64,000 nucleotides of DNA, taken from assembly GCA_963667205.1 (NCBI GenBank), contig OY762959.1, positions 1,342,399 to 1,406,398 on the forward strand, in the 5' to 3' direction. Positions within the stretch are counted from its first letter, which is position 1. Every line of letters starts with the position of its first letter. A program made the translations under genes and the position numbers. Source of the stretch: Dehalococcoidia bacterium. GTDB taxonomy: Bacteria; Chloroflexota; Dehalococcoidia; SM23-28-2; RBG-16-64-32. Below are positions 1-64,000 of the stretch, piece by piece. The notes beneath the pieces were generated by a model. That model did not search any database and had not been told where the DNA came from. It was given only the letters and a program-made list of their open reading frames with translations.

Positions 1-541
1 CGATATCGACCGCTTCGTTGACGCCGTGTATCGACAATTCGACACAGTCGACGTACTCGTGAACAACGCAGGGATGTCGCCGATGTATCCCAGCGTCGAC
101 GCCGTTACCGAAGACCTGTGGGACAAGGTCTTGGGCGTAAATCTGAAGGGGCCGTTCCGGCTTACGGCGCTCATCGGAACGCGAATGGTACGGGCTGGCG
201 GCGGGTCGATCATCAACATCAGCAGCACCGGTGCCCGAAAACCGACAGGCGATATCATTCCATATGCAGCCGCAAAGGCCGGCCTGGAGGCTATGACTGT
301 CGGCTTTGCTAATGCCCTCGGACCTACGGTGAGGGTAAACGCCATCCAGCCGGGGCCGTTTCTAACAGATGTGGCGAAGTCTTGGGATATGGTCGAGTAT
401 CAGCGCCGGATCGAAGCGACATCAGCGCTACGGCGGTTCGGCGAACCTTCGGAGATCGTGGGCTCTGCCTTGTTCTTGGCCAGCAGCGCTTCTAGCTTTA
501 CAACCGGCTCCGTCATCCGCGTAGACGGTGGCACTTTCTAA
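1..541 (+). CDS. Short-chain dehydrogenase/reductase (SDR) family oxidoreductase, 5'-partial at window edge
   Basis: Translation shows the SDR hallmarks VLVNNAGM (NAG motif) and catalytic PYAAAKAG (YxxxK). The frame is open to position 1. Confidence 0.85.
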   Translation, partial: DIDRFVDAVYRQFDTVDVLVNNAGMSPMYPSVDAVTEDLWDKVLGVNLKGPFRLTALIGTRMVRAGGGSIINISSTGARKPTGDIIPYAAAKAGLEAMTVGFANALGPTVRVNAIQPGPFLTDVAKSWDMVEYQRRIEATSALRRFGEPSEIVGSALFLASSASSFTTGSVIRVDGGTF

Positions 542-755
542 CTCGATACGCCGTCTCATCTGGCAGGTTCCTCGCACCGGACGCCGATACTGGATCGAAG
601 GTGTCAGGCCGACCTGGATGCCTACCAAGTGTACACGCCGGAATATGTGGCACCTCGTCGAGCTGTACCTTGACGACCCTGACCGCGACCGGCTGGACCC
701 GAGTCTGGACTCTTGCGTCGGCGAGGATCTCGGCGAACTCTTGCCAGGCAGTGCG

Positions 756-1037
756 CTACCAGCGGACGACCGTCTCAGGCTGAACGAACACGACCGCCGA
801 CTGCCAGCGCGACCACAGCTGGGAGAGGAATGACCAGAAGAGGCGGTCAGATGGGGCAAGCCTGGGTCGACGCGACTGGCGGGAGAGGACAGCGAGTTGC
901 TGGCGGAGAGCCAGGTTCTCAAGGACGAGATGCCGTCGCGAGCTCAGGGCTGCGCGCAGGGCGGAGCTGAGGAGCGACAAGTAGGTGATCAAGGCGGGGG
1001 CCTCCATTAAGGTGTAACGCCCCAACGCTGCCCCCAA
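756..1037 (-). mobile_element. Remnant of a DDE-transposase/integrase N-terminal region (about 90 aa, no catalytic domain)
   Basis: The segment HLVLENLALRQQLAVLSRQSRRPRLAPSDRLFWSFLSQLWSRWQSAVVFVQPETVVRW matches the conserved N-terminus of a widespread actinobacterial IS-type transposase family recalled from memory. The ORF is truncated and the downstream catalytic region is absent. Confidence 0.4.
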
Positions 1038-1642
1038 CTAGCGCACGGCGTCAACCTTTACAGATACGGATGACATTTTGGCACCCCGCAGGGGTGTACC
1101 GAGATCGCTGACCTTGATCCCGATCTGATCGAGTGTATAGTCACGTTCAACGTCTCCATGGACTACACCGCATCCGACCTGCCCAGGTCCATAGGTTGCT
1201 CCACCAAGAACCAGGGCGTCCTAGTTTTCAACGGCCTCAATGCCCCCCCGCCGTCTTTGAACTAAGCTCGCTCGACGGTGTTGCCACCGTTTCGCCGCGG
1301 GCGTTCGCCTACTTCGACGAATCAGGCAACCCTGTCTTCGGGAATCCAGTGATCATCGAACGCAGCCTATTCGGGCTCTCGTTCGAACCCGTTCCCCGCC
1401 CCCTCGCCACCATCCTATTCGCTATCGACGTAATACCCTCCTTCCTTGAGCCCGACGATTGCTTCCCGCCCGCTCACCCCGATTGCGGGGTGCCTTAGGC
1501 CCATCCTTCGCTAACGGTCAGAGGGTCACCGGGTATGAGTGCCGTGAGGACGGCGGTGTAGACGCCTGACCTGGGCTTACCGACGAGCTGCCCGTGTCTG
1601 CAATCGCCGACGGTGCTTCCGAACGTACCATCTACGTAGCTC

Positions 1643-3172
1643 ATGCGGATAGGCTTGGTTCTCACCGTTCTTGGCGCGTTGTCAGTCTCCCTGGCCGCCT
1701 GCGGTGAAGACGGCGAGGGCCCGACGCAGACGCCGTCGGACGAGCCATCGCTGGCATCGACACCAACGACCCTGCCAGATGATCCTGAGGTGCTGATGGC
1801 CAGGGCGCTGCGCACGTCGTTCCGGGAGCTCGGTGGCGTCGTCGATAACGGCTCCGATCCGACGGCCGTGCGCGCGATGGGCGAAACGGGCGACGAGCGG
1901 TACATCCCGGTTCTCATCGAGATCCTGCGCTTCTCGTGGCTTCTCTCGACCGCAACCGAAGAGGCGACCTACAGCTCGCTGGCCGCGTTGACCGGCGCGA
2001 CGTACGATGACCTGGATCCGCATCAGTTCGACTGGACCTGGTGGGTTGAGTGGCTGGGAACGCAACCGGAAGTCGAGCTGCCGCCGGGGTTCGCCCGCTG
2101 GAAGGGTGAGTTGTTCGGCCAGCTCGTCGACCCGCGCATCAACGAGTTCTTCGCCCGGGATGATCTGGCCTCGAACATCAGGATCGAAGAGATCGTCTGG
2201 GGCGGTGTGCTGCGAGACGGGATACCGGACCTGCAGAACCCGCCGACGCTTAAGGCTAGACACGCGGACTACCTGCAAGCGAACGACCGCGTGTTCGGCG
2301 TGTCCTTCAACGGAGAAAGCCGCGCCTACCCACTGCGGATCCTAAACGCCCACGAGATGGCCAACGACGAGGTGGGAGGCGTTCACTTCGCCCTCGCCTA
2401 CTGAACACTCTGCGGGAGTGGAATCGTGTATTCCACAGAGGTAGAAGGGGAGGTCCTCTCCTTCGGCACGTCGGGGCTGCTGTACCGCAGCAACAAGCTG
2501 ATGTACGATCGCGGCTCGGAGACGCTCTGGGTGCAGTTCCGGGGCACACCGGCCGTCGGCCCGCTGGTAGGCAGCGGGATCGAGCTCGAAGTATTGCCCG
2601 TAACCCTGACGACGTGGAGCGACTGGCTCGAGCTTCACCCAGAGACGACGGTGCTGGACAACGACACCGGCGTCTACCCCGCGGATGCGTATCTCCCGGA
2701 GTCCAACGAGAGATCGATCTACTATGACTACCGCGCAGATACAGGGCCTATCTTTCCGGTCCATGAGCGAAGCGAACTGCTGCCGGCGAAGTCGCTCGTG
2801 CTGGGGCTAAATATCGACGGGCTACCGAAAGCGTATCCGCTGGCGAGGCTCAACGAACACCCCGTCACCAATGATGCCGTCGGCGGCACCGACATCGTCG
2901 TGATCGCAACTGACGGCATGCGGCTGTACCTCGAGAGCATCCGAGGTGCACGCGCATACGAACGAAACGGCCTCTCGTTCTCCGGTCCGGCGAGCGAAGA
3001 CGGTGTTCTGAGCGTAATAGATGCGTCGGGCAGGCGCTGGCTGCTGCGGGAAGACGCACTCGTGCTCGAGAGCAACCCTTCGCAATCGCTGCCGCGCCTG
3101 GAGAGCAGGGTCGCCTACTGGTTTGGCTGGTTCCAGTACCATCCGACGACGGCGATCTACGAAGCGCCGTAG
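1643..3172 (+). CDS. Putative lipoprotein with UxxC motif (called DUF3179 from memory of that family's YCPLCGSG motif, Pfam not verifiable); single gene read through an in-frame TGA at 2402-2404 as candidate selenocysteine
   Basis: ORFs 1643-2404 and 2426-3172 are in the same frame, separated only by TGA plus 7 sense codons. The joined product reads ...VGGVHFALAY-U-TLCGSGIVYSTE..., placing TGA at the first Cys of a CxxC-type motif. Both halves carry the same internal repeat (AYPLxxLNxHxxNDxVGG). The N-terminus has a lipobox (LSVSLAAC). Confidence 0.6.
2408..2440 (+). promoter_or_regulatory. Candidate bacterial SECIS hairpin 4 nt downstream of the in-frame TGA
   Basis: ctct(2408-2411) pairs with agag(2437-2440). 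gtggaat(2419-2425) pairs with attccac(2430-2436). The apical loop is cgtg and a 7-nt 5' bulge lies between the two stems. Loop G/U falls about 22 nt after the UGA. Confidence 0.45.
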
Positions 3173-3566
3173 CCGCATCCATTGCGGGCCTGCGGACGGC
3201 TGTGATCCGCAACGCTCGTGAAGCGGTTGCCGCAATCCTTCGACTGCACACGGAAGAACGGGCCACTGTCGAAGAAGAAGGCAACGCCAAGCCGACGATC
3301 GTGCCGGCCTCGCCGGAAGTGCCTTCTGCATCGTTGAGAATCGCATGCTGCTCACCGCGTACCATGTCTTCAACGAGGGGAAGGCCCGCGATCCGAAGGA
3401 CAAGTTCTACGCCATCATCGTTCCTCAGAACGGGGAGAAAGCCTACAACTTCCCCGTGGTCAGATTTCCGTTCGAGAGCCTCGAGTTGGACCTGACCGTT
3501 AAGCGTAAAGGCCCCGCACTCGCGAGGCCAGTGACCCAGGGAAAAGAGGCGAAGGCCTAATTCATC

Positions 3567-3736
3567 GGGATCGAGTTCGACAGCAACGCTGACAGCAACG
3601 TGGGCGGACTTCGGGGTGCAAGGGGAGTCAAGCTGAGACGCTTCTAGATACGGGAGAAACCTCTGGAGACAGCCTGAGACGCTGCACAGACAACTTTTAA
3701 TCCGGGAGTCGTGGGTTCGAATCCCACCGGGCCCTC
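3567..3736 (+). ncRNA. tRNA-like/tmRNA-like structured element, copy 1, in an intergenic region
   Basis: The 3' end contains a perfect T-arm, GTGGG-TTCGAAT-CCCAC, followed by the acceptor strand CGGGCCC. No complete cloverleaf lies upstream. About 170 nt is homologous to the element at 18847-18995. The 5' part contains GGGATCGAGTTCGAC. Confidence 0.35.
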
Positions 3737-3885
3737 AACAAATTCGTATCTGAAATTGGCCCGGAAGCCGAGTCACCGTAGGCGCCAAGAGGCGTTTGAC
3801 GGCAACGCAGCGGCGTTCAGTACCACGACTTCCCGCCGTCTTGCCTGTTGAGTTTACCGTCGCACGCGTTTAGATTGCGCATCAG

Positions 3886-4194
3886 ATGGATGCTGAGAAG
3901 TTCCTGGCCAGCCTTCGACAGGAAGTCCTTGATCCCATGGAGCACGCAGACACGTCAGGGATAATGGAGCAACTGGAGCAACTCAACCCCGCGATTCGTG
4001 CCCTTGAGGCGGCCAACACCGAGGAGGAACTGCGAGAGTTCCTAGAGATGCCGGGCGCCAGCGATGTGGCAGGTCACATACTCGGGATCTCTGCCCGCTG
4101 GCTTGCTGGTCGGAATCGTTCTCAAGTCGCCAGGCACCCCCCTCAGACTCTCGGTGCCGAGGGTAGTCTCACCATGAATAGCCGAACGAGATGA
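3886..4194 (+). CDS. Hypothetical small protein overlapping the amidase start
   Basis: ORF only. It has a 4-nt overlap (ATGA) with the downstream amidase gene. Confidence 0.3.
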   Translation: MDAEKFLASLRQEVLDPMEHADTSGIMEQLEQLNPAIRALEAANTEEELREFLEMPGASDVAGHILGISARWLAGRNRSQVARHPPQTLGAEGSLTMNSRTR

Positions 4195-5594
4195 CTCAAA
4201 GCCGCAGCGCGCTGGAAATCGCCCGTCTGGTTCGCCGACGCGAGATATCTCCGCTAGAAGTTATCGATAGTACGCTCACCAGCCTCGACAGGCTGAACCC
4301 GAGCCTGAAAGCTTTTGTCGCTGTTCGTCGTGAAGAGGCGATGGCTGAAGCCCAGGCCCTGCATGCTCGGCTTGAGAGCGGCGACGATCCGGGCATCCTC
4401 GCCGGAGTACCGATCGGCGTCAAGGATGTGGAGGACGTTGCCGGATTGCCGACGACCTACGGCAGTGTTCCGTTCGAGGACAATCTGGCGCGCCAGGACT
4501 CAGTTCACGTTGAGAGGCTGCGGGCGGCTGGAGCGATCGTCCTCGGCAAGACAAACACCCCGGAGTTTGCGTCCGCCGGGTTCACCAGGAACCTACTGTT
4601 CGATGTAACACGGAGTCCGTGGGATCCGGAGCTAACGCCCGGCGGATCGAGCGGAGGTTCAGCGGCCGCAGTAGTCTCCGGGATCGTGTCGCTCGCAGCG
4701 GGAACGGACAGAGGCGGATCGATCCGGATCCCCGCCTCGTACACCGGCTGCTTCGGAATGAAACCGAGCTTCGGCCGGATCCCGCGCGGGCCCTCGACGA
4801 TGCTGCAGTGGAGCGATCTAGAATCGATAGGCGCGCTGTGCGGCCCTGTCGAGGACTACGCTCTCTACCTCGACGCCGTATGCGGCTATCATCCGCTGGA
4901 CCCTGACTCGCTGCCAGCGCCTCCGGCCGGCTTCCTGGCGTGCTTGGACGAGCCGCTACCGAAGCTTCGCATAGGCTGGGCACCTGCGTTTGGTAGGAAC
5001 CGCTGCGATGACGAGGTCTTGGATGCCGTGAGATCAGCGGTCAGCGCCATCGAGGGCCTTGGGCAGGATGTTGAGGAGGTCGACGTGCCTCTCTCTGACG
5101 CGACAAGTGCCGCCTGGCTGGCGATAGGCGCGTTCGAGCGCTACGCGGAGCTCAACGAGTTCATCGAGCCGCACCGGGAGAGTTTTGGGCGAGCTTTTCT
5201 TGCTGGAGTGGAGTTTGGCAAAGAGGTCACCGCTGAACGCTACGGCGAAGCGCAGAGAGTCCGTTCGGAGCTTAATAGCCGACTTGCAGCGCTCTTTCGC
5301 GATTACGATCTGCTGCTTACTCCAGCAACGGCAACGACTGCGTTCGATGTCCGCGGTAGGCTTCCGTCGGAGATCGCCGGGGTGAAGGTCGAAGACCCGC
5401 TTGAGGTTACGCCGTTCACCTATCAGTGCAACATGTCGGGGCATCCTGCTGCGAGCGTGCCGGCGGGCCTTGTCGGCGGACTGCCCGTCGGTCTGCAGGT
5501 GGTGGGGGCGAGACACCGCGATGACCTTGTATTGCAGCTGTGCCACGCCTTCGAGAAGATCCGCCCGTGGACGCAAGCCTGGCCTGAGCTCTAG
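4191..5594 (+). CDS. Amidase (amidase-signature family)
   Basis: Carries the GGSSGGSAAAV amidase-signature motif and a Ser-cisSer-Lys type core. Confidence 0.9.
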   Translation: MTQSRSALEIARLVRRREISPLEVIDSTLTSLDRLNPSLKAFVAVRREEAMAEAQALHARLESGDDPGILAGVPIGVKDVEDVAGLPTTYGSVPFEDNLARQDSVHVERLRAAGAIVLGKTNTPEFASAGFTRNLLFDVTRSPWDPELTPGGSSGGSAAAVVSGIVSLAAGTDRGGSIRIPASYTGCFGMKPSFGRIPRGPSTMLQWSDLESIGALCGPVEDYALYLDAVCGYHPLDPDSLPAPPAGFLACLDEPLPKLRIGWAPAFGRNRCDDEVLDAVRSAVSAIEGLGQDVEEVDVPLSDATSAAWLAIGAFERYAELNEFIEPHRESFGRAFLAGVEFGKEVTAERYGEAQRVRSELNSRLAALFRDYDLLLTPATATTAFDVRGRLPSEIAGVKVEDPLEVTPFTYQCNMSGHPAASVPAGLVGGLPVGLQVVGARHRDDLVLQLCHAFEKIRPWTQAWPEL

Positions 5595-6745
5595 CGCTCG
5601 AACAGGTGGACGACGATTCCTGCGTTGGCACCGCCGGCGGCGTTGTGGCAGAGCCCGACTTTCGGTGGCCCTTCGACCTGCCGAGCACCGGCCTCGCCCA
5701 GCAACTGAGAGTAGATCTCGGCGATCTGCGCTACGCCCGTCGCGCCGAGCGGGTGACCGCGGCTGAGGAGCCCGCCATCCGTATTAACTGGAATGGTGCC
5801 TTCGATGCCGGTCTCACCGCGCATCGTCTTATCGGCGGCCTCACCCTCTCCGCACAGCCCCAGCGCCTCGATCCGCACAATCTCGCCGGAGGTGAAGGCA
5901 TCGTGAAGCTGCGTTACGCCGACATCTTCGGGTCCGATGCCAGCTCGCTCGTATGCTTCTCCGGCTATGCGTTTCGCCACCGCGTCGGTTAGGTCGGCGT
6001 CTGTTTCGAGGCTCTCGGAATCTTCGTACTTTGGCGTGCCCATCGACCAGCCGCTCACGCGAATCCACTTGCTCGAGTAGCGAGGTGCTACGTCCTTGGC
6101 ACAGACCACAGCGGCGGAGGCCCCGTCGCTCGTTGGACAGCAGTGGTAGAGCGTGATCGGATCGGAGATCATGCGCGAGTTCATAACCTCCTCCAGAGAA
6201 AGGGGCTTCTGGTGATGCGCATTGGGGTTATGCTGAGCGTTCTTGTGAGACTTGACCGACACCTCAGCGAAAGCCTCGGATGTCGCCCCGTACTTATCCA
6301 TGTAGGCGTTCGCTTTGAGGGCGTATCGAGGCGGCATGAGACCCATACCTAGCTTGTCCTTGTAGGTCCCCTCCGTGTTCGCCTGTACCAGGCCGCGCTC
6401 CATCCTCTCGAATCCAACGACGAGTGCGATATCGTAGACGCCGGACTCGATAGCCTGGCAGGCCTGCCGGAAGGCCGTCGAACTGCTAGCGCAGGCCATA
6501 TCGGTACTGATGATAGGGACCCCTGTCATGCCCAGCTCAGACACGGCCTCGAACGCGCCGCCGCTCGACGGTTGAACGCGTCCACAGGTAACGAGCTCCA
6601 CGTCCCTAAACGGAACACCCGCCATATCGAGTGCGTTGGTTGCGGCCTCTCGGACGAGCTCCTGCGCTGTCTTTTCGGGCCATCGCCCGAATGGGTGAAG
6701 TCCAACTCCCATGACCACTACGTCTCGACTCATGCCTACGACCAC
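5591..6745 (-). CDS. Thiolase-like lipid-transfer protein (SCP-x/Ltp-type thiolase)
   Basis: MSRDVVVMGVGLHPFGRW... is a thiolase-fold N-terminus. A conserved C-terminal GGLLSRGHPLGATG is present. It is paired with a DUF35 gene. Confidence 0.85.
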   Translation of the reverse strand: MVVGMSRDVVVMGVGLHPFGRWPEKTAQELVREAATNALDMAGVPFRDVELVTCGRVQPSSGGAFEAVSELGMTGVPIISTDMACASSSTAFRQACQAIESGVYDIALVVGFERMERGLVQANTEGTYKDKLGMGLMPPRYALKANAYMDKYGATSEAFAEVSVKSHKNAQHNPNAHHQKPLSLEEVMNSRMISDPITLYHCCPTSDGASAAVVCAKDVAPRYSSKWIRVSGWSMGTPKYEDSESLETDADLTDAVAKRIAGEAYERAGIGPEDVGVTQLHDAFTSGEIVRIEALGLCGEGEAADKTMRGETGIEGTIPVNTDGGLLSRGHPLGATGVAQIAEIYSQLLGEAGARQVEGPPKVGLCHNAAGGANAGIVVHLFER

Positions 6746-7062
6746 CCGTTTCTGGCCGGCGCAAAGCGGTACGCGCCGACCTCTTCGCCTTCCTCGTCGG
6801 TTCCTATCGACTCCAGTACAAGCTCAACCCTGGCGCCTGCCTCGATCTGCTCTGAGTCGACCTGGGAGCCGCTGATCGCCTCGACTGTCGGCCCCGAGTC
6901 AAGATCAACGATCGCCACGTAGTACGGCGCCGGCACCATTGAACTCGGGCCTGTGCGATGCACCAGGGTGAGAGCCTTTATGACTCCCGCCTTGGGAAGA
7001 TCAACGTCATCGAGGTTGGCAAAACCGCAACGCGGACAGCGATAGCGCACGGGATGGAACAC
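6736..7062 (-). CDS. DUF35 OB-fold / Zn-ribbon protein, partner of the Ltp thiolase
   Basis: Contains a CPRCG Zn-ribbon followed by an OB-fold. It is translationally coupled with overlap to the thiolase. Confidence 0.85.
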   Translation of the reverse strand: MFHPVRYRCPRCGFANLDDVDLPKAGVIKALTLVHRTGPSSMVPAPYYVAIVDLDSGPTVEAISGSQVDSEQIEAGARVELVLESIGTDEEGEEVGAYRFAPARNGWS

Positions 7063-7254
7063 AGTATCACAGTCTGAGCACCGCCGCCCGATGAGAGACC
7101 ATGCATCCGCCGCGGAGGAGTCAAGCCTGAGGAGCTAGTCGTCGACCGCCTTCATTGTCTTGCGAGCGATCGTACCGTGCGTCTCGTAATCGAGTCAACG
7201 ATGCCAGGGCCTGATCTACTTGAGGATAAGCGACAGGCTGGCCTAGAATCGTGG

Positions 7255-7590
7255 GCGTGAGTCCCCCTGAGGAGCGCATCGCTATCGCGGGCGTTGGAGT
7301 TACAGAGCTTGGAGCGCTTCCTGAGAAGAGCGGCACGATGCTCGCTACGGAGGCGATACGCGCGGCGATGAGGGCCACGACTCCTCGACCCACCTCGCCG
7401 CCGGCTCTGCGAGCCAGGACGTGATCCGGGACGAACTCGCGGAGTACGTCGCTATCGTTGGCGACGAAAGAGAGTGCAGGGATCGTCTTCAGGCAATTGC
7501 TGCTATCGGCGTTGACCAGATCACTCTCACACTGATGTCAGGCGGCCGAATGGAGCGCCTGCAATCATTCGCGAAAGTTGCATTGTCGTA
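7255..7590 (+). pseudogene. Gene remnants: thiolase N-terminal fragment fused to an LLM-oxidoreductase C-terminal fragment
   Basis: The + frame gives ...ERIAIAGVGVTELGALPEKSGTMLATEAIRAAM (thiolase N-terminus) and ...YVAIVGDERECRDRLQAIAAIGVDQITLTLM (LLM C-terminus). There is no complete ORF. Confidence 0.4.
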
Positions 7591-7614
7591 AGGATCAATG
7601 AGCAGGAGCTGGAT

Positions 7615-8418
7615 ATGACTGAAACGCAGGCGAACACCCAAATCGAGGTCACCCGTGACGGTTCCGTTGCAGTCATTCGCGTCAATCGTCCGGAACGCAA
7701 GAATGCGATGACCGCCGAAATGTTCCAGGAGTTCTCGGATCGTCTGAAGGAGCTCGGCTCCGACAATGACGTGCGCTGCGTCGTAATCACCGGCACCGGA
7801 GACGTCTTCCTCTCCGGCGCGGACGTTGGGAAGGTCACATCCACCGTTGGCGAGATGAGCCCCGCGGACTGGCGGGACGTACGCGATCTGTTCCAGGAGC
7901 AGTTCTGGGCGCTCTATTCGATGCGGAAGCCGACGATCGCAGCAATTAATGGAGCGGCCGTCGTGACCGGCGTCGAGGTCGCACTTGCCTGCGATATCCG
8001 CATCGCCTCAGATCAGTCCCGTTACCGGGTTGGATTCCGCCGCATGGCTCTGATGCCAACGCCGATAATCTGCTACATGCTGCCGCACGTTATCGGCCCC
8101 GGACGAGCTAAGCTCATGGCGTTCACCGACCGCTTCTTCCCGGCGCCCGAAGCCGAACGCATGGGGCTCATTGACGTCGTTGTCCCGCACGACAAACTGA
8201 TGGACGAGACGATGAGTCTCGCACATGAGCTAGCGTCAGGGCCGACAATGATGATCGCTTCGACGAAGGCCGCCATGGACCAGTCGTTCAACCTGGACTT
8301 CGATGTCCTCCGCCGGCAGATCGATGGCATGCAATACACGCTTACGCGCACCCAGGACTACCAGGAGGCGATGGCCGCGTTCGCAGAGCGCCGGGAGCCC
8401 GACTACAAGGGCAGGTGA
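7615..8418 (+). CDS. Enoyl-CoA hydratase/isomerase (crotonase family)
   Basis: Typical crotonase fold sequence (VAVIRVNRPERKNAM... ITGTGDVFLSGADV). Confidence 0.9.
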   Translation: MTETQANTQIEVTRDGSVAVIRVNRPERKNAMTAEMFQEFSDRLKELGSDNDVRCVVITGTGDVFLSGADVGKVTSTVGEMSPADWRDVRDLFQEQFWALYSMRKPTIAAINGAAVVTGVEVALACDIRIASDQSRYRVGFRRMALMPTPIICYMLPHVIGPGRAKLMAFTDRFFPAPEAERMGLIDVVVPHDKLMDETMSLAHELASGPTMMIASTKAAMDQSFNLDFDVLRRQIDGMQYTLTRTQDYQEAMAAFAERREPDYKGR

Positions 8419-8468
8419 GAGCCTGCCCATTCTCCCTAACGCGCTCTTCGAATTCAGGAGGACGTCTC

Positions 8469-9711
8469 TTAGAAAATGGCGCCAGTCCTCCCTGAGTCCC
8501 TCCTGCGTGCCCGATCGCAGACGATGTCTGGAAGATCCGGCGCGATGCGGAGGTTCACGTGCTTCTCTTCGATCGAGAACTGAAGATCATCTGTGACCTC
8601 TCCGATTAGCGGTTCTACGGCCACAGTGGAGTAATTAGCGCCGACCCGGCCAATACGCGACAAATCAAGCAAGTCTTCGATAAGGGACTTCATTCGCACA
8701 GCGCTCTCCCGGACGACGCTAATGTATCGTCTACCTTCGCCGTCCAGCTGTTCGGAGTAGTCCTCGGCCAGAAATGCGCTGAACGCCTCTATGCCTCGCA
8801 GCGGTTCCTTGAGGTCGTGGCTGACGACGTATGTAAAGTCTTCGAGCTCTTGATTAGAGTGTGTTAGTTCCCGGTTAGCATCATCGAGCTGAGCGGTCCT
8901 CTCGGCGACGCGCTTCTCGACGTCATCGGCGTGTCCCCGGATGGCCAAAAGGAATCTGGAAAGAAGCCCGGTTGCCAGCAACCCCACTACTAACACGGCC
9001 CATGGCAACCAGCTGCTGAAGCCCGTCAGATCGGAATGCGATGAAATTGCTAGTGTCCAAGTCCTGTCCGCAACGGCCAAGTCCGTGGCCCAGTCCGGGG
9101 GTGGCCGGCTGCTCGCCAGACGTCTGGCTGTAGAGCACGCCGGGGTCGGCGGGGTTCGTTGAAGCGATCAGTTGAATGTCGATCCCGGTAGTGTCGAGAC
9201 GCGCCAGATCGGCCTCGAGCATGTCTCCAACGCGAAATACTGCAAGAGCGAATCCAGCGAGGTTTTCCTGGCGCTCCTCTAGAGTCTCGAAGGGCAGCCC
9301 CGCCGCAAAGATTGGCACGAAGAAGAGGAATCCCGACTGCGTGGAAGTCTCTTGAACGAGTGTGATCTGAGCTGTTGTGGTGGCATCACCTGTATCGGTG
9401 GCGCTATTCAGGGCTTGGAGTCGAGTCTGGCTCGAGCCTAGATCGAATCCTAGGGCAGCTTCGTTACCCGAGTACGGCTCAACGTAGTAGACAGGAAAGT
9501 AGACCGACCGCTGGGCAGCGGCAACAACCTCGCCCGCGGGCGTCCGTTCAATGATCTCGAAGTCTGCGAAGCCATCCGCGCGGGCTTCCGCCTCGTAGGA
9601 GGCGCGTTGGGCTTCAGAGACCGATAACCACGCCTGGGACAAGGCGCACCCGGACCTCGACATGAACGATCCAGCCGACAACATGAGCTGCGTGCTGGCC
9701 TCCTTGGCCAT
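8469..9711 (-). pseudogene. CHASE-domain sensor histidine kinase, frameshifted and lacking the HATPase domain
   Basis: ORF 8923-9711 encodes a periplasmic CHASE-like domain (YVEPYSGNEAALGFD). The overlapping ORF 8469-9080 in another frame encodes a TM helix plus HisKA (SHDLKEPLR). It ends without an ATP-binding domain. Confidence 0.6.
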
Positions 9712-9744
9712 GATGTACCACTCCTCCGGCGACGACCTCAGCCA

Positions 9745-9815
9745 GGTTCGAATCCCACCGGGCCCTCCACGTTGCTTCCCTATCTAAATGCAGGTCGGCC
9801 GAAAGTGGCCGTTTC
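9745..9815 (+). repeat. Partial copy (copy 2) of the tRNA-like 3' domain plus conserved downstream flank
   Basis: GGTTCGAATCCCACCGGGCCCTCCACGTT plus about 40 nt of 3' flank, homologous to 18970-19040. It lacks the upstream body. Confidence 0.5.
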
Positions 9816-9957
9816 CTTGACCCATTGATACTCAGTCCTAGAGTCAGCGAACGCGAGAGGCGGCGTGTTCTAACGACCGGCTGCTGCGGAGCCGAGGCAG
9901 TGGAGCCTTCCGCGGAACCATGCGCTCGGCACGCAGGAGAAGACTGCTGAAGGAGCG

Positions 9958-10275
9958 TTAGTCCGGAATCTCCACATCCAGGTCAAGCAGCCGCTCTGAG
10001 AGCGAGAAGCGATAATCGAACTTGAGCATCCGTGTCCGGCCGCCCTCCAGCGCCCCGTGAAGGATGAAGTTCAGTCCGCAGACGTTGGGCACCTCGAACC
10101 GTTCGACGCCACCCGGCACATCGGCAAGGAACAGCTGATGGACCCGGTCCGCCGTGACCTGCTCCCTCACGGCGTCATAGTGATCCCGGTCAAAGACGAG
10201 GAGCGGCATGTGCAGGTCTCCACCCTTGTCGCCGCCGCGCGCCACCGCTATCGCCCTCAGTTTCACAGAAGACAT
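9958..10275 (-). CDS. DUF4387-like small protein (AtuA C-terminal-domain homologue)
   Basis: About 105 aa, immediately downstream of a DUF1446 gene. Its pattern is similar to the 17533-17856 protein. Confidence 0.55.
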   Translation of the reverse strand: MSSVKLRAIAVARGGDKGGDLHMPLLVFDRDHYDAVREQVTADRVHQLFLADVPGGVERFEVPNVCGLNFILHGALEGGRTRMLKFDYRFSLSERLLDLDVEIPD

Positions 10276-10277
10276 GG

Positions 10278-11651
10278 CTAGTTAACCTCCACCATCTCGA
10301 CGTTTAGCCGGCAGACTTCCCTCGGCACAAGCGTCGGGTAGATGCCGATCGACTTGCGGATGTTCTGGCGGCGTTCACCCATACCGAGCGGGCCGATTAT
10401 GATCAGGTACTCAGAGAGGCGGGCGATGGTCAACGCTTCCGCGTGCGTCCGGACGCGGGCGGCGTAGCGAAGCATGACTTCGCCCGGCAGCGTCTCCGGC
10501 ATCGGTGCGCTATCACCGAGGCCTGACGTGAGGCCGATGTAGTCGAACCGGTCGTCGAGGGGCGTGACCTTGTCATTGTGCTCGAGGCGCTCGCGGATAA
10601 TCTCTTCGCACATCCTCGCCTTCTCCACGGCCTTGTAGCCGCTGCAGAGGAGCCAGACGTCGACGAGGTAGCCCTCATCGATGCCGACGAGCACCTTGAG
10701 AGTGTCGGGGCGGCGTGTACCCGCTGGACCCTCAGCCGAATTCCAGAAGACGCTCGCATGATCTTCGCCGGCGTCCTCGATGTGTACCTTCGTGAAGTCG
10801 GCTACGACGTCCGGGTTCAGGTATCGTTTCGGGTCGTTGATCTCATGCATCAGGTGAGCCGAGAGCGTAAACCGGTTCACGACGCCACCGGAATCAGGCG
10901 TCTTCGAGACGTCGGCTGTCCCGTCGCTTTGCACCACGGCCAGCGGCATGCCCATCTGCGCCATTCGCGGCACCTCGCGGTATCCGGGTTCCGCCCACAT
11001 GCCGCCGGTGGATACCGAGCCGCATTCGAGCAGGTGACCAACGGTAATTCCACGGCCAAGTCGATCCCAGTCGTCCAGAGACCAGCCGAACTCATGGAGC
11101 ATGGGCGCCAGGTAGAGCGATGCGTCCGATACACGCCCGGCGACTACTACGTCGGCGTCCATCGCGAGCGCCTCCGCCATCGGTTCGGCCCCGATGTAGG
11201 CGTTCGCGGCAATGATCGTCCCTTCCAGGCTGTCGATCGTCTGGTCGTGCTGGCCCATGATCGTCAGGTCGCGGTTGGCGAGGACATACTCGATGACGTC
11301 GTCCCCTTCGACGGAAGCGACTCGCACGCGACGGCCGGTCAGCTGGCGGGCGACATCGGCGACGACGCGCGCCCCTCCGAGGGGGTTGGCGGCGCCGAAG
11401 TTGCCGAGGAGTTTGACGTTGCGCTCGAGGGCGGGGCCGAGGACGAGCTGAAAACGCTCCCTCAAGTTGAGGTCATAACCGAGGTTCGGATCCTCCATCT
11501 TCTTCAGATACTGAGCCGCTGCACCTGCCTCGGACATCGCATCGAAGCACATGTAGTGCACGTCACCTCGATCAACCAGATCGACCGCGGCATCCAAGCG
11601 GTCTGATCGCGCTCCAGATCCAGAGCCGATTCGTATACTTTCGTTCGTCAC
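10278..11651 (-). CDS. DUF1446 / acyclic terpene utilisation AtuA-family protein
   Basis: The N-terminus IRIGSGSGARSDRLDAAVDLVDRGDVHYMCFDAMSE matches the AtuA/DUF1446 start recalled from memory. It is paired with DUF4387. Confidence 0.65.
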   Translation of the reverse strand: MTNESIRIGSGSGARSDRLDAAVDLVDRGDVHYMCFDAMSEAGAAAQYLKKMEDPNLGYDLNLRERFQLVLGPALERNVKLLGNFGAANPLGGARVVADVARQLTGRRVRVASVEGDDVIEYVLANRDLTIMGQHDQTIDSLEGTIIAANAYIGAEPMAEALAMDADVVVAGRVSDASLYLAPMLHEFGWSLDDWDRLGRGITVGHLLECGSVSTGGMWAEPGYREVPRMAQMGMPLAVVQSDGTADVSKTPDSGGVVNRFTLSAHLMHEINDPKRYLNPDVVADFTKVHIEDAGEDHASVFWNSAEGPAGTRRPDTLKVLVGIDEGYLVDVWLLCSGYKAVEKARMCEEIIRERLEHNDKVTPLDDRFDYIGLTSGLGDSAPMPETLPGEVMLRYAARVRTHAEALTIARLSEYLIIIGPLGMGERRQNIRKSIGIYPTLVPREVCRLNVEMVEVN

Positions 11652-11663
11652 TGTCGCGCTCCT

Positions 11664-12233
11664 CTAACTGACCGTTTCTCTGGCCGAAAGCTGTTCAACG
11701 AAGTCATCCAGTGGGACTTCAAACGGCAGCAGGATCCGCGCGATCATCGAGTAGTAACCGACGGTGATGGCCAGTTCGGCAACCTCGCGGTCGGAAAGCT
11801 TCTCGCGCAGCCGCTCGATGACTGAAGCGTCAACCCGGGCGGTCTTCCCAACGACTGTCGCGTACTCGACCACGGCCGTTTCCGTTTCGTCGAGGGCGTC
11901 CATCTTGCCTGCCACGACGGCGTTGATCTTGTCGTCCGCAACTCCGATCCGACGGGCGATGGCGACGTGGTGGGACCACTCGTAGTCGCACTCAGTGACC
12001 CGGGCGATGGCGAGGATCGCGAGTTCCCGGAGCGGCGCCGGCAGGGCGATCCCCTTGCGCAGAAAGACCCCGATTTGGCTTACCGTGAACGCTCCTTCTG
12101 GGCTATGGGCGATCTGGCGAAAGACGTTGCCAAAGCGTCCGTTCCGCTGCTCCTTGAGGCGCTGTATCCAGTCGTTCTGCTCGGTGCCTGTCTCAGGAAA
12201 GGGCAGACGGGCCATGTTTTTCCTCACATTCAT
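11664..12233 (-). CDS. Carboxymuconolactone decarboxylase (AhpD-like) family protein
   Basis: Carries the CMD/AhpD core motif (ARVTECDYEWSHHVA). Confidence 0.8.
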   Translation of the reverse strand: MNVRKNMARLPFPETGTEQNDWIQRLKEQRNGRFGNVFRQIAHSPEGAFTVSQIGVFLRKGIALPAPLRELAILAIARVTECDYEWSHHVAIARRIGVADDKINAVVAGKMDALDETETAVVEYATVVGKTARVDASVIERLREKLSDREVAELAITVGYYSMIARILLPFEVPLDDFVEQLSARETVS

Positions 12234-12242
12234 CTACTGACG

Positions 12243-13145
12243 TCACTGCAGCCGCGGGTCCAGGACATCTCTCACGAAGTCTCCAACTATATTCGCGGAG
12301 AAGACTACTACTCCGAGGGCAACGCCCGGCCACACGGCGATCCACGGGTTGCTTAGCATGTAGACTAGGCCGCTTCCACTTAGCATCCCCCCCCAAGTGG
12401 GTTGTGGGGGTGGTACGCCGAAGCCGAGGAACGACAGCGACGCTTCAATGAGGATTGCCTGGCCAATCGTTAGAGTTGCCAGTGTGATCGCCAGGGGGAT
12501 GACGTTTGGGAAGATGTGCATCCCGACGATTCGGTAGAACGGTGCTCCTATCGCCCGCGCCGAGAACGCCCACTCCGTGTTCTTCAGGCCCAGCACGGCG
12601 GATCTGATGACGCGCGATTGGCCGACGCCCAGCATCAATCCAACGGTGATCGTGACGTTCGTCAGGCTTGATCCAAAGAGAGCAAGCACGGTCAGCGCCA
12701 TCAAGATCGTTGGGAAGGACATCCATCCGTCCACGAACCGCTGAATCAGCGAGTCCACCCACGAACCAGCTGCTCCAGAGAGAGTGCCGATGACGATCGC
12801 CGTAACGATGCTCAGGGCGACGGCACCCAGCGCGACCGACAACGATATTCGTGCGCCATAGAGCACGCGGCTGAAGAGGTCTCGGCCCAGTTCGTCAGTT
12901 CCAAACACGTGTGACCAGCTTGGCCCCTCGAGCCGAGAAGGCAGGTCCACTTCGTTGTAGTGGAAGGGTGCCACCCAAGGCCCGATTACGGCAGCCGTGA
13001 TCGCGACTGCGAGCATGACGAGGCAGGCGGCCGAGAGTGGAGAACGGCGTAGCCGTCGTAGGAAGTACCCTATCCCTTTCGGCCGACGATGAGCGTCGAT
13101 CAGCGGTGGGGCGAGTTGGTCACCCGTTGAGACGGCTTCCATCAC
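12243..13145 (-). CDS. ABC transporter permease (DppC/OppC-like)
   Basis: Multi-TM protein with the permease EAA-like region. It lies in an operon with a second permease and a substrate-binding protein. Confidence 0.85.
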   Translation of the reverse strand: MMEAVSTGDQLAPPLIDAHRRPKGIGYFLRRLRRSPLSAACLVMLAVAITAAVIGPWVAPFHYNEVDLPSRLEGPSWSHVFGTDELGRDLFSRVLYGARISLSVALGAVALSIVTAIVIGTLSGAAGSWVDSLIQRFVDGWMSFPTILMALTVLALFGSSLTNVTITVGLMLGVGQSRVIRSAVLGLKNTEWAFSARAIGAPFYRIVGMHIFPNVIPLAITLATLTIGQAILIEASLSFLGFGVPPPQPTWGGMLSGSGLVYMLSNPWIAVWPGVALGVVVFSANIVGDFVRDVLDPRLQ

Positions 13146-14086
13146 TGCAGGCGGATACGCGGGTCCAGGACGGCGTACGTCAGATCGACCGCGAGATTAA
13201 CGAGGATGACTGATGTGGCGAAGACAAGATTGATCGCGGCGATGATCGGAAAGTCACGCTTCTCCAGTGCGTTGATCGTCATCTGCCCGACGCCCGGAAT
13301 ACCGAATATCTGCTCGATTACGATCGAGCCTCCGAGAAGAGTCGGTACCTGAAGGCCGACTATCGTGATGATTGGGACGAGGGAGTTGCGGAGAACGTGG
13401 CGAGACGAAACAACGAAGGACGAGAGCCCCTTCGCCTGAGCAGTGCGCACGTGGTCCTGACGGACAACGTCCAACACTGCCGTTCTGGTGACGCGCATGA
13501 CCGCACCGGATAGCTGAATGCCGAGGATCGCTGCCGGAAGCGCCAGGATGCGGATATTCTCGAGGGGGTCTTCCTCAATCGGCACATAGGTAGTCACCGG
13601 GGTCCAACCCCAGTAGTAGGCGGGCAGCAGCACGACGAGAACGGCGATCCAGAAGTTGGGCACGGCGACGAGAACCAGCGCCAGCCCTCGCCCCAGGTAG
13701 TCGACGCTCGTATCCTGGCGTATCGCCGAGAGTGCGCCAACGGGGATGCCAACGAGGGCGGCGACCGTCAGCGCCATGACCGTCAACTCAAGCGTTACTG
13801 GAAGACGTATCTGGAAGTCCTCCATCGCTGTACGCCCGGTCCACAGGGAAGTTCCGAAATCTCCCTGCAATACTCCGCCCATCCAGTCGATGTACTGCTC
13901 GTAGAAGGGCTTGTCCAGGCCAAGCAGTGCCTCGAGTTCCTGCTGGTCTCCGGCATACCCGAGATCACCGGCCATGACGGCCACGACCGAGCCCGGGATC
14001 AAGGCGAGCGCTCCGAACGATATGAAGGAAATTAGGACGATCGTCGGAATCGAGAGCAGCAATCTCCTGGCGATATAGGCTTGCAC
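13142..14086 (-). CDS. ABC transporter permease (DppB/OppB-like)
   Basis: Multi-TM permease with a 4-nt overlap to the downstream permease. Confidence 0.85.
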   Translation of the reverse strand: MQAYIARRLLLSIPTIVLISFISFGALALIPGSVVAVMAGDLGYAGDQQELEALLGLDKPFYEQYIDWMGGVLQGDFGTSLWTGRTAMEDFQIRLPVTLELTVMALTVAALVGIPVGALSAIRQDTSVDYLGRGLALVLVAVPNFWIAVLVVLLPAYYWGWTPVTTYVPIEEDPLENIRILALPAAILGIQLSGAVMRVTRTAVLDVVRQDHVRTAQAKGLSSFVVSSRHVLRNSLVPIITIVGLQVPTLLGGSIVIEQIFGIPGVGQMTINALEKRDFPIIAAINLVFATSVILVNLAVDLTYAVLDPRIRLQ

Positions 14087-14111
14087 AGCTGACTCGACCT
14101 GACGGCGGGCT

Positions 14112-15827
14112 CTATGAGGCTACAGAAGTGTCCTCTAGGGCTAGGAGAGCGTTGTCCGTGCGAACGTGAGAGCGGAAGCCGCTCACCTTCGCCTGCCAGA
14201 CGTCGTACCGTGAGGCGGCAACGGTGTGTGTTACATAGCACTCGTCGAGAAGGATGCGCTGGATATCGTCAATCGTCTTATTGCGTTCCGTCTCGTCAAG
14301 CTGTGTGCGCTGGAGATCGAGAAGCCGGTCAAGCTCCGCATTAGACCAGTGTCCGGTATTGACGGTCGAATCTGTGTAGAAGAAGCGGTGCAAGACGTCG
14401 TCAGGGTCGCCGGCCCAGGCTGTACGACGGCTCATCATCATGTCGTCGGGGTTCTTGTCGATGATGACTTTCTGGATGAAGCTCGTTGAGTCGAGCGGCG
14501 CAAGGTTTACCGTGATCCCGACATCCCGGAGGTTAGCGGCCATCAGTTCGGCTTCGCTCAGGTGCAGCGCGCCGTAACGATCGGGAGAGATCTCGAGCGT
14601 CAGCTCCGTGCCTTCGGCAACGCCGGCGGCGTCCAACAATTGTCGCGACTTCTGCGGGTCGAACTTGTGGTATTGCTCGCCCTCTCCGAAGTCGTCAAGC
14701 GCGAAGTCCGACATCACGAGGCTCACCGGAGTGTCGCGCTGACCGGTACCGCCGTGGAGTTCGGTCGCCCACGATTCGATATCGAGTGCCATCTTGATGC
14801 CGCGACGTGCGTCCGCGTTGTTCAGCGGCGCCCGGTCACTGCGCATCTGTATCATCTGGCCGCCAAGGCCGAAGTACTTATCCGTCACAAGATCGGATAT
14901 CTGGCTCTGCAGGGTCTCGACTTCGTCGAGCGAGATGTTGGTCCTGATGTCGAGATCGCCGGACAGGAAGAGAGCCGCCACACGGGACGGATCAGAGCCG
15001 GTATCCAGCCGCACCTCGTCAAGCAGCGGGCGCCCGGAACGGAAGTAGTCCGGGTTCTTCTTGAGTATGTACTGTGTTCCCGGCTGGATCGTATCGATCA
15101 TGAATGGTCCGGTACCGATCAGCGACTCAGCGCGCTCGAGCCCGCCAGTCACCGTCTCTAGCTCTGGAGCCAGGATCTGGTACGTCTGGCCCTGCAGGCC
15201 GAAGAACGTGCCGAGAGCCGGAGCATAAGGATTCGCAAGCGTGAATCGCACCGTCAGAGAATCGACTGCATCGACGGACACGATCGACTCGAGAGCATCA
15301 GCGTAAACCGAAGGCTCAACCCGAGCTCGGTCGTAAGTGTAGACGACGTCGTCGGCCGTCAGTTCGCGGCCGTTCATCGGCGCGACGTTATGGAACTTGA
15401 CCCCTGAGCGAAGTTTGAAAATGTAGGTGGTGCCGCCGTCAGTGATCTCCGGCATATCCGTGGCCAGGTCCGCGACGACCTGTGTATTGCCAGGTGCAAA
15501 GTCGGGGCCGACGGCTGAGCGTAGCAGGAAGCTGTTTGTCATGTTGCGCAGGATGTGCGTCTGAGAGTCCTCGGTGAGGATCGGGTCGAATCCACTACCA
15601 GGTTCGGGATAGGGGATCCGGGCGATGCCTCCCGCGGCGCCTGTGCCACCGTCGTCATCACCGCAACCGACCAGCGCGGCAGCGGCGACACCAGTGGCAC
15701 CCAGGCCAACGGACATCATGAACGTACGCCGGGAGAACTTCTCTCGCTTGAAGATATTGTCCACCAGGGACCTCCTTCGTCGCTCGTAGGCGTGCAGAGT
15801 CAAAACATCATAATGGCAGCGTGGCAC
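14112..15827 (-). CDS. ABC transporter substrate-binding protein, family 5 (peptide/nickel type), Tat/lipoprotein signal
   Basis: SRRTFMMSVGLGATGVAAAALVGC signal (twin-Arg plus lipobox) on a family-5 SBP-length protein. The exact start is uncertain. Confidence 0.8.
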   Translation of the reverse strand: MPRCHYDVLTLHAYERRRRSLVDNIFKREKFSRRTFMMSVGLGATGVAAAALVGCGDDDGGTGAAGGIARIPYPEPGSGFDPILTEDSQTHILRNMTNSFLLRSAVGPDFAPGNTQVVADLATDMPEITDGGTTYIFKLRSGVKFHNVAPMNGRELTADDVVYTYDRARVEPSVYADALESIVSVDAVDSLTVRFTLANPYAPALGTFFGLQGQTYQILAPELETVTGGLERAESLIGTGPFMIDTIQPGTQYILKKNPDYFRSGRPLLDEVRLDTGSDPSRVAALFLSGDLDIRTNISLDEVETLQSQISDLVTDKYFGLGGQMIQMRSDRAPLNNADARRGIKMALDIESWATELHGGTGQRDTPVSLVMSDFALDDFGEGEQYHKFDPQKSRQLLDAAGVAEGTELTLEISPDRYGALHLSEAELMAANLRDVGITVNLAPLDSTSFIQKVIIDKNPDDMMMSRRTAWAGDPDDVLHRFFYTDSTVNTGHWSNAELDRLLDLQRTQLDETERNKTIDDIQRILLDECYVTHTVAASRYDVWQAKVSGFRSHVRTDNALLALEDTSVAS

Positions 15828-15872
15828 GGACTGTCAAGGCGCTTGCAGAAACTGTAGGCGGCATGCATTATC

Positions 15873-16175
15873 TTGAAGGAGATGAGTCATGACGCCAGCC
15901 ATCGCTGCGTGGCGGCGCCCATCAGGGACGATCCGGGGCACACCGTTGCGGCGATCTCAGCGAGCGGGTGGACGGCGAAGATGACCCACGAGCGAGCAGC
16001 GCAGCTCGCCCCCATACTGCGGGGGACAGGGTCTCAGCATCGCTTGGCCATGACGGGGAGCGAGAAGGCGAGTAGGGCAGGCCACCTGATAGCGGCCAAC
16101 CGAACGAGGTCGCAGGCGTCGTCGCGCGAGGAGGAAGACCATGAGCCAGCTAAGTATCCTGTCGTACCTGGTTGA
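15873..16175 (+). pseudogene. C-terminal remnant of an IclR-family regulator (no HTH domain)
   Basis: CVAAPIRDDPGHTVAAISASGWTAKMTHERAAQLAPIL resembles the IclR effector-domain C-terminus. No N-terminal DNA-binding part is present. Confidence 0.35.
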
Positions 16176-17520
16176 CGGCCGGATCGGCGCCCGCAGCGAA
16201 GAGGCCATCCAGCACGCCGTCAACGCGATCGAATCCGGAGAGGTGGATGTGGTGTCCGGCCAGGGGACGGGAATGGACGCCGGGCCTTACTACTTGGGGT
16301 CCGGTGAGGTTCTGCCGCCCAGCCGCCCCGATATTGAGCCGATCATCCTGGCCGCGAAGCGCCGTGGCATCCCGTTCGTATTCTCCATGGGCGGGACCGC
16401 AGGCGCGGACATTCACCTGCAGCCTTATCTAGACCTGATCAACCAGATCGCTCGCGACAACAAGACTAGCCTCAAGATTGCCGTAATCAGTGGCGAGGTC
16501 GACAAGGAATACTTGCGCGGGAAGATACGTGATGGTGCGCAGGTCAAGCGCCTCTTCGAGACCCCTCGCCTGCCGCCTCTGCTGAGCATCGAAGATGTCG
16601 ACCGCGCCGAGCGCATTCAGGCGCAGATGGGGGCCGAGCCGATAATCAAAGCGCTGGAGCAGTTCCCTGACATCGACGGCGTCATCACCGGCCGCGCGCT
16701 CGACGTCGGCGTTCACATGGCGTATCCGCTGATCCGGGGTGTTGACTGGGCTACGGCTGCACATGCGGCGAAGGTGATCGAGTGCAGCTCGATGGCCTGC
16801 GACCCAGCCACGCCTTTCGACTTTGTGCTGGCGACGATTGACGGCGCGGGCTTCACGGTTAAGCCGACGAACCCCGCGCTCCGTTGCTCCGTGAAATCAA
16901 TCGCTGGACACGCGCTTTACGAGCGCGAAAACCCAGCCGAGGAGCGCAACCCCGGAGGGACCCTCGATGTCAGCGAAGCCGTGTACGAGGCGGTCGATGA
17001 CCGGACGGTCCGCTGCAGCGGCGCCACCTGGGTGGAGGATCCGTACACCGTCAAGCTCGAGGGCGTAGAGTTCGCCGGCTACGAGTACATCAGTATCTGT
17101 GGGATTCGAGACGAGATCTGCATCCAGAACATTGACTGGATCATGGACAGCGCAAAAGAGCACCTCAGGTCCGTTGCGCAGGAAGAGGAGTTCGAGGTTC
17201 ACTACAGCGTGTTCGGACGTGATGGCGTGCTTGGTCCGTCTGAGCCCATGCGCGACGTTGTGCCGCACGAGGTGGGTCTCCTCACGAAGCTCATCTGCAA
17301 GGACAAGGACCTTGCGGAGCGACTTGCACACACGCTGCGGATCAGGATTTTCATGTCACCATATCCCGGCCGCCGAACGACCGCCGGAAGCGTTGCCTTC
17401 CCGCTGCAGAACCGTGTGGTGCACACCGGTGGTGTCTACAAGTTCAACATCTGGCACCTGCTCCCGCTGGACGACCCCTGTGAGCCTTTCCCGGCGCGCC
17501 TGGTGAACTACCCAAACTAG
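16141..17520 (+). CDS. Probable DUF1446/AtuA-like protein (second paralogue)
   Basis: 459 aa, followed directly by a DUF4387-like small ORF, mirroring the 10278/9958 pair. Direct sequence similarity is weak. Confidence 0.45.
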   Translation: MSQLSILSYLVDGRIGARSEEAIQHAVNAIESGEVDVVSGQGTGMDAGPYYLGSGEVLPPSRPDIEPIILAAKRRGIPFVFSMGGTAGADIHLQPYLDLINQIARDNKTSLKIAVISGEVDKEYLRGKIRDGAQVKRLFETPRLPPLLSIEDVDRAERIQAQMGAEPIIKALEQFPDIDGVITGRALDVGVHMAYPLIRGVDWATAAHAAKVIECSSMACDPATPFDFVLATIDGAGFTVKPTNPALRCSVKSIAGHALYERENPAEERNPGGTLDVSEAVYEAVDDRTVRCSGATWVEDPYTVKLEGVEFAGYEYISICGIRDEICIQNIDWIMDSAKEHLRSVAQEEEFEVHYSVFGRDGVLGPSEPMRDVVPHEVGLLTKLICKDKDLAERLAHTLRIRIFMSPYPGRRTTAGSVAFPLQNRVVHTGGVYKFNIWHLLPLDDPCEPFPARLVNYPN

Positions 17521-17532
17521 AGGGAGGCGGAT

Positions 17533-17856
17533 ATGCCAAAGCTAGTTGAATTCACGGAAGTCTTTCGCACAAAGAACGCCGAGCCGTTCATCACAACGTT
17601 CGACCTGTTCTTCAAGGACAAGGAGTCCTACGATAGGGTGAAGGGCTCCGGCGTCATTACGCCGGAGAAGGTCGCTGAAACCTACAATATCCCGATCGAG
17701 GCAGTCTACGGGATCTATTTCATCGACAACGTGAACGCCATGAAACTCTCGATATACAAGTATGGCCCCAACGGCTATATGGCGTCGGGGGATCCTGAGA
17801 ACCCCGATAGCCAGGGCACACAGCAGCATATCCTGCTGATGAACATCGAGATTTGA
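17533..17856 (+). CDS. DUF4387-like small protein
   Basis: 107 aa. Its pattern (FDLFFKDKESYDRVKGSG) is similar to the 9958-10275 product. GC is visibly lower than its neighbours. Confidence 0.5.
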   Translation: MPKLVEFTEVFRTKNAEPFITTFDLFFKDKESYDRVKGSGVITPEKVAETYNIPIEAVYGIYFIDNVNAMKLSIYKYGPNGYMASGDPENPDSQGTQQHILLMNIEI

Positions 17857-17929
17857 GCGACTTCGTTCAATCCCGGCAAATCGCCTCGCGACGCGCCCGT
17901 CAGGGTGACCACGATAGGCCAGCGGTCAT

Positions 17930-18382
17930 CTACTCGAATTGGTAGCACGCCACGCTCCCGGGAGCGGGCGCAACGAATGGGTCAGCCAGGATGGCAGCTT
18001 GGTAGGCGTCCTCCGAGCCGTGATATTCCATCTCTGCGGCCCATAGGCAGCGAGCTTCAACGTAGAAGTTGCCGGGAGTTGATAGCCACACGTCGATGTA
18101 AACCTGCTCTAGTGGGCTGATAGGGCCGTAGAGGGCTTCGGCTTCGGCAACGTCAGCCTCCGCGTAGTCGTACTGGTCGTTCTCAAGATCGCCACCGTTA
18201 AAGCTATTAAGGATGTCCTGAAATTCTGCGCTGTTCGGATCGAATTGGAATCCGCCCTGCTGCTGGAAGCTGGTCTGCTGCTGATCGAAGTAGCCAGTGT
18301 AGATCAGGGCGCCCAGAGTGAGTACGAAGAGGGCGGCGCATATCCAGACGCCACGCCATCCATTCTTCCGCTGCCAGTACAT
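17930..18382 (-). CDS. Hypothetical membrane-anchored protein
   Basis: N-terminal TM helix, then an acidic Q/D-rich domain. The N-terminal motif GGGRYAIGFLLAALPGLGIMYWQ is paralogous to the 21550 gene. Confidence 0.5.
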   Translation of the reverse strand: MYWQRKNGWRGVWICAALFVLTLGALIYTGYFDQQQTSFQQQGGFQFDPNSAEFQDILNSFNGGDLENDQYDYAEADVAEAEALYGPISPLEQVYIDVWLSTPGNFYVEARCLWAAEMEYHGSEDAYQAAILADPFVAPAPGSVACYQFE

Positions 18383-18846
18383 GATGCCCAGACCCGGGAG
18401 GGCTGCCAGCAGGAAGCCGATGGCGTACCGGCCCCCGCCAATTTCGCTCTTGCTCTTCTTCAGGTGCTTTGTAGTCTGCTGGAAAGCTCACCTGCTACCT
18501 CCTAGCTCGTCAGGATTCAGATGGGTGCGTCGTCCCTGATTGCTCTTCTCTCGATCGAGAGTGCCTCATTCCGGAGCGCGTGGAATCCGCATAACCACTG
18601 ATCGGGCCAAGTTATATCGGCGATCTCTCGCGACCAGCGGCAGCGGCTCTTCGCGCGAGTGCCGCAACATCCTTGCGCAGGAGCTGAGTCGTACTCTCTA
18701 CTTCGCGGCTGTCGGCCCGCGCCCCGCCGCGGTGCGGGAGCAGAAACGGGTGCGGTCGCTTCGACGGATAACGACTCGCTCGGATCCCTCACGTCCCTAC
18801 CGGATCCCCCGATTAGTCTGAAGCTTCCGTATCTGGCGCCTTATCA

Positions 18847-18995
18847 GCTGACGTGTTTCGGCGCGGGGTCGTCTTCAAGCCTGTTCTCACCCCGGTTTCA
18901 CCCGGATTTTCGAACCTGGAGCCTCAGCGATCGGGCCCCAGACGACGTGACTTTTAATCCGGGAGTCGTGGGTTCGAATCCCGCCGGGCCCTCCA
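18847..18995 (+). ncRNA. tRNA-like/tmRNA-like structured element, copy 3 (most complete, ends in CCA)
   Basis: GTGGG-TTCGAAT-CCCGC T-arm, CGGGCCC acceptor strand, discriminator T, then CCA. The 5' flank is homologous to copy 1 and the 3' flank to copy 2. It sits in a roughly 750-nt non-coding stretch. Confidence 0.35.
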
Positions 18996-19136
18996 CGTTC
19001 CCTTCTTACTCTAATGCCGGTCGGCTGAGAGATCTCGCATTCTCGACTCTGGGACTCTTACTCCGGGAGTCTTCGCCACTTGACTGCCGAGGGCTTGCGG
19101 CGTTCAAGCGCTCCCTCGCGTGATCAGTCGCGTGAG

Positions 19137-19754
19137 CTAGTCGGCGTTTTCCGAATCGCCGCCTTCGCGCTCCTTCGCCGTCTCATGCGCGGCGTGCAGA
19201 ACGCCGGCCGTGATCTCTTCCAGCTCAACGATCTCGTCGGCGCTGAGGTCCTCGATCCGCTGCATGTAATAGGTGATCGTGTCAACAACCTGCCTCTTGG
19301 GCCGACGCCAGGTCAACAGGAAGTACGAGCTGAAGGCAGCGATTACGCTTCCGAAGAAGAGAGCGACGCTGATGATCGTGAAGATCGATCCCAGGATCCT
19401 CCCGGGGGTCGTGACAAGGCCGACATCGCTGTGGCCGACCGTCGTGAACGCAGCGACGGCCCACCATAGACCGACGCTGTAAGAGGTCACCTCAGCGTTC
19501 TCGGAAGATCGCTCGATGAGGAATATGGGGACGGGGGTGATAACGACGAGGATCACCAGGAAAGCGATGATCGGCACGACAAGGGTCTGCGTAAAGACGT
19601 CCCGAAAGAGGGCGACCGCGGCACCGATCGCGCCAACGGCGTCTCGCCGGAGCGAGGTTAGGCGGTTCTTTCGCGTCCGCACCAGCAATGTGCGGTCGCC
19701 CGGCCGCGAGCTAGGAATGCGGCGCAGACGGCGCTTAGTTGTCTCGTCGGCCAT
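19137..19754 (-). CDS. Two-TM ion-channel family protein (K+ channel-like pore with non-canonical filter)
   Basis: WWAVAAFTTVGHSDV resembles the pore helix plus TVGYGD filter, but carries GHSD instead of GYGD. Confidence 0.7.
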   Translation of the reverse strand: MADETTKRRLRRIPSSRPGDRTLLVRTRKNRLTSLRRDAVGAIGAAVALFRDVFTQTLVVPIIAFLVILVVITPVPIFLIERSSENAEVTSYSVGLWWAVAAFTTVGHSDVGLVTTPGRILGSIFTIISVALFFGSVIAAFSSYFLLTWRRPKRQVVDTITYYMQRIEDLSADEIVELEEITAGVLHAAHETAKEREGGDSENAD

Positions 19755-19896
19755 GTCTCACTGCGCGCACGTGCATGTGCAATATGATAACGCCTGCCCG
19801 CCTCCGGTCATACGAATCTGGCGACGGTTCGGTGTGAGATGACTCCCGGATTTCCACTCCGGCGCAGGGCGTTCCCACGCGGGCCAAGGGTGCAGA

Positions 19897-21209
19897 ATGC
19901 CCGGCATGGAGCCGCGCGTCCAATACGCCCAGACCGAGGACGGGGCGAACATTGCGTTCGCCAGCACGGGCGAAGGGCCGCCCCTGATCCGCGTGCCACA
20001 GCCTGGGATCTCCCATGTCCAGAGGGGATTGGTCGACAGGCTCTCACTTTTTCCAGCAGTTCATCTAGACCTTTCGCGTCATCTGGTACGACATTCGCGG
20101 CACAGGACTCTCCGAATCGGGATGCGCTCGACTTTCCCATGGAATCGATGATGCGCGACCTCGAGGCCGTTATCGAGAGCACTGGCCTCCGGTCGTTCGC
20201 CCTCTTAGCGATCTTAGACTCCGTTCCCGTGACGGTGACCTACGCCGCCAGGTTCCCGGACCGCGTATCGCACCTCATCCTCATCGATGGCTGGACGAAC
20301 TCGTCGGACTTCATCGACACGCCTTCGATGGAGGCCCATGAGGCCCTTGTCGACAAGGACTGGACCCTGTTTACGGAGACGATGGTGCGGGTTCTGGCAG
20401 GGATCGACGACCCTCAATTCATCAATCTCACGGGCGAGCATATCCGAGCCTGTATCGAACCGGAGGCGTACCGCGCGTACGGTGTGGCGAACAGGAGGTA
20501 CGACGTTTCAGGGCTCCTGCCTGAGGTAAAGGCCCAGACGCTGGTGCTGCACAATAACAACCATCGCTTCACTCCGGTCCGCGCCGGGCAGAAGCTGGCG
20601 GCGGGCATTCCGGACGCGCGCTTCCTAACCATTGATGACTTGAACTACGAGCGTGTAGCGCCTCTCGTCGCAGAGTTTATGGGCACCACTGAAAAGCCCG
20701 AGTCAACCGAACCCGGCGCATTCCGTACGGTGCTCTTCATCGATCTCGTCGGACACACGGAGATGATGTCCCGCCTTGGCGACGAACGTGGCCGGGAGGT
20801 CCTGCGGGAACACGAGCAGATAGTCCGTGAGGACCTGGCGGAACACGGCGGTCAAGAGGTCAAGACCATGGGGGACGGCTTCATGGCGTCATTCGCGTCT
20901 GTGACTGAGGCCGTCGAGTGCGCGATCGGGCTGCAGCGGGCCTTCGCCGAGCGCGAGGGTGAGCCGCTGTCGGTGCGTGTGGGGCTGAACGCCGGCGAGC
21001 CGATCGAGGAAGACGGCGACCTGTTCGGCGCGACGGTGATCCTGGCGTCGCGCATTGCGGCGAAGGCAGAAGGCGGCGAGATCCTCGTGTCGGACACGGT
21101 GCGCGGCCTCTGCTCTGGCAAAGGGTTCCTGTTCGCTGATAGCGGCGACTTCGTGGCGAACGGGTTCGAGGAGCCGGTGAGGGTGTCCGAGGTTCGCTGG
21201 CAGGAGTAG
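19897..21209 (+). pseudogene. Alpha/beta-hydrolase fused to class III adenylate/guanylate cyclase, with at least two frameshifts in the hydrolase part
   Basis: Hydrolase sequence runs in frame 1 (RVQYAQTEDGANIAFASTGEGPPLIRVP...), then frame 2 (FRVIWYDIRGTGLSE), then frame 0 (RDALDFPMESMMRDLEAV...). The C-terminal cyclase domain is intact (TVLFIDLVGHTEMM...KTMGDGFMASF). Confidence 0.55.
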
Positions 21210-21549
21210 TCCGTTGCGACGTTATACGCTTGCTGGTTCCTTGCGAGACAAGTAGGTCCTGCTCACTCCGCGGGATTGCCTGACCCTGCCTGGTGCTTGA
21301 TCCAGCCTCACGCCACCCCGAGCGCTGCGAAGATCCTGCGCGGAATTCCAGCCGAACGCCTGCGCGATACGTGCTCCGACGGATGTGTCGGACGCGACCT
21401 TCGCCCGATGATGGCGGCGAGGCGCCCCACTCGGCCACATCGCCCCCGGAGAGAGACCACACGAAGGGAGGGCAGTTGTACGAAGAAACGGCCACTAATC
21501 CCACTCACCAGCAGCCCCCCTCGGTCATCACATCAAGGAAGGAGACAGA

Positions 21550-21897
21550 TGTCTTCAGAACGAACTGACGAAAGAACACTGAACGAACGCATGGAAGCGA
21601 TCGAGCAGGCAGCGAAGGCGCGGCCGGAAGCTCCGTCTGATCCGAAAGAGCCGGCCGACTTCGCTGGCGATAAGGCCGGTGCGGGTCGGTACATCCTTGG
21701 CTTCCTTCTAGCCAGCCTCCTCGGGCTATGGATCGTGTACTGGGCCTGATACTACGGCTGGCAGGGTATCTGGATTAGCCTCGTCATTTTCATCATCGGC
21801 GTCATCGGCCTGGTGGCTTTCGGCGGCAGCATCGGTGGATGCCAGGAAGGTTTCCAGAACGGCCCCCAGGGCTACGGGTCCTACACGTGCCAATAGT
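21550..21897 (+). CDS. Small membrane protein; ORF 21550-21749 continues in frame past TGA (21747-21749) to TAG at 21895-21897
   Basis: Strong RBS (AAGGAAGGAG) 6 nt before ATG 21550. After TGA the frame encodes a TM helix (GIWISLVIFIIGVIGLVAF) that aligns with the paralogue at 17930-18382 across the stop. Confidence 0.4.
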
Positions 21898-22118
21898 GGG
21901 TACGAAGGCGTAGTTCCAGGCTCCCAGTCTGGAGCCGATCACCCCTGAACGGGCGGCGGCGAGGAGACGTCCACGTATCCCACCGGCACCAACCCGTCTC
22001 CTTCGCCTGCCCCCCGGCCCAGCGCTACTTGACGGGCGGTTATCTTCCTGTACAGTCCCCATACCGACCGGTGTACGGCGCAGGGGCGCGCCGGCAGGCG
22101 TTTTGGGGGTGAGAGTTC

Positions 22119-23526
22119 GTGCGAGACGATGTCGAATCGGTCCGCGAACCCGGTGTTCGCGACCTGGAGTCCGTGTCCGAGCGCTTCCGCACGGTGTTCG
22201 AGGACGGCCCACTCGGAATCGTCGTCATTGGAGCGGACCTCCGGTTCTCCGACGTCAACCCTGCATTCTGCGAGCTGCTCGGCTACCGGAAGGCTGAGTT
22301 GCTCGGTCGTTCGCTCGACGAAGTCACGCACGCGGAAGACGTGGAAAGCACCGCCGGTATGGCGCAACAGGCGTTGCAGGCCGATGGATCCTACCGGCAC
22401 GCAGACAAAAGACTGCTGACGAAGAGCGGCGCGACCGTTTGGGTATCACTGCTAATCACGTTCGTTAGCAACGACGACTCAGGCCCGCCGTACGGGCTTG
22501 CGATGGTCGTCGACATCAATGAGCGTAAGCGCACAGAGCAGGCCCTGCGAACGCCCCTTGAGACTTCCCGGGCGCTGCTCAACGTCCCCATCGGCTCCGC
22601 CATCTTGATGGAGCTCGACGGCACGATCGTGGCCCTGAATTCGACTGCCGTCGAGCGACTACCGGGCGACGCCGGCGATCTCCTGGGCCGTTCCATCTAC
22701 GATCTGATGCCCCCCGAGACGGCCCGCAGCCGAAAGGCCGCCGTCCGCTGCGTAGAGGCCTCGGCCGAACCCGAGAGAATCGAGGAAAGAACCTCCGACG
22801 GGTGGTTCATCACAAGGATCTATCCGGTTCTCGACGATAGCGGATCGGTCGCCCGGGTTGCCCTCTACATCCGAGACATTACCCGGCTGAGGCATGCTGA
22901 GGCGGCACTTGAAGAGAGCCAGTCCACGGTTGGCGCCCTCCTCACCGGCACCCCTTGACATGGTCTTCCGAATTACCGCAGACGCTACTTTTCTGGACTT
23001 CCTACCGGCCAGTGACCTCGATCCGCTGGTACCGCCGGGCGAATTCCTGGGTAAGCGAGCGGCCGACGTGCTGCCGGCGGAGATCGCCGGAGAGGTCGAA
23101 CGAAAGATCAACCTCGCCCTCCGCACAGACGAGCTTCAGGAGCTCGAATACGACCTCGCCACCGAAAAGGGCCTTAAGAGCTTTGAAGCTCGAATTGCTC
23201 CTATCGGCGGAAACGAGGTGCTTGCCATCGTCCGCGACGTCACCGCCCGCCGCCGCGCTCAGGACGACCTCGAACGCCTCCGCGACGCGCTCGAGGCCAG
23301 GGTCGAACAGACCGTCTCCAGCAGCACCGCATACGGCCTCAGCTTTCGCGAGCTCACCGTCCTCTATCTTGCGGCGGAAGGACGCTCAGACAAAGAGATC
23401 GCTTCGATCCTCGGCATCAGTCACCGCACGGTACAGACACACATCACCCACATCCTCCAGAAGATGGACGCCTCCAACAGGGCCGAGGCCAGCGCACGCG
23501 CCCAACGGGAAGGCCTTATCGGCTGA
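22119..23526 (+). pseudogene. Multi-PAS sensor with C-terminal LuxR/GerE HTH, interrupted by a -1 frameshift at about 22950
   Basis: ORF 22119-22958 carries two PAS domains. ORF 22894-23526 in another frame carries a third PAS and the LuxR HTH (EIASILGISHRTVQTHITHILQKM). The junction lies at a CACCCC run. Confidence 0.6.
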
Positions 23527-23592
23527 ACCGCGGAGTGATTACGTGTTCTTGCGGATGACCGCCATCAGACCGACCGAGGATCATACCAGCCA

Positions 23593-24288
23593 ATGAGCTC
23601 TCCCCATCCACGGGACGACAGCCCCCGCGAAGAGTCGCACCATCATGACCGCTGGCTAGGACACCTCACCCGTCTCGGTCTCTTGCACTCGGGAATCCAC
23701 CTGCCATTCTCTAAGATCTTCCTCTCGCTCCTCTTCGTCGGATCGACGATCACGGCGATTCTCCTCATGGCCGCGCTGTTCGGCCACTGGGCCGACCGGC
23801 GGGACTCCGCGATCGAAGACGGCCAGGCGGACGCCCGCGCCGCGGCCGCAGCAATGGACGAGCAGCTCCGGGAGATCGTTTCGGTTGCGGAACACACCGC
23901 TGACTTCGATCTCACCGAGGGCCGCATCGACGTTTCGGCCCACGCCATCCAATATGACGCTGACGGAAGCGTCGTTAGAGACGACGCAGGGCTGCCAATT
24001 ATCAACGAACAGTCAATCGAGTCCAGACTGAAGCAATTCCTCACTGATAACCCCGGCTTCTGGGGCGTTGGCGCTTGCTTCGAGCGCTCGGAGGAGCTTG
24101 AACCGCACATCCTGGCGATGAACGACGCGCGCCTGGAAGAATACAGTTCGCTGGACCCTCCCTCCAACGAACCTTTCTCACCGGCCGAACTCTACTGCCC
24201 CTACTTCACACGCCCTGGCGGCGAGGTCACCTTTACGCCGGTCCCGTATGACTACGCGGACCCCGATCTGTTCCTGCCCGGCGTGTGA
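23593..24288 (+). CDS. Membrane sensor N-terminal part (TM helix plus extracytoplasmic Cache-like segment)
   Basis: One TM helix followed by a periplasmic-type domain ending in ...PYDYADPDLFLPGV. Its stop TGA overlaps a GTG start of the next ORF (GTGTGA). Confidence 0.45.
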   Translation: MSSPHPRDDSPREESHHHDRWLGHLTRLGLLHSGIHLPFSKIFLSLLFVGSTITAILLMAALFGHWADRRDSAIEDGQADARAAAAAMDEQLREIVSVAEHTADFDLTEGRIDVSAHAIQYDADGSVVRDDAGLPIINEQSIESRLKQFLTDNPGFWGVGACFERSEELEPHILAMNDARLEEYSSLDPPSNEPFSPAELYCPYFTRPGGEVTFTPVPYDYADPDLFLPGV

Positions 24289-25327
24289 GCCCTCGGGGAA
24301 ACTGGTATCAGATTCCGTTCAACGAAGGCCGCATGTGGAACGCGGCTTATTTCGGCACCACCAGCCAGCGGATGGTCGCCGAGTATGTCGTCCCTTTCGA
24401 TAATCCGACAATCATCGTCGGCGAAGCCCGTCCAGCGGGCGCCGTCTTCGTCAACTTCACCCTGGACCAGGTCAGCCAGAGCGTGAGCTGGCTAAGCCTC
24501 GGCGCTCGAGGCTACGGCCTCGTTGCCGCTCAGGATCCCTGCGGAACGTACGTGGCCCACCCAAACAGAGACTACTTTAGCGACCCCGCTGTGATCGCAG
24601 TCCGGGGCCAGCAAAAGACGCTCTTCGCCGGAGATGGCTGCAACGTTGCTAACGAACGGGAGACTGACGCCCTCGAATTTATCCAAAATCGCCGGGACGA
24701 GAGCGGATACGTTGACTACCGCGACGAGATCACGGGACGGGACGCCTGGTTGTTCCACGAGCCTGTCCCGTCTACTCAATGGATCCTCGGCTCGGTCGTC
24801 ATCAAGAGCGAGGCCCTCGCCCGCGACTCCACGGCCCACCACCTCCTCATGGCCGTCGGCGCCGCAACCCTCCTCAGCCTGTTCGCAATCTTCGCGCTCG
24901 CCCTTCGCGTTTTCCGTGAAGACGGCTGGTTCTCATGGAACGTCGCCATCCTCTTCTCCGTCCTCTGCGTACTGGGCGTCGCCTACGTCTGGGCGCTTGT
25001 CCGCACGACGCCCGAGGTTGAGGCCGGTCTTGGCGGCGAAGGCCAGGATCTCGCGGAGATCGTCGACGACTACCGCGAAAGGGTGAGGGTCGACAAGCAG
25101 TCGGGTGACCTCAGGGAGGTCGCGGTTGGCGTCTCCCTCGACTCCGTGAACGAGCTGGACAACGGCGATCTCGTGTTCTCTGGAATCGCCTGGCAGCGCT
25201 TTCTGGCTGAGGCCGACGATGAGACCGTCCCGGGCTTCGTCCTCTCCCCCGACATCGCGGACACCCGGCTGGAGGAGCGCTTCGACATTCGTAACGGCCG
25301 GGAGCGCATCATCGGCTGGTCCTTTAG

Positions 25328-25330
<3 letters not shown>
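24285..25330 (+). CDS. Continuation of sensor (Cache-like segment, 2 TM helices, cytoplasmic region); product of the long composite ORF 24285-26912 only up to about 25330
   Basis: SPRGNWYQIPFNEG... continues a Cache-like fold. TM helices are LLMAVGAATLLSLFAIFALAL and WNVAILFSVLCVLGVAYVWALV. Beyond about 25330 this frame gives low-complexity junk, while another frame becomes protein-like. Confidence 0.45.
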
Positions 25331-25939
<609 letters not shown>

Positions 25940-26024
25940 TCATCACGCTCGAGCGATTGTACTGGCCGGTCGTCACGTTCACCACTCTCCTGGCAACATG
26001 GGCGGCCTTCTACTAGGAGACCCT

Positions 26025-26912
26025 ATGCTCACCCGACTGATCCGCACAGCAACAGCCGCAGCTCTTGCCACGATCGCAGCCGCTTTCGTCTTCGCCGCCT
26101 GCGACGGCAACGAGGGCAGTCGCCCGAGCAACCTCCCCTGCTCAGATCCATCTGGCGTCCCCGAGTTGCAGGACGGCATCCTCCACATCGGCTCTGAACT
26201 CGACTTCGAGCCGATCATTTTCGTCGACGCCGAAACCGCTGCCCCGAACGGCCTCGACGTGGATCTTGCCAAAGCGCTCGCTCGAACCATCTGCGTCGAC
26301 TTGGAGTTCGTTCGGACCGATTTCGACCGTTTGATCGAAGCCGTCAACGCCCACGAGTTCGATATCATCCTTTCCGGAATGACCATCACCAGCGAGCGTT
26401 CGCGGAGTATCGATTTCATACCTTATGCCAACGTAGGTACCGCCATCCTCGTTCGCGACGGTAACCCCACGGAAGCCCGCGGGCTGGCCGACCTCTGCGG
26501 CCTGGCCGTCGCCGTTCAGAGAGTCACGATCCAGGTCAGCCAGCTCGCAGCTCAGGATCTCGCTTGCTCGCTGGCCGGGAAAGGCCGCATCGACATACTA
26601 AGGTTCGACACGAACCCCGAGGCAGTGACGGATCTCGCTACAGCCGGCTCCGACGCCAGCATCAGCGACTTTCCCGCTGCGTTCGTCTCCGCCAGAGAGT
26701 CAAGCGGCAGACTCGAGCTCCTTGAGGAGCAGATCGAGCCGCAGCCTTACGGTATCGGCGTCCGCTACGATTCAAGCGCCTTGAACTTCAGTTTGAGCGA
26801 GGCACTTCATAGCCTCGCCTGCTCGAAGGAGTACGACGAGATACTTGAAGCTTGGAGTCTGGGCACGAGTACGATCTTCGCCGACTTCGATGACGAGAGT
26901 TGTCCGGACTAA
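26025..26912 (+). CDS. ABC transporter substrate-binding protein, family 3 (amino-acid type), lipoprotein
   Basis: RBS AGGAGA before ATG 26025. Lipobox FAACDG. SBP_bac_3-like core (DFEPIIFVDAE...DIILSGMTITSERS). Confidence 0.8.
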   Translation: MLTRLIRTATAAALATIAAAFVFAACDGNEGSRPSNLPCSDPSGVPELQDGILHIGSELDFEPIIFVDAETAAPNGLDVDLAKALARTICVDLEFVRTDFDRLIEAVNAHEFDIILSGMTITSERSRSIDFIPYANVGTAILVRDGNPTEARGLADLCGLAVAVQRVTIQVSQLAAQDLACSLAGKGRIDILRFDTNPEAVTDLATAGSDASISDFPAAFVSARESSGRLELLEEQIEPQPYGIGVRYDSSALNFSLSEALHSLACSKEYDEILEAWSLGTSTIFADFDDESCPD

Positions 26913-26984
26913 CCTCGCACCCCGGTTTCACCCCGGACGTCGGACCTGAGAAGTCGTGGTCGTCCACGGCGGCTGACGTTTCGG

Positions 26985-28595
26985 TCATGCGTCGTCAAAG
27001 AGTGTTTCGATGTTCTTCTTGATGCCATCTGCAACGTAGAGCGCGATCGCCTGGATCGTCGAGGTAGGATTCACGCCACCTGCCGTCACGAAGACACTGC
27101 CATCCACGATGAAGAGGTTCTTCGCGTCGTGCGCCTGTCCCCGCTCGTTTACTACTGAGGTCTTCGGGTCCCGGCCCATCCGGGCTGTTCCCATTAGGTG
27201 CCATCCCGCCTCCCGAAACAGCGGCTGCGCAACGGTCTCAACTGCGCCCGCAGCGGTCAGTGCTTCCTTCGCCCGTTCCACCGCGTGCGCCAGCATGTTC
27301 CGGCTGTTCTCGCTTAACCGATAGGTGACCTTCGGCGCTGGTATCCCGTTGGCGTCAGCCAGCTCTGGGTCGAGGGTGACGGTGTTGGTTTCCTCCGGCA
27401 GATCCTCTGTAATAGCGAGCAGCGACGCTGTGTGGTTGTAGAGGCGGCCGAAAGCCGGGTGGTGGTCCTCGCCCCATGGAACCAATCCTTGAATCATTCC
27501 GGACAACGCGGACTGTGCCGGGCCGAGACCCCGCACTGCCTCAAACGAGTACCCCCGTACGAACCCTCTCGAGCGATCGGTCCGATAGAATTCGTGGCTC
27601 CAGAACGAGCAGCCAACGGGTCCGCGCCGGCCGTACAGCGGCTCCTCGAAGACGCCGCTGATCGCCGCGTACGGATGAAACATCAGGTTCTTTCCCACGA
27701 GGCCGCTGCTGTTGGCCAGCCCATCGGGGTGCTGTTCGCTTTTCGAGTTGAGCAGCAACCGGGGCGTGCCGATGCCATTGCACGCCAGCACGACGATTTC
27801 AGCCTTTTGCTCCTGTAGCTCTCCATCGGCGTCGTAGTAGAGGACACCGTCAGCCATCCCGTCCGCCCGCACCGTGATCTCCCGCACGCGGCACCCGGTA
27901 CGCACCTGCACGCCCTTTCGCTGAGCTACTGGCCAATAGGTGATGTCGGTACTGGCCTTGGCACCCTGCGCGCAGCCGCTTAAGCAGGGGCCAAGGTTTA
28001 TGCATGGGTCACGTCCTTCATACTCCTGCGACAAGATGGCGCTATCAGAAGGCCACCAGTGCCAGCCGAGCTTCTCGAAGCCGGCCGCCAGCGTGTTTCC
28101 GGTCTTGCCGAGGGGGATCGGCGGCAACGGCGGTTCGTGATATGGGTACGCCGGGTCGCCCGCCAGACCGGAGACGCCCATCATCCGGTCGTTCAGCGCG
28201 AAGTAGGGTTCAAGGGTCTGGTAGTCGATCGGCCAGTCCTCCCCGACTCCGTCCTCGCTCTTCGTCCGAAAGTCGCGGGGCGTCAGCCGTGGGAAATGCG
28301 CAGCCCAGAGGATGGTGCTGCCGCCCACGGCGTTGAACATCAGCGGTGAAATCTCGGATTGCTGCTCGTTGACAGGGTAGTCGGCGGGCAGACCACGCAC
28401 GTTCGGGCTGGGTGAGAACTCCCCCATCGAGCGTGCTTCCCAGTCCAGACCGTTGCTCGGGTAGTCCTGCTGCCTCATCCACGGGCCTTGGTCAAGGCAG
28501 AGGACGCTCGTGCCTGTGTCAGCGATGCTCCAGGCGAAGGCCGCACCCGATGCACCCGCGCCGATCACCAGCACACCCACGGGCTCGTTCGGCAT
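26985..28595 (-). CDS. GMC-family FAD-dependent oxidoreductase
   Basis: N-terminal FAD-binding motif VLVIGAGASGAAFA on a GMC-length protein. Confidence 0.9.
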   Translation of the reverse strand: MPNEPVGVLVIGAGASGAAFAWSIADTGTSVLCLDQGPWMRQQDYPSNGLDWEARSMGEFSPSPNVRGLPADYPVNEQQSEISPLMFNAVGGSTILWAAHFPRLTPRDFRTKSEDGVGEDWPIDYQTLEPYFALNDRMMGVSGLAGDPAYPYHEPPLPPIPLGKTGNTLAAGFEKLGWHWWPSDSAILSQEYEGRDPCINLGPCLSGCAQGAKASTDITYWPVAQRKGVQVRTGCRVREITVRADGMADGVLYYDADGELQEQKAEIVVLACNGIGTPRLLLNSKSEQHPDGLANSSGLVGKNLMFHPYAAISGVFEEPLYGRRGPVGCSFWSHEFYRTDRSRGFVRGYSFEAVRGLGPAQSALSGMIQGLVPWGEDHHPAFGRLYNHTASLLAITEDLPEETNTVTLDPELADANGIPAPKVTYRLSENSRNMLAHAVERAKEALTAAGAVETVAQPLFREAGWHLMGTARMGRDPKTSVVNERGQAHDAKNLFIVDGSVFVTAGGVNPTSTIQAIALYVADGIKKNIETLFDDA

Positions 28596-28816
28596 GGCAA
28601 CATCCTACAGCTATCCTCGGCGCCCAAAGCCATGGCCAGAACATGGTGCCGCAGCGTAGCCCTCCGACGCCCTATTCGGACAATGCGCTGTCAGGAGGTG
28701 GAGACAGTCTGCTTAGTGTCAGGGCATAGCCTGCGACCGGGAGACCGACAGCATACTAGAGCCAGCAAGCGGGCGACGACGACCCCCAGGTCAGGCCCTT
28801 CCTTGCCCGCAGGTCA

Positions 28817-30472
28817 CTATCCGTGGTCCTCCTCGAAAGCGTGCGCGGCTCTCAGAACAGTCGCGTCCTCCCAGCGCCTCCCGACAAGCATCATCCCAAC
28901 CGGAAGGCCAAGCACCTCAGCGCAGGGAACGCTGATCGCCGGGTGGCCCGTGAGATTGAACGGGCAGCTGTTCACGTGATGCCCAACACCCGACGCGAAC
29001 ATCTCTTCTCGGGACGCGTCGGCGATCAGCGGCAGGGCCGTCCCAAACGGGGCGCATGTCGGCATCACCAGCAGGTCTACGTCGCGGAAGGCCGCTTCGT
29101 AGGCGTCCTCAAGCAGCCGGACCTGGTTCTGGGCCCGGGCGTAGAAACGCCCGTGGTACTCATCAAGCATGTACTCGCCCATCAGGATGAGTAGCTTGAC
29201 CGAGTCCGGGAACTCGTCCGCCTTCCGCTTCCGCGCCTTGCCAAGGAACTCGATCATGGCCGTGGGATAGTAGCCCTTCCAGCCGGTTCCGAAACCGTTC
29301 CCGCGTACCATGCCCGCGAGACCGCCTTCACTGAAGATCGGGTTGTATATGTGTATCCCATCGCGGTGGAGGGGGACGGAGATCTCTCGCACCGTGGCGC
29401 CCGCTTTCTCGAACTTGAACGCCGCCTCCCTCACGGCCGTGTCCACATCGTCGGACGCCTCGGGCCATCCGAACCCCTCCTGCAGGACGCCCAGCCTGAG
29501 GTCGACCACGCCCCCAGCCAGCGTCTCCGTGTACTCGGTGGGTTGGATGGCATCCCTCTGTCGCGGGTCAAGCGGGTCGGATCCGGCGATGACCTCAAGC
29601 AGCAGGGCGACGTCATGCACGGAACGCCCGATCGGCCCCGCATGGTCCAGGGTGTTCTCCAAAGGCAGTATCCCCGTGTACGGCACCAGCCCGTAGGTGG
29701 GTTTCAATCCGTACACGCCACACAACGCGCTGGGGATGCGAACGGAGCCACCCTGATCGCCGCCGATCGACAGGTCGCAGGCCCCGGCGGCGACAAGCGC
29801 GGCGCTGCCGCTGGATGAGCCGCCCGCAGAGTGAGCAGGACTACGAGGATTGAGCACAAAGCCCGTATCCGCGGTGTTGGATGTGCCGGAAAGGCAGAAG
29901 TTCTCGCACACCGCCTTGCCGACGACCTCCCCGCCGGCGTCCAGAACGCGTTGAACGATCGTAGCGTCCACGTCGGGAACGAACCCTTCGAGAACCGATG
30001 ACCCGCTCATCATCGGGATGCCGGCAAGGCAGATGTTGTCCTTCAGAGCGACAGTCTTGCCACTGAGCTTCCCCTCGCGCTCGCCTTTGATCGAGCAGCG
30101 CCAGTACCAGGCGTTGAGCGGGTTCTGCTCCGCGGACGGGCGATAGCCGCCGTCACGCGCGTGCCTCACCTCAGGCTTGGGCTCCGGCAGAGACGCGACC
30201 CGCCGATAGGATTCGAGCGTCCGCTCCGCCAGGTTCGCGAAGAAGTCCACGTCTCCGTTCGTGAGGCTCATTCCGTAGAGCGCGCCGATCTGCCGTAGCC
30301 TGTCTCTTGACGGTGGCCTGATCTCGTCTTCAGCGCTCGGCATCTCGCGCCTCCTCTGCCGTCTGCCTGGGTCGAATGAGCCAGAGACCCGCTCGTTGCG
30401 TTTCTTACTGGCGTCACATAGTATGCCAGCCGACCCCTGCATTTCTGCTCCCGGCGGATCGGAGTGGCACAA
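28817..30472 (-). CDS. Amidase (amidase-signature family), second paralogue
   Basis: Carries the GGSSSGSAALVAAG amidase-signature motif. Confidence 0.9.
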   Translation of the reverse strand: MCHSDPPGAEMQGSAGILCDASKKRNERVSGSFDPGRRQRRREMPSAEDEIRPPSRDRLRQIGALYGMSLTNGDVDFFANLAERTLESYRRVASLPEPKPEVRHARDGGYRPSAEQNPLNAWYWRCSIKGEREGKLSGKTVALKDNICLAGIPMMSGSSVLEGFVPDVDATIVQRVLDAGGEVVGKAVCENFCLSGTSNTADTGFVLNPRSPAHSAGGSSSGSAALVAAGACDLSIGGDQGGSVRIPSALCGVYGLKPTYGLVPYTGILPLENTLDHAGPIGRSVHDVALLLEVIAGSDPLDPRQRDAIQPTEYTETLAGGVVDLRLGVLQEGFGWPEASDDVDTAVREAAFKFEKAGATVREISVPLHRDGIHIYNPIFSEGGLAGMVRGNGFGTGWKGYYPTAMIEFLGKARKRKADEFPDSVKLLILMGEYMLDEYHGRFYARAQNQVRLLEDAYEAAFRDVDLLVMPTCAPFGTALPLIADASREEMFASGVGHHVNSCPFNLTGHPAISVPCAEVLGLPVGMMLVGRRWEDATVLRAAHAFEEDHG

Positions 30473-32227
30473 ACGATGTCCAGCTCAGATGCTCAGAACG
30501 GCCGAACGATAGACCAGGTCACCGCCGAGATTATCCGCAACTATTTCCTCTCGGCGGTACGCGAAATGACCAACGTAACCATCCGGTCGGCGTACTCCAC
30601 TTGCTTCAGCGAGGGGGTCGACTTCACCTGCGCGATCTTCGACGAACGAGGCCGTCTTTTTGCGCAGGAGGCCGGTTTGCCCGTGCACATCGGGGCCCTG
30701 GAGGACGAGCTTGAGGTCATGCTGGAAAAGGCGGGTGAGCTGGAAGAAGGAGATATCCTGCTTCACAACGATCCGTTTGAGGGCGCCAACCACCAGTCGG
30801 ACGTCGTGCTCGCCATGCCCGTCTTCTGGGAAGGCGAACTGATCGGCGTGAGCGTGAACCGCGGCCACTGGGCGGACATAGGGGCAATGTTCGCTGGAGG
30901 CTACGGCCTGGCCCGCCACGTAGCCCAGGAAGGGCTCATCATCCCTGTGTGCAGGTTGTACAGACGCGGGAAACTGGACCGCGAGGTGCAGGAGTTCATC
31001 CTCAAGAACATTCGGATGTCCAGCCTCGTATGGGGTGACATTCAAGCACAGGTTTCATCAGCTCAGACTGCTGCCACCCGAATGCGCGAGATCGTTGAAC
31101 GGTACGGCCTGAAGGTAGTGCGGGAGGCTATTCAGTACAGCCTGGACTATGCCCGGCACCGCTTTCTCGAGCGCATGGACGTCTTGCCCAACGGCATCTT
31201 CACGGCGGAGGACGTAATGGATGACGACGGGTTTGGCCGCGGCCCCTACCGCATCAAGGCGACGATCGAAAAGACGACCGACAAGATCAAGGTCGACTTT
31301 TCGGGCACGGACAAGCAGGCGCAGGGGGCGGCGAACTGTACCCTCGGCGCTACGAAGTCGGCGGTCATTACGGCGCTTAAGGCCCTCATCGACCCCGAGA
31401 TGCCCCTGAACTCCGGCATCCGGGGAATCGTCGAGATCAACGCGCCCGCCGGAACGATAGTGAATCCCACGTACCCGGCGCCGGTCTGCTGCGCGTCCGC
31501 TGATTCCACGGCGCGCATCTGCGAGACCATCCTCCGCTGCTGGGTGGATGCCGTTCCGGAACGCGCGCTGGCCGGGAGCTACAGCAGCGGCCTCAACTCA
31601 ACCGGCTGGGGCACGACCAGCAACGGCAAGGAGTTCCTCTGGTACATCTTCGGCCCCGGGGGCACCGGCGCGCGCCACACACGCGACGGCTGTGCGGTTG
31701 AGTGGCACTCAATGGCTTGCTGCGGCAACGAATCGATCGAGGTGTGGGAGTCCCGCTACCCGGTGCGTTTCCACAAGCGGGAGCTGCGCACCGACTCAGG
31801 CGGTGCGGGAAGAACCCGTGGTGGAGTGGGCGATGTGCGTGTCATGGAGTGTCTTGCGGAGACGCTGGTCAGCTCGTACCTGGACCGCTGGGAGTCCAGT
31901 CCCTGGGGCATCCATGGCGGCCTGCCGGCAGCCTGCAACGAGCTGGCTCTCGAGCGTGACGGCGCTGAAAGAAGCTTCAGTGAGTGCTTTGGCCTCCCGT
32001 CGCCTTCGAAGTTCGCGAACGTGACGCTGGCTCTTGGCGACCGATTCATCATGAGATCCGGCGGTGGTGGCGGCTACGGCCCGGCACAGGAGCGCGATCC
32101 GGAGCTGGTGGCACGCGATGTCAGAGACGGCTACGTGTCGGCGCAGTTTGCCCGGGAGGTCTACGGGGTTGCGCTGGCGCCGAACGGATCCGTCGACCGC
32201 GACGGAACACGAGCGCTGAGAGCCTGA
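30464..32227 (+). CDS. Hydantoinase B / 5-oxoprolinase B-subunit family protein (HyuB-like), stand-alone
   Basis: VTAEIIRNYFLSAVREMTNVTIRSAYSTCFSEGVDF is the conserved HyuB N-terminus. No HyuA lies adjacent. Confidence 0.9.
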   Translation: MAQTMSSSDAQNGRTIDQVTAEIIRNYFLSAVREMTNVTIRSAYSTCFSEGVDFTCAIFDERGRLFAQEAGLPVHIGALEDELEVMLEKAGELEEGDILLHNDPFEGANHQSDVVLAMPVFWEGELIGVSVNRGHWADIGAMFAGGYGLARHVAQEGLIIPVCRLYRRGKLDREVQEFILKNIRMSSLVWGDIQAQVSSAQTAATRMREIVERYGLKVVREAIQYSLDYARHRFLERMDVLPNGIFTAEDVMDDDGFGRGPYRIKATIEKTTDKIKVDFSGTDKQAQGAANCTLGATKSAVITALKALIDPEMPLNSGIRGIVEINAPAGTIVNPTYPAPVCCASADSTARICETILRCWVDAVPERALAGSYSSGLNSTGWGTTSNGKEFLWYIFGPGGTGARHTRDGCAVEWHSMACCGNESIEVWESRYPVRFHKRELRTDSGGAGRTRGGVGDVRVMECLAETLVSSYLDRWESSPWGIHGGLPAACNELALERDGAERSFSECFGLPSPSKFANVTLALGDRFIMRSGGGGGYGPAQERDPELVARDVRDGYVSAQFAREVYGVALAPNGSVDRDGTRALRA

Positions 32228-32358
32228 ACCGCGGCACCGCGGAGCCGGGTGGACTCGAAGTCGTGAGATACTGGAGGCGGAGCTGGACCGCGATCGTTGT
32301 AGTACTCGGCTCCCGGAGGTACGATCCAATCCCATGCACTCGATAAGGCGAACAGCTG

Positions 32359-32787
32359 TTGCCTAAGCCGATCGACGAGAAGCTCCTTCGTATCGGCCCG
32401 TCCTTTCCGGACGGCTGGTCGCTTGCGGCGCAGAAGTGCGGCGAATGCGGGACGATCTCCCATCCGCTGCGATACCGATGTCCGCGCTGCGGGGCCGACG
32501 ATCTTGCCGACGTCGTTCTCGAGAAGACCGGCACGATAAAGGCGCTGACGCGGGTCCACCAGACGAGCCCGGACTCCGTGATTCCGGCACCCTACTGGGT
32601 AGCCCTCATCCAGATCGATTCCGGCCCCGTCAGCGAGGCGGTTAGCGCCGCTCATACGAGCGGCGCGGACGTATCGCCCGGCGACCGTGTGACCCTTGTT
32701 CTGGACATCGTAGGAAACGACGAGGCGGGGGAAGAGATTGCCGCCTACCGATTCTCGACGGACATGGCAGCGGAGGTGACGACGTGA
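32359..32787 (+). CDS. DUF35 OB-fold / Zn-ribbon protein
   Basis: RYRCPRCGADD Zn-ribbon. Paralogous to 6736-7062. Confidence 0.85.
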   Translation: MPKPIDEKLLRIGPSFPDGWSLAAQKCGECGTISHPLRYRCPRCGADDLADVVLEKTGTIKALTRVHQTSPDSVIPAPYWVALIQIDSGPVSEAVSAAHTSGADVSPGDRVTLVLDIVGNDEAGEEIAAYRFSTDMAAEVTT

Positions 32788-33926
32788 GCAGGGATGTTGT
32801 TGTACTGGGTGTCGGACTCCATCCGTTCGGTCGTTGGCCCGACAAGACGGCCCCGGAGCTAGTGAGGGAAGCAGCGACGATGGCGCTGGACATGGCGAAC
32901 GTCTCGTTCAAGGACGTTCAGCTCGTCACCTGCGGCCGTGTGGAACCCAGCAGCGGGGGCGCCTTCGAAGCCGTATCTGAGCTTGGGATGACCGGCATCC
33001 CGATGATCACGACGGACATGGCCTGCGCCAGCAGCTCGACCGCGCTGCGCCAGGCCTGCCAGGCGATTGAGTTCGGCGTCGCCGACGTGGCGCTCGTCGT
33101 TGGGTTCGAGCGCATGGAACGCGGCCTCGTGAAGGCAGGCACGGAAGGCTCGTACAAAGACAAGCTGGGCCTGGGACTGATGCCGCCTCGCTACGCGCTG
33201 AAGGCGCAAGCCTACATCGAGAGGCACGACGTTCCCGTCGAGGCGTTCGCGCAAGTCTCGGTCAAATCGCACCGGAACGCCGCTCAGAACAAGTTCGCCC
33301 ATCACCAGAAGGAACTTTCGCTCGAAGACGTCCTCAACTCACGCATGATCGCCGAGCCGATCACCCTCTACCAGTGCTGTCCGACGAGCGATGGCGCGGC
33401 CGCCATTGTCGTCTGCGCCAGGGATGTCGCCGCACGCTACTCGCAGAAGTGGATCCGAGTCGCCGGGTGGGGCATGGGAACGCCTCGCTACGAAGATTCG
33501 CAGAGCCTCGAAACGGATGCGGACCTGACAGACGAGGTCGCCCGACGGATCGCAGGCGAGGCGTACGAGCGTGCAGGCGTCGGGCCCAAGGACGTGGGAG
33601 TCACCCAACTGCACGACGCATTCACCGCCGGCGAGATCGTGCGCATGGAAGCGCTGGGCCTCTGCGACGAGGGGGAGGCGGCACACCTTACCCTGAACGG
33701 CGAGACCGCGATCAACGGCAGCGTCCCCGTGAATACCGACGGCGGGCTCCTGAGCCGTGGCCACCCGCTCGGCGCCACCGGCGTGGCCCAGGTCGCCGAG
33801 ATCTACTGGCAGCTCCTGGGCGAGGCCGGTTCCCGACAGGTGGAAGGGCCGCCAAAGGTCGGTCTCTGCCATAACGCGGGCGGTGGCGCCAGCGCGGGCA
33901 TCGTCGTCCATGTCTTCGACCGCTAG
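32784..33926 (+). CDS. Thiolase-like lipid-transfer protein (Ltp)
   Basis: MSRDVVVLGVGLHPFGRWPDKTAPELVREAATMALDM... is close to the 5591-6745 product. Confidence 0.85.
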   Translation: MSRDVVVLGVGLHPFGRWPDKTAPELVREAATMALDMANVSFKDVQLVTCGRVEPSSGGAFEAVSELGMTGIPMITTDMACASSSTALRQACQAIEFGVADVALVVGFERMERGLVKAGTEGSYKDKLGLGLMPPRYALKAQAYIERHDVPVEAFAQVSVKSHRNAAQNKFAHHQKELSLEDVLNSRMIAEPITLYQCCPTSDGAAAIVVCARDVAARYSQKWIRVAGWGMGTPRYEDSQSLETDADLTDEVARRIAGEAYERAGVGPKDVGVTQLHDAFTAGEIVRMEALGLCDEGEAAHLTLNGETAINGSVPVNTDGGLLSRGHPLGATGVAQVAEIYWQLLGEAGSRQVEGPPKVGLCHNAGGGASAGIVVHVFDR

Positions 33927-33984
33927 CCGCGGCTGACTCCCGCCCGGCGCATTCGCCAGTTTTCGCGAGCCGTTCCTTGCCAAA

Positions 33985-34001
33985 GTGAGACATCTGCTCA
34001 C
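33985..34001 (+). promoter_or_regulatory. Perfect inverted repeat GTGAG-N7-CTCAC in the promoter region of the prpD-like operon (candidate operator)
   Basis: Read directly. It lies in an AT-richer stretch about 45 nt upstream of GTG 34048. Confidence 0.3.
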
Positions 34002-34047
34002 ATACTTACCGCGAAATAAGACTGCTTTGTAGTAAAGGAGGCGCGCC

Positions 34048-35439
34048 GTGGATGCCGCTGAAACCTTCACGCGCTTCGTTCATGGGCTAAGCTACGACGA
34101 CCTCTCGCCGGGAGCGATCGAGGTAACGCGCGTCGACGTTCTTGACACGATATCGACGATCCTGGGCGGCAGCGGTCAGCCGGGCTGCGGCGACGTCGTA
34201 GGCCTCGTCCAGGACTGGGGCGGCAAGCCGGAGTCCACGGTGCTCGTCTATGGCAATCGCGTTCCCGCGCCGATGGCCGCCTGGGCCAACGGCACGATGG
34301 GCCACGCGCTTGACTACGACGACACGTACGACCTGGCAGCCCCCCTTCACGCCGGTGTGTCCATCGTGCCGGCCGCGCTGGCCGCCGCCGAGCACTCGGG
34401 CGGCGTCTCGGGAAAGGCACTCATGACAGCGGTCGCTGGCGGTGTCGAGTTCATGTGCCGCATGAGCAAGGCAACGATCGGTGGCTTGAACGGATGGCAC
34501 CTGACCGCGGTCTACGGGACGCTGGCGAGCGCGATGGCTGCGGCCAAGGTGATGGGACTGGACGAACGAGGGATCTCGAACGCCGTCGGAATCGCCTACG
34601 CCAGCGCCTCCGGCAACCTGCAGTGCGTCGATGACGCCGCCCTGACCAAACGACTCCAGGCCGGCCTCGCCGCGCAGGGAGGCGTCCAGTCCGCGCTGCT
34701 GGCCGAGCGTGGGTTCACCGGCTCGTTCAACACGCTCGAGGGGGAGAACGGCCTGTTCAACGTCTACCACGGTGGCAACTACGACCCCGCGCCGCTGACC
34801 AACGGACTGGGCGAGATCTGGGAGATGGAGCGTTTGAGCTTCAAGCCGTGGCCGTCGTGTCGCTACACGCACACTTATGTCACCGCCACGCTGGACCTCG
34901 TGGAGAGCAACGATCTACAGGCCGCGGCGGTCGAAGAGGTCATCGTTGCGCCTCCTGTGCTCTGCGATCCGCTGGAAGTGAAACAGTCCCCGCGGACGAT
35001 CGTCGACGCTCAGTTCAGCGTGCCGTACACGGTGGCGCGCGCCGTGATTGGGCGCAAGGTTGGTATCGGCGACTTCACAGACGCTGCAATCGCTGATCCT
35101 GAGCTTCTGGAGATGACACACCGCGTTCACCCTCGGGCCGAAGACGAGATCATGGCCGGCTATTGGAAGCAAGTAACCGAAGCGATCGTCGAGATCCGCA
35201 TGACCGACGGCCGCTCGTTCAAGAAGAGGGTCGACTTCCCGTTCGGTCATCCCGATAACCCGATGCCGTTCGAGGCGTTTGTCGAGAAGTTCCGGGACTG
35301 CGCATCGTGGGCTGCCCGAACGATCGATGATGAAGCGCAGACGAGGCTTCTCACCGAGATCCGTCAACTTGAGACGCTTTCAGACGTCACCGGTCTCGTC
35401 GATCTGGCAGTCGGTGCTAAGGCGCCGGCCGCGAGTTGA
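34048..35439 (+). CDS. MmgE/PrpD-family protein (2-methylcitrate dehydratase family)
   Basis: Shows the typical MmgE/PrpD N-terminal and core pattern. Confidence 0.85.
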   Translation: MDAAETFTRFVHGLSYDDLSPGAIEVTRVDVLDTISTILGGSGQPGCGDVVGLVQDWGGKPESTVLVYGNRVPAPMAAWANGTMGHALDYDDTYDLAAPLHAGVSIVPAALAAAEHSGGVSGKALMTAVAGGVEFMCRMSKATIGGLNGWHLTAVYGTLASAMAAAKVMGLDERGISNAVGIAYASASGNLQCVDDAALTKRLQAGLAAQGGVQSALLAERGFTGSFNTLEGENGLFNVYHGGNYDPAPLTNGLGEIWEMERLSFKPWPSCRYTHTYVTATLDLVESNDLQAAAVEEVIVAPPVLCDPLEVKQSPRTIVDAQFSVPYTVARAVIGRKVGIGDFTDAAIADPELLEMTHRVHPRAEDEIMAGYWKQVTEAIVEIRMTDGRSFKKRVDFPFGHPDNPMPFEAFVEKFRDCASWAARTIDDEAQTRLLTEIRQLETLSDVTGLVDLAVGAKAPAAS

Positions 35440-35450
35440 TCTAGGGACGC

Positions 35451-36806
35451 TTGCAGGCCATGGCCGGCTCGATCGCCGAGAGGTTTGCGGCCTTCACGGC
35501 AGCGTTGGATTACGATGACCTGCCCGAGCCCGTCGTGGCGAAGTCGAAGGCCGCCCTGCTGTTCAACCTCGGCGTCGCCGTCCCCAGCTACCAGGAGGAG
35601 ACGATCCTGGCCGCTCGCCGGGCGGTGCTTGAGCAGTATCCGGCAGGCGAAAACGCGAGCGCCACGTTGCTCGGCCATCGCGACCGCGTATCGCCGATCG
35701 GTGCCGCGCTCTTCAACGGAATGCTGGGCCACCGCCGGGCGCAGGACGACACTTACGTCGCCGTGCACATGGGTTCGATCGTCACGCCCGCGGCACTGGC
35801 GGCGGCCGAGCTCTCCGAGTGCAACGGACGCGAACTGCTGACTGCGCTCGTCGCGGGCTACGAGGTGGCGGCCGCTGTCACGGAACGATACGGAGAGCGG
35901 ATCACCGAGCGCGGCTTCCGGCCGAGCTCAACGATCGCCATCTTCGGGGCCGCAGCGGCCGCATCACGGCTCCTCAAGCTGAGCGAGGACCAGGTCCGGC
36001 GCGCGATCGGCATGTGCACGAGCATGAGCATGGGCGTCACTCAGTGCTGGCTGGACGGATCGATGGAGTGGATCCTTCACATGGGCATGGCGGCACAGTC
36101 CGGCTTGCTCTCCGCGCTCCTGGCGCGAGGCGACTTTCCGTCTGCTATCAACGGATTCGAGGGGGAACGCGGATACTTGAACGCGTTTCACGGCAGCGCG
36201 GACGGCGCGAGCGATGTTGGGAACGACCTTGGCCGCGAGTGGCGGATCCTCGACGTGACGTTCAAGCCCTACCCGATCGGGATGGCGGCCCACGGCACGG
36301 TCAAGGCGACATTTGGCCTTCTGAAAGAGCACTCCCTGAACCACGAGGACGTGGAGCGCGTCGAGATCAGGATGAACCCGTTCAACGCAAGCTACCCCGG
36401 GCACGCCAGCGTCGGGCCGTTCCCAACTCCGGTGAGCGTCATCATCAGCTCGCCGTTCTGCGTCGCGCTGGCGCTGGTCGAGAGGCGCATTACCCTCGAC
36501 GGCCTGCAGCTGATCGACGACCCGAACGTGATGAGGATCTGCCGCAACTCAACGGTCGTGTCAGACGACCGCCTGGAGCACCTCTGCGCCGAGGTGGTGC
36601 TGACGATGCGATCCGGCGAGCAACTCAGCGGGCGGTTCGAGCCGGGCCCGGACGATCTGATCTACGGCTTCGATGAGACTCTGGAGCTGGTCCGGGGCGT
36701 CGCCGAGGACGAGGGCTATCCTCTGGAGCGGATCGAAAAAGCGGCGAGCGCAATCCGGACCATCGATGGCCACGAGCGCGCCGCTGACCTCACGTCGCTG
36801 ATCTAG
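35451..36806 (+). CDS. MmgE/PrpD-family protein, tandem paralogue
   Basis: Same family pattern as above (FAAFTAALDYDDLPEPVVAKSKAALLFNLG). Confidence 0.85.
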   Translation: MQAMAGSIAERFAAFTAALDYDDLPEPVVAKSKAALLFNLGVAVPSYQEETILAARRAVLEQYPAGENASATLLGHRDRVSPIGAALFNGMLGHRRAQDDTYVAVHMGSIVTPAALAAAELSECNGRELLTALVAGYEVAAAVTERYGERITERGFRPSSTIAIFGAAAAASRLLKLSEDQVRRAIGMCTSMSMGVTQCWLDGSMEWILHMGMAAQSGLLSALLARGDFPSAINGFEGERGYLNAFHGSADGASDVGNDLGREWRILDVTFKPYPIGMAAHGTVKATFGLLKEHSLNHEDVERVEIRMNPFNASYPGHASVGPFPTPVSVIISSPFCVALALVERRITLDGLQLIDDPNVMRICRNSTVVSDDRLEHLCAEVVLTMRSGEQLSGRFEPGPDDLIYGFDETLELVRGVAEDEGYPLERIEKAASAIRTIDGHERAADLTSLI

Positions 36807-36818
36807 ACGGCCGTGCGG

Positions 36819-37229
36819 TCAATCAGACCGATCGACGGCCCCCTCAACGTATTCGATGATATCGGTGATCGTTGTGTCGGGGCCAAAGACCTTGTGTACC
36901 CCGATCTCCGTCAACGTCGGGACATCCTGCTGCGGTATGATCCCGCCCGCCACGACGATGACGTCGTCCATCCCCAACTCCGCGAGATGCTTGAGGACTT
37001 GCCGGCAGTGCTCTTTGTGGGAGCCCGACAGAAAGCTCAGGCCGATGACGTCGACGTCTTCCTCCAGCGCCGCTGCCGCGACCATCTCCGCCGTTTGCCG
37101 CGGCCCTGTGTAGACGACCTCCATGCCGGCCTCACGGAGCACGCGGGCCACTAGCTTCGCGCCCATCTCGTGCCCATCAAGGCCGGGCTTCGCCACCAGG
37201 ACTCGGATCGGTCGGGATCTAACGGCCAC
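36819..37229 (-). CDS. Cobalamin (B12)-binding small subunit of a split acyl-CoA mutase
   Basis: IRVLVAKPGLDGHEMGAKLVARVLREAGMEVVY contains the DxHxxG B12-binding motif. Confidence 0.85.
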   Translation of the reverse strand: MAVRSRPIRVLVAKPGLDGHEMGAKLVARVLREAGMEVVYTGPRQTAEMVAAAALEEDVDVIGLSFLSGSHKEHCRQVLKHLAELGMDDVIVVAGGIIPQQDVPTLTEIGVHKVFGPDTTITDIIEYVEGAVDRSD

Positions 37230-37248
37230 CGGGAGGTCCTTTCCGTGA

Positions 37249-38988
37249 TCAGGCTGCGCGCGAGGGCTGATGCTGGCCGAAGGCCTCTCGCATCACTTCG
37301 AAGATCTCGCCCGCCGTGCAGTAGCTCCGGACTGCATCCAGCATAGCCGGCACGATGTTGTGCCCTGCCGTCTCTGCCTTGCGCTGGCAGGCGTCGCGCA
37401 GGTTCGCCAGGCCCTTGCTCGCCGTGGCGGCGTCGCGCTCGTCGCGGAGCTTCTGGACCCGTTCGACCTGACGCTGCGCCGTGTCTTCGGCGACCTGGAA
37501 GACCGGTACTACGGGCTCTTCCTCCTCCACGAACTTGTTGACGCCAACGACCACGCGATTACCGGCGTCGACCTCTCGCTGCCGGGTGACGGTGCCTTCG
37601 ACCATGCGCTCATCGTAGAGGCCGGCGTCTATCGCCTTCACGGCGCCTCCCATGGACTCGACCTGGTCCAGCAGGCGCTCGGCGTCCTTCTCCAGCCGCG
37701 CCGTCAGGTCCTCGACGAAGTATGAGCCGCCGAGAGGATCGACGGTGTTAGCGACTCCGCTCTCGTGGTGGATGATCTGCTTCGTGAGCTGAGCGACGCG
37801 AGTCGACTCATACGTTGGCAGCCCGAGCGCCTCATCGTAAGCCGGTGCCCAGATGTGCTCCACGCCGCCAAGGATAGCGGCCAGCACCTGGAGGCTCGCA
37901 CGGACAGTGTTGTTCAGAGGCTGAAGCGCCGTCATGAGCGTGCCGTTCGTGTACGTCGTGATGCGCAGGCCGAGGACTTTGGGATCGTCGCACGCGTAGC
38001 GCCTCTTCATGAACTTGGCGTATACCTTCCGGGCAGCGCGGAACTTGGCTGCCTCTTCGAAAAGGTCGCCGTCGGTGGACATGTGAAGGTCCATCGTGGG
38101 CACGATCTGCTCGAGCTCAAGGCCGCGCCGGAGCCCGGCGTCTACGTACGTCACGAAGTTAGAGATACCGAACGCGATCTCCTCGGCCGGCGTCACCCCA
38201 CCCCAGCGTACCTGTGTGCTGCACACGTACTGAGGCACCCACTGCGGCTGCTCCTTGATGATGTACTCGACGACGTCAGTAGCCAGCTCCACGGCGATCG
38301 GGATCCCGAAGATGTAGGTGCCCCTGCCGGTGTACTCCTTCAGCGGATCGTTCTGCAGCCGCACGCGCATATTCTTCGGATCGAAGCCTTTGGCCTCGCC
38401 GGCCGACTGGAAGAGCGCCAGGGCATAAGGGCCGATGCAGTTGCCGACGGTGCTCAGTCCCACCTGGTCCAGGGGGATGCCGTCGAAAAGTTGTTCGGCG
38501 TCCTTGAGTGAGCTCACCGCGACACCCGCCCGCCCCACCTCGCCGAAGGCCATCGGGTGGTCGGGGTCGTACCCGAGCTGTGTGGGAAGGTCCATCGCGA
38601 GAGTGAGCCAGTTCGCCCCATGGGAGACAAGCTCCCGGTATCTCTCGTTCGCGTCGCTGCTGTCTCCAAAGCCGGTGTAGAAGTCGTGTGGCCACTCGAA
38701 GTTGCGATAGCCGGCAGCGTAGCGGCCGCGCGTAAACGGATACTGCCCCGCCCAGCCGCTGTCGCGCTCGTAGACGTGATCGGCCACGTCCGCCGGGGTG
38801 TATTGACGCTTGACTAGATAATCGCCGCCCAGCGTGCGAAACTCATCCTTCGTCTCGGGCTTGGCGGACAGTTCCGCCTGCAGGGTGGTCTCTTCCCAGC
38901 GCTGATCAGCGGACAGAAGCCCTTCGACGTCGTCCCCGTTGCGGCTCCCGTTGGCCTGCTGCTTTCGAGTTTTCTCCGAGCGCGCCAT
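37249..38988 (-). CDS. Acyl-CoA (methylmalonyl-CoA-type) mutase large substrate-binding subunit
   Basis: Mutase TIM-barrel sequence (FTRGRYAAGYRNFEWPHDFYTGFG...). The start was chosen at ATG 38988, preceded by GGAGGA. The longer ORF upstream looks non-coding. Confidence 0.85.
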   Translation of the reverse strand: MARSEKTRKQQANGSRNGDDVEGLLSADQRWEETTLQAELSAKPETKDEFRTLGGDYLVKRQYTPADVADHVYERDSGWAGQYPFTRGRYAAGYRNFEWPHDFYTGFGDSSDANERYRELVSHGANWLTLAMDLPTQLGYDPDHPMAFGEVGRAGVAVSSLKDAEQLFDGIPLDQVGLSTVGNCIGPYALALFQSAGEAKGFDPKNMRVRLQNDPLKEYTGRGTYIFGIPIAVELATDVVEYIIKEQPQWVPQYVCSTQVRWGGVTPAEEIAFGISNFVTYVDAGLRRGLELEQIVPTMDLHMSTDGDLFEEAAKFRAARKVYAKFMKRRYACDDPKVLGLRITTYTNGTLMTALQPLNNTVRASLQVLAAILGGVEHIWAPAYDEALGLPTYESTRVAQLTKQIIHHESGVANTVDPLGGSYFVEDLTARLEKDAERLLDQVESMGGAVKAIDAGLYDERMVEGTVTRQREVDAGNRVVVGVNKFVEEEEPVVPVFQVAEDTAQRQVERVQKLRDERDAATASKGLANLRDACQRKAETAGHNIVPAMLDAVRSYCTAGEIFEVMREAFGQHQPSRAA

Positions 38989-39157
38989 GACGTCCTCCTT
39001 GACCTGCCCGGTCGCCAGAACGCCGGAGGCGCTTTGTCTGGCCGCCAGGTGACGAGGGGGATCGATGGCCGCATGTTGCCAGACCCCCAAACTCGAGGGT
39101 AGTTTAGCACAAGCGGAAACCGGAATAAGGGTTCTATCAAGCAGATCGGAGGAGACA

Positions 39158-39634
39158 ATGACTCTCGAGAACGTTGAGCAACGGCTGAGGAATCTGGAGG
39201 ATATCGAAGCAATTCGGACGCTCAAGGCTCGCTACTGCGCCTACTGTGACAACAGCTACGATCCGGACGGGATAGCCGGTCTCTTCGTGGACGAAGGCGT
39301 CTGGGATGGTGGTGACCGAATGGGCGAGTACAACGGCAAGGAGGCCATTCGCGACTTCTTTGCTGAGGCCTCCAAGATGTTTCCGTTCGCCCTTCACTAC
39401 GGGCTCAACCACACCATCGATGTTGACGGGGACAGCGCCCGCGGGACGTGGTTCCTCTTCATGGCGGCGACACGGCGCGACGAGCACGGCGAGCGGGCGA
39501 TCTGGAACGCACTGCGATACGAAGATGACCTGGTTCGCGTTGACGGCCAGTGGAAGTTCAAGCGGATTCGCGTAGCAGAGCGCTACTTCACGACTCCGTT
39601 CGACGTTGGCTGGGCGAAACAGGCGAGCCTCTGA
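39158..39634 (+). CDS. NTF2/SnoaL-like domain protein
   Basis: NLEDIEAIRTLKARYCAYCD pattern of the SnoaL-like fold. Start taken at the internal ATG. Confidence 0.55.
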   Translation: MTLENVEQRLRNLEDIEAIRTLKARYCAYCDNSYDPDGIAGLFVDEGVWDGGDRMGEYNGKEAIRDFFAEASKMFPFALHYGLNHTIDVDGDSARGTWFLFMAATRRDEHGERAIWNALRYEDDLVRVDGQWKFKRIRVAERYFTTPFDVGWAKQASL

Positions 39635-39732
39635 GCGGCGGCCACGGACCTTCGTTGACAACCTCTGTTCGCCTACGTACATTCGTCTTACGAACCACGT
39701 CGCGTTTGTGCGAGTGCGTATTGTACTGAGCC

Positions 39733-40752
39733 ATGGGAAGGTACCTTCGACGACGCCTACTGACCGCAGCCGTGGTTCTCGTCGGCATCTCGTTCATCTC
39801 GTTCGCGTTCGTCTACCTTCTGCCCGGCGACCCGGTCTCCTCGAGATACCCGAACATCACTGTGGAGGACCGCGAACGGATTCGCGAGCAGCTGGGACTC
39901 AACGACCCGCTACCGGCACGCTACTCGACGTACGTCACCAACCTCTTCCAGGGCGACTGGGGCGAGTCCTACAACACCGGTCAGTCGGTGGTCGAAGACC
40001 TCCAGGACCGTGTGCCAGCGTCACTGGAGATCGCCCTCTACTCGATGTTTCTTGCCGGCCTCGCGGGCAACGTTCTGGGGGTCTTATCGGCGCTGAATAG
40101 AGACCGGCGGGTCGACGGCATGATCCGCATGTTCACGAGCGCCACGTTGTCGGTCCCCGTCTTCTGGAGTTCGCTGATCTTCATCTATCTGTTCTTCTCG
40201 TTGATATCGATCGCACCGGCGCCCATTGGGCGGCTTCCCGTCGGCGTTGACTCGCCTGACAAGATCACCGGACTCTACACTATCGACTCGCTCTTAGCGC
40301 TGGACTTTCCCCTGTTCTGGACGGCTGCCAAGCAGCTGTTCTTACCTGTCCTGGCCCTGTCGTTGTTCCTTCTTTCGCCGATAACGCGCGTAGCAAGGGC
40401 GGCGATGATCGAGACGCTACAGCAGCGCTACATCCTGACCGCGCAGGCCCTTGGCGTCCCCTCACGCACGGTCATCCTGCGCGACGCAATGCCGAACTCA
40501 CTACTTTCGGTGATCACCCTGGTCGGATTCCTCTTCGGATATCTGGTGACCGGCGACGCCCTGGTCGAGAAGGTGTTTTCGTGGCCCGGCCTGGGCCTCT
40601 ATGCCGTCGATGCCGTCGCCACCAGCGATCACGCCGTGATTCAGGGGGCGCTCCTGCTTGTGGCTGTCTCAATCTTATCTATCAACGTCGCCGTCGACCT
40701 CTTGTACGGCGTCATCGACCCGCGCATTCGAGCTCAGTATGAAGTTAACTGA
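39733..40752 (+). CDS. ABC transporter permease (DppB-like)
   Basis: Multi-TM permease. Confidence 0.85.
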   Translation: MGRYLRRRLLTAAVVLVGISFISFAFVYLLPGDPVSSRYPNITVEDRERIREQLGLNDPLPARYSTYVTNLFQGDWGESYNTGQSVVEDLQDRVPASLEIALYSMFLAGLAGNVLGVLSALNRDRRVDGMIRMFTSATLSVPVFWSSLIFIYLFFSLISIAPAPIGRLPVGVDSPDKITGLYTIDSLLALDFPLFWTAAKQLFLPVLALSLFLLSPITRVARAAMIETLQQRYILTAQALGVPSRTVILRDAMPNSLLSVITLVGFLFGYLVTGDALVEKVFSWPGLGLYAVDAVATSDHAVIQGALLLVAVSILSINVAVDLLYGVIDPRIRAQYEVN

Positions 40753-40768
40753 GCCGATAGGTTAGAAG

Positions 40769-41668
40769 TTGTCCCAAGGAACGGCCGCTCCGGACCCACC
40801 GCTGGCAAGGGCACCCACGTTTCTGAAACAGCTGCCCCTGCGGACGATCCTGAACGCCCTCCGCCACAGGATCGGCATCGTTCTCAGCATAGTGGTGCTT
40901 TTCACGCTGATCGCCCCGCTCCTCGCGCCGTTCGATCCCGCTTCCACCTCATCGGATCGGCTGGCCAGCCCTTCCTGGACGCACCTGATGGGCACCGACA
41001 ACTTCGGCCGGGACATCCTGAGCCGGGTCTTCCATGGCGCCCGTCAGGACATGTTCATCGCGCTCACTGCCACGGCGATGGCGTTGTCCAGCGGCACTTT
41101 CGTGGGAGCAGTATCCGCCTACGTCGGTGGCTGGTCCGACACGGTGCTGATGAGGCTCATCGACGTCGTTCAGTCGTTCCCGATGTTCATCATGGCGCTC
41201 GGCCTCGTTGCGCTGGTGCTCAGCCCCGGCACGCAGACGATGATCATCGTCATCGGTGTCATCAACATCCCGATCTTCGCCCGTCTCATGAGAGCCGAGG
41301 TCCTGGCGCGAAAGTCTCTTCCCTATGTGGACGCTGCCCGCGCCAGCGGCAATTCGTCGGCGAAGGTCCTCTTCTATCACCTGTACCCGAACTCGATGGG
41401 ACCGGTCATGGCGCAATCTGCCGTCACGCTTGCCTGGGCGATCCTCGACGTCGCGGCGTTGAGCTTCCTGGGTGTCGGCGTCACGCCTCCGACAGCGGAG
41501 TGGGGTGTGATGGTCTCGGAGGGCGCACCGTTCATGCTGACCGGCGAGTGGTGGGTCAGCTTCTTCCCCGGCCTCGCCATAGCGCTTGCCGTCTTCGCCT
41601 TCAACTGGGTGTCGGATGAACTGCAGGACATCGTCGACCCACGCCGGCGTGTGCTCGTAAGGATGTAA
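40769..41668 (+). CDS. ABC transporter permease (DppC-like)
   Basis: Multi-TM permease. Confidence 0.85.
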   Translation: MSQGTAAPDPPLARAPTFLKQLPLRTILNALRHRIGIVLSIVVLFTLIAPLLAPFDPASTSSDRLASPSWTHLMGTDNFGRDILSRVFHGARQDMFIALTATAMALSSGTFVGAVSAYVGGWSDTVLMRLIDVVQSFPMFIMALGLVALVLSPGTQTMIIVIGVINIPIFARLMRAEVLARKSLPYVDAARASGNSSAKVLFYHLYPNSMGPVMAQSAVTLAWAILDVAALSFLGVGVTPPTAEWGVMVSEGAPFMLTGEWWVSFFPGLAIALAVFAFNWVSDELQDIVDPRRRVLVRM

Positions 41669-41680
41669 TCGGGGCGATAC

Positions 41681-42673
41681 ATGGTCGAAACACTAGAGTC
41701 TGCGCGAACTACTGATCAGCTCCTGACCGTCGAGGACCTCGCCGTCGGCCTCGTCAACAGCGAGACGCCGGCGATCATCGAGCGCATACAGCTCACCGTT
41801 CCGCGCCGCACCGTCATCGGCGTGCTGGGTGAGAGTGGATCCGGAAAGACGATGATGTCGCTCGCCTTGCTGGGGCTCCTGTCTCCGGAGCTTGCTGTCA
41901 GGTCGGGGCGCATCAGGTTCGAAGGGAACGACATCTCGGGGCGAGAGAACCGCCGGGCGCTCGAGGCTCTGCGCGGGCCTGGAATGGCGATGGTGTCCCA
42001 ACAGCCGACCGACTGCCTGAACCCGATCATGCACGTGGGCACGCAGATAGAGCGGCTTCTGCGACTTCACCGAGGATTCAGTCGCCGGGATGCACACGAA
42101 GAGGCGGCCGAGATACTGACCAACTTCGGATTCGCTCAGCCGAAAGCGGTACTCGGCGCCTACCCCCATCAGCTCAGCGGAGGTATGGCGCAGCGCGCCG
42201 TGCTGGCGATGGCGCTGGCCTGCCGGCCCAAGCTGCTCATCGCCGACGAGCCGACGACAGGGCTTGACGTGACTACGGCGTCCGAGGTCCTCGACTACAT
42301 GATGCAGGTGATCGCCGAATCGGAGGCGTCAGCCCTTGTCGTGACACACGACGTGGGCGTAGTGGCGAAGGTCACCGACTTCCTCGTCGTCATGCACGCC
42401 GGGCACATCGTGGAGCGTGGCCCAACGGCCGAAGTGCTCACCCAACCAAGCCACCCGTATACCCAGGGCCTCCTCGCCAGCGTACCGACCGTCGCGGCGA
42501 AGGCTGAGCTCATCGGCATCCCTGGACAGGTGCCCTCGATAACGGACTACCCGCCGGGATGTCGCTTCGTCGATCGCTGCTCATTCGCCGAATCCCGCTG
42601 CTCCACATTGCCGCCCGACTTCGCCGTAGGCGACGACCATGTGTCGCGCTGTTGGCTTCACGAGGGAAAATGA
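41681..42673 (+). CDS. ABC transporter ATP-binding protein (DppD-like)
   Basis: Walker A GESGSGKT, signature LSGGMAQR, Walker B LLIADEPTT. Confidence 0.9.
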   Translation: MVETLESARTTDQLLTVEDLAVGLVNSETPAIIERIQLTVPRRTVIGVLGESGSGKTMMSLALLGLLSPELAVRSGRIRFEGNDISGRENRRALEALRGPGMAMVSQQPTDCLNPIMHVGTQIERLLRLHRGFSRRDAHEEAAEILTNFGFAQPKAVLGAYPHQLSGGMAQRAVLAMALACRPKLLIADEPTTGLDVTTASEVLDYMMQVIAESEASALVVTHDVGVVAKVTDFLVVMHAGHIVERGPTAEVLTQPSHPYTQGLLASVPTVAAKAELIGIPGQVPSITDYPPGCRFVDRCSFAESRCSTLPPDFAVGDDHVSRCWLHEGK

Positions 42674-43662
42674 CAGAGCCACTGCTTCGAATTAACGACC
42701 TGACCTTCGGGTATCCGGGCCAGGAGCAGCCGGCGGTTGACGGCGTTGACTTGATGATCTCGGAGGGTTCTTCGCTCGGCCTGGTCGGCGAGAGTGGATC
42801 CGGCAAGTCGACTCTCGGTCGTTGCCTGCTCGGGCTGCTTCGGCCCTCTGGCGGCACCATCCTTTTTCAGGGCAACTCGCTGGTCAACGCAAAGCGCTCG
42901 ACGTGGCGTGCTGTCAGACCGAACCTGCAGATCGTGTTTCAGGACCCTCAGACGAGCCTGAACCCGCTGCTGCGAGTCGAAACGATAATTGCGGACCCGC
43001 TGCGATCATTCGGGACGACTCCTCGGCGGGAGATCAAAGACCGCGTGGCAGAGCTGCTCGATCTGGTGGAGCTATCGCCGGACATGACCCGTGCCTATCC
43101 GCACCAACTCAGTGGCGGCCAGAGGCAGCGCGTGGCGATCGCCCGGGCCCTGGCGTCCCATCCCAGCCTCGTCGTGCTGGACGAACCCACCTCCGCCCTG
43201 GACGTCTCCGTTGGCGCTAAAATCCTGCACCTCCTAATGGACATCCAGAACAAGCTTGGCACCGCGTATCTCTTCATCTCGCACGACCTGGCCACCATGC
43301 GCCAGGTCACGGACACGATCTCCGTAATGCTCAGCGGCAAGATCGTTGAGTCCGGTCCCGCTGAGAACGTCCTCCTGAGACCGCAGCATCCATACAGCCG
43401 GGCGCTGCTGGACGCCATACTGGCCCCTCGGCCGCAGGTCGCCGCCGTGCCCCGGCTCAAGCTCCTTCCCCAATCGCCGAACCAGAGCCCGCCGCTCGGG
43501 TGCCGGCTCGTTCGGCGCTGCCCCTTTGCGGAGGAACGATGCGAGGAGCCACCACCTCTGACAGAGGTCTTCGGGGCACAGGTCGCCTGCTGGCTCGCAC
43601 CGATCCCTGAAGATCGGATGAGCGCGCTCCGGAAGCCTGATACGAAGCCCGCAGGTAGCTGA
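42670..43662 (+). CDS. ABC transporter ATP-binding protein (DppF-like)
   Basis: Walker [10 protein letters not shown] and signature LSGGQRQR. The ATG overlaps the upstream stop (ATGA). Confidence 0.9.
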
Positions 43663-43885
43663 CCGGCTGACATCCATGACTGCAGGCGGCCCTAATGTGA
43701 CCTCTTCAGGGGTCAGCATCCTGGCTGAAGCCAGATACGGCTCGTACCTGAGCGCGCCTGCCTGAGATCCTGAGGAGGCCCAACGCCGTTCTACAGTTGA
43801 AGCAGAAGGGCTTCGTTGACATTGGGGGATGCGATGTGCTATCCCACGTTACATCGAGAACACGTTTCTCTGAAGGAGGCAACAT

Positions 43886-45484
43886 ATGCGACTCGGGAAG
43901 CTGACCTGGCTGGTCGGCGCACTATTCATTGCTGCAATACTGGCGTTGGCCGCGGCCTGCGGCGACGATGACGGCGGAAGCAGCGCCACTGCAACGCCAG
44001 CGCCTACCGACACCGAGCCCCAGACGCTAACCGTGGCTGTCTCAGCTGAGGGTGCTGGGTTCTGGTGGGGACAGTCGTGGGGTCTCGGCTTTGACGTTGC
44101 GTTCAACACCTACGACACGATTCTCGCCTTCGACGAGAACGGCGCACCGATTCCGAACGTGATGACGAGCTGGGAGGTCCAGGACGACGGTGGCACGTTC
44201 GTCATGAACTTCCAGGACGGGATCACCTTCGAGAGCGGTAATCCTTTGACGGCCGGAGACGTGCTGTGGTCACTGGAGCTGAACCGCGACTGCCCAGGAT
44301 ACGGAGAGGGCTCGTTCGATCAGTTCCACCTCGGCGACTTCACCGGCGATATCCAGGACGACACGACCCTGGTGCTCACACTGCCGAAGGGTGTCGCGAG
44401 GTCCGCGATTCCGGTCATGGCCGCTCACCACGGACTGATCTACGACTCTAAGTTCATCGACGAGCAGACCAGCAACGAGGCCTGCCCAGTCGAGTGGCTC
44501 TCTCAGAACACCGCCGGCTCCGGACCGTACACGCTCGAATCCCTCACGCCCGGTGAGGAAGTGGTCCTGAAGGTCCGCGAAGGTTACTGGAAGGGCGATG
44601 CGAGCATCGACGAGATCACGTACCGGATCGTTCCGGACCCGAACACCCGCTTCCTGCTTCTGCAGTCGGGTGACGTGGACGTGGCCTGGGACATCGCTCC
44701 CGACAAGTGGGAGGAGATCGCTGCCGATCCCAACCTCAACCTGAACAGCGTCGACCTTGCGGACCCGTACTTCCTGGCGGTCGATCAGGACGTCGCACCG
44801 TTCGACGACGTGAACTTCCGCAAGGCCCTCGTTAAGGCCTGGCCGTACGACACGGTGATCGAGAATACCCTCAACGGGTTCGGGGTCACCAACAGCAGCT
44901 TCTCGCGCCCGGTTGATCCCTGGTTCAAGCAGTATGACCTCTACACGGAGGACATCGCCGCAGCCCAGGCCTTCCTCGACCAGTCCGCCTACGCGGACGG
45001 CACGAGCATCACGATCACGATCAACGCCAGCGACCCCCTCCAGGCCGATGCAGTGGTCTGGTATCAGGACGCGCTGCGCGAGATCAACATCGACCTTCAG
45101 ATCGAGGCGCTGCCGCTGGCGGCGATCGGCGAGGCGCGAATCAACCACGAGATCCCGTTCATGATCCACCGCTTCGAAACGTGGGTCGTGGACCTCGAGT
45201 ACTACGCCGGCTTCCAGTGGGGCACGGATTCCGCCAGCAACTGGGTGCAGTACTCGAACACAGAGATGGACACTGTCCTCGACCAGGCCGCGACTGTTAT
45301 CGGCTACGACGATCCGGAGATCGTGCAGCTGCTGACGCAGGCGCAGGACATCATCGCTGAAGATGCCGTCTGGTCGCCGGTCTTCTTGCCGATGGGGGCG
45401 ATGGCCACGTCGACGGAAGTACAGGGCTACGAGTTCGTCTACTACCACCCAGGAGTCGACTTCCGAGGCGTCACCAAGAGCTAG
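43886..45484 (+). CDS. ABC transporter substrate-binding protein, family 5, lipoprotein
   Basis: Signal peptide plus lipobox LAAACGDD on an SBP_bac_5-length protein. Confidence 0.85.
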   Translation: MRLGKLTWLVGALFIAAILALAAACGDDDGGSSATATPAPTDTEPQTLTVAVSAEGAGFWWGQSWGLGFDVAFNTYDTILAFDENGAPIPNVMTSWEVQDDGGTFVMNFQDGITFESGNPLTAGDVLWSLELNRDCPGYGEGSFDQFHLGDFTGDIQDDTTLVLTLPKGVARSAIPVMAAHHGLIYDSKFIDEQTSNEACPVEWLSQNTAGSGPYTLESLTPGEEVVLKVREGYWKGDASIDEITYRIVPDPNTRFLLLQSGDVDVAWDIAPDKWEEIAADPNLNLNSVDLADPYFLAVDQDVAPFDDVNFRKALVKAWPYDTVIENTLNGFGVTNSSFSRPVDPWFKQYDLYTEDIAAAQAFLDQSAYADGTSITITINASDPLQADAVVWYQDALREINIDLQIEALPLAAIGEARINHEIPFMIHRFETWVVDLEYYAGFQWGTDSASNWVQYSNTEMDTVLDQAATVIGYDDPEIVQLLTQAQDIIAEDAVWSPVFLPMGAMATSTEVQGYEFVYYHPGVDFRGVTKS

Positions 45485-45562
45485 TCGACCAAGCTTCAAA
45501 GTCGCAAACGATCGGGGGCACCGTTAATCCGGTGCCCCCGATCAGATTGTAGGCATCCAGAC

Positions 45563-46702
45563 ATGGACTTCCGGTTCACAGCGGAACAGGAGCAACTCCG
45601 CCAGGACGTGCGCGAGTTTCTTTCCGCCGAGCTCGACCCCGCGCACGAGGCACCGGTCGATTCCATGAACTACACCGACGACTGGGACTACCAGCGAGCG
45701 TTCGGTGAAGCGCTGGCCGCTCGCCATTGGCTGGCGCCGTCCTGGCCGAAGAAGTACGGCGGGCTCGACGTCGGATACATCGAGCAGATGATCTTCGGCG
45801 AAGAGCTGGCCTACGGACGGGCGCCGCCGGGCAGCAGGAACTTCGGCGTCAGCCTTCTGGGGCCGGCGCTGCTGACCTACGGCACTGAGACTCAGAAGAA
45901 CACACACCTCCCCGCGATCGCCGCCAGCCGGGTGACCTGGTGCCAAGGATACAGTGAGCCCGAAGCGGGATCTGACCTGGCCTCGCTGACAACCCTTGCA
46001 GAGCGATCGGGCGACATCTACGTCGTGAACGGACGAAAGACGTGGACGAGCAGCGCTCATCGGGCCGACTGGATCTTCCTGCTCGCCCGCACTGATCCGG
46101 CAGCCCCGAAGCACAAAGGCATCTCATTTCTCCTCGCGGAGATGGACAGTCCAGGCATCGAGGTCCGCCCCATCGTGAACATGGCGGGGCGACACGACTT
46201 CAATGAGGTCGTCTTCACCGACTGCCACATCCCGGTGGAGAATCTCGTCGGCGAAGAGAACGCCGGCTGGTACGTAGCAATGACCGTGCTCGACCACGAG
46301 CGGTCGTTCATCAGGTCCGTCGCGGCGGCGCGCAGGACGCTGGACGAACTAACCAGCGCCTCGTCTGGGGGCCAGCGTCAGGCGATCGCCGGCCTTTACG
46401 TGGAGAACGTTGTGGCGCGCTGGCTCAATTACAGGGTCGGCTGGATGCAGGCAGCCGGCCTGACGCCCAACAAAGAGGCGTCACTCTGCAAGATCGTAAG
46501 CACCGAACACCTGCTTCGGGTGAGCCAGGCAGCCGTCAAGCTCGCCGGACTGGCAGCCATCGCGTCGCGGGCCACGGATTCGCAGGCCGTGCGCAGGATC
46601 GGGACCAACCTTCTGACGGCGACGGCGCCGCCGATCTTCGCCGGCACGAACGAGGTTCAGCGCAACATCATTGCGACGCGCGGGCTGGGATTGCCCGCGT
46701 AG
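45563..46702 (+). CDS. Acyl-CoA dehydrogenase
   Basis: ACAD family pattern (QGYSEPEAGSDLASL... catalytic C-terminal region). Confidence 0.9.
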   Translation: MDFRFTAEQEQLRQDVREFLSAELDPAHEAPVDSMNYTDDWDYQRAFGEALAARHWLAPSWPKKYGGLDVGYIEQMIFGEELAYGRAPPGSRNFGVSLLGPALLTYGTETQKNTHLPAIAASRVTWCQGYSEPEAGSDLASLTTLAERSGDIYVVNGRKTWTSSAHRADWIFLLARTDPAAPKHKGISFLLAEMDSPGIEVRPIVNMAGRHDFNEVVFTDCHIPVENLVGEENAGWYVAMTVLDHERSFIRSVAAARRTLDELTSASSGGQRQAIAGLYVENVVARWLNYRVGWMQAAGLTPNKEASLCKIVSTEHLLRVSQAAVKLAGLAAIASRATDSQAVRRIGTNLLTATAPPIFAGTNEVQRNIIATRGLGLPA

Positions 46703-46709
46703 CAGCACC

Positions 46710-47939
46710 TCAGATCACGCCGTCGTTCATCAGCTCGACGATCTCCTCGTCGCGCAAACCGAGGCCAGAGAAGACCTCGAAGTTGTGCTCGCCAGCAGAC
46801 GGCGGTCCCGCGCGCACGCCGGTCGGAGTGCGGGACAGCTTGAGGGCGCTGCCGACGGTCTTGACCTTCCCAATCGGTGGGAACTCCGTCTCGACGATCA
46901 TGTCGCGCGCCTTTAGCTGAGGGTCCTCTACGGCTTCGGCGACCTCCTGCACGTAGTCCACCGCCACTCCCGCGCTTCGCAGCTGTGTGACGGCCGCCTG
47001 ACGCGTCCTGTCGGCCACCCACGAAGCCACAGCGGCGCGGATTCTGTCCCGGTTCGCCAGCTGCCATTCGGCGGTCAGCTGTTCAGCCGTCGCAACCAGC
47101 TCGGGATGCCCGATCGCGTTGGCCAGCTTGACCCAGTTCGGTCCCGGCGGCGCGGCGACGACTATCGGGCCGTCCACGGCTTGGAACGTCTGGTAGGCAG
47201 GAAGGCCCGCCGGATGCTGAACGCCGCTGCGTTTGACGGCAACACCGGTGTTCATGAGGAGCTCGGGGTAGCCATCCAGGGCGCCGAACAGGCAGTCCAG
47301 TAGCGAGATGTCCACCGCCTGACCTACTCCCGTGCGATCGCGATGCCTGAGCGCCGCGATCACGCCGACGGCAACGTGTAACCCCGCGAGGTAGTCCGAG
47401 ACCGAAATGCCGGCCCGCAGCGCCGGCCCGTCCGCTTCGCCGGTGACGCTCATGAAGCCGGAGCGCGCCTGAGCGACGAGGTCGTATCCCGGGAGATCGC
47501 CATCGGGGCCCGTCCTGCCGTACGCCGAGACCGAAGCGTAAACGAGGTCTGCTTTCGTGCTCTTCAGGCGCTCGTAGCCGATCCCGAGGGCTTCCGCGAC
47601 GCCCGCGCGGAAGCCCTCGACGACGACGTCGGTTTCACGGACGAGCTGATGAAAGAGCTCGACGCCGCGTGGTTGCCGCAGGTTGAGGGTGATCGATCGC
47701 TTGTTGCGGTTGAGGTAGAGCCACCAGGCGTTGAAAGGGACCGGCGCGCCGTCACTGAGTATCGCCGGCTGGCGTCGCGATTCGGCCGTCGTGGGGTCCT
47801 CAACCTTGATCACGCTGGCGCCGAGGTCAGCCAGGAGCATCGTGGCGTAGGGACCGGCGATGATCTGAGTGAGGTCGAGGACGTTGACGTCCGCCAGCGC
47901 CATCGGGCGCGGCGGCAAGTCCCCGTCGAGCTTATTCAC
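46710..47939 (-). CDS. CoA-transferase family III (CaiB/BaiF) protein
   Basis: VLDLTQIIAGPYATMLLADLGASVIKVE is the classic CaiB/BaiF N-terminus. Confidence 0.9.
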   Translation of the reverse strand: MNKLDGDLPPRPMALADVNVLDLTQIIAGPYATMLLADLGASVIKVEDPTTAESRRQPAILSDGAPVPFNAWWLYLNRNKRSITLNLRQPRGVELFHQLVRETDVVVEGFRAGVAEALGIGYERLKSTKADLVYASVSAYGRTGPDGDLPGYDLVAQARSGFMSVTGEADGPALRAGISVSDYLAGLHVAVGVIAALRHRDRTGVGQAVDISLLDCLFGALDGYPELLMNTGVAVKRSGVQHPAGLPAYQTFQAVDGPIVVAAPPGPNWVKLANAIGHPELVATAEQLTAEWQLANRDRIRAAVASWVADRTRQAAVTQLRSAGVAVDYVQEVAEAVEDPQLKARDMIVETEFPPIGKVKTVGSALKLSRTPTGVRAGPPSAGEHNFEVFSGLGLRDEEIVELMNDGVI

Positions 47940-47967
47940 TTCTGTCGGGCGCCGGCCGGGCCCTGGC

Positions 47968-48522
47968 TCAAGGGTCCGAGGGAGCTTCGGTCAGCGCGTC
48001 GATAGCTTCCTGGGTCGCGCGCTCACGCAGCTCTTCGGGGTTGCTCGTCAGGTTCCCTTGTTTCGGCGAGGGTTCGATGATGAGCGGGAGGTTGGCGATC
48101 CCCAGGGCCTTGGCCTGGGCCTTGGCGGCCCGCTCGAACACGTCGTGACTCAACGTTATCGTCGGCTTCCCGGTTAGTTCCATCGCTACGGCATCACGCA
48201 CGGTGGCCGCGGTACAGGAACCTCATATACATTCTCCGTTCACCACCACATCAACCTTGGCGACGAACTCCTGGAGCATCTCTTTCGGCACCGGCTTTCC
48301 AATGTGTGGCTTCTTCTGCCAGACGACTCCGCCAAGCTCAAACTTCTCCTCGAGGCCGCTGCGGATCTGCGACATCAGCGGGTACATCTCAATCGTGCCA
48401 TCTTCCAGGGTGTGTCCCCAGCCATCGAGGAAGCCGACTACCTTACTGTTCAAGCTGCCGGGCCTCGAGGCCAGCTGCGTTTCCGTTGACTTGAACTGTG
48501 GTTCGGGTACTAAGACCTGCAC
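47968..48522 (-). CDS. UGSC-motif small protein; single gene read through in-frame TGA at 48223-48225 as candidate selenocysteine; GrdA-like motif spacing
   Basis: ORFs 48223-48522 and 47968-48201 are in the same frame with TGA between them. The joined product reads ...VVVNGECI-U-GSCTAATVRDAVAMELTG.... This resembles glycine-reductase selenoprotein A around its CxxU (ECFVUTAAGAMDLE). Confidence 0.55.
48189..48209 (-). promoter_or_regulatory. Candidate SECIS hairpin about 12 nt downstream of the UGA in the UGSC gene
   Basis: On the minus strand: cggc / cac / loop cgtgc / gtg / (at bulge) / gccg. The apical loop contains GU as in the hairpin at 2408-2440. It is weaker than that one. Confidence 0.3.
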
Positions 48523-48523
48523 T

Positions 48524-49618
48524 TCAGCCTCCTTTGCTTACCTGGGCCTCTAGCGGCCTCGTCACCGCAAAGCCTCCGTAAGTGCCCCATCCGGGAAGGA
48601 CGGCGCACCACCATTGTCCCGAGCCGCCGGTTACCAGCACGTGGATATCGTCCGGGCTATCGACTATCGGGAGCATTTCATTGTCGCTGCGGTCTCTCAC
48701 TGATGGAGCGCCGTCGACGCCCCCCCAGTGCGTTTTCACATGATCGGTCTCGTCCAGGATCTCCATCTCTCGCAGTTGACCGAGGTTCCAGCGCGCGTTC
48801 TCGAACAGGTACTCCTTCACGTCGCTGCGCTTCCAACCAGCGTCGGCCAGGGTCCGGGCCGGCTTCGGTGCGATGATGACCATGTACTGGCCGGCCGAGT
48901 GAAATGCGATCAATCCCAGAGCAGGTATCGACTGCGCCAGAATCTTCATGATGCGTTTGTCGTCGCCGGGGATGTACAGCGCGTGAGGAGGGTCGCAGGC
49001 GAACGTCGTGACCGCACTTGACGCCGCATCGACGCCGTAGTCGGTGTGGAACGGTTCCCACGGCGAGTCCTCGACGTTCTCGGCGACGCAGAACGAGAAC
49101 TTGCCGGGGTGGCCGAGCGTCGCCATGTCGGTCTCGCCGGGAAAGCCTCTGCCGAGGTTCCAGAGGATGAGCCGGATCGCCCGGCCGATCGTCGCGTTGA
49201 CGCGAGACCCGCCGGCGAAGACGTTCTCCCTGTAGTTGAACCCAAGGTCCGTGACCGCGGGCCCGCTGACGATGAGAAGCGGTGCGCAGGGATTGGTGGT
49301 GCACTGCACTCCGTTCAGGTTGAAGCGCTCCTCCAGCATGCACTTGACGCCCTCTATCACGACCGGAACGTACTCCGGGCGGCAGCCCGCCATCACACAG
49401 TTGATCGCGATCTGCTCGACCGTCGCGATCCCCAGCGCCGGCGGGATGACACCGATATCTTCGTCCCGGCCACGCCCGAGGTACTCTACTATCTCCCTTA
49501 CGGCTTCGGCGGTGGGAGGGGATACCGGCAGACCGTCGGTCCAGCCGGACTCATACGCTAGCTCCTGCCACGCGTCGTGATCGGCTACTTCGATAGACCG
49601 GGCGGCTGGAGTGCTCAT
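48524..49618 (-). CDS. Hypothetical Cys-rich protein (364 aa), between trxB and the UGSC selenoprotein gene
   Basis: ORF with coding-like composition. Cys pairs NCVMAGC and CTTNPC. Possibly glycine-reductase component-B-like; that is a speculative recollection. Confidence 0.5.
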   Translation of the reverse strand: MSTPAARSIEVADHDAWQELAYESGWTDGLPVSPPTAEAVREIVEYLGRGRDEDIGVIPPALGIATVEQIAINCVMAGCRPEYVPVVIEGVKCMLEERFNLNGVQCTTNPCAPLLIVSGPAVTDLGFNYRENVFAGGSRVNATIGRAIRLILWNLGRGFPGETDMATLGHPGKFSFCVAENVEDSPWEPFHTDYGVDAASSAVTTFACDPPHALYIPGDDKRIMKILAQSIPALGLIAFHSAGQYMVIIAPKPARTLADAGWKRSDVKEYLFENARWNLGQLREMEILDETDHVKTHWGGVDGAPSVRDRSDNEMLPIVDSPDDIHVLVTGGSGQWWCAVLPGWGTYGGFAVTRPLEAQVSKGG

Positions 49619-49631
49619 ATTGTCGGCTCGA

Positions 49632-50594
49632 TCATGACAGTGATTGCCTTTCGTTCGCCTGGCCGTTGCGGAGGTAGGCCAGCGCGTTCAGCGCCGCTGT
49701 GGCGCCATCGCCCGCGGCCGATACGAGCTGCCGGGACGAATAACGGCGGATATCTCCCGCAGCGTAGAGGCCCGGCTGCCCCGCGCTGAGGTCGTGGTCG
49801 ACGGTGATGTGCCCACGCTCGTCGGTCGTGACGACGTCGCGGATAGGCCCGATGTTCGGCGTGAGACCGATGAAGATGAAGACTCCACTGACCGGGATCG
49901 TCTCATCCTTGCCCGAACCCGCGTCCGCGATGGCGATCTCCTGCACGACGGTGTCGCCACGGATCTCCTTGACGACGCTTCTGGTGTGTACGTGAATGTT
50001 CGGCGTCTCGTTCACGCGTTCCTGCAGCACGGCTGCCGCCCCCAGACCTTCTCCGCGAATCAGGAGGTGGACATCGCTGGCAAAGGTGCTCAGAGTGAGC
50101 GCCTCGTCGCAGGCGCTGTCGCCGCTTCCTACCACTGCCACGGGCAGACCCTTGAGCAGGGGGCCGTCGCAGGTGGCGCAGTCGGACACGCCGTGGCCGA
50201 AGAACTGCTCCTCACCGGGGATGCCCAGCGACTGCCGGGTCGACCCCACGCAGATGATGACTGCTCGTGCGCGGACGGCACCGTCCGGAGTCGCGAGTTC
50301 CCAGTGCCCGTTGACGGCGCTCAGCGCTTCGACTTCGACTCCCATCCTCAGATCTGCGCCGGCGTCCAGCAACTGCTCGAGCATGTTCGTGGCAAGCTCG
50401 TGACCGGCAATCGGGCCCGATGTCCCGGCGTAGTTCTCAACGTGTTCGGCTGTGGCGATCTGGCCGCCTGGACTGCTTTTCTCGAAAACGATGGTTTGTG
50501 CACCCCCGCGCTGAGCGTATATCGCAGCTGACACGCCCGCGGCGCCGGCGCCGATTATCGCGATTTCAGTATCTTCCAAAGATTCCGCCCGCAC
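49632..50594 (-). CDS. trxB: Thioredoxin-disulfide reductase
   Basis: FAD motif IAIIGAGAAG, redox-active CATCDG, NADPH motif VVGSGDSA. Confidence 0.85.
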   Translation of the reverse strand: MRAESLEDTEIAIIGAGAAGVSAAIYAQRGGAQTIVFEKSSPGGQIATAEHVENYAGTSGPIAGHELATNMLEQLLDAGADLRMGVEVEALSAVNGHWELATPDGAVRARAVIICVGSTRQSLGIPGEEQFFGHGVSDCATCDGPLLKGLPVAVVGSGDSACDEALTLSTFASDVHLLIRGEGLGAAAVLQERVNETPNIHVHTRSVVKEIRGDTVVQEIAIADAGSGKDETIPVSGVFIFIGLTPNIGPIRDVVTTDERGHITVDHDLSAGQPGLYAAGDIRRYSSRQLVSAAGDGATAALNALAYLRNGQANERQSLS

Positions 50595-50666
50595 GTTGCC
50601 TCAGATGCGTAGTCTATTGATAATTGCTCTAACCCAGCCTGTCAAGACGATCGGAGGAGGTCCGCC

Positions 50667-51566
50667 GTGATCATTGATGCCCACGCTCATGTTTTCGCCA
50701 ATCGCGCCTGGGCGCCGGAAGCCTTCTGGTCCGACTACAAGAAGACGCTGGCCGCCCGTCTCGCCTCGACCGCAGAAGACGTTGAACGCGACGTCCTCCC
50801 CGACCTCTGGGACCCGGACGGTCGCAAGCTAATCCAAGAGATGGATGCGCTGGGCATAGACCGGTCAGTGATCGTCTGCCTGGACTACGGACTGCTGGGC
50901 AAAGAGGAGATCTCCGTCGAGAGACTTCACGATGAGTATGCGGCGCTAATCCAGAGCCACAAGGACAGGCTTCTGTTCTGTACGTGCGTTGATCCGCGCC
51001 GGCCGGACGCCGAAGCGATTCTCACCCGGTCAATCAGGGAGTTGGGCGCGCGGATGCTGAAGCTCTACGCGCCCGCCGGCTTCTACCCGAACGACGAGAG
51101 CCTGTACCCGATCTACCGCCGTTGCCTCGAAGAGGGCATCCCGGTCATGCACCACATCGGGCCGGCGCCCGCGCTCTCCTTCAGGAGCAAGTACAGCCAG
51201 CCCGTCTACATCGACGACGTAGCCGCCGACTTTCCGGAGCTGACGATCGTGATGGCGCACGCGGGATACGACTGGTGGAGGGACGCCCTTGGGGTAGCTC
51301 GCGCGCGCCGCAACGTCTGGGTGGACCTGTCGGGCTGGGGCCGTCTTCTGCCGCACCGGCGCTACATCCTGGAGCCGCTGCGGGAGTTCCTCGACCTGAT
51401 CCCGGGCCGGGTGCTCTTCGGCACTGACCGGATCGGTCTGCCGGGCGGCATCGGCGACTTCCTGGACGTCTTCCAGAACCCGGGCGAGGACGCGCCGACG
51501 TTCACAGAAGACGAGATGGGCGATTTCCTGAGCGGTGCCACGACGCGGCTGCTCGGCCTGGAGTAA
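50667..51566 (+). CDS. Amidohydrolase-2 family metal-dependent hydrolase
   Basis: MIIDAHAHVF start (HxH metal ligands) on a TIM-barrel-hydrolase-length protein. Confidence 0.8.
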   Translation: MIIDAHAHVFANRAWAPEAFWSDYKKTLAARLASTAEDVERDVLPDLWDPDGRKLIQEMDALGIDRSVIVCLDYGLLGKEEISVERLHDEYAALIQSHKDRLLFCTCVDPRRPDAEAILTRSIRELGARMLKLYAPAGFYPNDESLYPIYRRCLEEGIPVMHHIGPAPALSFRSKYSQPVYIDDVAADFPELTIVMAHAGYDWWRDALGVARARRNVWVDLSGWGRLLPHRRYILEPLREFLDLIPGRVLFGTDRIGLPGGIGDFLDVFQNPGEDAPTFTEDEMGDFLSGATTRLLGLE

Positions 51567-51583
51567 GCAGGAGTTTCGCGGGC

Positions 51584-52828
51584 CTAGGCTTCTGACGCCT
51601 GGGCCGTGACGTCCTCCGCCTCGGCGTCCGTCAGTCCAAGCTCGCGGAGGATCTCCTCCGTATGTTCGCCAAGCAGCGGTGGTGCGTATCGATGCTTCGC
51701 CCGCTTGCCGCGAAGCCTGACCGGTTGGTCGATCACAGGCACTTTCCCGAGCTTTGGATGGTCCACGTGCGCGACTGTGCCTTCGATCGCAACCTGCGGA
51801 TGCGAGAAGAGGCTCTCGAAGGAGTTCACTCTCGTGTGGGGAACATCTTCCTCCTCGAAGAGCGCTTCCCAGTCAGCGGCTGAACGCGTCCGCAGAATGG
51901 CCGAGAGCTCGTCGGCCAGCTCGGAGCGGTGCGCTACTCGCTCCCGGTTCGACGTGAACTGCGGGCTCTCGTGCAGGTCCCAGCGATCGAGTGCCTTGCA
52001 CAGTTTCCTCCAGAAAGTCTCATTCAAGATTCCGATGATGAGATACTCGCCATCCTCCGTCTCAAACGCCTGGTAGGGAACGAGTTGGGGGTGCGAGCTG
52101 CCCAGCCGATCGACCTTCGTGCCGTGCATCAGGTGGCCCGTCGTGTGGTTCGAGAGCATGCTGACGACGACGTTGAGCATGGAGAGCTTCACGTGCTGAC
52201 CCTCGCCTGTACGCTCGCGCTCAACGACGGCAGCCAGCGCGCCCATGGCGGCGGCGTATCCAGTGCTGAGATCCGCCACCGGAGACCCCACCTTCACCGG
52301 CTCGCCACCCGCTACGCCGGTGATCCCCATGATCCCGGCGAACGCCTGGAGGATGATGTCCATGCCGGGCCGATCCCGGAGCGGGCCTTCCTCCCCGAAC
52401 GCCGTGATCGATACGTAGATCACGTTTGGATTGGAGCGCCTGATCACGTCATAGTCGAGCCCAAGCCGCTCCATGGTCCCGGGGCGGTAGTTCTCGACGA
52501 CGATGTCCGCGCCCTCGCAAAGCTTCAAGGCGACGTCGACGGCGCGCTCAGTCTTCAGGTCGAGGATGATGCTGCGCTTGTTTCTGTTCAGGCCCATGAA
52601 GTAGGTGCCAACGCCCGTCGAGCCCTTATCGTGCCAGCCCCGGATCATGTCTCCTTGCGGCGGCTCGACCTTGACGACGTCCGCACCAAAGTCAGCGAGG
52701 TGTTGCGTACAGAACGGACCGGCGGCGGCCTGGGAGAAGTCGATTACACGGTAGCCGTCCAGCGGACCGGCAACGCCATCGCCCGCCCCGGTGCCGGGTG
52801 AGGTCACGCGACGTGTGCGCTTTTCCAC
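51584..52828 (-). CDS. CoA-transferase family III (CaiB/BaiF) protein
   Basis: YRVIDFSQAAAGPFCTQHLADFGADVVKVE N-terminus. Confidence 0.9.
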   Translation of the reverse strand: MEKRTRRVTSPGTGAGDGVAGPLDGYRVIDFSQAAAGPFCTQHLADFGADVVKVEPPQGDMIRGWHDKGSTGVGTYFMGLNRNKRSIILDLKTERAVDVALKLCEGADIVVENYRPGTMERLGLDYDVIRRSNPNVIYVSITAFGEEGPLRDRPGMDIILQAFAGIMGITGVAGGEPVKVGSPVADLSTGYAAAMGALAAVVERERTGEGQHVKLSMLNVVVSMLSNHTTGHLMHGTKVDRLGSSHPQLVPYQAFETEDGEYLIIGILNETFWRKLCKALDRWDLHESPQFTSNRERVAHRSELADELSAILRTRSAADWEALFEEEDVPHTRVNSFESLFSHPQVAIEGTVAHVDHPKLGKVPVIDQPVRLRGKRAKHRYAPPLLGEHTEEILRELGLTDAEAEDVTAQASEA

Positions 52829-53832
52829 TTGACCGGGCCGACGTTCGGCAGACGCGACTGCAACGCGCGACCGGTGGCCTCGTTGTAATACCTGCTGACC
52901 TTGAGCACCTCGTCAACGGAGATCCCGGTCCGCGTTCCCATGCCTTCCAGCATCTCCACGAGGTCCTCCGTCGCGACGTTGCCCCACGCCTCCGGGATGA
53001 ACGGCACGTCGCCGCCAAGGCCCCCAAACGAGGAGTCGATCGTGAGGTTCTCTATCGGCGAGTCCAACACGGCCAGTGCATTGGCGATCCCAGCTCCCCG
53101 CGAGTCGTGAAAGTGAACGCTGATCGGGAAGTCGCCGACGATCTCCGAGACCGCTGCGAACATCTCGGACACCTGACGCGGGTCGGCCTGCCCGGTCGAA
53201 TCCGAGATAACGATCTCATCCACCTCGGCCGCTTCGTGCAGCCGTCGTACGGACGCGAAGACCACGGCGGGATCGATCGCCCCCTTCATGGAACAGCCGA
53301 AAGAGGCGCTGATGAAGACCATCGTCCGGAGGTCCTGCTTCTTCACTTCTTCAGCCTGTGCGATGACCTCTTCGATTCGCTCGTCCACCGTGCGATCGAG
53401 GCCGTTCGCCTTGAGTACCTCTTCGGAGGTCGCGTGAAGCAGGTGCACCTCGTCGATCAGGCCGGCCTCCGCCAACGCCAGCGCTCGATTGATCGCCCTC
53501 GTGTTCGGCGCGAGGGCGGAGATGATGACGCCTTCCACCGGTCCCAGCTGCTCAAGCACCGCTTCGGCATCGGCCATGTGAGGCATCGCCTTAGGACTGA
53601 CGAGCGAGACGGCGTTGATCGTCTTGCAGCCGGCCTCGATTAGCCCCTGTATCAGGCGCACCTTCACATCGGTCTCGACGATGCCGGCCTCGGCCTGGAG
53701 AGCCTCTCGTGGGCCCACCTCCCGTATCTTCACGCTGTCCCTGAACCTCATATCCCCATACCTTTCATTCGGATCTAGAACGCGACCCCTTCGTCCCTCC
53801 AGCTGCCGAACACACCCCGCAGGCCGTCGCAT
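52804..53832 (-). CDS. HMG-CoA lyase-like (HMGL family) protein
   Basis: VKIREVGPREALQAE...LIEAGCKTINAVSLVSPKAMPHMADAE matches the HMGL-like TIM-barrel. Confidence 0.85.
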   Translation of the reverse strand: MRRPAGCVRQLEGRRGRVLDPNERYGDMRFRDSVKIREVGPREALQAEAGIVETDVKVRLIQGLIEAGCKTINAVSLVSPKAMPHMADAEAVLEQLGPVEGVIISALAPNTRAINRALALAEAGLIDEVHLLHATSEEVLKANGLDRTVDERIEEVIAQAEEVKKQDLRTMVFISASFGCSMKGAIDPAVVFASVRRLHEAAEVDEIVISDSTGQADPRQVSEMFAAVSEIVGDFPISVHFHDSRGAGIANALAVLDSPIENLTIDSSFGGLGGDVPFIPEAWGNVATEDLVEMLEGMGTRTGISVDEVLKVSRYYNEATGRALQSRLPNVGPVKWKSAHVA

Positions 53833-55469
53833 ACTTCTCCTATCGTCGCCCCCTGCCTGAAGGCGTTGATCAACGGCTCGACCATGTTGTCGGTCCCCTC
53901 GGCAGCCGCCACCATGAGTTCGAGCGCCTCGTCAACATCGGCCTGCGAGCGCCCCTGCCGGCAGCGGAGCAGTCGTTCGATCTGCCTTTCCGCCGACTTA
54001 CCCTTTATTTTGAACGGCTTGATCGAACTCGATCCGTTGCTCTGCTGCTTGAAGCGGTTGACACCAACGACCGTCCTGGTCCCCTCTTCGATCTCTTTCT
54101 GATAAGCGTAAGCTGAGTCGTCGATTCGGCCGCGGAGGTAGCCGCTCTTGAGAGCCGCGATCACGCCGCCGATCTGCTCGACATCATCCATCGAACTCTT
54201 GATTCGCCCTTCGAGTTCGTCGGTCAGGTGCTCTACCAGCCAGCTGCCACCCAGAGGATCGGCAACCGAGCCGATGCTCGTTTCGTAGGCGAGGATGTTC
54301 TGCGTTGCCACCGCCAGCCGTGAGGCCTCCTGCGAGGGAGTCGCCAGCGCCTCATCGATGGAGAGGGTGCCAATGTGCTGAACACCTCCGAGCGCTGCGG
54401 CGAGAGCCATGAGTGTGATGCGAACGCTGTTGTTCAGGGGCTCTTGTGCCGTCAGACGATATCCGGCGGTGTACAGACTGACGCGTAGCTGCTGGCTCTC
54501 CGGCAGCTTGGCGCCGTAATCTTCCTTCATCATTCGCGCCCAGACTCGTCGCGCGGCGCGGAACTTCGCCACTTCTTCCAGCAGGTCCATGTCCGACGCG
54601 AGATGCAGTTCGAGCAGGGGACCGAACTCGTCGATGTCCAGTCCTCTTCGCAGCAACTCATCGATGTAGATGCGGGCCGAGGCGATGCCGAATGCGATCT
54701 CCTGAACAGCGTCCCCGCCCGACCACCGGTACTGACTACCGCAGATGCCTATCGGCTTCCAGTTGTCGAGCCGGTTGCGGACGGCGTACTCGATAACGTC
54801 ACAGGAAAGACGAATCGATGGCTCGATCGGGAAGATGAAAGTACCGCGGCCTGTGAACTCCTTCAGCGGATCGTTCTGCAGATGGAGGACGAAGTCGTTG
54901 GGATCAACCCGCTGGTGCTCAGCGAGCAGGACGAACCAGGCGGCCGCCATCGGCCCGATGCAGTTGCCGACGGTGAACACCACACCGGCCTCGGCAAGCG
55001 GAATCTCATCGAATAGGTCTCGAACGTCGTCGAAGGCGTCGATTGCCACGCCGACCCGCCCGACTTCGCCGAGTGCGTCGCCGTGGTCCGAGTCCAGCCC
55101 CAGCTGCGTGGGCAGATCAAGGGCGATGTTCACCCCCGACGCGCCGCCCTCCAGGAGCTGCTTGTAGCGCTCGCGCGCGTCTTCGACGTTCCCAAAGCCG
55201 GCGTAGAGGTCGAAATGCCACACCTTCTGCCGATAGCCGTCTGGCGTTAGTCCGCGAGTAAACGGGTACTCTCCCGGCTTCTCTCCGGGAGCGTTCTCAT
55301 CGGCAGCCTTCAGATCTTCCGGGCCGTAGGAGGGAGCGAGGGGAATGCGAGAGTCCGTCGAGTGGACCCGCAGCACCTTCTCACCCTTCCACGCCTCTTC
55401 TACTGTGATCGCGTCGGGATCATGCTCAGAAGAGCCCGGCGGGCCGTGAGTTTCTTGCGCATCCATCTC
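53775..55469 (-). CDS. Acyl-CoA mutase large substrate-binding subunit, second paralogue (no adjacent B12 subunit)
   Basis: Mutase barrel sequence (YPFTRGLTPDGYRQKVWHFDLYAGFG...). Start taken at the internal ATG (MDAQETHG). Confidence 0.8.
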   Translation of the reverse strand, partial: EMDAQETHGPPGSSEHDPDAITVEEAWKGEKVLRVHSTDSRIPLAPSYGPEDLKAADENAPGEKPGEYPFTRGLTPDGYRQKVWHFDLYAGFGNVEDARERYKQLLEGGASGVNIALDLPTQLGLDSDHGDALGEVGRVGVAIDAFDDVRDLFDEIPLAEAGVVFTVGNCIGPMAAAWFVLLAEHQRVDPNDFVLHLQNDPLKEFTGRGTFIFPIEPSIRLSCDVIEYAVRNRLDNWKPIGICGSQYRWSGGDAVQEIAFGIASARIYIDELLRRGLDIDEFGPLLELHLASDMDLLEEVAKFRAARRVWARMMKEDYGAKLPESQQLRVSLYTAGYRLTAQEPLNNSVRITLMALAAALGGVQHIGTLSIDEALATPSQEASRLAVATQNILAYETSIGSVADPLGGSWLVEHLTDELEGRIKSSMDDVEQIGGVIAALKSGYLRGRIDDSAYAYQKEIEEGTRTVVGVNRFKQQSNGSSSIKPFKIKGKSAERQIERLLRCRQGRSQADVDEALELMVAAAEGTDNMVEPLINAFRQGATIGEVCDGLRGVFGSWRDEGVAF

Positions 55470-55694
55470 ATCGCCCCTTCTGCGAAGACCCCCGAAGCGA
55501 TCGGGTGCAGCGGCCACAGCGTGCTGGTTGGTTGGAGGATCACTGAGCCGCGTTTCCGGAATCTGCGCGACGTTCGTCAGCGCTAGCATAGCCAGCGCTC
55601 CGACAGGCTGTCAATTCGCGCGGCGTATGGGAATTGGGGCGCGCCAGACCCGTATCGCTCGACGAGTCCCTATAATGCGGATCGGAGGTTATCT

Positions 55695-56933
55695 ATGGCG
55701 TTCACTCTTACGATGCCGGAGGTTGGCGAGACCGTGACTGAAGGTACGATCGAGCGCTGGCTCAAGAAGCCCGGCGACAAGCTGGAGAAGTACGAACCTA
55801 TCGTCGAGATCGATACCGACAAGGTGATGGTGGAGCTGCCGTCCCCGGTCAACGGCACTCTGAAGGAGATTATCGCGGCGGAAGGTTCCACCGTGGAAGT
55901 CGGCGGCGAGCTGGCCATCATCGACGCAGCGCCCGGAGAAGTTCCGGTAGAGATCGGGCCTCCCAAAACTGAAGGAGCGGCAGCGGCGCCCGCAGCCGCC
56001 GCCACGCGATCCGCCGGCGCGGCCAAGGCCGAGACGCGTCGACCGGATGCGACGAAGCCGGGCAGCGGGCGGACGCGCGCGACGCCCAGGATCCGCCGCC
56101 TGGCCGCGGAACTCAACGTCGATCTCGAGGACGTTGCGGGCAGCGGTTCCGGCGGCAGAATCCTCGAAGACGACGTGCGCGCCGCCGCAGACTCCGCCGG
56201 GGGAAAGGCGGCCCCGGCCGCCGCGGTCGCGGAAGGAGACGAAGTCGTCCCGCTCACGGGCATCCGCCGCACGATCGCGCGGCGGATGAGTGAGTCCGCG
56301 TTCAGCGCGCCCCTGGCCTGGCTGGTGATCGAGGCGGACGTCACTGATCTCGTCCACCTCCGCAAGGCGCAGCGCGAAGCGTTTCAGAAGCAGCACGGAG
56401 TCAGCCTGACGTACCTCCCGTTCATGGCGAAGGCGGTCTCTGAGGCGCTCGCCGAGCATCCGTACCTCAACGCCTCGTGGGACGAGGACAAGATCATCTT
56501 GCGAGGGGCGATCAACCTTGGCATCGCCGTCGGTACCGAGCGCGGCCTCGTCGTCCCGGTGGTGCCCGACGCTGACAGCCTTAGCGTCTCGGCTCTTGCG
56601 CAGGCGATCGCCGATCTCGGCGAGAGGGCGCGCGCTAACAAGCTGCGGCTGGAGGACGTTCAGGGGGGCACGTTCACGCTGGACAACACGGGTGCCTTCG
56701 GATCGATCCTATCGAAGCCGATCATCAACCTCGGGCAGTCGGCGATCGTAACGCTGGAGGCAGTGACGAAGCAGCCACGCGTAGTGAGTGATGATGCGAT
56801 CGCCGCGCGGTCCGTGGTCGCGGTCTGCCTGTCGTTCGACCACCGAGTTCTCGACGGCCACCAGGCGGGCGCGTTCCTGCAGGACCTGAAGTCGCGACTG
56901 GAAGCGATTGCGCCCGACGGTACCATCGAGTGA
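55695..56933 (+). CDS. 2-oxoacid dehydrogenase E2 component (dihydrolipoamide acyltransferase), stand-alone
   Basis: Lipoyl domain (IVEIDTDKVMVELPSP), Ala/Pro linker, and a catalytic domain with DHRVLDG. Confidence 0.85.
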   Translation: MAFTLTMPEVGETVTEGTIERWLKKPGDKLEKYEPIVEIDTDKVMVELPSPVNGTLKEIIAAEGSTVEVGGELAIIDAAPGEVPVEIGPPKTEGAAAAPAAAATRSAGAAKAETRRPDATKPGSGRTRATPRIRRLAAELNVDLEDVAGSGSGGRILEDDVRAAADSAGGKAAPAAAVAEGDEVVPLTGIRRTIARRMSESAFSAPLAWLVIEADVTDLVHLRKAQREAFQKQHGVSLTYLPFMAKAVSEALAEHPYLNASWDEDKIILRGAINLGIAVGTERGLVVPVVPDADSLSVSALAQAIADLGERARANKLRLEDVQGGTFTLDNTGAFGSILSKPIINLGQSAIVTLEAVTKQPRVVSDDAIAARSVVAVCLSFDHRVLDGHQAGAFLQDLKSRLEAIAPDGTIE

Positions 56934-56979
56934 GTCGTTCGCAGATGCGCATTCAGACCATGACCGGGGGATAGGCCAC

Positions 56980-57957
56980 TTGGTATCGGCAGCAGTATTC
57001 CTACCGCAGGGCGGACGCCTTGAGTTCCTCGACTACGCGACGGAGCAAGTCGGGGAGGCCCTTCTGCGAGTCGCGATGGTCGCCGAAGAGGTGGGCTACG
57101 ATTCAGTCTTGCTCACAGACCACATGCACTCCCCGGCGCCGATCGCGGCGCCGGTACTGGAGTGCTGGACCTCGGTCGCCGCGGTGGCGGGGGCGACTTC
57201 GAAGGTGCGCATCGGCCAGATGGTGACCTACTTCGGCTTTAGGGCGCCGGCCCTCCTCGCCAAGATGGCGGCCAGCGTCGATTCTCTGAGCGCCGGCAGA
57301 CTGGAGGTCGGCCTGGGCGCCGGATGGTATCGAAGTGAGACCGAGGCTTACGGACTGGCCTTCGAGGGGGCCGCGGGCCGGCTCGATCGACTCGAGGAGT
57401 ACATCAGAATCTTGCAGCTGATGTGGCGGGAGGAAGTGGCGTCATTCGAGGGCCGGTACTTCACGATCAAGGGGGCGCGGTGTGACCCCAAGCCCGTGCG
57501 CGGAACGATCCCGCTCTGGATCGGCGGCGGCGGTATCAAGCGCACCATTCCGCTTGTCGCCCGATACGCCGATGGGGCCAACTTCTCGGGCGAGCTACCC
57601 GATTTCAAGACCCGGGTGGACGCGCTGAGGGCTCACTGCGAATCCAACGCCCGGGACTTCGCCGATGTGCGGGTATCGTTGCCGGTCGACGTTGCCATCG
57701 CGGCCGATCGGGAGTCGGCCCAACGCCAGATGGACTTCCACCACGGCCGGTTGCAGCGCCAGGACCTCTCAGCGTTCGAAGGCGCCCCTCTCGTCTACTC
57801 CGTGGATGCCATAGGCACACCTGAGGACGTGATCGAGGTGCTGACCCCTTACCTGCGAGAGGGAGCGACCGATCTCGCTGTATGGTTCGCAGACTTTCCG
57901 GACACCGCGGGCATGGAGCTCTTCGCCCGCGAGGTGTTGCCACGCCTCCAGGGCTAG
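56980..57957 (+). CDS. LLM-class (luciferase-like) F420/flavin-dependent oxidoreductase
   Basis: LLM pattern (VSAAVFLPQ... GLGAGWYRSE...) with a probable TTG start. Confidence 0.75.
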   Translation: MVSAAVFLPQGGRLEFLDYATEQVGEALLRVAMVAEEVGYDSVLLTDHMHSPAPIAAPVLECWTSVAAVAGATSKVRIGQMVTYFGFRAPALLAKMAASVDSLSAGRLEVGLGAGWYRSETEAYGLAFEGAAGRLDRLEEYIRILQLMWREEVASFEGRYFTIKGARCDPKPVRGTIPLWIGGGGIKRTIPLVARYADGANFSGELPDFKTRVDALRAHCESNARDFADVRVSLPVDVAIAADRESAQRQMDFHHGRLQRQDLSAFEGAPLVYSVDAIGTPEDVIEVLTPYLREGATDLAVWFADFPDTAGMELFAREVLPRLQG

Positions 57958-57970
57958 CCGCTCGGCGCCG

Positions 57971-59749
57971 CTAGCTCTTGCCGGCAGACCGCAGCTCAGC
58001 GGTCTTCTTCGCGTCGACCGATCCGTCCGGTCGCACGGCCACTCGATAGGCGTCCCGCGCCGCGTCCGCGGAGACGTAGCCGTTCTTCACGTCCGCTGCA
58101 ACGAGTTCCGCGTCGCGCTCAGCCGGAGCGCCGTATCCGCCTCCGCCGCCGCCTTTGATCACGAATGCGTCGCCGACGTCGAGCAAGATGTTCGAGAACT
58201 TCGCGTTCGAAGCGACACCAAACAGCTCCGGAAAGCTGTGCTCTTGCCCGCCGCGGACGACGGCGAAGTCGTTGCCCGTACCTTCGAGCCCGCCTTCAAC
58301 ACCCCAGGGCTTCGAAACGACTCGATCGGCGCAGGCCGTTACGTACGTCTCCTCGAGGCATTCCATCGCGCGGACATCGCCGAGTCCGCCTCGTGTCCTG
58401 CCCGGTCCGGCGGAGTCGGTTCGGAGCTCGCGCTTCGAGAAGCGCACCGGGTAGCGGGCCTCCCAGACCTCGATCGACTCGTTTCCGCAGCAGCCCATCG
58501 GGTGCCATTCGGCGGTGAGACCGTCGCGCGAACGGCGCGCGCCGCAGCCCCCCGGGCCGAACGAGTACCAGAGATACTCCTCGCCTTCCTTGGTGAGCGA
58601 CCAGCCGGTGCAGTTGAGGCCGCCGCTGTAGCTGCCAGCCACGATGCGGTCGGGCACCGCCCCTGCCAACGCCCGCAGCACCGTCTCGCAGACCCTCGCC
58701 GAGGGATCTCCCGTGCCGAAGAACACCGGTGCCGGGTACGTCGGGTTGACGAGCGTGCCCAGAGGAGCTCGCACGTCGATCAGGTCGAGGATTCCGGAGT
58801 TCAGCGGCATCTCGGGATCGATCACCGCCTTCACGGCCGTTAGCACTCCCGCCTTCGTCAGCGCGAACGTGCAGTTCGCGGGCCCCTGCGCCTGCTCGCT
58901 CGAACCTTCGAAATCGACTGTGATCTTGTCCGGCGTCTTGCCGAGGGTCACCTTGATCAGAAACGGGCCGCCGCCGAAGCCGTCGTCGTCCATGACGTCC
59001 GATGACTCGAACCGCCCGTTGGGAAGAGTTGCCATACGCTCGCTGAACCTTCTGTGCGCGTAGTCAAGGCTGTACTGGATAGCGGCTCGTACCTCGGCGA
59101 CACCATGGCGTTCAGCCAGCTCTGCCATCCGGTCAGACGCCGCGTGTGCCGAGGAGATCTGCGCCTGTATGTCCCCCCAGATGAGGCGCGGCATGCGCAC
59201 GTTCTTGAGGATGAACTCCTGAACCTCACGCTGCAGCTTCCCGCCACGATACAGATGGCAGACGGGGATAATGAGCCCTTCCTGCACGACGTGGCGCGCC
59301 GAGCCGGACCAACCGCCCGCAGTCATTCCGCCGACGTCGGTCCAGTGCCCTCGGTTCACGCTGAGTCCGAGCAGCTCGCCGCCCGCGAACATCGGCGTCG
59401 CGATGACGACGTCGGCCTGGTGGCAGGCGCCGGTGTATGGGTCGTTGTGGAGGATGACGTCGCCCTCCTGAAGCTCGCCCGCCTGATCGAGGATCGTCTG
59501 GATCGCGTCGAAGAGTGAGCCGATGTGCAGCGGAAGTCCGGCCGCCTGCGCGAACAGGCGACCGCGGTCATCGAAGAGCGCGCAGGAGAAGTCGATCCCC
59601 TCGGCGAAGCACGTCGAGTAAGCGGACCGGATCGTCACGTTCGTCATCTCCCGGACGGCCGACAGGAAGTAGTTGCGCATGATTTCGGCCGTGACCGGGT
59701 CGACCCCTTTGGCCAGATCGGCGGCGGCTGAAGTGTTAGTAGTCGCCAT
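57971..59749 (-). CDS. Hydantoinase B / oxoprolinase B family protein (HyuB-like)
   Basis: VTAEIMRNYFLSAVREMTNVTIRSAYSTCFAEGIDF N-terminus. Confidence 0.9.
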   Translation of the reverse strand: MATTNTSAAADLAKGVDPVTAEIMRNYFLSAVREMTNVTIRSAYSTCFAEGIDFSCALFDDRGRLFAQAAGLPLHIGSLFDAIQTILDQAGELQEGDVILHNDPYTGACHQADVVIATPMFAGGELLGLSVNRGHWTDVGGMTAGGWSGSARHVVQEGLIIPVCHLYRGGKLQREVQEFILKNVRMPRLIWGDIQAQISSAHAASDRMAELAERHGVAEVRAAIQYSLDYAHRRFSERMATLPNGRFESSDVMDDDGFGGGPFLIKVTLGKTPDKITVDFEGSSEQAQGPANCTFALTKAGVLTAVKAVIDPEMPLNSGILDLIDVRAPLGTLVNPTYPAPVFFGTGDPSARVCETVLRALAGAVPDRIVAGSYSGGLNCTGWSLTKEGEEYLWYSFGPGGCGARRSRDGLTAEWHPMGCCGNESIEVWEARYPVRFSKRELRTDSAGPGRTRGGLGDVRAMECLEETYVTACADRVVSKPWGVEGGLEGTGNDFAVVRGGQEHSFPELFGVASNAKFSNILLDVGDAFVIKGGGGGGYGAPAERDAELVAADVKNGYVSADAARDAYRVAVRPDGSVDAKKTAELRSAGKS

Positions 59750-59836
59750 GGTGGATGGTCCTCTCTCCTTCTCGCCTGATAATCAGTATAGCGCTACTAC
59801 TGAAGTGCTCCGGGCCCAGGCCGACGCTGGCGACTG

Positions 59837-61624
59837 CTAACTGGCGCTGCGCAAGCGATCGGTGGTCTTCCGGTCAACGGTCTCGTCTGGTTCCAGCGCC
59901 ACGCGGTAGACGTCCTGCGCCACCTGGGCGGAAACGTAGCCGTTCTTGACGTCCGACGCCACCTGTTGCTCGTCTCGGTCCTGGGGCGGACCGAACCCCC
60001 CGCCGCCGCCGGCCCTGATCACGATCCTGTCACCGGCGATGAGGGGGAGATTCGAGAACTTGGAGGGTGAGGTGACGCCGAACAGCTCCGGGAACGTGTA
60101 TTCCCGGCCACCCCTCTGCACGCGAAACTCGTTGCTCACGCCGGGCAGTCCATCCTCGATGCTCCACGACTGTGAGTCCCAGCGATCGGCGCAGGCGGTG
60201 AAGAACGTATCGCTCGTCACCTCCATGATCCTGACGTCGCCCAGGCCACCTCTCGTCCGTCCGGGCCCGCCTGAGTCCTGCCGCAGTTCTCGCTTGAGGA
60301 AGCGGATCGGAAACCGAGCTTCCCAGATCTCCATCGATTCGTTTCCGCACGAGACCACCGTGTGCCACTCCGCCGTCAGGCCATCTTTGTCCTTACGCGC
60401 CCCACAGCCGCCCGGGCCGAATATGTACCAAAGCGACTCAGTGCCGTCTTCGGCCATCGACCAGCCAGTGGAGTTGTGGCCGCTGCTATAGCTGCCGGCG
60501 ACGAGGCGATCGGGGATCACCTGCGCCCAGACCTTGAGCGTCGTATCGCAGACGCGGGCCACGGGATCGGCGGTTCCGAAGAAGACCGGGGCCGGATAGG
60601 TTGGGTTCACGATGGTGCCGGGCGGCGCACTCACTTCGATCAGGTCGAGGATGCCGGAGTTGAGCGGCATCTCCGGGTCGACCAACGCTTTGAGAGCCGT
60701 GAGGACTCCCGCCTTGGTCAGGGCGAAGGTGCAGTTGGCCGGACCCTGCGCCTGCTCGTCCGTGCCCTCGAAGTCGACGAGGATCTTGTCCGGAGTCTTG
60801 TCTATCGTGATCCTGATGTGGAAAGGGCCGCCGCCGAAGCCGTCGTCGTCCATCACGTCTTCCGCCTTGAACACGCCGTTGGGGAGCGAGTCCATGCGCT
60901 CCCGGAAGCGCTTCTTCGCGTAGTCGAGGCTGTGCTGGATCGCTTCGCGCACCTCGGCCAGCCCGTAGCGGTCGACCAGGTCGCTCATCCGGTCCGCTGC
61001 CGCCCGAGCCGATGCGATCTGCGCCTGTATGTCGCCCCAGATGAGCCGCGGCATGCGCACGTTCTTGAGGACGAACTCCCGGACCTCTCGGTTGACCTCG
61101 CCCTTGCGGTACAGGTGACAGACCGGGATGATCAGCCCCTCCTGGGCGACGTGCCTGGCCGAGCCGGACCAGCCGCCCGCAGCCATGCCGCCGACGTCCA
61201 TCCAGTGCCCGCGGTTGACGCTGAGGCCGATGAACTCACCCTTCGAGAACATCGGCGTGGCGACGACGACGTCTGCCTGGTGACAGGCGCCGCTGTAGGG
61301 ATCGTTGTGAAGGATGACGTCGCCCTCTTCAAGCTCGCCTTCCTGTTCGAGGATCGTATCGACGGCGTCGAAGAGGGAGCCGAAGTGAACCGGTATGCCG
61401 CCAGCCTGCGCGAAGAGCCGCCCGCGCTCGTCGAACAAAGCACAGGAGAAGTCCACCGCCTCGCTGAAGCACGTGGAATACGCCGCCCGCGTTGTGACGC
61501 TGATCATCTCGCGCACCGCCGAGAGCATGTAGTTGCGAATGATCTCGGTCGTAACCGCGTCGAATTCGGCCGACGCCTCGGCTTTAGTGGATTTCGATGG
61601 TGATGTTGCCATACTCGTCGACAC
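59837..61624 (-). CDS. Hydantoinase B / oxoprolinase B family protein (HyuB-like), tandem paralogue
   Basis: VTTEIIRNYMLSAVREMISVTTRAAYSTCFSEAVDF N-terminus. It overlaps the upstream hyuA-like gene. Confidence 0.9.
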   Translation of the reverse strand: MSTSMATSPSKSTKAEASAEFDAVTTEIIRNYMLSAVREMISVTTRAAYSTCFSEAVDFSCALFDERGRLFAQAGGIPVHFGSLFDAVDTILEQEGELEEGDVILHNDPYSGACHQADVVVATPMFSKGEFIGLSVNRGHWMDVGGMAAGGWSGSARHVAQEGLIIPVCHLYRKGEVNREVREFVLKNVRMPRLIWGDIQAQIASARAAADRMSDLVDRYGLAEVREAIQHSLDYAKKRFRERMDSLPNGVFKAEDVMDDDGFGGGPFHIRITIDKTPDKILVDFEGTDEQAQGPANCTFALTKAGVLTALKALVDPEMPLNSGILDLIEVSAPPGTIVNPTYPAPVFFGTADPVARVCDTTLKVWAQVIPDRLVAGSYSSGHNSTGWSMAEDGTESLWYIFGPGGCGARKDKDGLTAEWHTVVSCGNESMEIWEARFPIRFLKRELRQDSGGPGRTRGGLGDVRIMEVTSDTFFTACADRWDSQSWSIEDGLPGVSNEFRVQRGGREYTFPELFGVTSPSKFSNLPLIAGDRIVIRAGGGGGFGPPQDRDEQQVASDVKNGYVSAQVAQDVYRVALEPDETVDRKTTDRLRSAS

Positions 61625-63572
61625 TCGCCTCCGTGTCCGCCGGCATATACGTGGTGGTGTCCGGCTCCTCGATCAAAGCCGGGCCCTTGAGCGTAGCGCC
61701 AACGCCGAGGTCACCGCGATCGAAGACCTTCGCCTCGCCGAATGCGGTCTCCGCCGTGGCCTTCACGGGCGGGCTCTTCGATCCGGACACGTGAACGCTC
61801 ATCTCTCGCTCCGTTATCCGGCCGATCGCCACGACCTTGAGGTCAACGATCTCGGCCGGGTCGCCGAGCTGAGTTCCGTAGCGAGCCAGGTGAGCGTCCT
61901 CAAACTCCTTGTACAGCGCATCGCCGTCCAGGGAGTTCGTCAGCTCGATGGGAAGTTCGTGCGACTGGCCCAGGTAGCGCATGTAGGCGACACGGCGAGC
62001 TGTCACCTCCTCGACGACGTCCTCGCCGATGAGAGGAGCCTTCGCCGATTCCTCCAGCTCCTGGAAGTACTTCTCCAACTGCTTGCCATCGACCGCGGAC
62101 ACCTCCGCGAGGATAGTCCGGCTGGCCGTGTTGTGGAGGTCGGCGCTTAACAGCCCGAGGGCCGAGAAGACTGACGGGAAGACGGGAACGATGACGCTTG
62201 AGATGTCCATTTCGCGGGCTACCTCGACGGCATGCTGAGCGCCGCCGCCACCGAAGGCGACCATCGTAAACGCCCTCGGGTCCACACCCTTGAAGACAGT
62301 GATCTCGCGGATCGCCTGGGCCATGTTGGAGTTGACGATTCGATAGACCCCCTTGGCCGCGTCTTCGATGCTCAGCCCGAGCTGATCCGCTATCGGACTC
62401 ATCGCCTTCTCCGCCGCGGCCCGGTCAAGCGGTATCTCGCCCATCGCGAAGCGGTCCGGCCTAATCAGCCCGAGGAGGAGGTTGGCGTCGGTCACCGTCG
62501 GCAGTTCACCGCCGCGACCGTAGCAGGCCGGCCCGGGACTCGATCCCGCGCTCTTCGGCCCGACCTTGAGCGCTCCGCCGGGGTCGACTTCGGCGATGCT
62601 TCCGCCGCCGGCGCCTATCGAATGGATATCGACGGTGTGGGTGCGCACCGGAATGCCCCATTGGACGAACAGCTCGTCTTTTTCGTCCGCTTCGCCATTC
62701 TGGATCACGCAGACATCGAAGCTCGTGCCGCCCATATCGACCGTGATGAGGTCCTCGTTCCCGATCGTCGAGCCGAGGAGCTTCCCCCCGAGCACGCCTC
62801 CGACTGGGCCCGAGTAGACGAGGTTGACGGGCGCCTTCGCTGCCTGCTTGGCACCGACGACGCCGCCGCTGGACTGCATGAATTTGATCCCGTGACGCAC
62901 AGGGATATTCGCATCAAGGGTTGATCCGTAGCGCGTGAAACCGGGCATGGCGTAGGCGTTGACCACCGTCGTGCTCATGCGGGGGTACTCGCGGATTCTC
63001 GGGTCAATCTCGTACGACACTGAGAGATGAAGATCCGGCCAACGCTTCCGCGCGATCTCCGCGACACGCTGTTCGTGCTGAGGGTTCTTGTACGAGTTCA
63101 TCAGGCAGATCGCCAGCGCCTCTACCCCGTCGGCGACAAGCCCGGAGAGAACCTCCTCGATCTCCGCGTCGTCCGGTGGCTTGAGTACGTTGCCGTCGGC
63201 GTCGATGCGCTCGTCGATCTCACGCCGCAGGTGCCGCGGCACAAGCGGCGGTGTCTTCTCCCACTGGAGGTCGTAGGGGTTGGGCCGCAGCCCCGTCTGG
63301 ATCTCGAGCACATCCCGGAAGCCCTTCGTCGTCAGGAAGCCGACGGTGCCGCCGGAACGGGTGATGATGAGGTTCGTGATCAAGGTCGTTGCATGGAGGA
63401 AGAGGTCGATGTCGGCGGCCTCGATGCCAGCCTTTGAGAGCGCCGCCAGGAGGCCCTCCTCAGGACTGCTGGGAGTCGAAAGCGCCTTCGTCCGGCCCAG
63501 CTCCTTGGTCTCCTCATCGAACCATACGAGGTCCGTGAATGTCCCGCCGATGTCAACTGCGACTCGCTTCAT
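61584..63572 (-). CDS. Hydantoinase A / oxoprolinase A family protein (HyuA-like)
   Basis: MKRVAVDIGGTFTDLV N-terminus and HyuA-length protein. Confidence 0.9.
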   Translation of the reverse strand: MKRVAVDIGGTFTDLVWFDEETKELGRTKALSTPSSPEEGLLAALSKAGIEAADIDLFLHATTLITNLIITRSGGTVGFLTTKGFRDVLEIQTGLRPNPYDLQWEKTPPLVPRHLRREIDERIDADGNVLKPPDDAEIEEVLSGLVADGVEALAICLMNSYKNPQHEQRVAEIARKRWPDLHLSVSYEIDPRIREYPRMSTTVVNAYAMPGFTRYGSTLDANIPVRHGIKFMQSSGGVVGAKQAAKAPVNLVYSGPVGGVLGGKLLGSTIGNEDLITVDMGGTSFDVCVIQNGEADEKDELFVQWGIPVRTHTVDIHSIGAGGGSIAEVDPGGALKVGPKSAGSSPGPACYGRGGELPTVTDANLLLGLIRPDRFAMGEIPLDRAAAEKAMSPIADQLGLSIEDAAKGVYRIVNSNMAQAIREITVFKGVDPRAFTMVAFGGGGAQHAVEVAREMDISSVIVPVFPSVFSALGLLSADLHNTASRTILAEVSAVDGKQLEKYFQELEESAKAPLIGEDVVEEVTARRVAYMRYLGQSHELPIELTNSLDGDALYKEFEDAHLARYGTQLGDPAEIVDLKVVAIGRITEREMSVHVSGSKSPPVKATAETAFGEAKVFDRGDLGVGATLKGPALIEEPDTTTYMPADTEASVDEYGNITIEIH

Positions 63573-63899
63573 CTAAGGCCTGGGGTAGCGACTGATTTCC
63601 CGGTACAGACCGGCCTGGAAGTTCTGGATCTGCTCCGTGAACTCTGCCCAGCCCCTGACACGGGCGATCTCCGGTGTGTCGATCGCGTCGGGAGTCGTTA
63701 TCTCGTATAGCGTGATGTAGCGAGGCTCGCCATCGATGGCAACGAACCGCCGCGCGCCGAGATAGCCGGGGCATTTGCAGATCTCCGGCAGGTGCACGTT
63801 GTCGTACCACTCGTTAAAGGCGGCGTCGTGCTCGCTCGGTATATCCACGAGGACTGTTCGCAGGAACCCGCCTGTGTTCAAGTCACCTTCGGACTTCAT
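63573..63899 (-). CDS. Small hypothetical protein (108 aa) at the head of the hyuA-hyuB-hyuB cluster
   Basis: ORF directly upstream of hyuA. Contains a CKCPG motif. Function unknown. Confidence 0.45.
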   Translation of the reverse strand: MKSEGDLNTGGFLRTVLVDIPSEHDAAFNEWYDNVHLPEICKCPGYLGARRFVAIDGEPRYITLYEITTPDAIDTPEIARVRGWAEFTEQIQNFQAGLYREISRYPRP

Positions 63900-64000
63900 T
63901 TCGCCTCCTCAGTCAGCGCTGTGTAGAGATGCGGACGTCGATCCCTCAGAACAGGTAGCGCCAGCCGCTGGTCGAGAAGCAGATCTCCCGAGAGTTCGGC

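Follow-up and report, generated by a model that had tools for sequence, protein, structure and literature searches.

A probable Sec-containing DUF3179 lipoprotein gene with a conserved SECIS-type hairpin in a SAR202-type Dehalococcoidia bacterium

One reading frame across an in-frame TGA

The window, by which we mean the whole 64-kb stretch of DNA that was analysed, encodes a DUF3179 protein at 1643-3172 that the source gene calls split into two ORFs, each tagged PF11376. These ORFs, 1643-2404 (+ strand, 253 aa, ATG start) and 2426-3172 (+ strand, 248 aa, GTG start), share a frame, as the original prediction had proposed. Together they form one frame of 509 codons in which the gap is a TGA plus seven codons (2405-2425). 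Translation of the whole interval meets a single internal stop, TGA 2402-2404, in the context VHFALAY-stop-TLCGSGIVYS, and the read-through peptide around residue 254 (X) is ...FALAY-X-TLCGSGIVYSTEVEGEVLSFGTSGLLYR. The features of the locus are collected in Table 1. The gene sits on a 4.57-Mb contig, ctg125599 of ENA ERZ28763718.

Table 1. Features of the DUF3179 locus, in window coordinates
Feature	Position	Strand	Remarks
Putative DUF3179 selenoprotein CDS, complete	1643..3172	+	509 codons including UGA-Sec254; stop TAG 3170-3172
Predicted signal peptide with lipobox L-A-A-C	1643..1702	+	aa 1-20, read directly from the sequence
N-terminal helical HEAT-like domain	1790..2197	+	about aa 50-185
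DUF3179 domain, mostly beta, with internal duplication	2213..3151	+	aa 191-503
Internal repeat, copy 1	2261..2395	+	aa 207-251; ends just 5' of the putative Sec codon
In-frame UGA, putative Sec254	2402..2404	+	first residue of U-T-L-C; Cys column in homologues
SECIS-type element within the CDS	2405..2441	+	comparative fold, covariation, synonymous conservation
Cys257 codon TGC	2411..2413	+	partner in U-x-x-C; invariant in 120/120 homologues
Core hairpin	2418..2436	+	stem GUGGAAU 2418-2424, loop CGUGU 2425-2429, stem AUUCCAC 2430-2436
Internal repeat, copy 2	2768..2902	+	aa 376-420; degenerate, without C-x-x-C after it

With Cys substituted at the TGA, the protein matches PF11376 (DUF3179) in Pfam with an E-value of 3.9e-75 (253.4 bits, cut-off 27). 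One domain match, running across the TGA, aligns residues 191-503 with the entire profile (positions 1-292 of 292), which bears out the predicted family assignment. An NCBIfam scan of the read-through protein gave no match; the release searched was without a DUF3179 model. Only two TGA-bridged frames in the window have both a coding signature on either side and a match to a known family, namely this gene and a gene of the UGSC family. The DUF3179 frame is far beyond chance.

The protein starts with Met-Arg followed by a hydrophobic stretch and the lipobox L-A-A-C20 (MRIGLVLTVLGALSVSLAAC, Cys20 codon 1700-1702), which fits the pattern [LVI][ASTVI][GAS]C and is consistent with the lipoprotein signal peptide claimed earlier. 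Cys20 is predicted to be the lipidated N-terminus of the mature protein, and no twin-arginine motif occurs in the signal peptide (1643-1702). In alignment A2, which comprises the window protein and 119 homologues (n = 120, with the window UGA entered as Cys), just three Cys columns are conserved across the family, and Cys20 is among them. By a simple, looser regular expression, 95 of these 120 sequences have a lipobox-like N-terminus, as do 69 of the 81 DUF3179 genes that were rebuilt from loci L001-L081.

The DUF3179 domain contains the internal repeat that had been noticed from the sequence. BLASTP of the halves aligns aa 207-251 with aa 376-420 at 38% identity over 45 residues (E 2e-8), and the TGA separates the two copies, one lying on each side. 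The first copy holds H237-E238 (2351-2356) and D242, which are invariant in 120/120 sequences.

If the UGA were a true stop, as the two annotated ORFs would have it, the locus would encode a 253-aa lipoprotein (HEAT plus a truncated first repeat) and a 248-aa cytoplasmic protein initiated at GTG 2426. TGA often serves as a stop codon in this genome, and it terminates 17 of the 38 Pfam-supported genes in the window, so a genome-wide reassignment of the codon is not indicated. Termination at 2402-2404 would nevertheless break one Pfam domain in two and leave a C-terminal piece without a signal peptide. In the AF2 model of homologue P0001, it would also part two neighbouring beta strands of the DUF3179 domain. 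None of the full-length homologues is split at this point, and the seven codons from TGA to GTG (T-L-C-G-S-G-I) are highly conserved. We consider termination here extremely unlikely.

Conservation of the TGA codon and of a downstream hairpin

The best protein homologues (E down to 7e-197) are all tagged PF11376. At the Sec254 column, 119 of the 120 sequences in A2 have Cys, the window row being counted as Cys, and Y253, L256 and C257 are invariant in all 120. The TGA therefore falls on the first Cys of a conserved C-x-x-C, as predicted. The motif proposed for this position, YCPLCGSG, reads YCTLCG[SA]G in this subfamily.

Among the 80 best GTDB species-level relatives (42-56% identity; Dehalococcoidia, Chloroflexota, including SAR202 bin22), 79 have TGA at the Sec column and the remaining one has TGC. 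tblastn matches cross the TGA site in 80 loci, with the protein sequence kept on either side. Of the 81 genes of L001-L081, 79 are distinct Sec forms, the window among them, and the other two are a duplicate locus and a Cys form; all 79 Sec forms also keep the Cys257 codon. The exact TGA-plus-hairpin pattern occurs in at least 81 metagenome contigs.

The hairpin lies within the coding sequence just 3' of the TGA. GGAAU-CGUGU-AUUCC lies 15 nt downstream of the TGA, its apical loop begins 20 nt after the UGA, and a lower stem pairing CUCUG (2408-2412) with CAGAG (2436-2440) is possible. Across the 79 Sec forms GGAAU/CGUGU/AUUCC is invariant or nearly so, synonymous third positions included. The hairpin codons GGA, ATC, GTG, TAT and TCC are fixed in 74, 75, 79, 79 and 79 of 79 genes, respectively; elsewhere in these genes they make up 16%, 59%, 44%, 28% and 40% of their synonymous families. 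RNAalifold yields the same hairpin, and its closing pair 18:34 covaries (C-G 36, U-A 26, G-C 1). Pairing amounts to 78.7% versus at most 56.7% with a slid partner, and the covariation score is 0.121 versus 0.067 in shuffles, with 0 of 500 shuffles reaching 0.121. The minimum free energy (MFE) is -13.5 to -14.1 kcal/mol over 40-48 nt (-14.1 at 48 nt) and -7.8 for the 21-nt core; the single-sequence MFE fold places the apical loop in another register than the comparative fold. The hairpin is missing from the two Cys-form genes examined, L002 and L082 (P0001), both of which nevertheless encode G-I-V/A-Y.

This pattern also bears on whether the TGA arose by an error in sequencing or assembly (the true codon being TGC or TGT) or by a recent inactivation, leaving a Cys-form gene or a pseudogene. 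One base change turns a Cys codon into TGA, and Cys forms make up the closest full-length relatives in the protein database (P0001-P0011, 53-62% identity). Errors or changes at the codon do occur, as in L083, which has TGG (Trp) at the site and keeps the hairpin; its contig record is tagged '2x', perhaps denoting low read coverage. Such an origin is effectively refuted by the same TGA in 79 independent species-level genomes and in the metagenome contigs, by coding signature and protein conservation that are equal on either side of it, and by a hairpin that is found in every TGA form, absent from both Cys forms examined and conserved at synonymous sites.

Among bacterial SECIS elements (bSECIS), that of E. 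coli fdhF serves as the experimental prototype. Like a bSECIS, the window stem-loop lies inside the CDS just 3' of the UGA and has a 5-nt loop with G-U at positions 2-3; a bulged U like fdhF U17 was not identified in it. A further difference is that the core GGAAUCGUGUAUUCC is fixed in at least 79 species, whereas bSECIS elements usually vary far more between organisms. The bSECIS consensus criteria of Zhang & Gladyshev, summarised by Zhang et al. 2026 (PMC13188914), are a loop of 3-9 nt, a stem of 4-16 bp, a G in the first two loop positions, a UGA-to-loop distance of 16-37 nt and an MFE of at most -7.5. The window hairpin agrees with all of them (loop 5 nt, stem 5-7 bp, spacing 20 nt, core MFE -7.8) and fits the model of a SelB-type bSECIS. 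An Rfam scan of the whole window at gathering thresholds gave no matches, to bacterial SECIS models or any others, and under permissive settings the interval 2350-2520 matched miRNA, snoRNA and sRNA models at chance level only.

Probable selenocysteine decoding in a known selenoprotein family

The interval 1643-3172 is best explained as one Sec-containing DUF3179 gene of a SAR202-type Dehalococcoidia, and we place the probability of this full explanation at about 0.88. The UGA at 2402-2404 is very likely decoded as selenocysteine because the TGA is conserved across species, the SECIS-type hairpin is conserved and covaries, and a second selenoprotein gene lies in the window. These same three observations uphold the Sec reading put forward from the sequence. 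Recoding would follow the standard bacterial route, in which SelB carrying Sec-tRNA(Sec) would bind the hairpin that directly follows the UGA in the mRNA. This hairpin has the core GUGGAAU-CGUGU-AUUCCAC, with its loop 20 nt past the UGA.

The second gene belongs to the UGSC family (PF24696, NF041046), a known selenoprotein family, and has its in-frame TGA at 48223-48225. Its predicted fold has the apical loop CGUGC, also starting 20 nt after the UGA, and shows no significant gain in stability over shuffled sequence (z = 0.32). No selA, selB, selD or tRNA-Sec was found in the 64-kb window (tRNA scan; Pfam on about 50 ORFs) or at any homologue locus examined. Approximate E. coli SelA, SelB and SelD sequences were also searched by tblastn against 165 loci. 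The sole match was a SelA-like gene adjoining DUF3179 in L085, L120, L131 and L162. Pfam and NCBIfam assign this neighbour to the DgaE-family ammonia-lyases (TIGR01437, E 5.5e-69), and it was therefore rejected as evidence of Sec machinery.

Alternatively, a near-cognate or suppressor tRNA could insert a standard amino acid (Trp, Cys or Gly) at the UGA, with the hairpin acting as a general read-through stimulator. The failure to find Sec machinery in the sequence examined and the Trp codon beside a retained hairpin in L083 would suit this explanation, which we nonetheless judge very unlikely. The site is the first Cys of a C-x-x-C, the classic position of Sec/Cys exchange, and the hairpin fits the SelB type, with G-U in a small loop 20 nt from the UGA. 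The UGSC gene has a predicted hairpin with a similar loop at the same spacing, and DUF3179 is already catalogued among selenoprotein families in the tables cited below.

DUF3179 (pfam11376, motif UxxC/T) is tabulated as a prokaryotic selenoprotein family by Zhang et al. 2022 (PMC9312934) and likewise listed by Zhang et al. 2026 (PMC13188914). Both reviews credit Zhang & Gladyshev 2007 (PMC1976440) for the family and give MBW1804167.1 and MDJ0986319.1 as example accessions. NCBI names homologue P0024 'DUF3179 domain-containing (seleno)protein [Dehalococcoidia bacterium]'. Since the family is already listed, the window gene is an ordinary new DUF3179 member, and the suggestion of a new selenoprotein does not stand. 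It resembles the known DUF3179 selenoproteins in matching the same Pfam family over its full length, in placing Sec at the first residue of U-x-x-C and in having abundant Cys homologues, and it differs from them in nothing essential. Particular to this copy are its SAR202-type Dehalococcoidia host, the N-terminal lipoprotein signal, the HEAT-like domain and the gene calls split in two. A literature search on Sec use in SAR202 found nothing specific.

A predicted surface protein and its possible role

The surroundings of the gene give no clue to its function. Clustering the flanking ORFs of 80 loci turned up clade-specific, unrelated enzymes and no neighbour conserved throughout, and so no operon context. 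A promoter and terminator scan of 1100-3700 gave nothing useful.

We infer the architecture from the AF2 model of P0001, a Cys-form homologue with 62% identity to the window protein. A HEAT-like helical domain appears to be followed by a duplicated, mostly beta DUF3179 domain, part of which is modelled with a Rieske-type or NirD-like beta fold. The modelled fold is not thioredoxin-like, unlike that of the thioredoxin-fold thiol:disulfide oxidoreductases with CxxC/UxxC. In the model, the Cys matching Sec254 closes a beta strand and the following x-x-C-G forms a loop to the next strand. This suggests an exported lipoprotein whose U-x-x-C lies in or beside a Rieske/NirD-like beta domain. By sequence, PDB searches with the full protein gave only HEAT/alphaRep noise, those with a profile of the first beta repeat gave nothing meaningful, and no solved structure of a DUF3179 homologue was found.

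The U-x-x-C motif lies 17 residues after the invariant His-Glu. This spacing is reminiscent of boxes I and II of the Rieske ligands, but the residues read H...C/U-x-x-C where a Rieske protein has CxH...CxxH. The Rieske ligand motif C-x-H...C-x-x-H itself does not occur in the window protein, which has N-A-H-E...U-T-L-C, and there is no Pfam Rieske match. An hmmsearch against Rieske and NirD sequences returned nothing, and hhalign of the first-beta-repeat profile with approximate BphF and NirD sequences produced no alignment. For this reason we infer from motif spacing and modelled secondary structure only that Sec254 may sit at a Rieske ligand position. DUF3179 differs from Rieske [2Fe-2S] and cluster-less NirD-like proteins (PDB 3c0d, 2qpz, 3gce) in its ligand motifs and lacks Pfam, HMM or hhalign similarity to them. 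Its signal peptide is non-Tat, and its duplicated domain is joined to a HEAT-like one. Given these differences, DUF3179 is not a Rieske protein.

The 509-aa preprotein would leave the cell via the Sec translocon, and lipidation of Cys20 would anchor it on the outer face of the cytoplasmic membrane. Our best guess for its activity, offered as a hypothesis, is that Sec254-Cys257 forms a redox-active selenylsulfide acting on an extracytoplasmic substrate. An extracytoplasmic thiol/selenol oxidoreductase, as the original prediction had it, is one possible reading of the protein. Selenocysteine would be more nucleophilic and would better withstand over-oxidation in oxic sea water. Tables of the same reviews also include DsbA-like, DsbG-like and thiol:disulfide interchange families as predicted exported selenoproteins (PMC9312934, PMC13188914). 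The window protein resembles such oxidoreductases in its predicted extracytoplasmic location, in the UxxC or CxxU motif and in Sec replacing a redox Cys.

The main alternative keeps the same Sec decoding and casts Sec254, Cys257 and His237 (possibly with Glu238/Asp242) as ligands in a mononuclear metal site, with a Rieske-derived fold as the scaffold. In that case the protein would bind, sense or transfer electrons via a metal and would have no redox-active selenylsulfide. A metal-ligand role for Sec is possible given the Rieske/NirD-like beta domain of the model and its departure from the thioredoxin fold, and we hold this alternative as plausible but tentative. Only three candidate ligand positions are occupied, their mapping onto Rieske ligands is putative, and the non-Tat signal peptide speaks against a pre-assembled cofactor. 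The UxxT variants in the tables of PMC9312934 and PMC13188914 are also easier to reconcile with one catalytic Sec than with a two-thiolate site.

As a selenoprotein discovery, the gene contributes little, since the literature and NCBI naming already contain the family, the Sec position and the UxxC motif. Its value lies in annotation, as a gene caller has split one selenoprotein gene into two ORFs. Because of such splitting, protein databases show mainly Cys forms, though 79 of the 80 closest species-level relatives encode Sec, and the selenoproteomes of Dehalococcoidia and SAR202 are likely under-counted. The invariant SECIS core GGAAUCGUGUAUUCC is usable as a search tag. The Rieske/NirD-like fold modelled for part of the domain and the conserved lipoprotein anchor may help to assign a function to DUF3179. 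Neither this fold nor the clade-wide distribution of Sec is mentioned in the available text of PMC9312934 and PMC13188914.

We speculate further that this Rieske-derived exported lipoprotein carries a new extracytoplasmic selenolate centre, metal or catalytic, built from Sec254, Cys257 and His237 and with Sec kept clade-wide, a proposal we rate as rather unlikely. If true, it would mean that the SAR202/Dehalococcoidia relatives sampled have mostly kept Sec, together with a SECIS that is unusually frozen. It would also tie selenium to a clade-wide cell-surface function of SAR202, which are among the most abundant deep-ocean bacteria.

The DUF3179 frame and its internal TGA

Translation across the two separately listed ORFs gives a single 509-codon frame whose sole internal stop is a TGA (...GGVHFALAY-stop-TLCGSGIVYSTE...), as had been predicted. 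With Cys put for this stop, the read-through protein matches PF11376 (DUF3179) over profile positions 1-292 of 292 (residues 191-503, E 3.9e-75), so that one domain match crosses the TGA and the earlier family call holds. The predicted lipobox is present at the end of the N-terminal segment MRIGLVLTVLGALSVSLAAC, and the internal domain repeat is recovered between aa 207-251 and aa 376-420 (38% identity, E 2e-8).

The original prediction placed the TGA at the first Cys of a C-x-x-C motif and proposed homologues as the test. Ten of the best full-length database homologues were examined, and all carry Y-C-[TS]-L-C-G. In an alignment of the window protein with 119 homologues, 119 of the 120 rows carry Cys at the Sec column; the exception is a Trp in the database protein P0015. 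The second Cys, Y253, L256, H237, E238 and D242 are invariant across all rows.

Because Sec forms cannot appear full length in protein databases, relatives were sought in DNA, using one genome per GTDB species. The 80 closest loci share 42-56% identity with the query; 79 are titled Dehalococcoidia or Chloroflexota MAGs, 'SAR202 cluster bacterium bin22' among them, and one (L057) is titled Actinomycetes. TGA stands at exactly the same column in 79 of these 80 species-level relatives, with TGC in locus L002, so that sequencing error, assembly artefact and recent pseudogene can all be ruled out. Among metagenome contigs, a pattern scan identified at least 81 further stretches with the TGA and a downstream hairpin, several of them titled marine metagenome. 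TGA also ends 17 of the 38 Pfam-supported window genes; UGA is thus not reassigned across the genome, and its recoding here hinges on local context.

At locus L083 (10571-10573; ENA ERZ25766727 ctg350188_2x_l), which encodes P0015, the Sec column reads TGG and the hairpin GGAATCGTGTATTCC is intact. This reflects a recent Sec-to-Trp change or else an error, and the '2x' in the record name perhaps denotes low read coverage. At locus L076 (110-1999; CBDCTY010000002.1) the Sec-form gene is immediately preceded by a tandem DUF3179 paralogue of the Cys form (...IVLAQCVLCGSGVVYS...), so both versions are kept side by side in some genomes. About 15-17 Sec-form orthologues (L007, L011, L018, L021-L025, L027-L030, L032, L045 and others) measure 705-735 aa; in them an additional ~200-aa N-terminal region separates the lipobox from the HEAT-like domain, and Sec is at residue 453-486.

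Features of the window and of one related locus
Feature	Location	Strand	Remarks
DUF3179 gene	1643-3172	+	internal TGA 2402-2404
Listed ORF 1	1643-2404	+	253 aa, ATG; same frame as ORF 2
Listed ORF 2	2426-3172	+	248 aa, GTG; same frame as ORF 1
Hairpin stem GUGGAAU/AUUCCAC	2418-2436	+	7 bp; -7.8 kcal/mol (21-nt core), -14.1 over 48 nt
UGSC family gene	47970-48522	-	TGA 48223-48225; 183 codons when read through
Apparent three-gene operon including UGSC	48223-50594	-	
Thioredoxin-reductase-like flavoprotein (Pyr_redox_2)	50594->49632	-	operon gene
364-aa protein	49618->48524	-	operon gene; no Pfam or NCBIfam match
SelA-Pfam-family gene	L085 3826-4956	-	1-2 kb from Sec-form DUF3179; likewise in L120, L131, L162

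The hairpin downstream of the UGA

In the 79 Sec forms the consensus 3' of the TGA is ACN CTN TGC GGN NNN GGA ATC GTG TAT TCC. Third positions of the first codons are free to vary (column 6, for example, is A5, G32, C30, T12); those of GGA-ATC-GTG-TAT-TCC are fixed in 74, 75, 79, 79 and 79 of the 79 genes, respectively. Elsewhere in the same genes these five codons account for 16%, 59%, 44%, 28% and 40% of their own synonymous families, a difference that points to selection on RNA rather than protein.

RNAalifold pairs GGAAU with AUUCC around the loop CGUGU. The closing pair 18:34 covaries (C-G 36, U-A 26, G-C 1), an 8-bp version of the stem has 78.7% of cells paired versus at most 56.7% with the partner slid, and the covariation score of 0.121, against 0.067 in shuffles, was reached by none of 500 shuffles. 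The bacterial SECIS model given in PMC13188914 has a stem of 4-16 bp, a loop of 3-9 nt with a G among its first two bases, a UGA-loop distance of 16-37 nt and an MFE of -7.5 or lower; the DUF3179 hairpin, spaced 20 nt from the UGA, agrees with it on every point.

The hairpin accompanies the TGA in every gene examined, except at L083. It is missing from the Cys forms L082 (encoding P0001) and L002, which read GGC ATC GTG TAC GCA and GGG ATA GCC TAT GTC at its position and keep the protein motif G-I-V/A-Y. Together, the Cys column in homologues, the TGA in relatives and the SECIS-type hairpin uphold the predicted reading of the UGA as a Sec codon, very likely recoded through this element within the coding region.

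A second strong hairpin, GAAGGGGAGG-UCC-UCUCCUUC (2443-2463, + strand; 9 bp), lies about 40 nt 3' of the UGA and provides a large share of the -30 kcal/mol for the fold of 2396-2470. Orthologues do not conserve it, so it probably lies outside the SECIS.

In a rough neighbour-joining tree, the window protein clusters with P0001-P0011 and L002, all Cys forms, next to clades made up mostly of Sec forms. Since distant Sec clades share the window hairpin without change and the Cys form P0001 has it in a decayed state, Sec is probably ancestral in the Dehalococcoidia DUF3179 subfamily, with Cys derived in some lineages.

Signs of selenocysteine use elsewhere in the window

No selA, selB, selD or tRNA-Sec was found in the 64-kb window, a section of a 4.57-Mb contig (ENA ERZ28763718, ctg125599); the window has no tRNA, and ~50 ORFs in it gave no such Pfam domains. 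SelA-like tblastn matches beside DUF3179 in four metagenome loci were dropped as SelA and are DgaE-family lyases; the gene in L085 is a DgaE-family PLP ammonia-lyase and not a selenocysteine synthase (NCBIfam TIGR01437, E 5.5e-69).

The window also encodes a UGSC family protein with an in-frame TGA (...VVNGECI-U-GSCTAATV...). Its N-terminal part matches Pfam 'UGSC family' (PF24696), and the read-through protein matches NCBIfam NF041046 'UGSC family (seleno)protein' across the TGA with an E of 7e-22, below the curated cut-off. UGSC is catalogued as a selenoprotein family in PMC9312934 and PMC13188914. The predicted hairpin does not exceed shuffled sequence in fold stability (z = 0.32), but its apical loop CGUGC, which begins at a distance of 20 nt from the UGA, resembles the DUF3179 loop CGUGU in type and spacing. 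Two independent genes with a like signature in one window would fit a common SelB-binding signal. The UGSC start GTG (48522) is preceded by an AAGGAGG Shine-Dalgarno and lies 1 nt past the upstream stop; the flavoprotein of the apparent operon may be a redox partner of UGSC.

A CMD/AhpD-like protein (11664-12233, - strand) weakly matches 'peroxidase-related enzyme' and 'YciW-related (seleno)protein' models (NF053654, E 1.6e-6, far below cut-off). Its ORF has no in-frame TGA and so appears to be the Cys form of another family with selenoprotein members. The whole window (1-64000) and L001 have the gene content expected of a SAR202-type catabolic region and are rich in paralogues: hydantoinase A and B (three B copies), two CoA-transferase III, two MmgE/PrpD, two methylmalonyl-CoA-mutase-like genes with a B12-binding subunit, AtuA with AtuA_ferredoxin or DUF4387, thiolase/ChsH2 pairs, two amidases, luciferase-like monooxygenases and two peptide-type ABC transporter sets.

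Export, chemistry and family status

Of the 81 genes rebuilt from loci L001-L081, 69 have a lipobox-like N-terminus by a simple pattern, as do 95 of the 120 aligned sequences. Since the signal peptide lacks a twin-arginine motif, the protein probably crosses the cytoplasmic membrane unfolded and is held on its outer side by a lipid anchor. We infer from these sequence features that the product is an exported lipoprotein.

A structure model of P0001, a 62%-identical Cys form, was made from 119 aligned sequences (pLDDT 93.2). The N-terminal third is predicted to be helical and HEAT-like and the DUF3179 part is for the most part beta; the motif's first Cys closes a strand, and x-x-C-G forms the loop into the next. 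A Foldseek search with the whole chain returned no significant match, no solved homologue was found, and there were no conserved neighbouring genes to give a functional clue.

An invariant His-Glu lies 17 residues upstream of the motif's first Cys. Rieske proteins bind their cluster through CxH ... CxxH motifs, and His237, Sec254 and Cys257 may fall at three of the four ligand positions. HMM and hhalign comparisons with Rieske/NirD sequences gave no match, and neither motif nor profile identifies a Rieske protein. The main alternative would be a Rieske-derived scaffold carrying a His/Sec/Cys metal site, which we consider conceivable at less than even odds. We favour, with a probability of roughly 0.45, a redox-active Sec254-Cys257 selenylsulfide, because Sec takes the place of the first Cys in C-x-x-C, and because PMC9312934 and PMC13188914 list UxxT variants of DUF3179 and mostly redox proteins among catalogued selenoprotein families.

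The suggestion of a new selenoprotein family does not stand. PMC9312934 (2022) and PMC13188914 (2026) both include DUF3179 (pfam11376, UxxC/T) in their tables of selenoprotein families, with credit to Zhang & Gladyshev 2007, and NCBI names the homologue P0024 'DUF3179 domain-containing (seleno)protein [Dehalococcoidia bacterium]'. The window gene adds a new member, split in error, to a selenoprotein family that is already known. Its added value is minor: a clade-wide Sec form in SAR202-type genomes, a frozen SECIS core and a putative, model-based assignment to a Rieske/NirD-like fold.

Follow-up and report, generated by a model that had tools for sequence, protein, structure and literature searches.

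The window that we analysed, a 64-kb stretch (64,000 nucleotides) of a 4.57-Mb contig, has 63% G+C and is rich in hydantoinase, family III CoA-transferase, methylmalonyl-CoA mutase, amidase and AtuA genes. On its forward strand, an open reading frame (ORF) at 1643..2404 ends at a TGA (2402-2404), and the same frame then stays open until a TAG at 3170-3172. We noted that the part upstream of the TGA (1643..2401) encodes a lipoprotein-type signal peptide (...SVSLAAC), a HEAT-like repeat region and the first third of a DUF3179 domain (Pfam PF11376), and that the part downstream (2405..3172, closed by the TAG) is in frame with it and carries the same Pfam domain on across the UGA. The two parts have GC3 values of 0.81 and 0.78. 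When a Cys was put in place of the stop, the fused product came to 509 residues with a single PF11376 match at residues 191-503, which covers the whole profile (1-292 of 292, E 3.9e-75) and spans the UGA. A scan of the fused protein against NCBIfam gave no family match, and a sequence search of the PDB with it gave no solved DUF3179 relative, only weak matches to HEAT and alphaRep repeats at residues 73-100.

In the public assembly with this sequence, the locus is annotated as two separate gene calls of 253 and 248 aa. The earlier note on this DNA had seen the same split and had pointed out that the GTG start of the second ORF (2426..3172) falls inside the loop of a hairpin just past the UGA, which is indeed where it lies. 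We believe it very likely that 1643-3172 is a single gene for one DUF3179 protein, with the UGA at 2402-2404 decoded as selenocysteine (Sec) and the hairpin at 2418-2436 acting as its bacterial SECIS element. This protein would have a UxxC motif and is probably exported as a lipoprotein.

The UGA falls where 119 of the 120 best database homologues have the first Cys of the invariant AYCTLCG, a CxxC motif, which makes the codon the putative first residue of a UxxC motif (AY-U-TLCG). The TGA is kept in relatives, and NCBI names one of them a "DUF3179 domain-containing (seleno)protein". Sec at 2402-2404 would give a UxxC redox-type motif instead of the family's CxxC.

An in-frame UGA might also be read through without the Sec machinery, by near-cognate insertion of Trp or Cys, or because the lineage has reassigned the codon. 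TGA is a minority stop in the window, ending 6 of the 25 other tabulated genes (23 of these 25 are Pfam-supported) as opposed to 16 that end in TAG, and Sec machinery is not seen in the 64 kb: selA, selB and selD are not among the 20 large window ORFs that we scanned with Pfam, which hold catabolic genes only, and ARAGORN found no tRNA, tRNA(Sec) included, in the window. Given that the window is just 64 kb of a 4.57-Mb contig, the missing machinery says little. The six genes that TGA does terminate, five of them Pfam-supported, indicate that the codon is not reassigned, and the UGA takes the place of a catalytic-type Cys in a CxxC motif, which is where Sec and Cys classically interchange, in a family and a lineage that are documented users of Sec. 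We consider read-through without Sec to be highly improbable. Across the window we also looked for other ORFs split by an in-frame TGA and found nothing convincing; an ORF pair at 40750 was considered as a further case, and it looks like two adjacent genes.

The hairpin that we take to be the SECIS element starts after a gap of 13 nt from the UGA, on the forward strand. Its upper stem is formed by GUGGAAU (2418-2424) and AUUCCAC (2430-2436), which are perfectly complementary over 7 bp, just as the earlier note had described them. The loop between them had been given as the 4-nt CGUG; it is in fact 5 nt long, CGUGU (2425-2429). The UGA is separated from the loop by 20 nt (2405-2424), and the loop bases G2426 and U2427 lie 22 and 23 nt past the A of the UGA, in agreement with the distance of about 22 nt that had been claimed for them. 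As RNA, the 19-nt upper stem-loop at 2418-2436 reads GUGGAAUCGUGUAUUCCAC, and the near-invariant core of the hairpin, at 2420-2434, is GGAAUCGUGUAUUCC; the counterpart in Cys-form genes, discussed below, is GCGGCAUCGUGUACGCGAC. Beneath the upper stem, CUCU at 2408-2411 can pair with AGAG at 2437-2440, both on the forward strand, to make a 4-bp lower stem. The bulge between the two stems on the 5' side, once counted as 7 nt, is 6 nt (2412-2417), and it is not conserved.

Folding of the window sequence by itself says rather little about this hairpin. The earlier note had suggested running RNAfold on 2400-2450, and the minimum-energy fold of that segment (-14.4 kcal/mol) turned out to be a different one, with GGAGUG/UAUUCC paired in a shifted register around an 8-nt loop. 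The proposed structure, with the 7-bp stem and the 4-bp lower stem, reaches -9.6 kcal/mol, and a variant that keeps the 7-bp stem above a 4x4 internal loop and a lower stem at 2409-2413/2441-2445 reaches -13.5 kcal/mol. The 7-bp hairpin alone has -7.8 kcal/mol in the context of the window and -6.3 kcal/mol as a stem-loop cut free of its flanks. Compared with dinucleotide shuffles, the fold has a z-score of only -1.3 and so lacks significance as a single sequence. The window has 1874 TGA trinucleotides, and 1.2% of them precede an uninterrupted hairpin with at least 7 Watson-Crick base pairs and a SECIS-like loop and spacing, and at this background rate the window hairpin taken alone is only mildly unusual. 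It is the comparative data, described in the following paragraphs, that in our judgement put the hairpin far beyond chance.

We scanned one genome per bacterial or archaeal species with the pattern RCN-TAY-TGA-ACN-YTN-TGY-GGN-NNN-GSN-RT and found at least 119 loci with a TGA at this codon, nearly all of them from Dehalococcoidia, SAR202 or other Chloroflexota. About 117 of the at least 119 loci listed are full-length DUF3179 homologues, 39-57% identical to the window protein, and their frames are open on both sides of the TGA. These numbers bear on the possibility that we are looking at a Cys-form DUF3179 gene with a nonsense mutation, or with a sequencing error, at the TGA, which would leave a pseudogene or two fragments, and that the hairpin is there by chance in a GC-rich coding sequence. 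Such an explanation is in line with the splitting of the gene into two ORFs by the gene caller of the source assembly, with the lack of significance of the single-sequence fold, and with the fact that the closest database protein homologues are Cys forms. However, at least about 117 full-length homologues share the TGA across different species and have both halves intact, which rules out a private mutation or error, and both GC3 and domain continuity are normal on either side of the UGA.

To compare the hairpins, we aligned 54 nt from the UGA on, without gaps, for 113 distinct sequences among the matches listed; the 99 distinct sequences among these matches that carry the GIVY peptide are referred to here as the main group. 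The earlier note had said that homologous genes without any conserved hairpin would speak against the element, and we found the opposite. GGAAU-CGUGU-AUUCC is present exactly in 92 of the 99 main-group sequences, at the same position, 20 nt past the UGA, and most of the remaining ones have GGGAU, in which a G-U pair is kept. The loop is CGUGU in 96 of these 99 relatives, and the core pairs are formed in 88-97% of all 113 sequences. In terms of codons, the main group has GGA in 93 sequences, AUC in 96, GUG in 98, UAU in 99 and UCC in 98, and the synonymous sites of these five codons are fixed in 94-100% of the group. Two positions upstream, the group uses all four Gly codons (GGC 53, GGU 31, GGA 8, GGG 7), and the Thr residue right after the UGA is likewise encoded by all four synonyms. 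Three of the five, GGA, UAU and UCC, are minority codons in the window's own genes, where they account for 14%, 17% and 19% of their codon families, and with the codon usage of the window the five codons would occur together, given the peptide, with a probability of 0.0012. The RNA of the hairpin is more conserved than the encoded protein requires.

Compensatory changes are also found in the stem. The pair 2419/2435 (alignment positions 18/34) is C-G in 48, U-A in 31, G-C in 2 and unpaired in 32 of the 113 sequences, and the outermost pair, 2418/2436, is formed in just 15 of them. One locus (L112) has an internal double change from A-U to C-G, and in three sequences with the loop AUA-GUS-UAU an extra A-U pair closes the loop. 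In a neighbour-joining tree, the C-G and U-A states of 2419/2435 are largely clade-specific, and the independent events are few: approximately two switches between C-G and U-A, one change to G-C and the one internal double change. Given these small numbers, the case rests mainly on the frozen synonymous sites and on the contrast between Sec and Cys forms.

For the 99 main-group sequences, RNAalifold gives a 6-bp stem with a 5-nt loop. Individual stems in this group have 5 bp (18 sequences), 6 bp (66), 7 bp (12, with the window included), 8 bp (2) or 9 bp (1), and the energy of the hairpin in these 99 relatives ranges from -12.0 to -2.9 kcal/mol, with a mean of -5.2 kcal/mol. When all 113 sequences were used, including the divergent subgroups, RNAalifold returned no consensus structure, which is explained by the mixing in of subgroups with different hairpins together with the weakness of the core stem. 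The hairpins of these divergent Sec-form subgroups are in roughly the same place; one subgroup has GGCGUC-CUGUAC-GACGCC and another has GGAUC-GGS-GAUCC.

We considered and rejected several other pairings as part of the element. The 4-bp lower stem proposed earlier (2408-2411/2437-2440) exists in the window and is not conserved, with 49% of cells paired across the 113 sequences and a 5' side that is fixed by Leu-Cys codons. The alternative lower stem (2409-2413/2441-2445) has 56% of cells paired, a figure driven by columns that are fixed by coding. The minimum-energy register, GGAGUG/UAUUCC, is not conserved in the relatives either. Since it is the upper stem-loop that is conserved and not the minimum-energy register, discarding the element because it is not the minimum-energy fold, as the earlier note had proposed, would be a wrong rejection. 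The sequence comparison indicates that the functional unit is the short upper stem-loop, consisting of 5-7 bp and the CGUGU loop, and the lower stem is probably incidental.

DUF3179 genes that have Cys in place of Sec serve as a control for the peptide. For Cys forms that encode C[TS]LCGxGIVY, a metagenome scan (5 loci) and four contig look-ups yielded eight distinct genes, and the closest homologues of the window protein, at 61-69% identity, are among them. Where the Sec forms have GGA-AUC-GUG-UAU-UCC, these genes use GGC, GGG or GGU, then AUC or AUU, GUG or GUC, and UAC (UAU in two), followed by GCN, GAA, GAG or CGA, and none of the eight can form the GGAAU/AUUCC stem. We found no Cys-form paralogues in the TGA loci collected or in the window. 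We examined 1.05 Mb for hairpins with a CGUGU loop and 5 bp or more, and of the 108 that turned up, 98 are copies of this element, all of them at precisely 20 nt from the UGA; the window holds a single such hairpin, the element at 2418-2436. Given that the hairpin is kept in the Sec forms and absent from Cys forms with the same peptide, it goes with the UGA rather than with the peptide. The window itself has the Sec-form codon set and not the Cys-form GGC...UAC...GCN, which also speaks against a broken Cys-form gene. Between the kept TGA, the conserved hairpin and the contrast with the Cys forms, the idea of a nonsense mutation or sequencing error is largely refuted, and we give it almost no chance.

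A hairpin that is real could still be there for another role, such as ribosome pausing, mRNA stability or local regulation, or it could have been conserved by recent ancestry or horizontal spread and not by selection on the RNA. In favour of these explanations are the scarcity of independent compensatory events, the shortness and weakness of the stem in the majority of relatives, and the lack of a match to any known SECIS covariance model. On the other hand, the element is confined to genes that bear the UGA, where the spacing is fixed at 20 nt, and Cys forms of the same peptide have lost it. Shared ancestry cannot explain the frozen sites, given that neighbouring synonymous sites vary freely and protein identity is no more than 39-57%. 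Loop bases are fixed even at a synonymous site (GUG in 98 of 99), which is what recognition by a sequence-specific protein predicts. We regard another role, or conservation by ancestry, as very unlikely. Based on the comparisons above, the hairpin is very probably the signal for reading the UGA at 2402 as Sec in the DUF3179 protein.

If the E. coli mechanism holds here, the apical stem-loop at 2418-2436 would be bound by the C-terminal domain of SelB carrying Sec-tRNA(Sec). SelB would in this way be kept on hand at the ribosome as the UGA moves into the A site, and Sec insertion would outcompete release factor 2. We infer the binding of SelB, the role of the loop G-U and the actual insertion of Sec from the established bacterial mechanism.

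The bacterial SECIS consensus by Zhang and Gladyshev (bSECISearch), in the form that PMC13188914 gives it, has a loop of 3-9 nt and an upper stem of 4-16 bp, with a G in the first two loop positions that is usually followed by G or U, a distance of 16-37 nt from the UGA to the loop, and an energy of -7.5 kcal/mol or lower (PMC13188914, Fig. 2A). The claim in the earlier note that the hairpin has the general architecture of a bacterial SECIS holds up well against this figure in loop, stem, G-U and the 20-nt spacing, and the upper stem-loop is conserved in the TGA-bearing relatives. As in the consensus, the window hairpin lies inside the coding sequence, directly past the Sec-UGA, in one frame and within a single DUF3179 domain; its loop has 5 nt and its stem 7 bp (5-9 bp in the 99 relatives), G2426 is at loop position 2 with U2427 next, and the 20-nt spacing is identical in all 98 copies of the element. 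The hairpin also behaves as a SECIS element should among orthologues, in that it is conserved in those that bear the UGA and absent from the Cys forms.

There are also differences from the consensus. Set against the energy threshold of -7.5 kcal/mol, the window hairpin has -7.8 kcal/mol in context, -6.3 kcal/mol isolated, and -9.6 or -13.5 kcal/mol with one or the other of the optional lower stems, and the mean of the relatives is -5.2 kcal/mol; many relatives are weaker than the threshold, their only shortfall from the consensus, and most stems have just 5-6 bp. In a common sub-pattern of the consensus, the loop bases N1 and N2 pair, whereas the window loop, CGUGU, would set C against U. The DUF3179 hairpin has no conserved lower helix.

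The experimentally characterised prototype of these elements is the SECIS of E. coli fdhF, a hairpin immediately 3' of the UGA of which the apical part alone is needed, with the loop G-U at about G23 and U24 (counting the U of the UGA as 1). In the same numbering, the loop bases in the window are G25 and U26, so in both elements the G-U is a little over 20 nt from the UGA, with the window loop about 2 nt farther away. The window element has no sequence similarity to fdhF and no bulged U in the upper stem, its stem is shorter and AU-rich, and binding by SelB is a prediction in this case.

Rfam has a eukaryotic SECIS family, SECIS_1, and bacterial families SECIS_2 to SECIS_5. The earlier note had called for a comparison with bacterial SECIS covariance models, and no Rfam SECIS family matches, either in the whole window at gathering thresholds or in 2300-3900 at E values up to 10. 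In functional class the window hairpin would belong with these families, but it is a member of no curated RNA family. The only weak Rfam matches fall on a tRNA-like T-arm near 3700.

The DUF3179 selenoprotein family, the SECIS mechanism and the use of selenium in this lineage are already documented. Two reviews (PMC9312934 and PMC13188914) list DUF3179 in their tables as a prokaryotic selenoprotein family with the motif UxxC/T, credit the DUF3179 selenoprotein to Zhang and Gladyshev 2007, and place its first report in a deltaproteobacterial symbiont. The window protein resembles the family in its full-length Pfam match, in having the predicted Sec at the first Cys position (U-T-L-C) and in having abundant Cys-form homologues. 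Unlike the first-reported member, the window copy comes from a Dehalococcoidia-type genome, with a lipoprotein signal at its N terminus and a HEAT-like region. The papers that we consulted give no description of a Dehalococcoidia-wide GGAAU-CGUGU-AUUCC SECIS.

It is possible, and we propose it tentatively, that the Dehalococcoidia DUF3179 genes share a distinct, minimal class of SECIS with an AU-rich stem of 5-6 bp, a near-invariant CGUGU pentaloop and a fixed 20-nt spacing. Such a class would be weaker than the energy threshold and lack a lower helix, which would leave sequence as the main basis of recognition. If this is true, recognition would be strict enough to freeze G-I-V-Y-S in the Sec forms, and the signal would decay quickly once Sec reverts to Cys. 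It would also mean a new RNA family, and would hint that SelB in this selenoprotein-rich lineage has a specificity unlike that of the E. coli and Moorella paradigms. An RNA-family entry may be warranted for the CGUGU hairpin, which is invariant across the lineage, although a specialist would not be surprised by it.

For annotation, our reading means that the adjacent "DUF3179" ORFs of 253 and 248 aa should be corrected to one 509-residue selenoprotein. The family also provides a natural experiment, in which the same peptide occurs in Sec and Cys forms and the hairpin is kept in the Sec forms alone, and this contrast shows an RNA signal within a coding region constraining both codon choice and protein sequence. 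In practice, the 15-nt GGAAUCGUGUAUUCC placed 20 nt past a TGA is a simple marker with which this selenoprotein could be re-annotated in Dehalococcoidia and SAR202 genomes. A 2026 database paper gives 49 selenoproteins for Dehalococcoidia bacterium UBA1141, and one of the loci from our scan (L046), which is from the UBA1141 genome, carries the same DUF3179 gene and hairpin.

The closest database homologues of the window protein are Cys forms, at 61-69% identity, in which a cysteine codon takes the place of the UGA. At the hairpin site, these Cys-form loci (L125-L130) read GGC AGC GGC AUC GUG UAC GCG ACA GAG, whereas the window (2414-2440) reads GGG AGU GGA AUC GUG UAU UCC ACA GAG. The differences fall mainly at the positions that form the hairpin, and this concentration suggests a recent switch between selenocysteine and cysteine in which, on the sequence comparison, the SECIS either decayed or was gained. 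Among the loci listed, post-UGA hairpins also differ in divergent TGA-bearing DUF3179 subgroups (L007, L055, L075, L101 and L117, and L029, L077, L034, L042 and L087): one subgroup has GGCGUC-CUGUAC-GACGCC after the UGA, and the other has GGAUC-GGS-GAUCC, nearer the UGA. Given such unlike hairpins, the SECIS is, judged from these sequences, remodelled within the DUF3179 family.

The selenoprotein begins with a lipoprotein-type signal, MRIGLVLTVLGALSVSLAAC, with a LAAC lipobox (window 1643-1705, + strand). If this signal is real, the UxxC selenoprotein would be exported and membrane-anchored. After the signal, residues 73-100 resemble, weakly, a HEAT/alphaRep-like repeat.

On one side of the gene, a short, truncated-looking ORF (window 756-1037, - strand) encodes a product containing LENLALRQQLAVLSRQSRRPRLAPSDRLFWSFLSQLW, which may resemble the N-terminal part of an IS-type transposase or integrase. 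On the other side, CTTTTAATCCGGGAGTCGTGGGTTCGAATCCCACCGGGCCC (window 3690-3735, + strand) has the appearance of a 3' tRNA half: its anticodon loop, CUUUUAA, points to Lys-UUU, and it also has a T-arm (GTGGG-TTCGAAT-CCCAC) and an acceptor strand at the 3' side. There is no matching 5' half, ARAGORN called no tRNAs in the window, this fragment included, and an Rfam search of 2300-3900 with E up to 10 gave only chance-level matches to the T-arm. The fragment may be an attachment site left over from an integrated element, and the bracketing of the DUF3179 gene by the ORF and the fragment hints at past mobile-element activity.

Across 25 genes in the window, 23 of them Pfam-supported, the stop codons are TAG (16), TGA (6) and TAA (3). 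TAG predominance is unusual for a genome of 63% G+C, and it could be connected with how heavily this lineage uses UGA to encode selenocysteine.

Pfam searches of 20 large ORFs placed catabolic genes at window 57971-63572 (-), 30422-32227 (+), 37249-39231 (-) and 53775-55610 (-). The window holds multiple paralogues of hydantoinase/oxoprolinase A and B subunits, two methylmalonyl-CoA mutase-like genes, and family III CoA-transferase, MmgE/PrpD and AtuA genes; catabolic content rich in paralogues is typical of SAR202-type Chloroflexota.

Follow-up and report, generated by a model that had tools for sequence, protein, structure and literature searches.

Partial tRNA-Lys(UUU) copies as probable attachment-site remnants of integrative elements in a Dehalococcoidia contig

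Layout of the repeat copies and their arms

The window analysed in this study is a stretch of 64,000 nucleotides (64 kb) of a Dehalococcoidia contig. It contains three copies of a short repeat, all on the same strand (3/3), together with flanking arms and two gene-bearing segments (Table 1). The 6-kb segment encodes an 85/102-aa ORF, an amidase, a thiolase, a ChsH2-like OB-fold protein, an enoyl-CoA hydratase and a CHASE/HisKA kinase. The genes of the 9-kb segment are an AtuA/AtuA-ferredoxin pair, CMD, a peptide-type ABC transporter, an IclR fragment, a second AtuA-like gene with DUF4387 and a 150-aa ORF; no recombinase was found in this segment.

Table 1. Positions of the repeat copies, arms, flanks and intervening segments in the window.
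Feature	Position	Strand	Description
Arm E, upstream arm of copy 1	3579-3692	+	attP-type P arm; sharp outer boundary
Copy 1	3693-3739	+	partial tRNA-Lys(UUU): anticodon loop CTTTTAA, T arm, acceptor 3' strand
F2, right flank of copy 1	3740-3810	+	attP-type P' arm; AACAAATTCGTATCTGAAAT and TTGACGGCAACG repeat
Segment of ~6.0 kb	3737-9744	.	between 23-nt direct repeats
Copy 2	9745-9773	+	only the T loop, the 3' strands of T stem and acceptor, and the CCA of tRNA-Lys
F1, right flank of copy 2	9774-9821	+	GTTGCTTCCCTATCTAAATGCAGGTCGGCCGAAAGTGGCCG...
Segment of ~9 kb	9822-18817	.	separates F1 from arm B
Arm B, upstream arm of copy 3	18818-18949	+	CCGTATCTGG, one CCCCGGTTTCACCC unit, degenerate 5'-half-like stretch
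Copy 3	18950-18996	+	partial tRNA-Lys(UUU), anticodon loop to CCA, one T-stem substitution
F1', right flank of copy 3	18997-19071	+	diverged F1, from flank alignment
Decayed fourth family-B arm remnant	26915-26950	+	CACCCCGGTTTCACCCCGG..., between two convergent ORFs; core unrecognisable

The core of the repeat (ACTTTTAATCCGGGAGTCGTGGGTTCGAATCCCRCCGGGCCCTC) is 44-47 nt long. Copies 1 and 3 share 96% identity over 47 nt, a match reached by none of 100 shuffles, and copy 1 has CAA in place of CCA. In copy 2 the core is truncated to 23-29 nt (GGTTCGAATCCCACCGGGCCCTCCACG). On its left side, copy 2 lacks a recognisable arm and directly adjoins the start of the kinase gene, the start codon of which (minus strand, 9711) is located 34 nt to the left. 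The core at copies 1 and 3 and its partial occurrence at copy 2, both reported in the initial annotation, are thus real.

The same annotation had described copies 1 and 3 as two paralogues of about 170 nt, sharing about 120 nt of diverged homology upstream of the core. This homology was not recovered. The best local alignment between 3540-3692 and 18797-18949 scored 12; shuffled sequences averaged 14.8, and 1982 out of 2000 at least equalled the real score. Clustering by blastn assigned the two upstream arms to different families, and only the core is common to the two copies. The proposed relationship between the downstream flanks of copies 2 and 3 was borne out by a local alignment score of 24; shuffled sequences averaged 13.8, and 2 out of 2000 scored as high.

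The outer edge of arm E consists of two tandem GACAGCAACG repeats, and an inverted AGATACGG motif is found within the arm. The motif GACRGCAACG occurs at 3579, 3591 and 3798; relative to copy 1, two of these sites are at about -110 and one is at +59. The whole window has 6 matches against 0.47 expected. Since short direct repeats are found on both sides of the core, the layout is that of an arm-type integrase site. In arm B, the CCCCGGTTTCACCC unit is present once, whereas other family-B arms contain it two to three times; CCCCGGTTTCAC repeats are also present in family B. An nhmmer search with the family-B profile gave E = 4e-46 over 18818-18999, a value inflated by the presence of copy 3 among the profile's 11 sequences. 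The arm remnant at 26.9 kb was detected with E = 0.007, and CCCCGGTTTCACCC is found in the window only at 18890 and 26920 (0.01 occurrences expected).

Identity of the core and tests for RNA genes

Judged by its sequence, the shared block is the 3' 23-45 nt, from the anticodon loop to the acceptor end, of tRNA-Lys(UUU). An exact 32-mer of the core is common to copy 1 and 44 intact tRNA-Lys genes of related MAGs, and identity of the core to these genes spans 32-45 nt. None of the copies is a complete tRNA, in agreement with the initial annotation. ARAGORN found no tRNA or tmRNA gene and Rfam at gathering thresholds no family in the whole 64-kb window, nor did ARAGORN or the RF00005 gathering score identify a complete tRNA-Lys cloverleaf there. 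The best match to the Rfam tRNA model (RF00005) was below threshold, at copy 3 (18 bits against a cut-off of 29 bits). Copy 1 matched this model only in the T arm.

The repeat had been interpreted as a family of expressed tRNA-like or reduced tmRNA-like ncRNA genes of about 170 nt, which would also serve as integration targets. Certain features recall such a family. Every copy ends in a perfect T arm and acceptor 3' strand, and GGGCCCC of copy 3 (18933-18939) can pair with the acceptor strand to give the 18-bit tRNA match. Two family A partial copies in related loci (L056 7466-7539 and L005 7652-7725) even reach 37-38 bits, above the 29-bit cut-off, and the 30 nt upstream in these copies resemble a diverged 5' half starting with GGGCC. 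The other results, however, make this interpretation very improbable. Besides the lack of ARAGORN and Rfam matches, the putative bodies of copies 1 and 3 are dissimilar, and the folds of these two copies are no more stable than those of shuffled sequences (z = -0.32 and +0.03). The consensus folds are also nearly devoid of compensatory pairs. In family B, the T arm alone is supported and 1 of 13 pairs is compensatory; the fold of family A has 2 compensatory pairs out of 34, with an unfavourable covariation term. Conservation in the arms falls on short direct repeats, a pattern suited to proteins that bind DNA and not to helices. A structured ncRNA was rejected on the basis of these folds. A tmRNA, standard or permuted, was also rejected: ARAGORN gave no match, the tmRNA models had none in Rfam gathering or E-value searches of the window, and the core has a Lys anticodon loop, which is absent from tmRNA.

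Related loci, integrases and the 6-kb indel

The 32-nt core was found in 82 loci of 50 assemblies, mostly of Chloroflexota/Dehalococcoidia, and ARAGORN predicted an intact tRNA-Lys(ttt) over the core in about half of these loci. Classification in the 50 assemblies gave 44 intact tRNA-Lys genes and 61 partial copies. Among the 60 partial copies that could be scored, 47 have tRNA identity ending at the 5' strand of the anticodon stem or at the start of the loop; copy 2 is the sole copy of the surveyed set in which it starts at the T loop. Of the neighbouring pairs counted, all 21 on the same strand are direct repeats, and one further pair, in L059, is on opposite strands. Most partial copies are located downstream of the tRNA in direct orientation, with those in L056, L052, L012, L043, L049, L053 and the L063-L019-L006 array directly following an intact tRNA. 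In complete genomes such as CP070630.1 and CAXXTF, partial copies are found at several separate chromosomal places. Direct copies ending at the anticodon stem or loop are the signature of tRNA-targeting elements with tyrosine integrases.

No intact tRNA-Lys was found in the window, in L001 (by ARAGORN) or in the 5.8 kb upstream. The only one recovered from the probable same genome (L056) is located at about 1.036 Mb, about 1.3 Mb from the window start (about 2.38 Mb). Its acceptor variant is CCGGCCC, whereas the window copies have CGGGCCC. This mismatch fits copies that were brought in from elsewhere. A virus origin was considered and rejected: the 32-mer core is absent from IMG/VR, and a 24-mer of the T arm and acceptor matched only unrelated tRNA arrays of large phages.

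The arms and flanks recur in other loci. Arm E with the core is 95% identical over 161 nt to L084 1718-1878, where the genes adjoining the arm are not those of the window. No match to arm E was obtained in a metagenome scan. F2 aligns with flanks in L024, L064, L058, L011 and L033. The core of copy 2 with F1 is 95% identical over 77 nt to the flank of an intact tRNA-Lys in L043, and F1 also follows partial copies in L045, L034, L052 and L084. Arm B shares 84-89% identity with the arms beside partial copies of L045 and L058, and is related to arms in L083, L032, L009, L037, L051, L044 and L023. Overall, the arms are 82-95% conserved across assemblies and have sharp outer boundaries, while the adjacent cargo differs.

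Several of these relatives carry an integrase. A tyrosine integrase gene is located directly upstream of the family-B arm in L032 (identified by Pfam PF00589); for L083 and L023, such a gene was identified by jackhmmer alone. In L064, L024 and L105, a tyrosine integrase gene (Pfam PF00589) lies in convergent orientation just downstream of F2, whereas no integrase gene follows F2 in the window. The initial annotation had noted that the 6-kb segment carries no integrase, and the same applies to the entire 64 kb, where an ORF search and tblastn revealed no tyrosine integrase or remnant of one. Neither a recombinase nor a replication gene was found in the window, Pfam listings from -5.8 kb to 29.8 kb showed no recombinase, and neither the window nor the adjacent 5.8 kb on its left contains an excisionase. 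An integrase pseudogene beside copies 1 or 3 was rejected, since tblastn with 12 integrases of related loci gave only noise. The first integrase candidates among the ORFs beside the copies were also rejected, because all of them are cargo (CoA-transferase, binding proteins, kinases, glycosidase).

The earlier proposal that copies 1 and 2 are arranged like attL and attR around an insert, with variable presence of the insert in relatives as its check, is in agreement with the structure of L084. The 6-kb segment is bounded by a 23-nt direct repeat, GGTTCGAATCCCACCGGGCCCTC, at 3714-3736 and 9745-9767. In L084, a close relative with 94-95% nucleotide identity, the arm and core of copy 1 are joined directly to the flank of copy 2, and the 6,031 bp found in the window, with the segment 3737-9744, are absent from this uninterrupted site. 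It is worth noting that the window and L084 have different genes around the site; in L084 the DUF3179 block is on the other side. This fact indicates a history of more than one simple insertion. The amidase cluster of a 77%-identical relative (L095) adjoins a PDH operon and has no tRNA fragment. On the right side, synteny of the ion-channel gene beside copy 3 was found only in the same strain (L098-L100) and in a distant relative, L101, which has no copy.

The copies might also be tRNA pseudogene fragments that arose by chance, or by segmental duplication or gene conversion, with no mobile DNA involved. In favour of this explanation, the window has no recombinase and the surrounding genes are ordinary metabolic genes. 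We nevertheless regard it as extremely improbable. No shuffle matches the core, the copies end at canonical crossover sublocations, the arm and flank families are common to integrase-bearing loci in other genomes, and one interval, delimited by the 23-nt direct repeat, is an indel.

Origin of the array and comparison with known systems

The copies are probably attachment-site remnants, that is, partial tRNA-Lys(UUU) sequences left by site-specific integrative elements, and not RNA genes (a probability of roughly 0.8). The best reading of the window is an accreted array of decayed or cargo-only integrative elements. From the tRNA-Lys core, the arm families, the indel polymorphism and the integrases beside the same arms elsewhere, we infer a recombination mechanism, an order of events and a loss of integrases as follows. 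In the attP of such elements, a stretch identical to the 3' part of the tRNA gene would lie between an upstream and a downstream arm. Recombination by a tyrosine integrase would join attP to the tRNA gene, or to a partial copy left earlier, with the crossover in the anticodon loop or in the T-loop/acceptor region, and every integration would add a further direct repeat of the tRNA 3' end. Successive integrations and subsequent gene loss would leave cargo segments separated by partial tRNAs. The segment 3737-9744 probably represents one insertion into a pre-existing partial copy, with the 23 nt as the crossover or identity block, and copy 3 and the decayed arm at 26.9 kb probably represent further junctions. 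The integrase genes may have been lost, or the segments may have been moved by an integrase in trans. The end state would be an island of catabolic and transport genes that is either fixed or only cis-mobilizable.

Some observations stand against attachment-site remnants as the explanation. Neither the window nor the adjoining 5.8 kb on the left has an integrase, an excisionase or a remnant of them, the array has no intact tRNA-Lys as an anchor, and the left junction of copy 2 is armless. In addition, the neighbourhood of L084 differs, and variable presence was seen for the 6-kb segment only.

A variant of the preferred explanation, not exclusive of it, is that the array is an active platform for cassettes. 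The partial sites would be functional, and cargo without an integrase would be excised, shuffled and re-inserted by an integrase from elsewhere in the genome or from a visiting element. Such a platform can be likened to CIMEs and, to some degree, to integron arrays. None of the 19 inter-copy segments that are complete in other loci (0.09-5 kb) has an integrase; the sample is biased towards short segments because these loci are only 8 kb long. The conserved arms with sharp boundaries beside differing cargo, the entry of the 6-kb segment into a partial copy and not a tRNA gene, and the dispersed partial copies in CP070630.1 and CAXXTF also point in this direction. The same pattern, however, could result from ordinary decay of once-autonomous elements; the cargo comprises several genes in both orientations, unlike integron cassettes, and the contig breaks of short-read assemblies at copy 3 are due to the repeat itself. 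We consider an active platform unlikely. With similar reserve, partial tRNA-Lys sites with modular arms in Chloroflexota may be landing pads for cassette exchange, with the integrase supplied in trans. If so, catabolic and transport blocks would be re-ordered at the tRNA gene and at dispersed partial copies alike, in a tRNA-fragment-based analogue of integron or CIME accretion. By its structure, with att sites at both ends and no integrase or transfer genes, the segment 3737-9744 is a putative cis-mobilizable element, which a related element would mobilise in trans.

Returning to the remnants of integrative elements, the array belongs to an already well-known kind of feature. Sublocation classes for tDNA integration were reportedly described by Williams in 2002. 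In Islander (Hudson, Lau & Williams 2015, PMC4383910), the two recognised tDNA crossover sublocations are A, in the anticodon loop, and J, at the T loop/acceptor junction. The window resembles Islander islands in its displaced tRNA 3' fragments in direct (gene) orientation, its tandem arrangement and its identity starting at the anticodon loop (A, copies 1 and 3) or the T loop (J, copy 2). As in those islands, a tyrosine integrase is found beside the site, here in related loci (L032, L064, L024, L105), and presence is variable, for the 6-kb segment. The window, however, contains neither an integrase gene inside the island nor an intact proximal tRNA, so that it would fail the Islander filters, and the insertion here is into a partial copy far from the tRNA gene.

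Within the same phylum, Dehalococcoides has tandem islands at ssrA, delimited by direct repeats of the 3' end of a small-RNA gene, in which some segments without an integration module are read as CIMEs or fixed remnants (McMurdie et al. 2011, PMC3146451). The target there is tmRNA, with a 20-bp repeat and a serine CcrB-like recombinase, in contrast to tRNA-Lys(UUU), 23-45 nt and tyrosine integrases here, and all ssrA repeats are less than 100 kb from ssrA, compared with a distance of about 1.3 Mb between the window array and the tRNA. A like pattern is known from the tycheposon islands of Prochlorococcus (Hackl et al., bioRxiv 10.1101/2020.12.28.424599), which share additive growth by tRNA genes, scattered partial tRNAs with degenerate elements, and metabolic and nutrient-uptake cargo. 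They differ in host phylum and target tRNA. Tycheposons are marked by a hallmark clade of tyrosine (or large serine) recombinases and by a replication module beside a tRNA, and the window has no recombinase or replication gene. Integron arrays also consist of integrase-less cargo units, which are delimited by conserved recombination sites of about 100-250 nt. The window is not an integron cassette array, since it has no IntI gene or attI. The structure-conserved attC palindrome is replaced here by a sequence-conserved tRNA fragment with arms, and the units hold several genes on both strands, in contrast to single promoterless ORFs.

The puzzling RNA-like repeat can thus be explained as ordinary scars of integrative elements, and no new kind of molecule or mechanism is revealed. 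The window from about 1 to 27 kb would be a mosaic, horizontally assembled catabolic island (amidase, thiolase, AtuA, transporters) in an uncultured soil lineage of Chloroflexota, the mobile elements of which are almost undescribed. In this clade, tRNA-Lys(UUU) is, according to the survey, a frequent integration hotspot, with partial copies outnumbering intact genes and most bounded segments free of integrases. These sites should be of use in delimiting islands and flexible genes in such MAGs and in understanding the breaks of short-read assemblies. Two short-read contigs of the same strain, L099 and L100, have ends exactly inside the copy 3 repeat.

Identity of the repeated core

The repeat block proposed in the initial annotation was seen by direct reading and by pattern searches at all three sites (copies 1, 2 and 3), and no core match was found in shuffled versions of the window. 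The cores of copies 1 and 3 are 96% identical over 47 nt. The proposed relationship between the right flanks of copies 2 and 3 was confirmed (score of 24, shuffles averaging 13.8; 2 of 2000 shuffles reached 24). Upstream of copies 1 and 3 the best local alignment scored 12, less than the shuffle average of 14.8. The diverged homology of about 120 nt claimed there is thus absent; the core alone is common to the two copies, which are therefore not paralogues of about 170 nt.

Features of the repeat array in the window
Feature	Position	Content	Basis
Copy 1 core	3693-3739	ACTTTTAATCCGGGAGTCGTGGGTTCGAATCCCRCCGGGCCCTC	Pattern search
Copy 2	9745-9773	Last part of core, GGTTCGAATCCCACCGGGCCCTCCACG	Pattern search
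Copy 3 core	18950-18996	ACTTTTAATCCGGGAGTCGTGGGTTCGAATCCCRCCGGGCCCTC	Pattern search
Copy 1 arm (arm E)	3579-3692	Unlike family B; two tandem GACAGCAACG units at outer edge	
Copy 3 arm (family B)	18818-18949	Arms of L045 and L058 match at 84-89% identity	
Decayed family-B arm	26915-26950	Between two convergent ORFs	

The copies had been read as a tRNA-like or tmRNA-like ncRNA family. ARAGORN, however, called no tRNA or tmRNA gene in the window, and Rfam gave no match for the window at gathering thresholds. In targeted E-value searches of Rfam, copy 1 gave a T-arm match alone and copy 3 a sub-threshold tRNA match of 18 bits. The upstream arms of copies 1 and 3 gave no RNA folding signal (z-scores of -0.32 and +0.03), and the T arm was the sole supported element in the consensus fold of family B, to which the copy 3 arm belongs. 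The reading of the copies as ncRNA genes finds no support.

Read as a tRNA from about position 31, the core comprises the anticodon loop CTTTTAA (anticodon UUU), the 3' strand of the stem, the variable loop, the T arm, the 3' strand of the acceptor and CCA. When one genome per species was searched with the 32-nt core, 82 loci were obtained in 50 assemblies, nearly all of them Chloroflexota/Dehalococcoidia MAGs, and ARAGORN called an intact 75-nt tRNA-Lys(ttt) over the core match in about half of these loci. With a looser seed the total rose to 105, of which 44 are intact genes and 61 are partial copies. We therefore concluded that the core is the 3' part of the tRNA-Lys(UUU) gene of this clade.

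Many assemblies carry several partial copies, the maximum being five, plus three intact genes. The 21 neighbouring same-strand pairs that were counted all form direct repeats; a further pair, in L059 (L-numbers denote comparison loci from other assemblies), lies on opposite strands. Arrays begin at an intact tRNA-Lys in L056, L052, L012, L043, L049, L053 and the three-locus array L063-L019-L006. Of 60 partial copies that were scored, 47 lose their identity to the tRNA at the 5' strand of the anticodon stem or the first loop base, and copy 2 of the window is the single case starting at the T loop. These two start points match the two crossover sublocations of tDNA integrases recognised by Islander, anticodon-centred 'A' and T-stem/junction 'J' (PMC4383910).

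In OY969584.1, very probably the window's own MAG, an intact tRNA-Lys lies at about 1,036,020 and is followed after 3.4 kb by a partial copy (L056). Base 1 of the window is at about 2,380,368 on the 2.66-Mb ENA contig that encodes the window's amidase, and the array would be about 1.3 Mb from this tRNA-Lys if both records share coordinates. The acceptor strand is CCGGCCC in this gene, whereas all three window copies have CGGGCCC, a variant also found in other lineages. The window and the ENA version of the same contig (L001) differ by about 0.1%, including frameshifting indels (e.g. window 1133-1498); a 113-aa ORF is read differently in the ENA version, and a 52-nt indel separates window 25826-25878 from L098, another assembly of the strain. 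ORF calls in the window may be affected by long-read consensus errors or microdiversity.

Arms, flanks and integrases

Clustering grouped the sequences upstream of partial copies into arm families. Family B has 12 members, which carry CCGTATCTGG, motifs of the form TTAGCAATTRGG and a CCCCGGTTTCAC unit repeated two to three times. The decayed family-B arm indicates that the mosaic probably spans at least the window start to about 27 kb. At copy 1, a third GACAGCAACG unit lies in the right flank, 59 nt past the core; the window holds 6 matches to this unit against 0.47 expected, and L024, L064 and L058 carry the same unit, likewise paired, in their right flanks. In lambda-type integrases, the arm-type sites of attP are short direct repeats on both sides of the core. 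By analogy, the repeats about 60-110 nt either side of the core are laid out like such arm-type sites.

Tyrosine recombinases were detected in 12 loci by jackhmmer seeded with E. coli XerD, 5 of the 12 being confirmed by Pfam as PF00589. One integrase position is directly upstream of the family-B arm (L032, L083, L023); the other is convergent, just 3' of the F2-type flank AATTCGTATCT (L064, L105, L024), which also lies 3' of copy 1. On the F2 side, the integrases of L064 and L105 adjoin an intact tRNA-Lys and that of L024 a partial copy. The absence of an integrase from the 6-kb segment between copies 1 and 2, noted initially, extends to the whole window, in which no tyrosine recombinase or remnant was found; precomputed Pfam lists from -5.8 to 29.8 kb hold metabolic, transport and signalling genes only. 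Inter-copy segments of other loci contained an integrase in 0 of 19 cases (0.09-5 kb; the 8-kb loci favour short segments), and in the examples inspected the cargo included a radical-SAM enzyme with a methyltransferase, NDH-2 with ferredoxin, or a sigma factor.

Arm family A, about 135 nt long and very conserved, lies upstream of partial copies in L056 (7353-7542), L005, L029, L041, L043, L049, L052, L065, L071 and L072, that of L056 preceding the partial copy adjoining the tRNA-Lys of the window's probable own genome. It has a hairpin of 11-13 bp (ATCCCCTCGTCAGC...GCGACGAGAGGAT) with a few wobble or compensatory changes. Because its last ~30 nt, starting with GGGCC, resemble a diverged tRNA 5' half, family A partial copies score 37-38 bits on the Rfam tRNA model, above threshold. 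This arm may be organised for protein binding in an attP, or it may act as a nucleic acid that folds.

The motif YCGTATCTG (reverse complement CAGATACGR) occurs near cores in both orientations (window 1061, 3744 and 18827): in arm B, flank F2, arm E (inverted), family A arms (CTCCGTATCTGG) and family C arms. It is also present in the flanks of many intact tRNAs and in the 24-nt direct repeats that bracket the DUF3179 block of L084. The window contains 5 matches (0.67 expected). The motif may serve as a common site for a recombinase or an accessory protein.

Variable presence of the 6-kb segment and interpretation

The indel predicted between copies 1 and 2 was borne out by the relative L084, reached via homologues of the DUF3179 protein encoded left of copy 1. 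L084 is 94% identical to the window over 1.7 kb. Its positions 1718-1878 correspond to arm E and core (window 3579-3739; 95% identity), and this core runs uninterrupted into the right flank of copy 2 (window 9745-9821). The window has 6,031 extra bases between 23-nt direct repeats GGTTCGAATCCCACCGGGCCCTC (3714-3736 and 9745-9767), which agrees with the variable presence anticipated for 3737-9744. Judging from the contig name, the assembly of L084 used k = 141, which exceeds the length of the repeat, and the join of arm E, core and copy 2 flank should therefore not be a repeat artefact. Either a partial copy, besides the tRNA gene, served as target or, just as well, the segment was excised in the relative. 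For the 9-kb interval between copy 2 and the copy 3 arm, no comparable evidence was found among contigs carrying the ion-channel gene adjoining copy 3, the others being from the same strain or from a distant relative without the copy; two same-strain contigs break off exactly within the core.

The surroundings are otherwise rearranged: the DUF3179 block precedes the site in the window but follows it in L084 and L085. In L084 this 2.2-kb block lies between imperfect 24-nt direct repeats CTTGAGATNCGGAGTCCTAA, that is CTTGAGAT(C/A)CGGAGTCCTAA (1951-1974 and 4142-4165), an arrangement which suggests that the block is an inserted unit in its own right, one that uses another site.

All features are consistent with an accreted array of integrative elements that target tRNA-Lys and would have lost their integrases, or would never have had one and have been moved in trans. 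The window lacks two formal attributes of an island, a proximal intact tRNA and an integrase, and for this reason we class its copies as att sites that are remnants or cis-mobilizable rather than as parts of an intact island. The closest precedents are the islands in the Islander catalogue (PMC4383910), the tandem ssrA islands of Dehalococcoides, some segments of which lack an integration module and have been interpreted as cis-mobilizable elements (PMC3146451), and tycheposon-seeded islands, with partial tRNAs scattered within (10.1101/2020.12.28.424599). The feature is real and of a kind already known, a new case in a little-studied phylum. A less probable reading is that the dispersed partial tRNA sites, with their modular conserved arms, are landing pads for trans-mobilised cargo cassettes.

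Neighbouring genes and other loci

A truncated ORF at window 756-1037 (MEAPALITYLSLL...LENLALRQQLAVLSRQSRRPRL...VQPETVVRW; within 541-1090, minus strand) had no Pfam match; it presumably resembles the N-terminus of rve-type (IS481/IS3-like) transposases. Together with ~70 nt upstream it shows 79% DNA identity to L020 4416-4673, beside tRNA-Lys, and L077 338-754, beside a partial copy. The 72 nt upstream of the ORF (1019-1090, with CCGTATCTG) recur in inverted orientation on the far side of the DUF3179 block in L084 and L085.

A histidine-kinase-like gene of 413 aa (window 8470-9711, minus strand), with its start codon 34 nt from copy 2, has CHASE and HisKA but no HATPase_c in precomputed Pfam, and is possibly truncated or rearranged at the edge of the 6-kb segment.

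In the relative L095, a 1.4-kb spacer (6258-7672) between an amidase-thiolase cluster and a pyruvate dehydrogenase operon contains no tRNA fragment. Its arm-like motifs (GTTCTTCCCACGGT twice, TTCGTATCTAG and TAGCCTAATTG...CAGCTAATTGG) may be another kind of recombination-site remnant.

In the distant relative JAJCYV01 (L101 12701-16880), an ion-channel homologue is followed by a mobile region without a tRNA-Lys fragment, carrying a large serine recombinase, a tyrosine integrase and a DNA methyltransferase. The ion-channel neighbourhood, which borders copy 3 in the window, may be a recurrent insertion hotspot.

Follow-up and report, generated by a model that had tools for sequence, protein, structure and literature searches.

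The locus considered here raises the question of whether an in-frame TGA between two short open reading frames on the minus strand ends a gene or is read as selenocysteine (Sec), and, if the latter, what the resulting protein might do. The locus is part of a 64-kb stretch of DNA (63% G+C) that was analysed as a whole and is called the window below. The preliminary description had joined the ORFs at 48223-48522 and 47968-48201, which share a frame with a single TGA between them, into a protein reading ...NGECI-U..., and had proposed a UGSC-family selenoprotein with a GrdA-like Sec context. Translation of 48522-47968 on the minus strand confirms the arrangement: the 185 codons form one frame, the sole internal stop is the TGA at 48225-48223, and the frame is open from 48222, downstream of this TGA. 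The translated sequence reads ...VDVVVNGECI, the internal stop and GSCTAATVRDAVAMEL...; in a longer stretch, AKVDVVVNGECI precedes the stop and GSCTAATVRDAVAMELTGKPTITL follows it. The joined protein reads as had been described, and GSCTAAT follows the U, so that its centre is ...NGECI-U-GSCTAAT.... Its N-terminus, VQVLVPEP, aligns with MKLVLPT in homologues. The GTG start lies 1 nt past the stop codon of the gene upstream, here called the partner gene (Table 1), which suggests that the two genes are translationally coupled. TGA serves as the normal stop of both the partner gene and the UGSC gene, and this points to a local recoding event rather than to an alternative genetic code.

Table 1. 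Features at the UGSC locus of the window (positions in the 64-kb stretch).
Feature	Position	Strand	Remarks
UGSC-family selenoprotein gene (from sequence comparison)	47968..48522	minus	184 aa including Sec100; start GTG 48522-48520, stop TGA 47970-47968
Predicted Sec codon, in-frame UGA (U in the C-I-U-G-S-C centre)	48223..48225	minus	TGA in 18 homologous genes, Cys in 5
Shine-Dalgarno sequence AAGGAGG of the UGSC gene	48528..48534	minus	within the 3'-terminal part of the partner gene; 5 nt to the GTG; from sequence reading
SECIS-like hairpin	48188..48210	minus	nt +16 to +38, counted from the U of the UGA; apical loop CGUGC 48202-48198
Conserved partner gene	48524..49618	minus	364 aa; directly upstream of the UGSC gene; stop TGA 48526-48524
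Thioredoxin-reductase-like (TrxR-like) flavoprotein gene	49632..50594	minus	320 aa, CATC; 13 nt upstream of the partner gene; Pyr_redox_2
CoA-transferase family III gene	46710..47939	minus	28 nt downstream of the UGSC gene; PF02515, E=3.5e-108; operon context

The joined protein, with U replaced by C, matches the Pfam profile PF24696 (UGSC) with E=1.3e-34 and 120.2 bits against a cut-off of 25. The alignment takes protein residues 3-173 to positions 2-163 of the 172 in the profile; the match therefore spans the TGA and includes both halves, and it lifts the joined frame far above chance. Against the NCBIfam model NF041046, "UGSC family (seleno)protein", the window protein scores 78 bits, below the equivalog cut-off of 125, and a Cys-containing homologue (P0001; P and L denote protein and locus identifiers) and a fusion protein (P0099) likewise stay under this cut-off. 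The window protein thus appears to sit on a divergent branch, inside the broad Pfam family and outside the NCBIfam equivalog. Its identity to homologues from reference MAGs is at most 52%, and its closest relatives are found in SAR202/Dehalococcoidia MAGs. The family was said in the preliminary description to have been reported from marine metagenomes, and so it was: it ranks with the most abundant families of selenoproteins in the data from the Sargasso Sea and GOS, with function unknown and with 255 Sec and 21 Cys forms in GOS (PMC2398784). Further literature on the family (PMC1976440; reviews PMC9312934 and PMC13188914) places it on record since about 2005-2008 as an abundant aquatic selenoprotein, and our literature search found no function and no experiment reported for any UGSC family member. 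The selenoprotein call itself is routine, the family having been catalogued for about twenty years and the gene being easily recognised by Pfam; practical value attaches to the splitting of the gene in public calls and to the linkage of this family, one of the most abundant of its kind in aquatic metagenomes, with one large unannotated family, both described below.

Two Cys homologues of full length with CGSC (P0001 and P0002) came out of a word-indexed protein search, as did four proteins that end exactly in ...VVVNGEC[AV]. On the contigs that encode these four, an in-frame TGA follows and then GSCT..., and all four genes had been split by gene callers. A scan of GTDB species representatives added 14 UGSC loci, distributed over SAR202/Dehalococcoidia, Methylomirabilia, Gaiellaceae, other Actinomycetota and Alphaproteobacteria. 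Across all homologue DNA that was fetched, the Sec column is TGA in 18 genes besides that of the window (L001, L003, L005-L015, L022, two tandem copies at L026, L027 and L030) and TGT or TGC in five (L004, L016-L018 and L025). This is clearly at odds with the possibility, raised in the preliminary description, that homologues might carry neither Cys nor Sec at this position. The U-G-S-C of the window aligns on the CGSC of P0001 and P0002 and on the U-GSC of the other Sec-type genes.

If the TGA were a true stop, then the locus would hold a split gene or pseudogene encoding a 99-aa peptide and perhaps a separate peptide of 71-77 aa. Such a reading agrees with the public annotation of the 2.66-Mb source contig (ENA ERZ28669063, ctg54560), in which the gene is cut into two ORFs of 99 and 71 aa, with the chance-like statistics of the window hairpin and with the missing Sec machinery within the 64-kb window (both described below). 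However, in 18 further genes, spread over several phyla, a TGA occupies exactly the Sec/Cys column, and the 84 codons past the TGA of the window gene are intact and conserved, with the Pfam alignment reaching residue 173. The two halves make up one domain, which the break would divide between a strand and its next helix. The supposed second start, the GTG at 48201 at which the ORF finder begins the second ORF, is a conserved Val codon within the hairpin loop and has no Shine-Dalgarno sequence, and the window contains a second Sec gene candidate. We consider a true stop highly improbable. Judged by sequence comparison, with the Pfam match over the TGA, TGA in the 18 homologues, Cys in five and the published description of the family, the earlier UGSC call holds, and the window gene is a genuine, mis-annotated member of the long-known UGSC family that very probably encodes Sec.

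The splitting of UGSC genes is widespread. At the window region (L021) and at L001-L003, L005, L006, L022-L024, L026, L027, L030 and L031, public calls split every Sec-type UGSC gene or truncate the fusions, leaving N-terminal pieces of about 92-131 aa and C-terminal pieces of about 71-83 aa. This suggests that the family is systematically under-annotated and that the window selenoprotein has gone uncounted. Two further observations concern individual members. One genome (GCA_039744215.1, L026) carries two tandem Sec-type UGSC paralogues (L026:7393 and L026:7920) after one partner gene; each has its own, differing hairpin, and hydantoinase A/B genes lie directly upstream and a TrxR-like gene downstream. 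An AT-rich UGSC homologue from ENA (P0008, 179 aa, 52 member sequences) reads ...GEAI-W-GSC..., with Trp at the Sec/Cys column; the Trp may stem from a TGA that the submission pipeline rendered with genetic code 4, or the codon may be a genuine TGG.

Within the 64-kb window we found no selA, selB, selD or tRNA-Sec gene, and no tRNA gene at all. The second selenoprotein candidate is located near the start of the window on the plus strand, where ORFs 1643-2404 and 2426-3172 can be joined via the TGA at 2402-2404. The joined product reads ...HFALAY-U-TLCGSG... and, with U replaced by C, matches DUF3179 (PF11376) over the TGA with E=3.9e-75. A hairpin with a GU-containing loop follows right after that TGA (about 2405-2442; -26.6 kcal/mol, z=-2.97). 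DUF3179 proteins (UxxC/T) are already listed as a selenoprotein family in the literature, and the candidate gives indirect support to the use of Sec by the organism from which the window comes.

The bSECIS model proposed by Zhang and Gladyshev in 2005 reportedly has a G or GU in an apical loop roughly 16-37 nt past the UGA. The preliminary description had pointed to a weaker hairpin with a GU-containing loop, CGUGC, downstream of the TGA; it is present at 48210-48188 and is the weakest of the set compared here. It begins about 13 nt downstream of the UGA and consists of a lower stem (nt 16-20 paired with 34-38), a 2-nt AU bulge, an upper stem CAC/GUG and the loop CGUGC, which starts 20 nt past the UGA. 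In contexts that start at or after the UGA this hairpin is the minimum free energy structure, save in the sub-window of nt 10-48 (pair probability about 0.45). Adding 30 nt of upstream sequence lets other structures out-compete it in silico; this upstream context is sequence that a ribosome positioned on the UGA would unwind. Taken by itself, the folding energy is not informative: compared with dinucleotide shuffles the hairpin has z=0.31, which is not significant, and 83% of synonymous recodings of the window peptide reach equal or greater stability. For any one of the UGSC peptides, a comparable hairpin arises in about 30% of the recodings. The peptide ...A-(S/T)-V-x-D-A... in GC-rich codons favours hairpins, and energy is therefore no usable criterion. 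As recodings often fold comparably, the SECIS signal is one of the family and of comparison, the 16 of 18 observed being in excess of what recodings would lead one to expect. Rfam offered no relevant match, either for the whole window at gathering thresholds or for 47900-48600 at E<=10, and the hairpin falls in no Rfam family.

At the level of the family the hairpin has the support of comparison. Analysed with RNAalifold and by pair counting, 13 distinct close Sec-type sequences share one hairpin, in which nt 18-23 past the U of the UGA pair with nt 31-36 around a loop CGUGNNN; 97% of the cells are paired, and sliding the 3' arm lowers this share to 14-53%. There is covariation at pair 18/36, with C-G in eight sequences and G-C in five. 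Within the hairpin, third-codon positions hardly vary (entropy 0-0.39 bits); the four-fold degenerate codons immediately flanking it are free to change (1.3-1.7 bits). The divergent Sec genes (L022/L030, L026b and L027) have other stem sequences and a GU-containing apical loop from 21-24 nt past the UGA. Among the five Cys-type genes, the hairpin is lost from four and kept in L004, where TGT (L004:423) and the next 45 nt contain the canonical SECIS-like hairpin GCCGCGUC-CGUGCUU-GACGCGGU with -13.4 kcal/mol. A hairpin behind a TGT codon suggests a recent replacement of Sec by Cys that left a "fossil" SECIS.

The window is an outlier in this set, with two of the six consensus pairs broken (C·U and A·A) and a shifted register needed to form its stem. 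One could assume from this that the gene is Sec-type by descent but that its SECIS has decayed, so that the UGA is read through poorly or not at all and the gene is turning into a pseudogene. Among the 13 close Sec-type sequences, two consensus pairs are indeed broken in the window alone, its hairpin has the lowest stability of the set apart from L015, and the large share of synonymous recodings that fold equally well or better points the same way. However, a closer inspection reveals the same bulged architecture in L026a, which comes from a different genome and belongs with the window to the "TAATV" subgroup (peptide GSCTAATVGDAV); there, pair 18/36 has changed from G-C to C-G, a compensatory substitution. 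This suggests that the window hairpin is a maintained variant and not a product of decay. The frame downstream of the UGA and its conserved residues are intact, and the GU loop has kept its distance from the UGA. Decay of the SECIS is unlikely in our judgement, and we retain the reading of a UGA that is recoded with the help of the downstream hairpin.

The gene directly upstream encodes a protein that matches no family in Pfam or NCBIfam, even at E<=10, and no fold in the PDB. Nevertheless, it is anything but rare: a single search returned at least 6,905 homologues, all labelled "hypothetical" and none with a Pfam domain. Two cysteines of the partner, Cys79 in MAGC and Cys177 in FCxAEN, are 96-97% conserved. 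Among loci with enough flanking sequence, the partner adjoins UGSC in about 20 of 22, in either gene order. The window belongs to a smaller group in which the partner precedes UGSC (also L022-L024, L026 and L030/L031), versus the commoner order with the partner downstream (L001-L005, L007-L014 and L016-L019); an adjacent partner is absent at L006 and L015 only. The two are also found as one protein: the partner is fused C-terminally to UGSC in P0078, P0097 and P0099, which are of the Cys type, and in L027, which is of the Sec type and was checked through the TGA. The alignment behind a model of the fusion comprised 40 sequences and was checked by eye. When 1.84 billion representatives were searched exhaustively with a profile, 6,205 clusters (50% identity) came up at E<=0.001, most of which are the partner family. 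The best 150 of these 6,205 clusters comprise 35 full fusions, 37 proteins that start just past the Sec/Cys column and 62 that consist of the partner only. A start just past this column is the signature of a Sec-type fusion cut by a gene caller, which brings the fusion-type proteins to 72 among the best 150 representatives. Given this number of fusion-type proteins and linkage in about 20 of 22 loci, the association between UGSC and the partner is the rule and not a rare fusion event. The partner family seems well suited to being defined as a new family.

Some partner proteins carry a tandem double partner domain without UGSC (P0158, 717 aa; P0179, 741 aa; P0185, P0223, P0238 and P0279, about 710 aa), with TDG(L/W/F)P...PPT and MAGC in each copy, which hints at a dimer or pseudo-dimer. 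We also considered whether Cys79 of the partner is replaced by Sec in some homologues, given that P0149 and P0269 start just past it; this was rejected, as P0149 starts at a contig edge.

The GOS study calls the UGSC fold "likely" Trx-like (PMC2398784). This statement and the UxxC motif, which is typical of Trx-like selenoproteins, are the grounds for reading the UGSC protein as thioredoxin-like. An AF2 model of the Cys homologue P0001 (43% identical to the window protein), built on an alignment of 31 rows, has a pLDDT of 90.5 and a pTM of 0.86. Its topology is five beta-alpha units plus a small hairpin, that is, a five-stranded parallel, Rossmann/flavodoxin-like arrangement. The mixed sheet and the beta-alpha-beta-alpha-beta-beta-alpha order of a thioredoxin fold do not occur in the P0001 model, and the Trx-like guess of the literature is therefore not supported; we regard it as very unlikely. 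The Cys102 that corresponds to Sec lies between a strand (94-100) and a helix (103-118) in the model, and Cys105 lies in the first helical turn. By analogy, the window UGSC protein is predicted to be a five-stranded parallel alpha/beta domain of the Rossmann/flavodoxin-like kind, in which Sec100 would sit in the loop after the beta-strand VDVVVNGEC-I and before the helix N-terminus GSCTAA.... The position of the motif in the predicted fold fits a redox centre of the CxxC type.

The remaining neighbours of UGSC genes are more variable. The TrxR-like protein of the window carries the motif SDCATCDG in its translation and scores 306 bits over positions 2-300 of the 300 in TIGR01292 (thioredoxin-disulfide reductase), the cut-off of 343 not being reached. 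TrxR-like homologues are encoded near UGSC at four of about 22 loci (the window, L016, L017 and L026), which suggests a recurrent neighbour in a minority of loci. A CoA-transferase III gene is likewise found nearby at L013, L014 and L017. Stop-to-stop and antisense ORFs muddy the clustering of neighbourhoods, which was used only for the TrxR-like, CoA-transferase and ABC counts. Other neighbours of UGSC are variable and catabolic: besides CoA-transferase III they include acyl-CoA dehydrogenase, amidohydrolases and hydantoinase A/B (hydantoinase/oxoprolinase), and further RidA, MaoC, IclR regulators and an ABC transporter of the peptide type. The window as a whole is dominated by paralogous catabolic families, with three hydantoinase/oxoprolinase genes, two each for amidase, AtuA, MmgE/PrpD, thiolase-like, CoA-transferase III and methylmalonyl-CoA-mutase-like proteins, a luciferase-like monooxygenase and two SBP_bac_5 ABC systems. 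Taken with the SAR202/Dehalococcoidia affinity of the closest UGSC relatives, such a content would suit a SAR202-like Chloroflexota genome.

As a whole, the locus is probably best explained by one UGSC selenoprotein of 184 residues, whose UGA is recoded via the hairpin and which forms the redox part of a two-part enzyme with the partner. SelB and tRNA-Sec would recode the UGA at 48225-48223, guided by the downstream GU-loop hairpin for which the comparison of homologues argues. Since Sec is predicted to take a strand/helix position that is typical of CxxC redox centres, U100 and C103 would cycle via a selenenylsulfide; C98, in the C-x-U of some subgroups only, is an extra thiol. Gene linkage and natural fusions suggest that UGSC does not act alone but supplies the redox function, as subunit or domain, to an enzyme of two parts, the second being the 364-aa partner with its two nearly invariant cysteines; together with the predicted fold, they are the basis for our proposal of a Sec-Cys redox domain that would serve the partner. 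The CATC-containing TrxR-like flavoprotein is a candidate electron donor to UGSC. More speculatively, reducing power might pass from NAD(P)H through this flavoprotein to UGSC, much as thioredoxin reductase does for glycine reductase protein A.

One may go further and view UGSC not as a stand-alone "Trx-like" protein but as the subunit or domain that carries the selenium in a two-part enzyme, widespread and so far undescribed. In such an enzyme the partner family of about 350 aa, with its thousands of members and two invariant cysteines, might be catalytic, and a dedicated TrxR-like protein might act as re-reductant in some lineages. The system would be a functional analogue of protein A/protein B in glycine-type reductases. 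Its hosts would be aerobic aquatic heterotrophs, for instance SAR202-like Chloroflexota, and its substrate would possibly be amide- or CoA-linked. We hold this wider view tentatively, with slightly less than even confidence. Adjacency or fusion to one unannotated family, a predicted fold that is not that of thioredoxin, and the TrxR-like neighbour provide a testable framework for UGSC function.

The comparison with GrdA requires more caution. In grd operons a small selenoprotein is encoded beside a thioredoxin-reductase gene, and thioredoxin reductase serves glycine reductase protein A. The operon context is also given in PMC13188914. The window shares this feature, and the local motifs are alike over 31 columns, with a strand, a C/U-x-x-U/C pair and TAA at the start of a helix. 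From these similarities one could assign the UGSC protein to the GrdA family (protein A of glycine, sarcosine or betaine reductase) as a divergent member, which would carry a substrate-derived group on its selenol. However, seven UGSC members searched at E<=10 gave no match to PF04723 (GRDA), so the GrdA-like Sec context of the preliminary description finds no support in the profile search that it had called for. Against a GrdA proxy sequence, which matches the whole PF04723 model with E=2.9e-80, hhalign with the UGSC profile gave a probability of 0.39% and E=0.15 (a single comparison) and BLASTP gave nothing. The best local alignment places C-F-V-U-TAA of GrdA over U-G-S-C-TAA of UGSC, a mirrored redox pair in which U does not fall on U; the U-on-U alignment suggested earlier needs a gap. 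The GrdA motif is listed as CxxU (PMC13188914), and the window has C-x-U and U-x-x-C instead. The EC-x-U pattern that had been noted is present in the window, but the Cys at -2 is limited to some subgroups, occurring in the window's group and in L022/L030 (GLCA-U) and being absent from the GEAA-U and GEGL-U groups. No homologues of grdB, grdC, grdD or grdE were found among the genes of the 64-kb window, and no GrdA structure was among the PDB matches of the fold search. On the evidence of profile, hhalign, BLASTP, motif order and missing grdB/C/D/E, we reject membership in the GrdA family, which appears extremely improbable. The preferred reading, a UGSC selenoprotein linked to the partner, can be compared with known systems on this basis. 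UGSC and GrdA are both small redox selenoproteins in which Sec and Cys are spaced by two residues and TAA comes next, where a strand passes into a helix; the gene of each lies next to one of the thioredoxin-reductase type. UGSC differs in that it has no detectable homology to GrdA, a mirrored motif, no GrdB/C/D/E and a partner from no described family. A functional analogy is plausible, in which UGSC would act as a carrier that links a reductase system to its catalytic partner.

The thioredoxin-fold UxxC selenoproteins (Trx-like, Prx-like and DsbA-like) share with UGSC a UxxC at the N-terminus of a helix and the presumed selenenylsulfide chemistry, whereas the sheet of UGSC is predicted to be parallel and Rossmann/flavodoxin-like. 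With the UGSC family as described (PF24696/NF041046; Zhang & Gladyshev, PMC2398784), the window gene has in common the U-G-S-C column, a Pfam score five times the cut-off, Sec and Cys homologues and an origin in aquatic metagenomes. It differs from the family by its sub-equivalog score, the extra Cys at -2 (C-x-U-x-x-C) and the bulged variant of its SECIS. The closest parallel is provided by the fusions of the GOS study, where Figure S1A depicts UGSC joined to a domain named "Unknown_1" (PMC2398784). As far as this figure allows the comparison, the 364-aa partner of the window is most probably this "Unknown_1" domain, the same that is fused to UGSC in P0078, P0097, P0099 and L027; in the window, the two parts are separate but translationally coupled genes.
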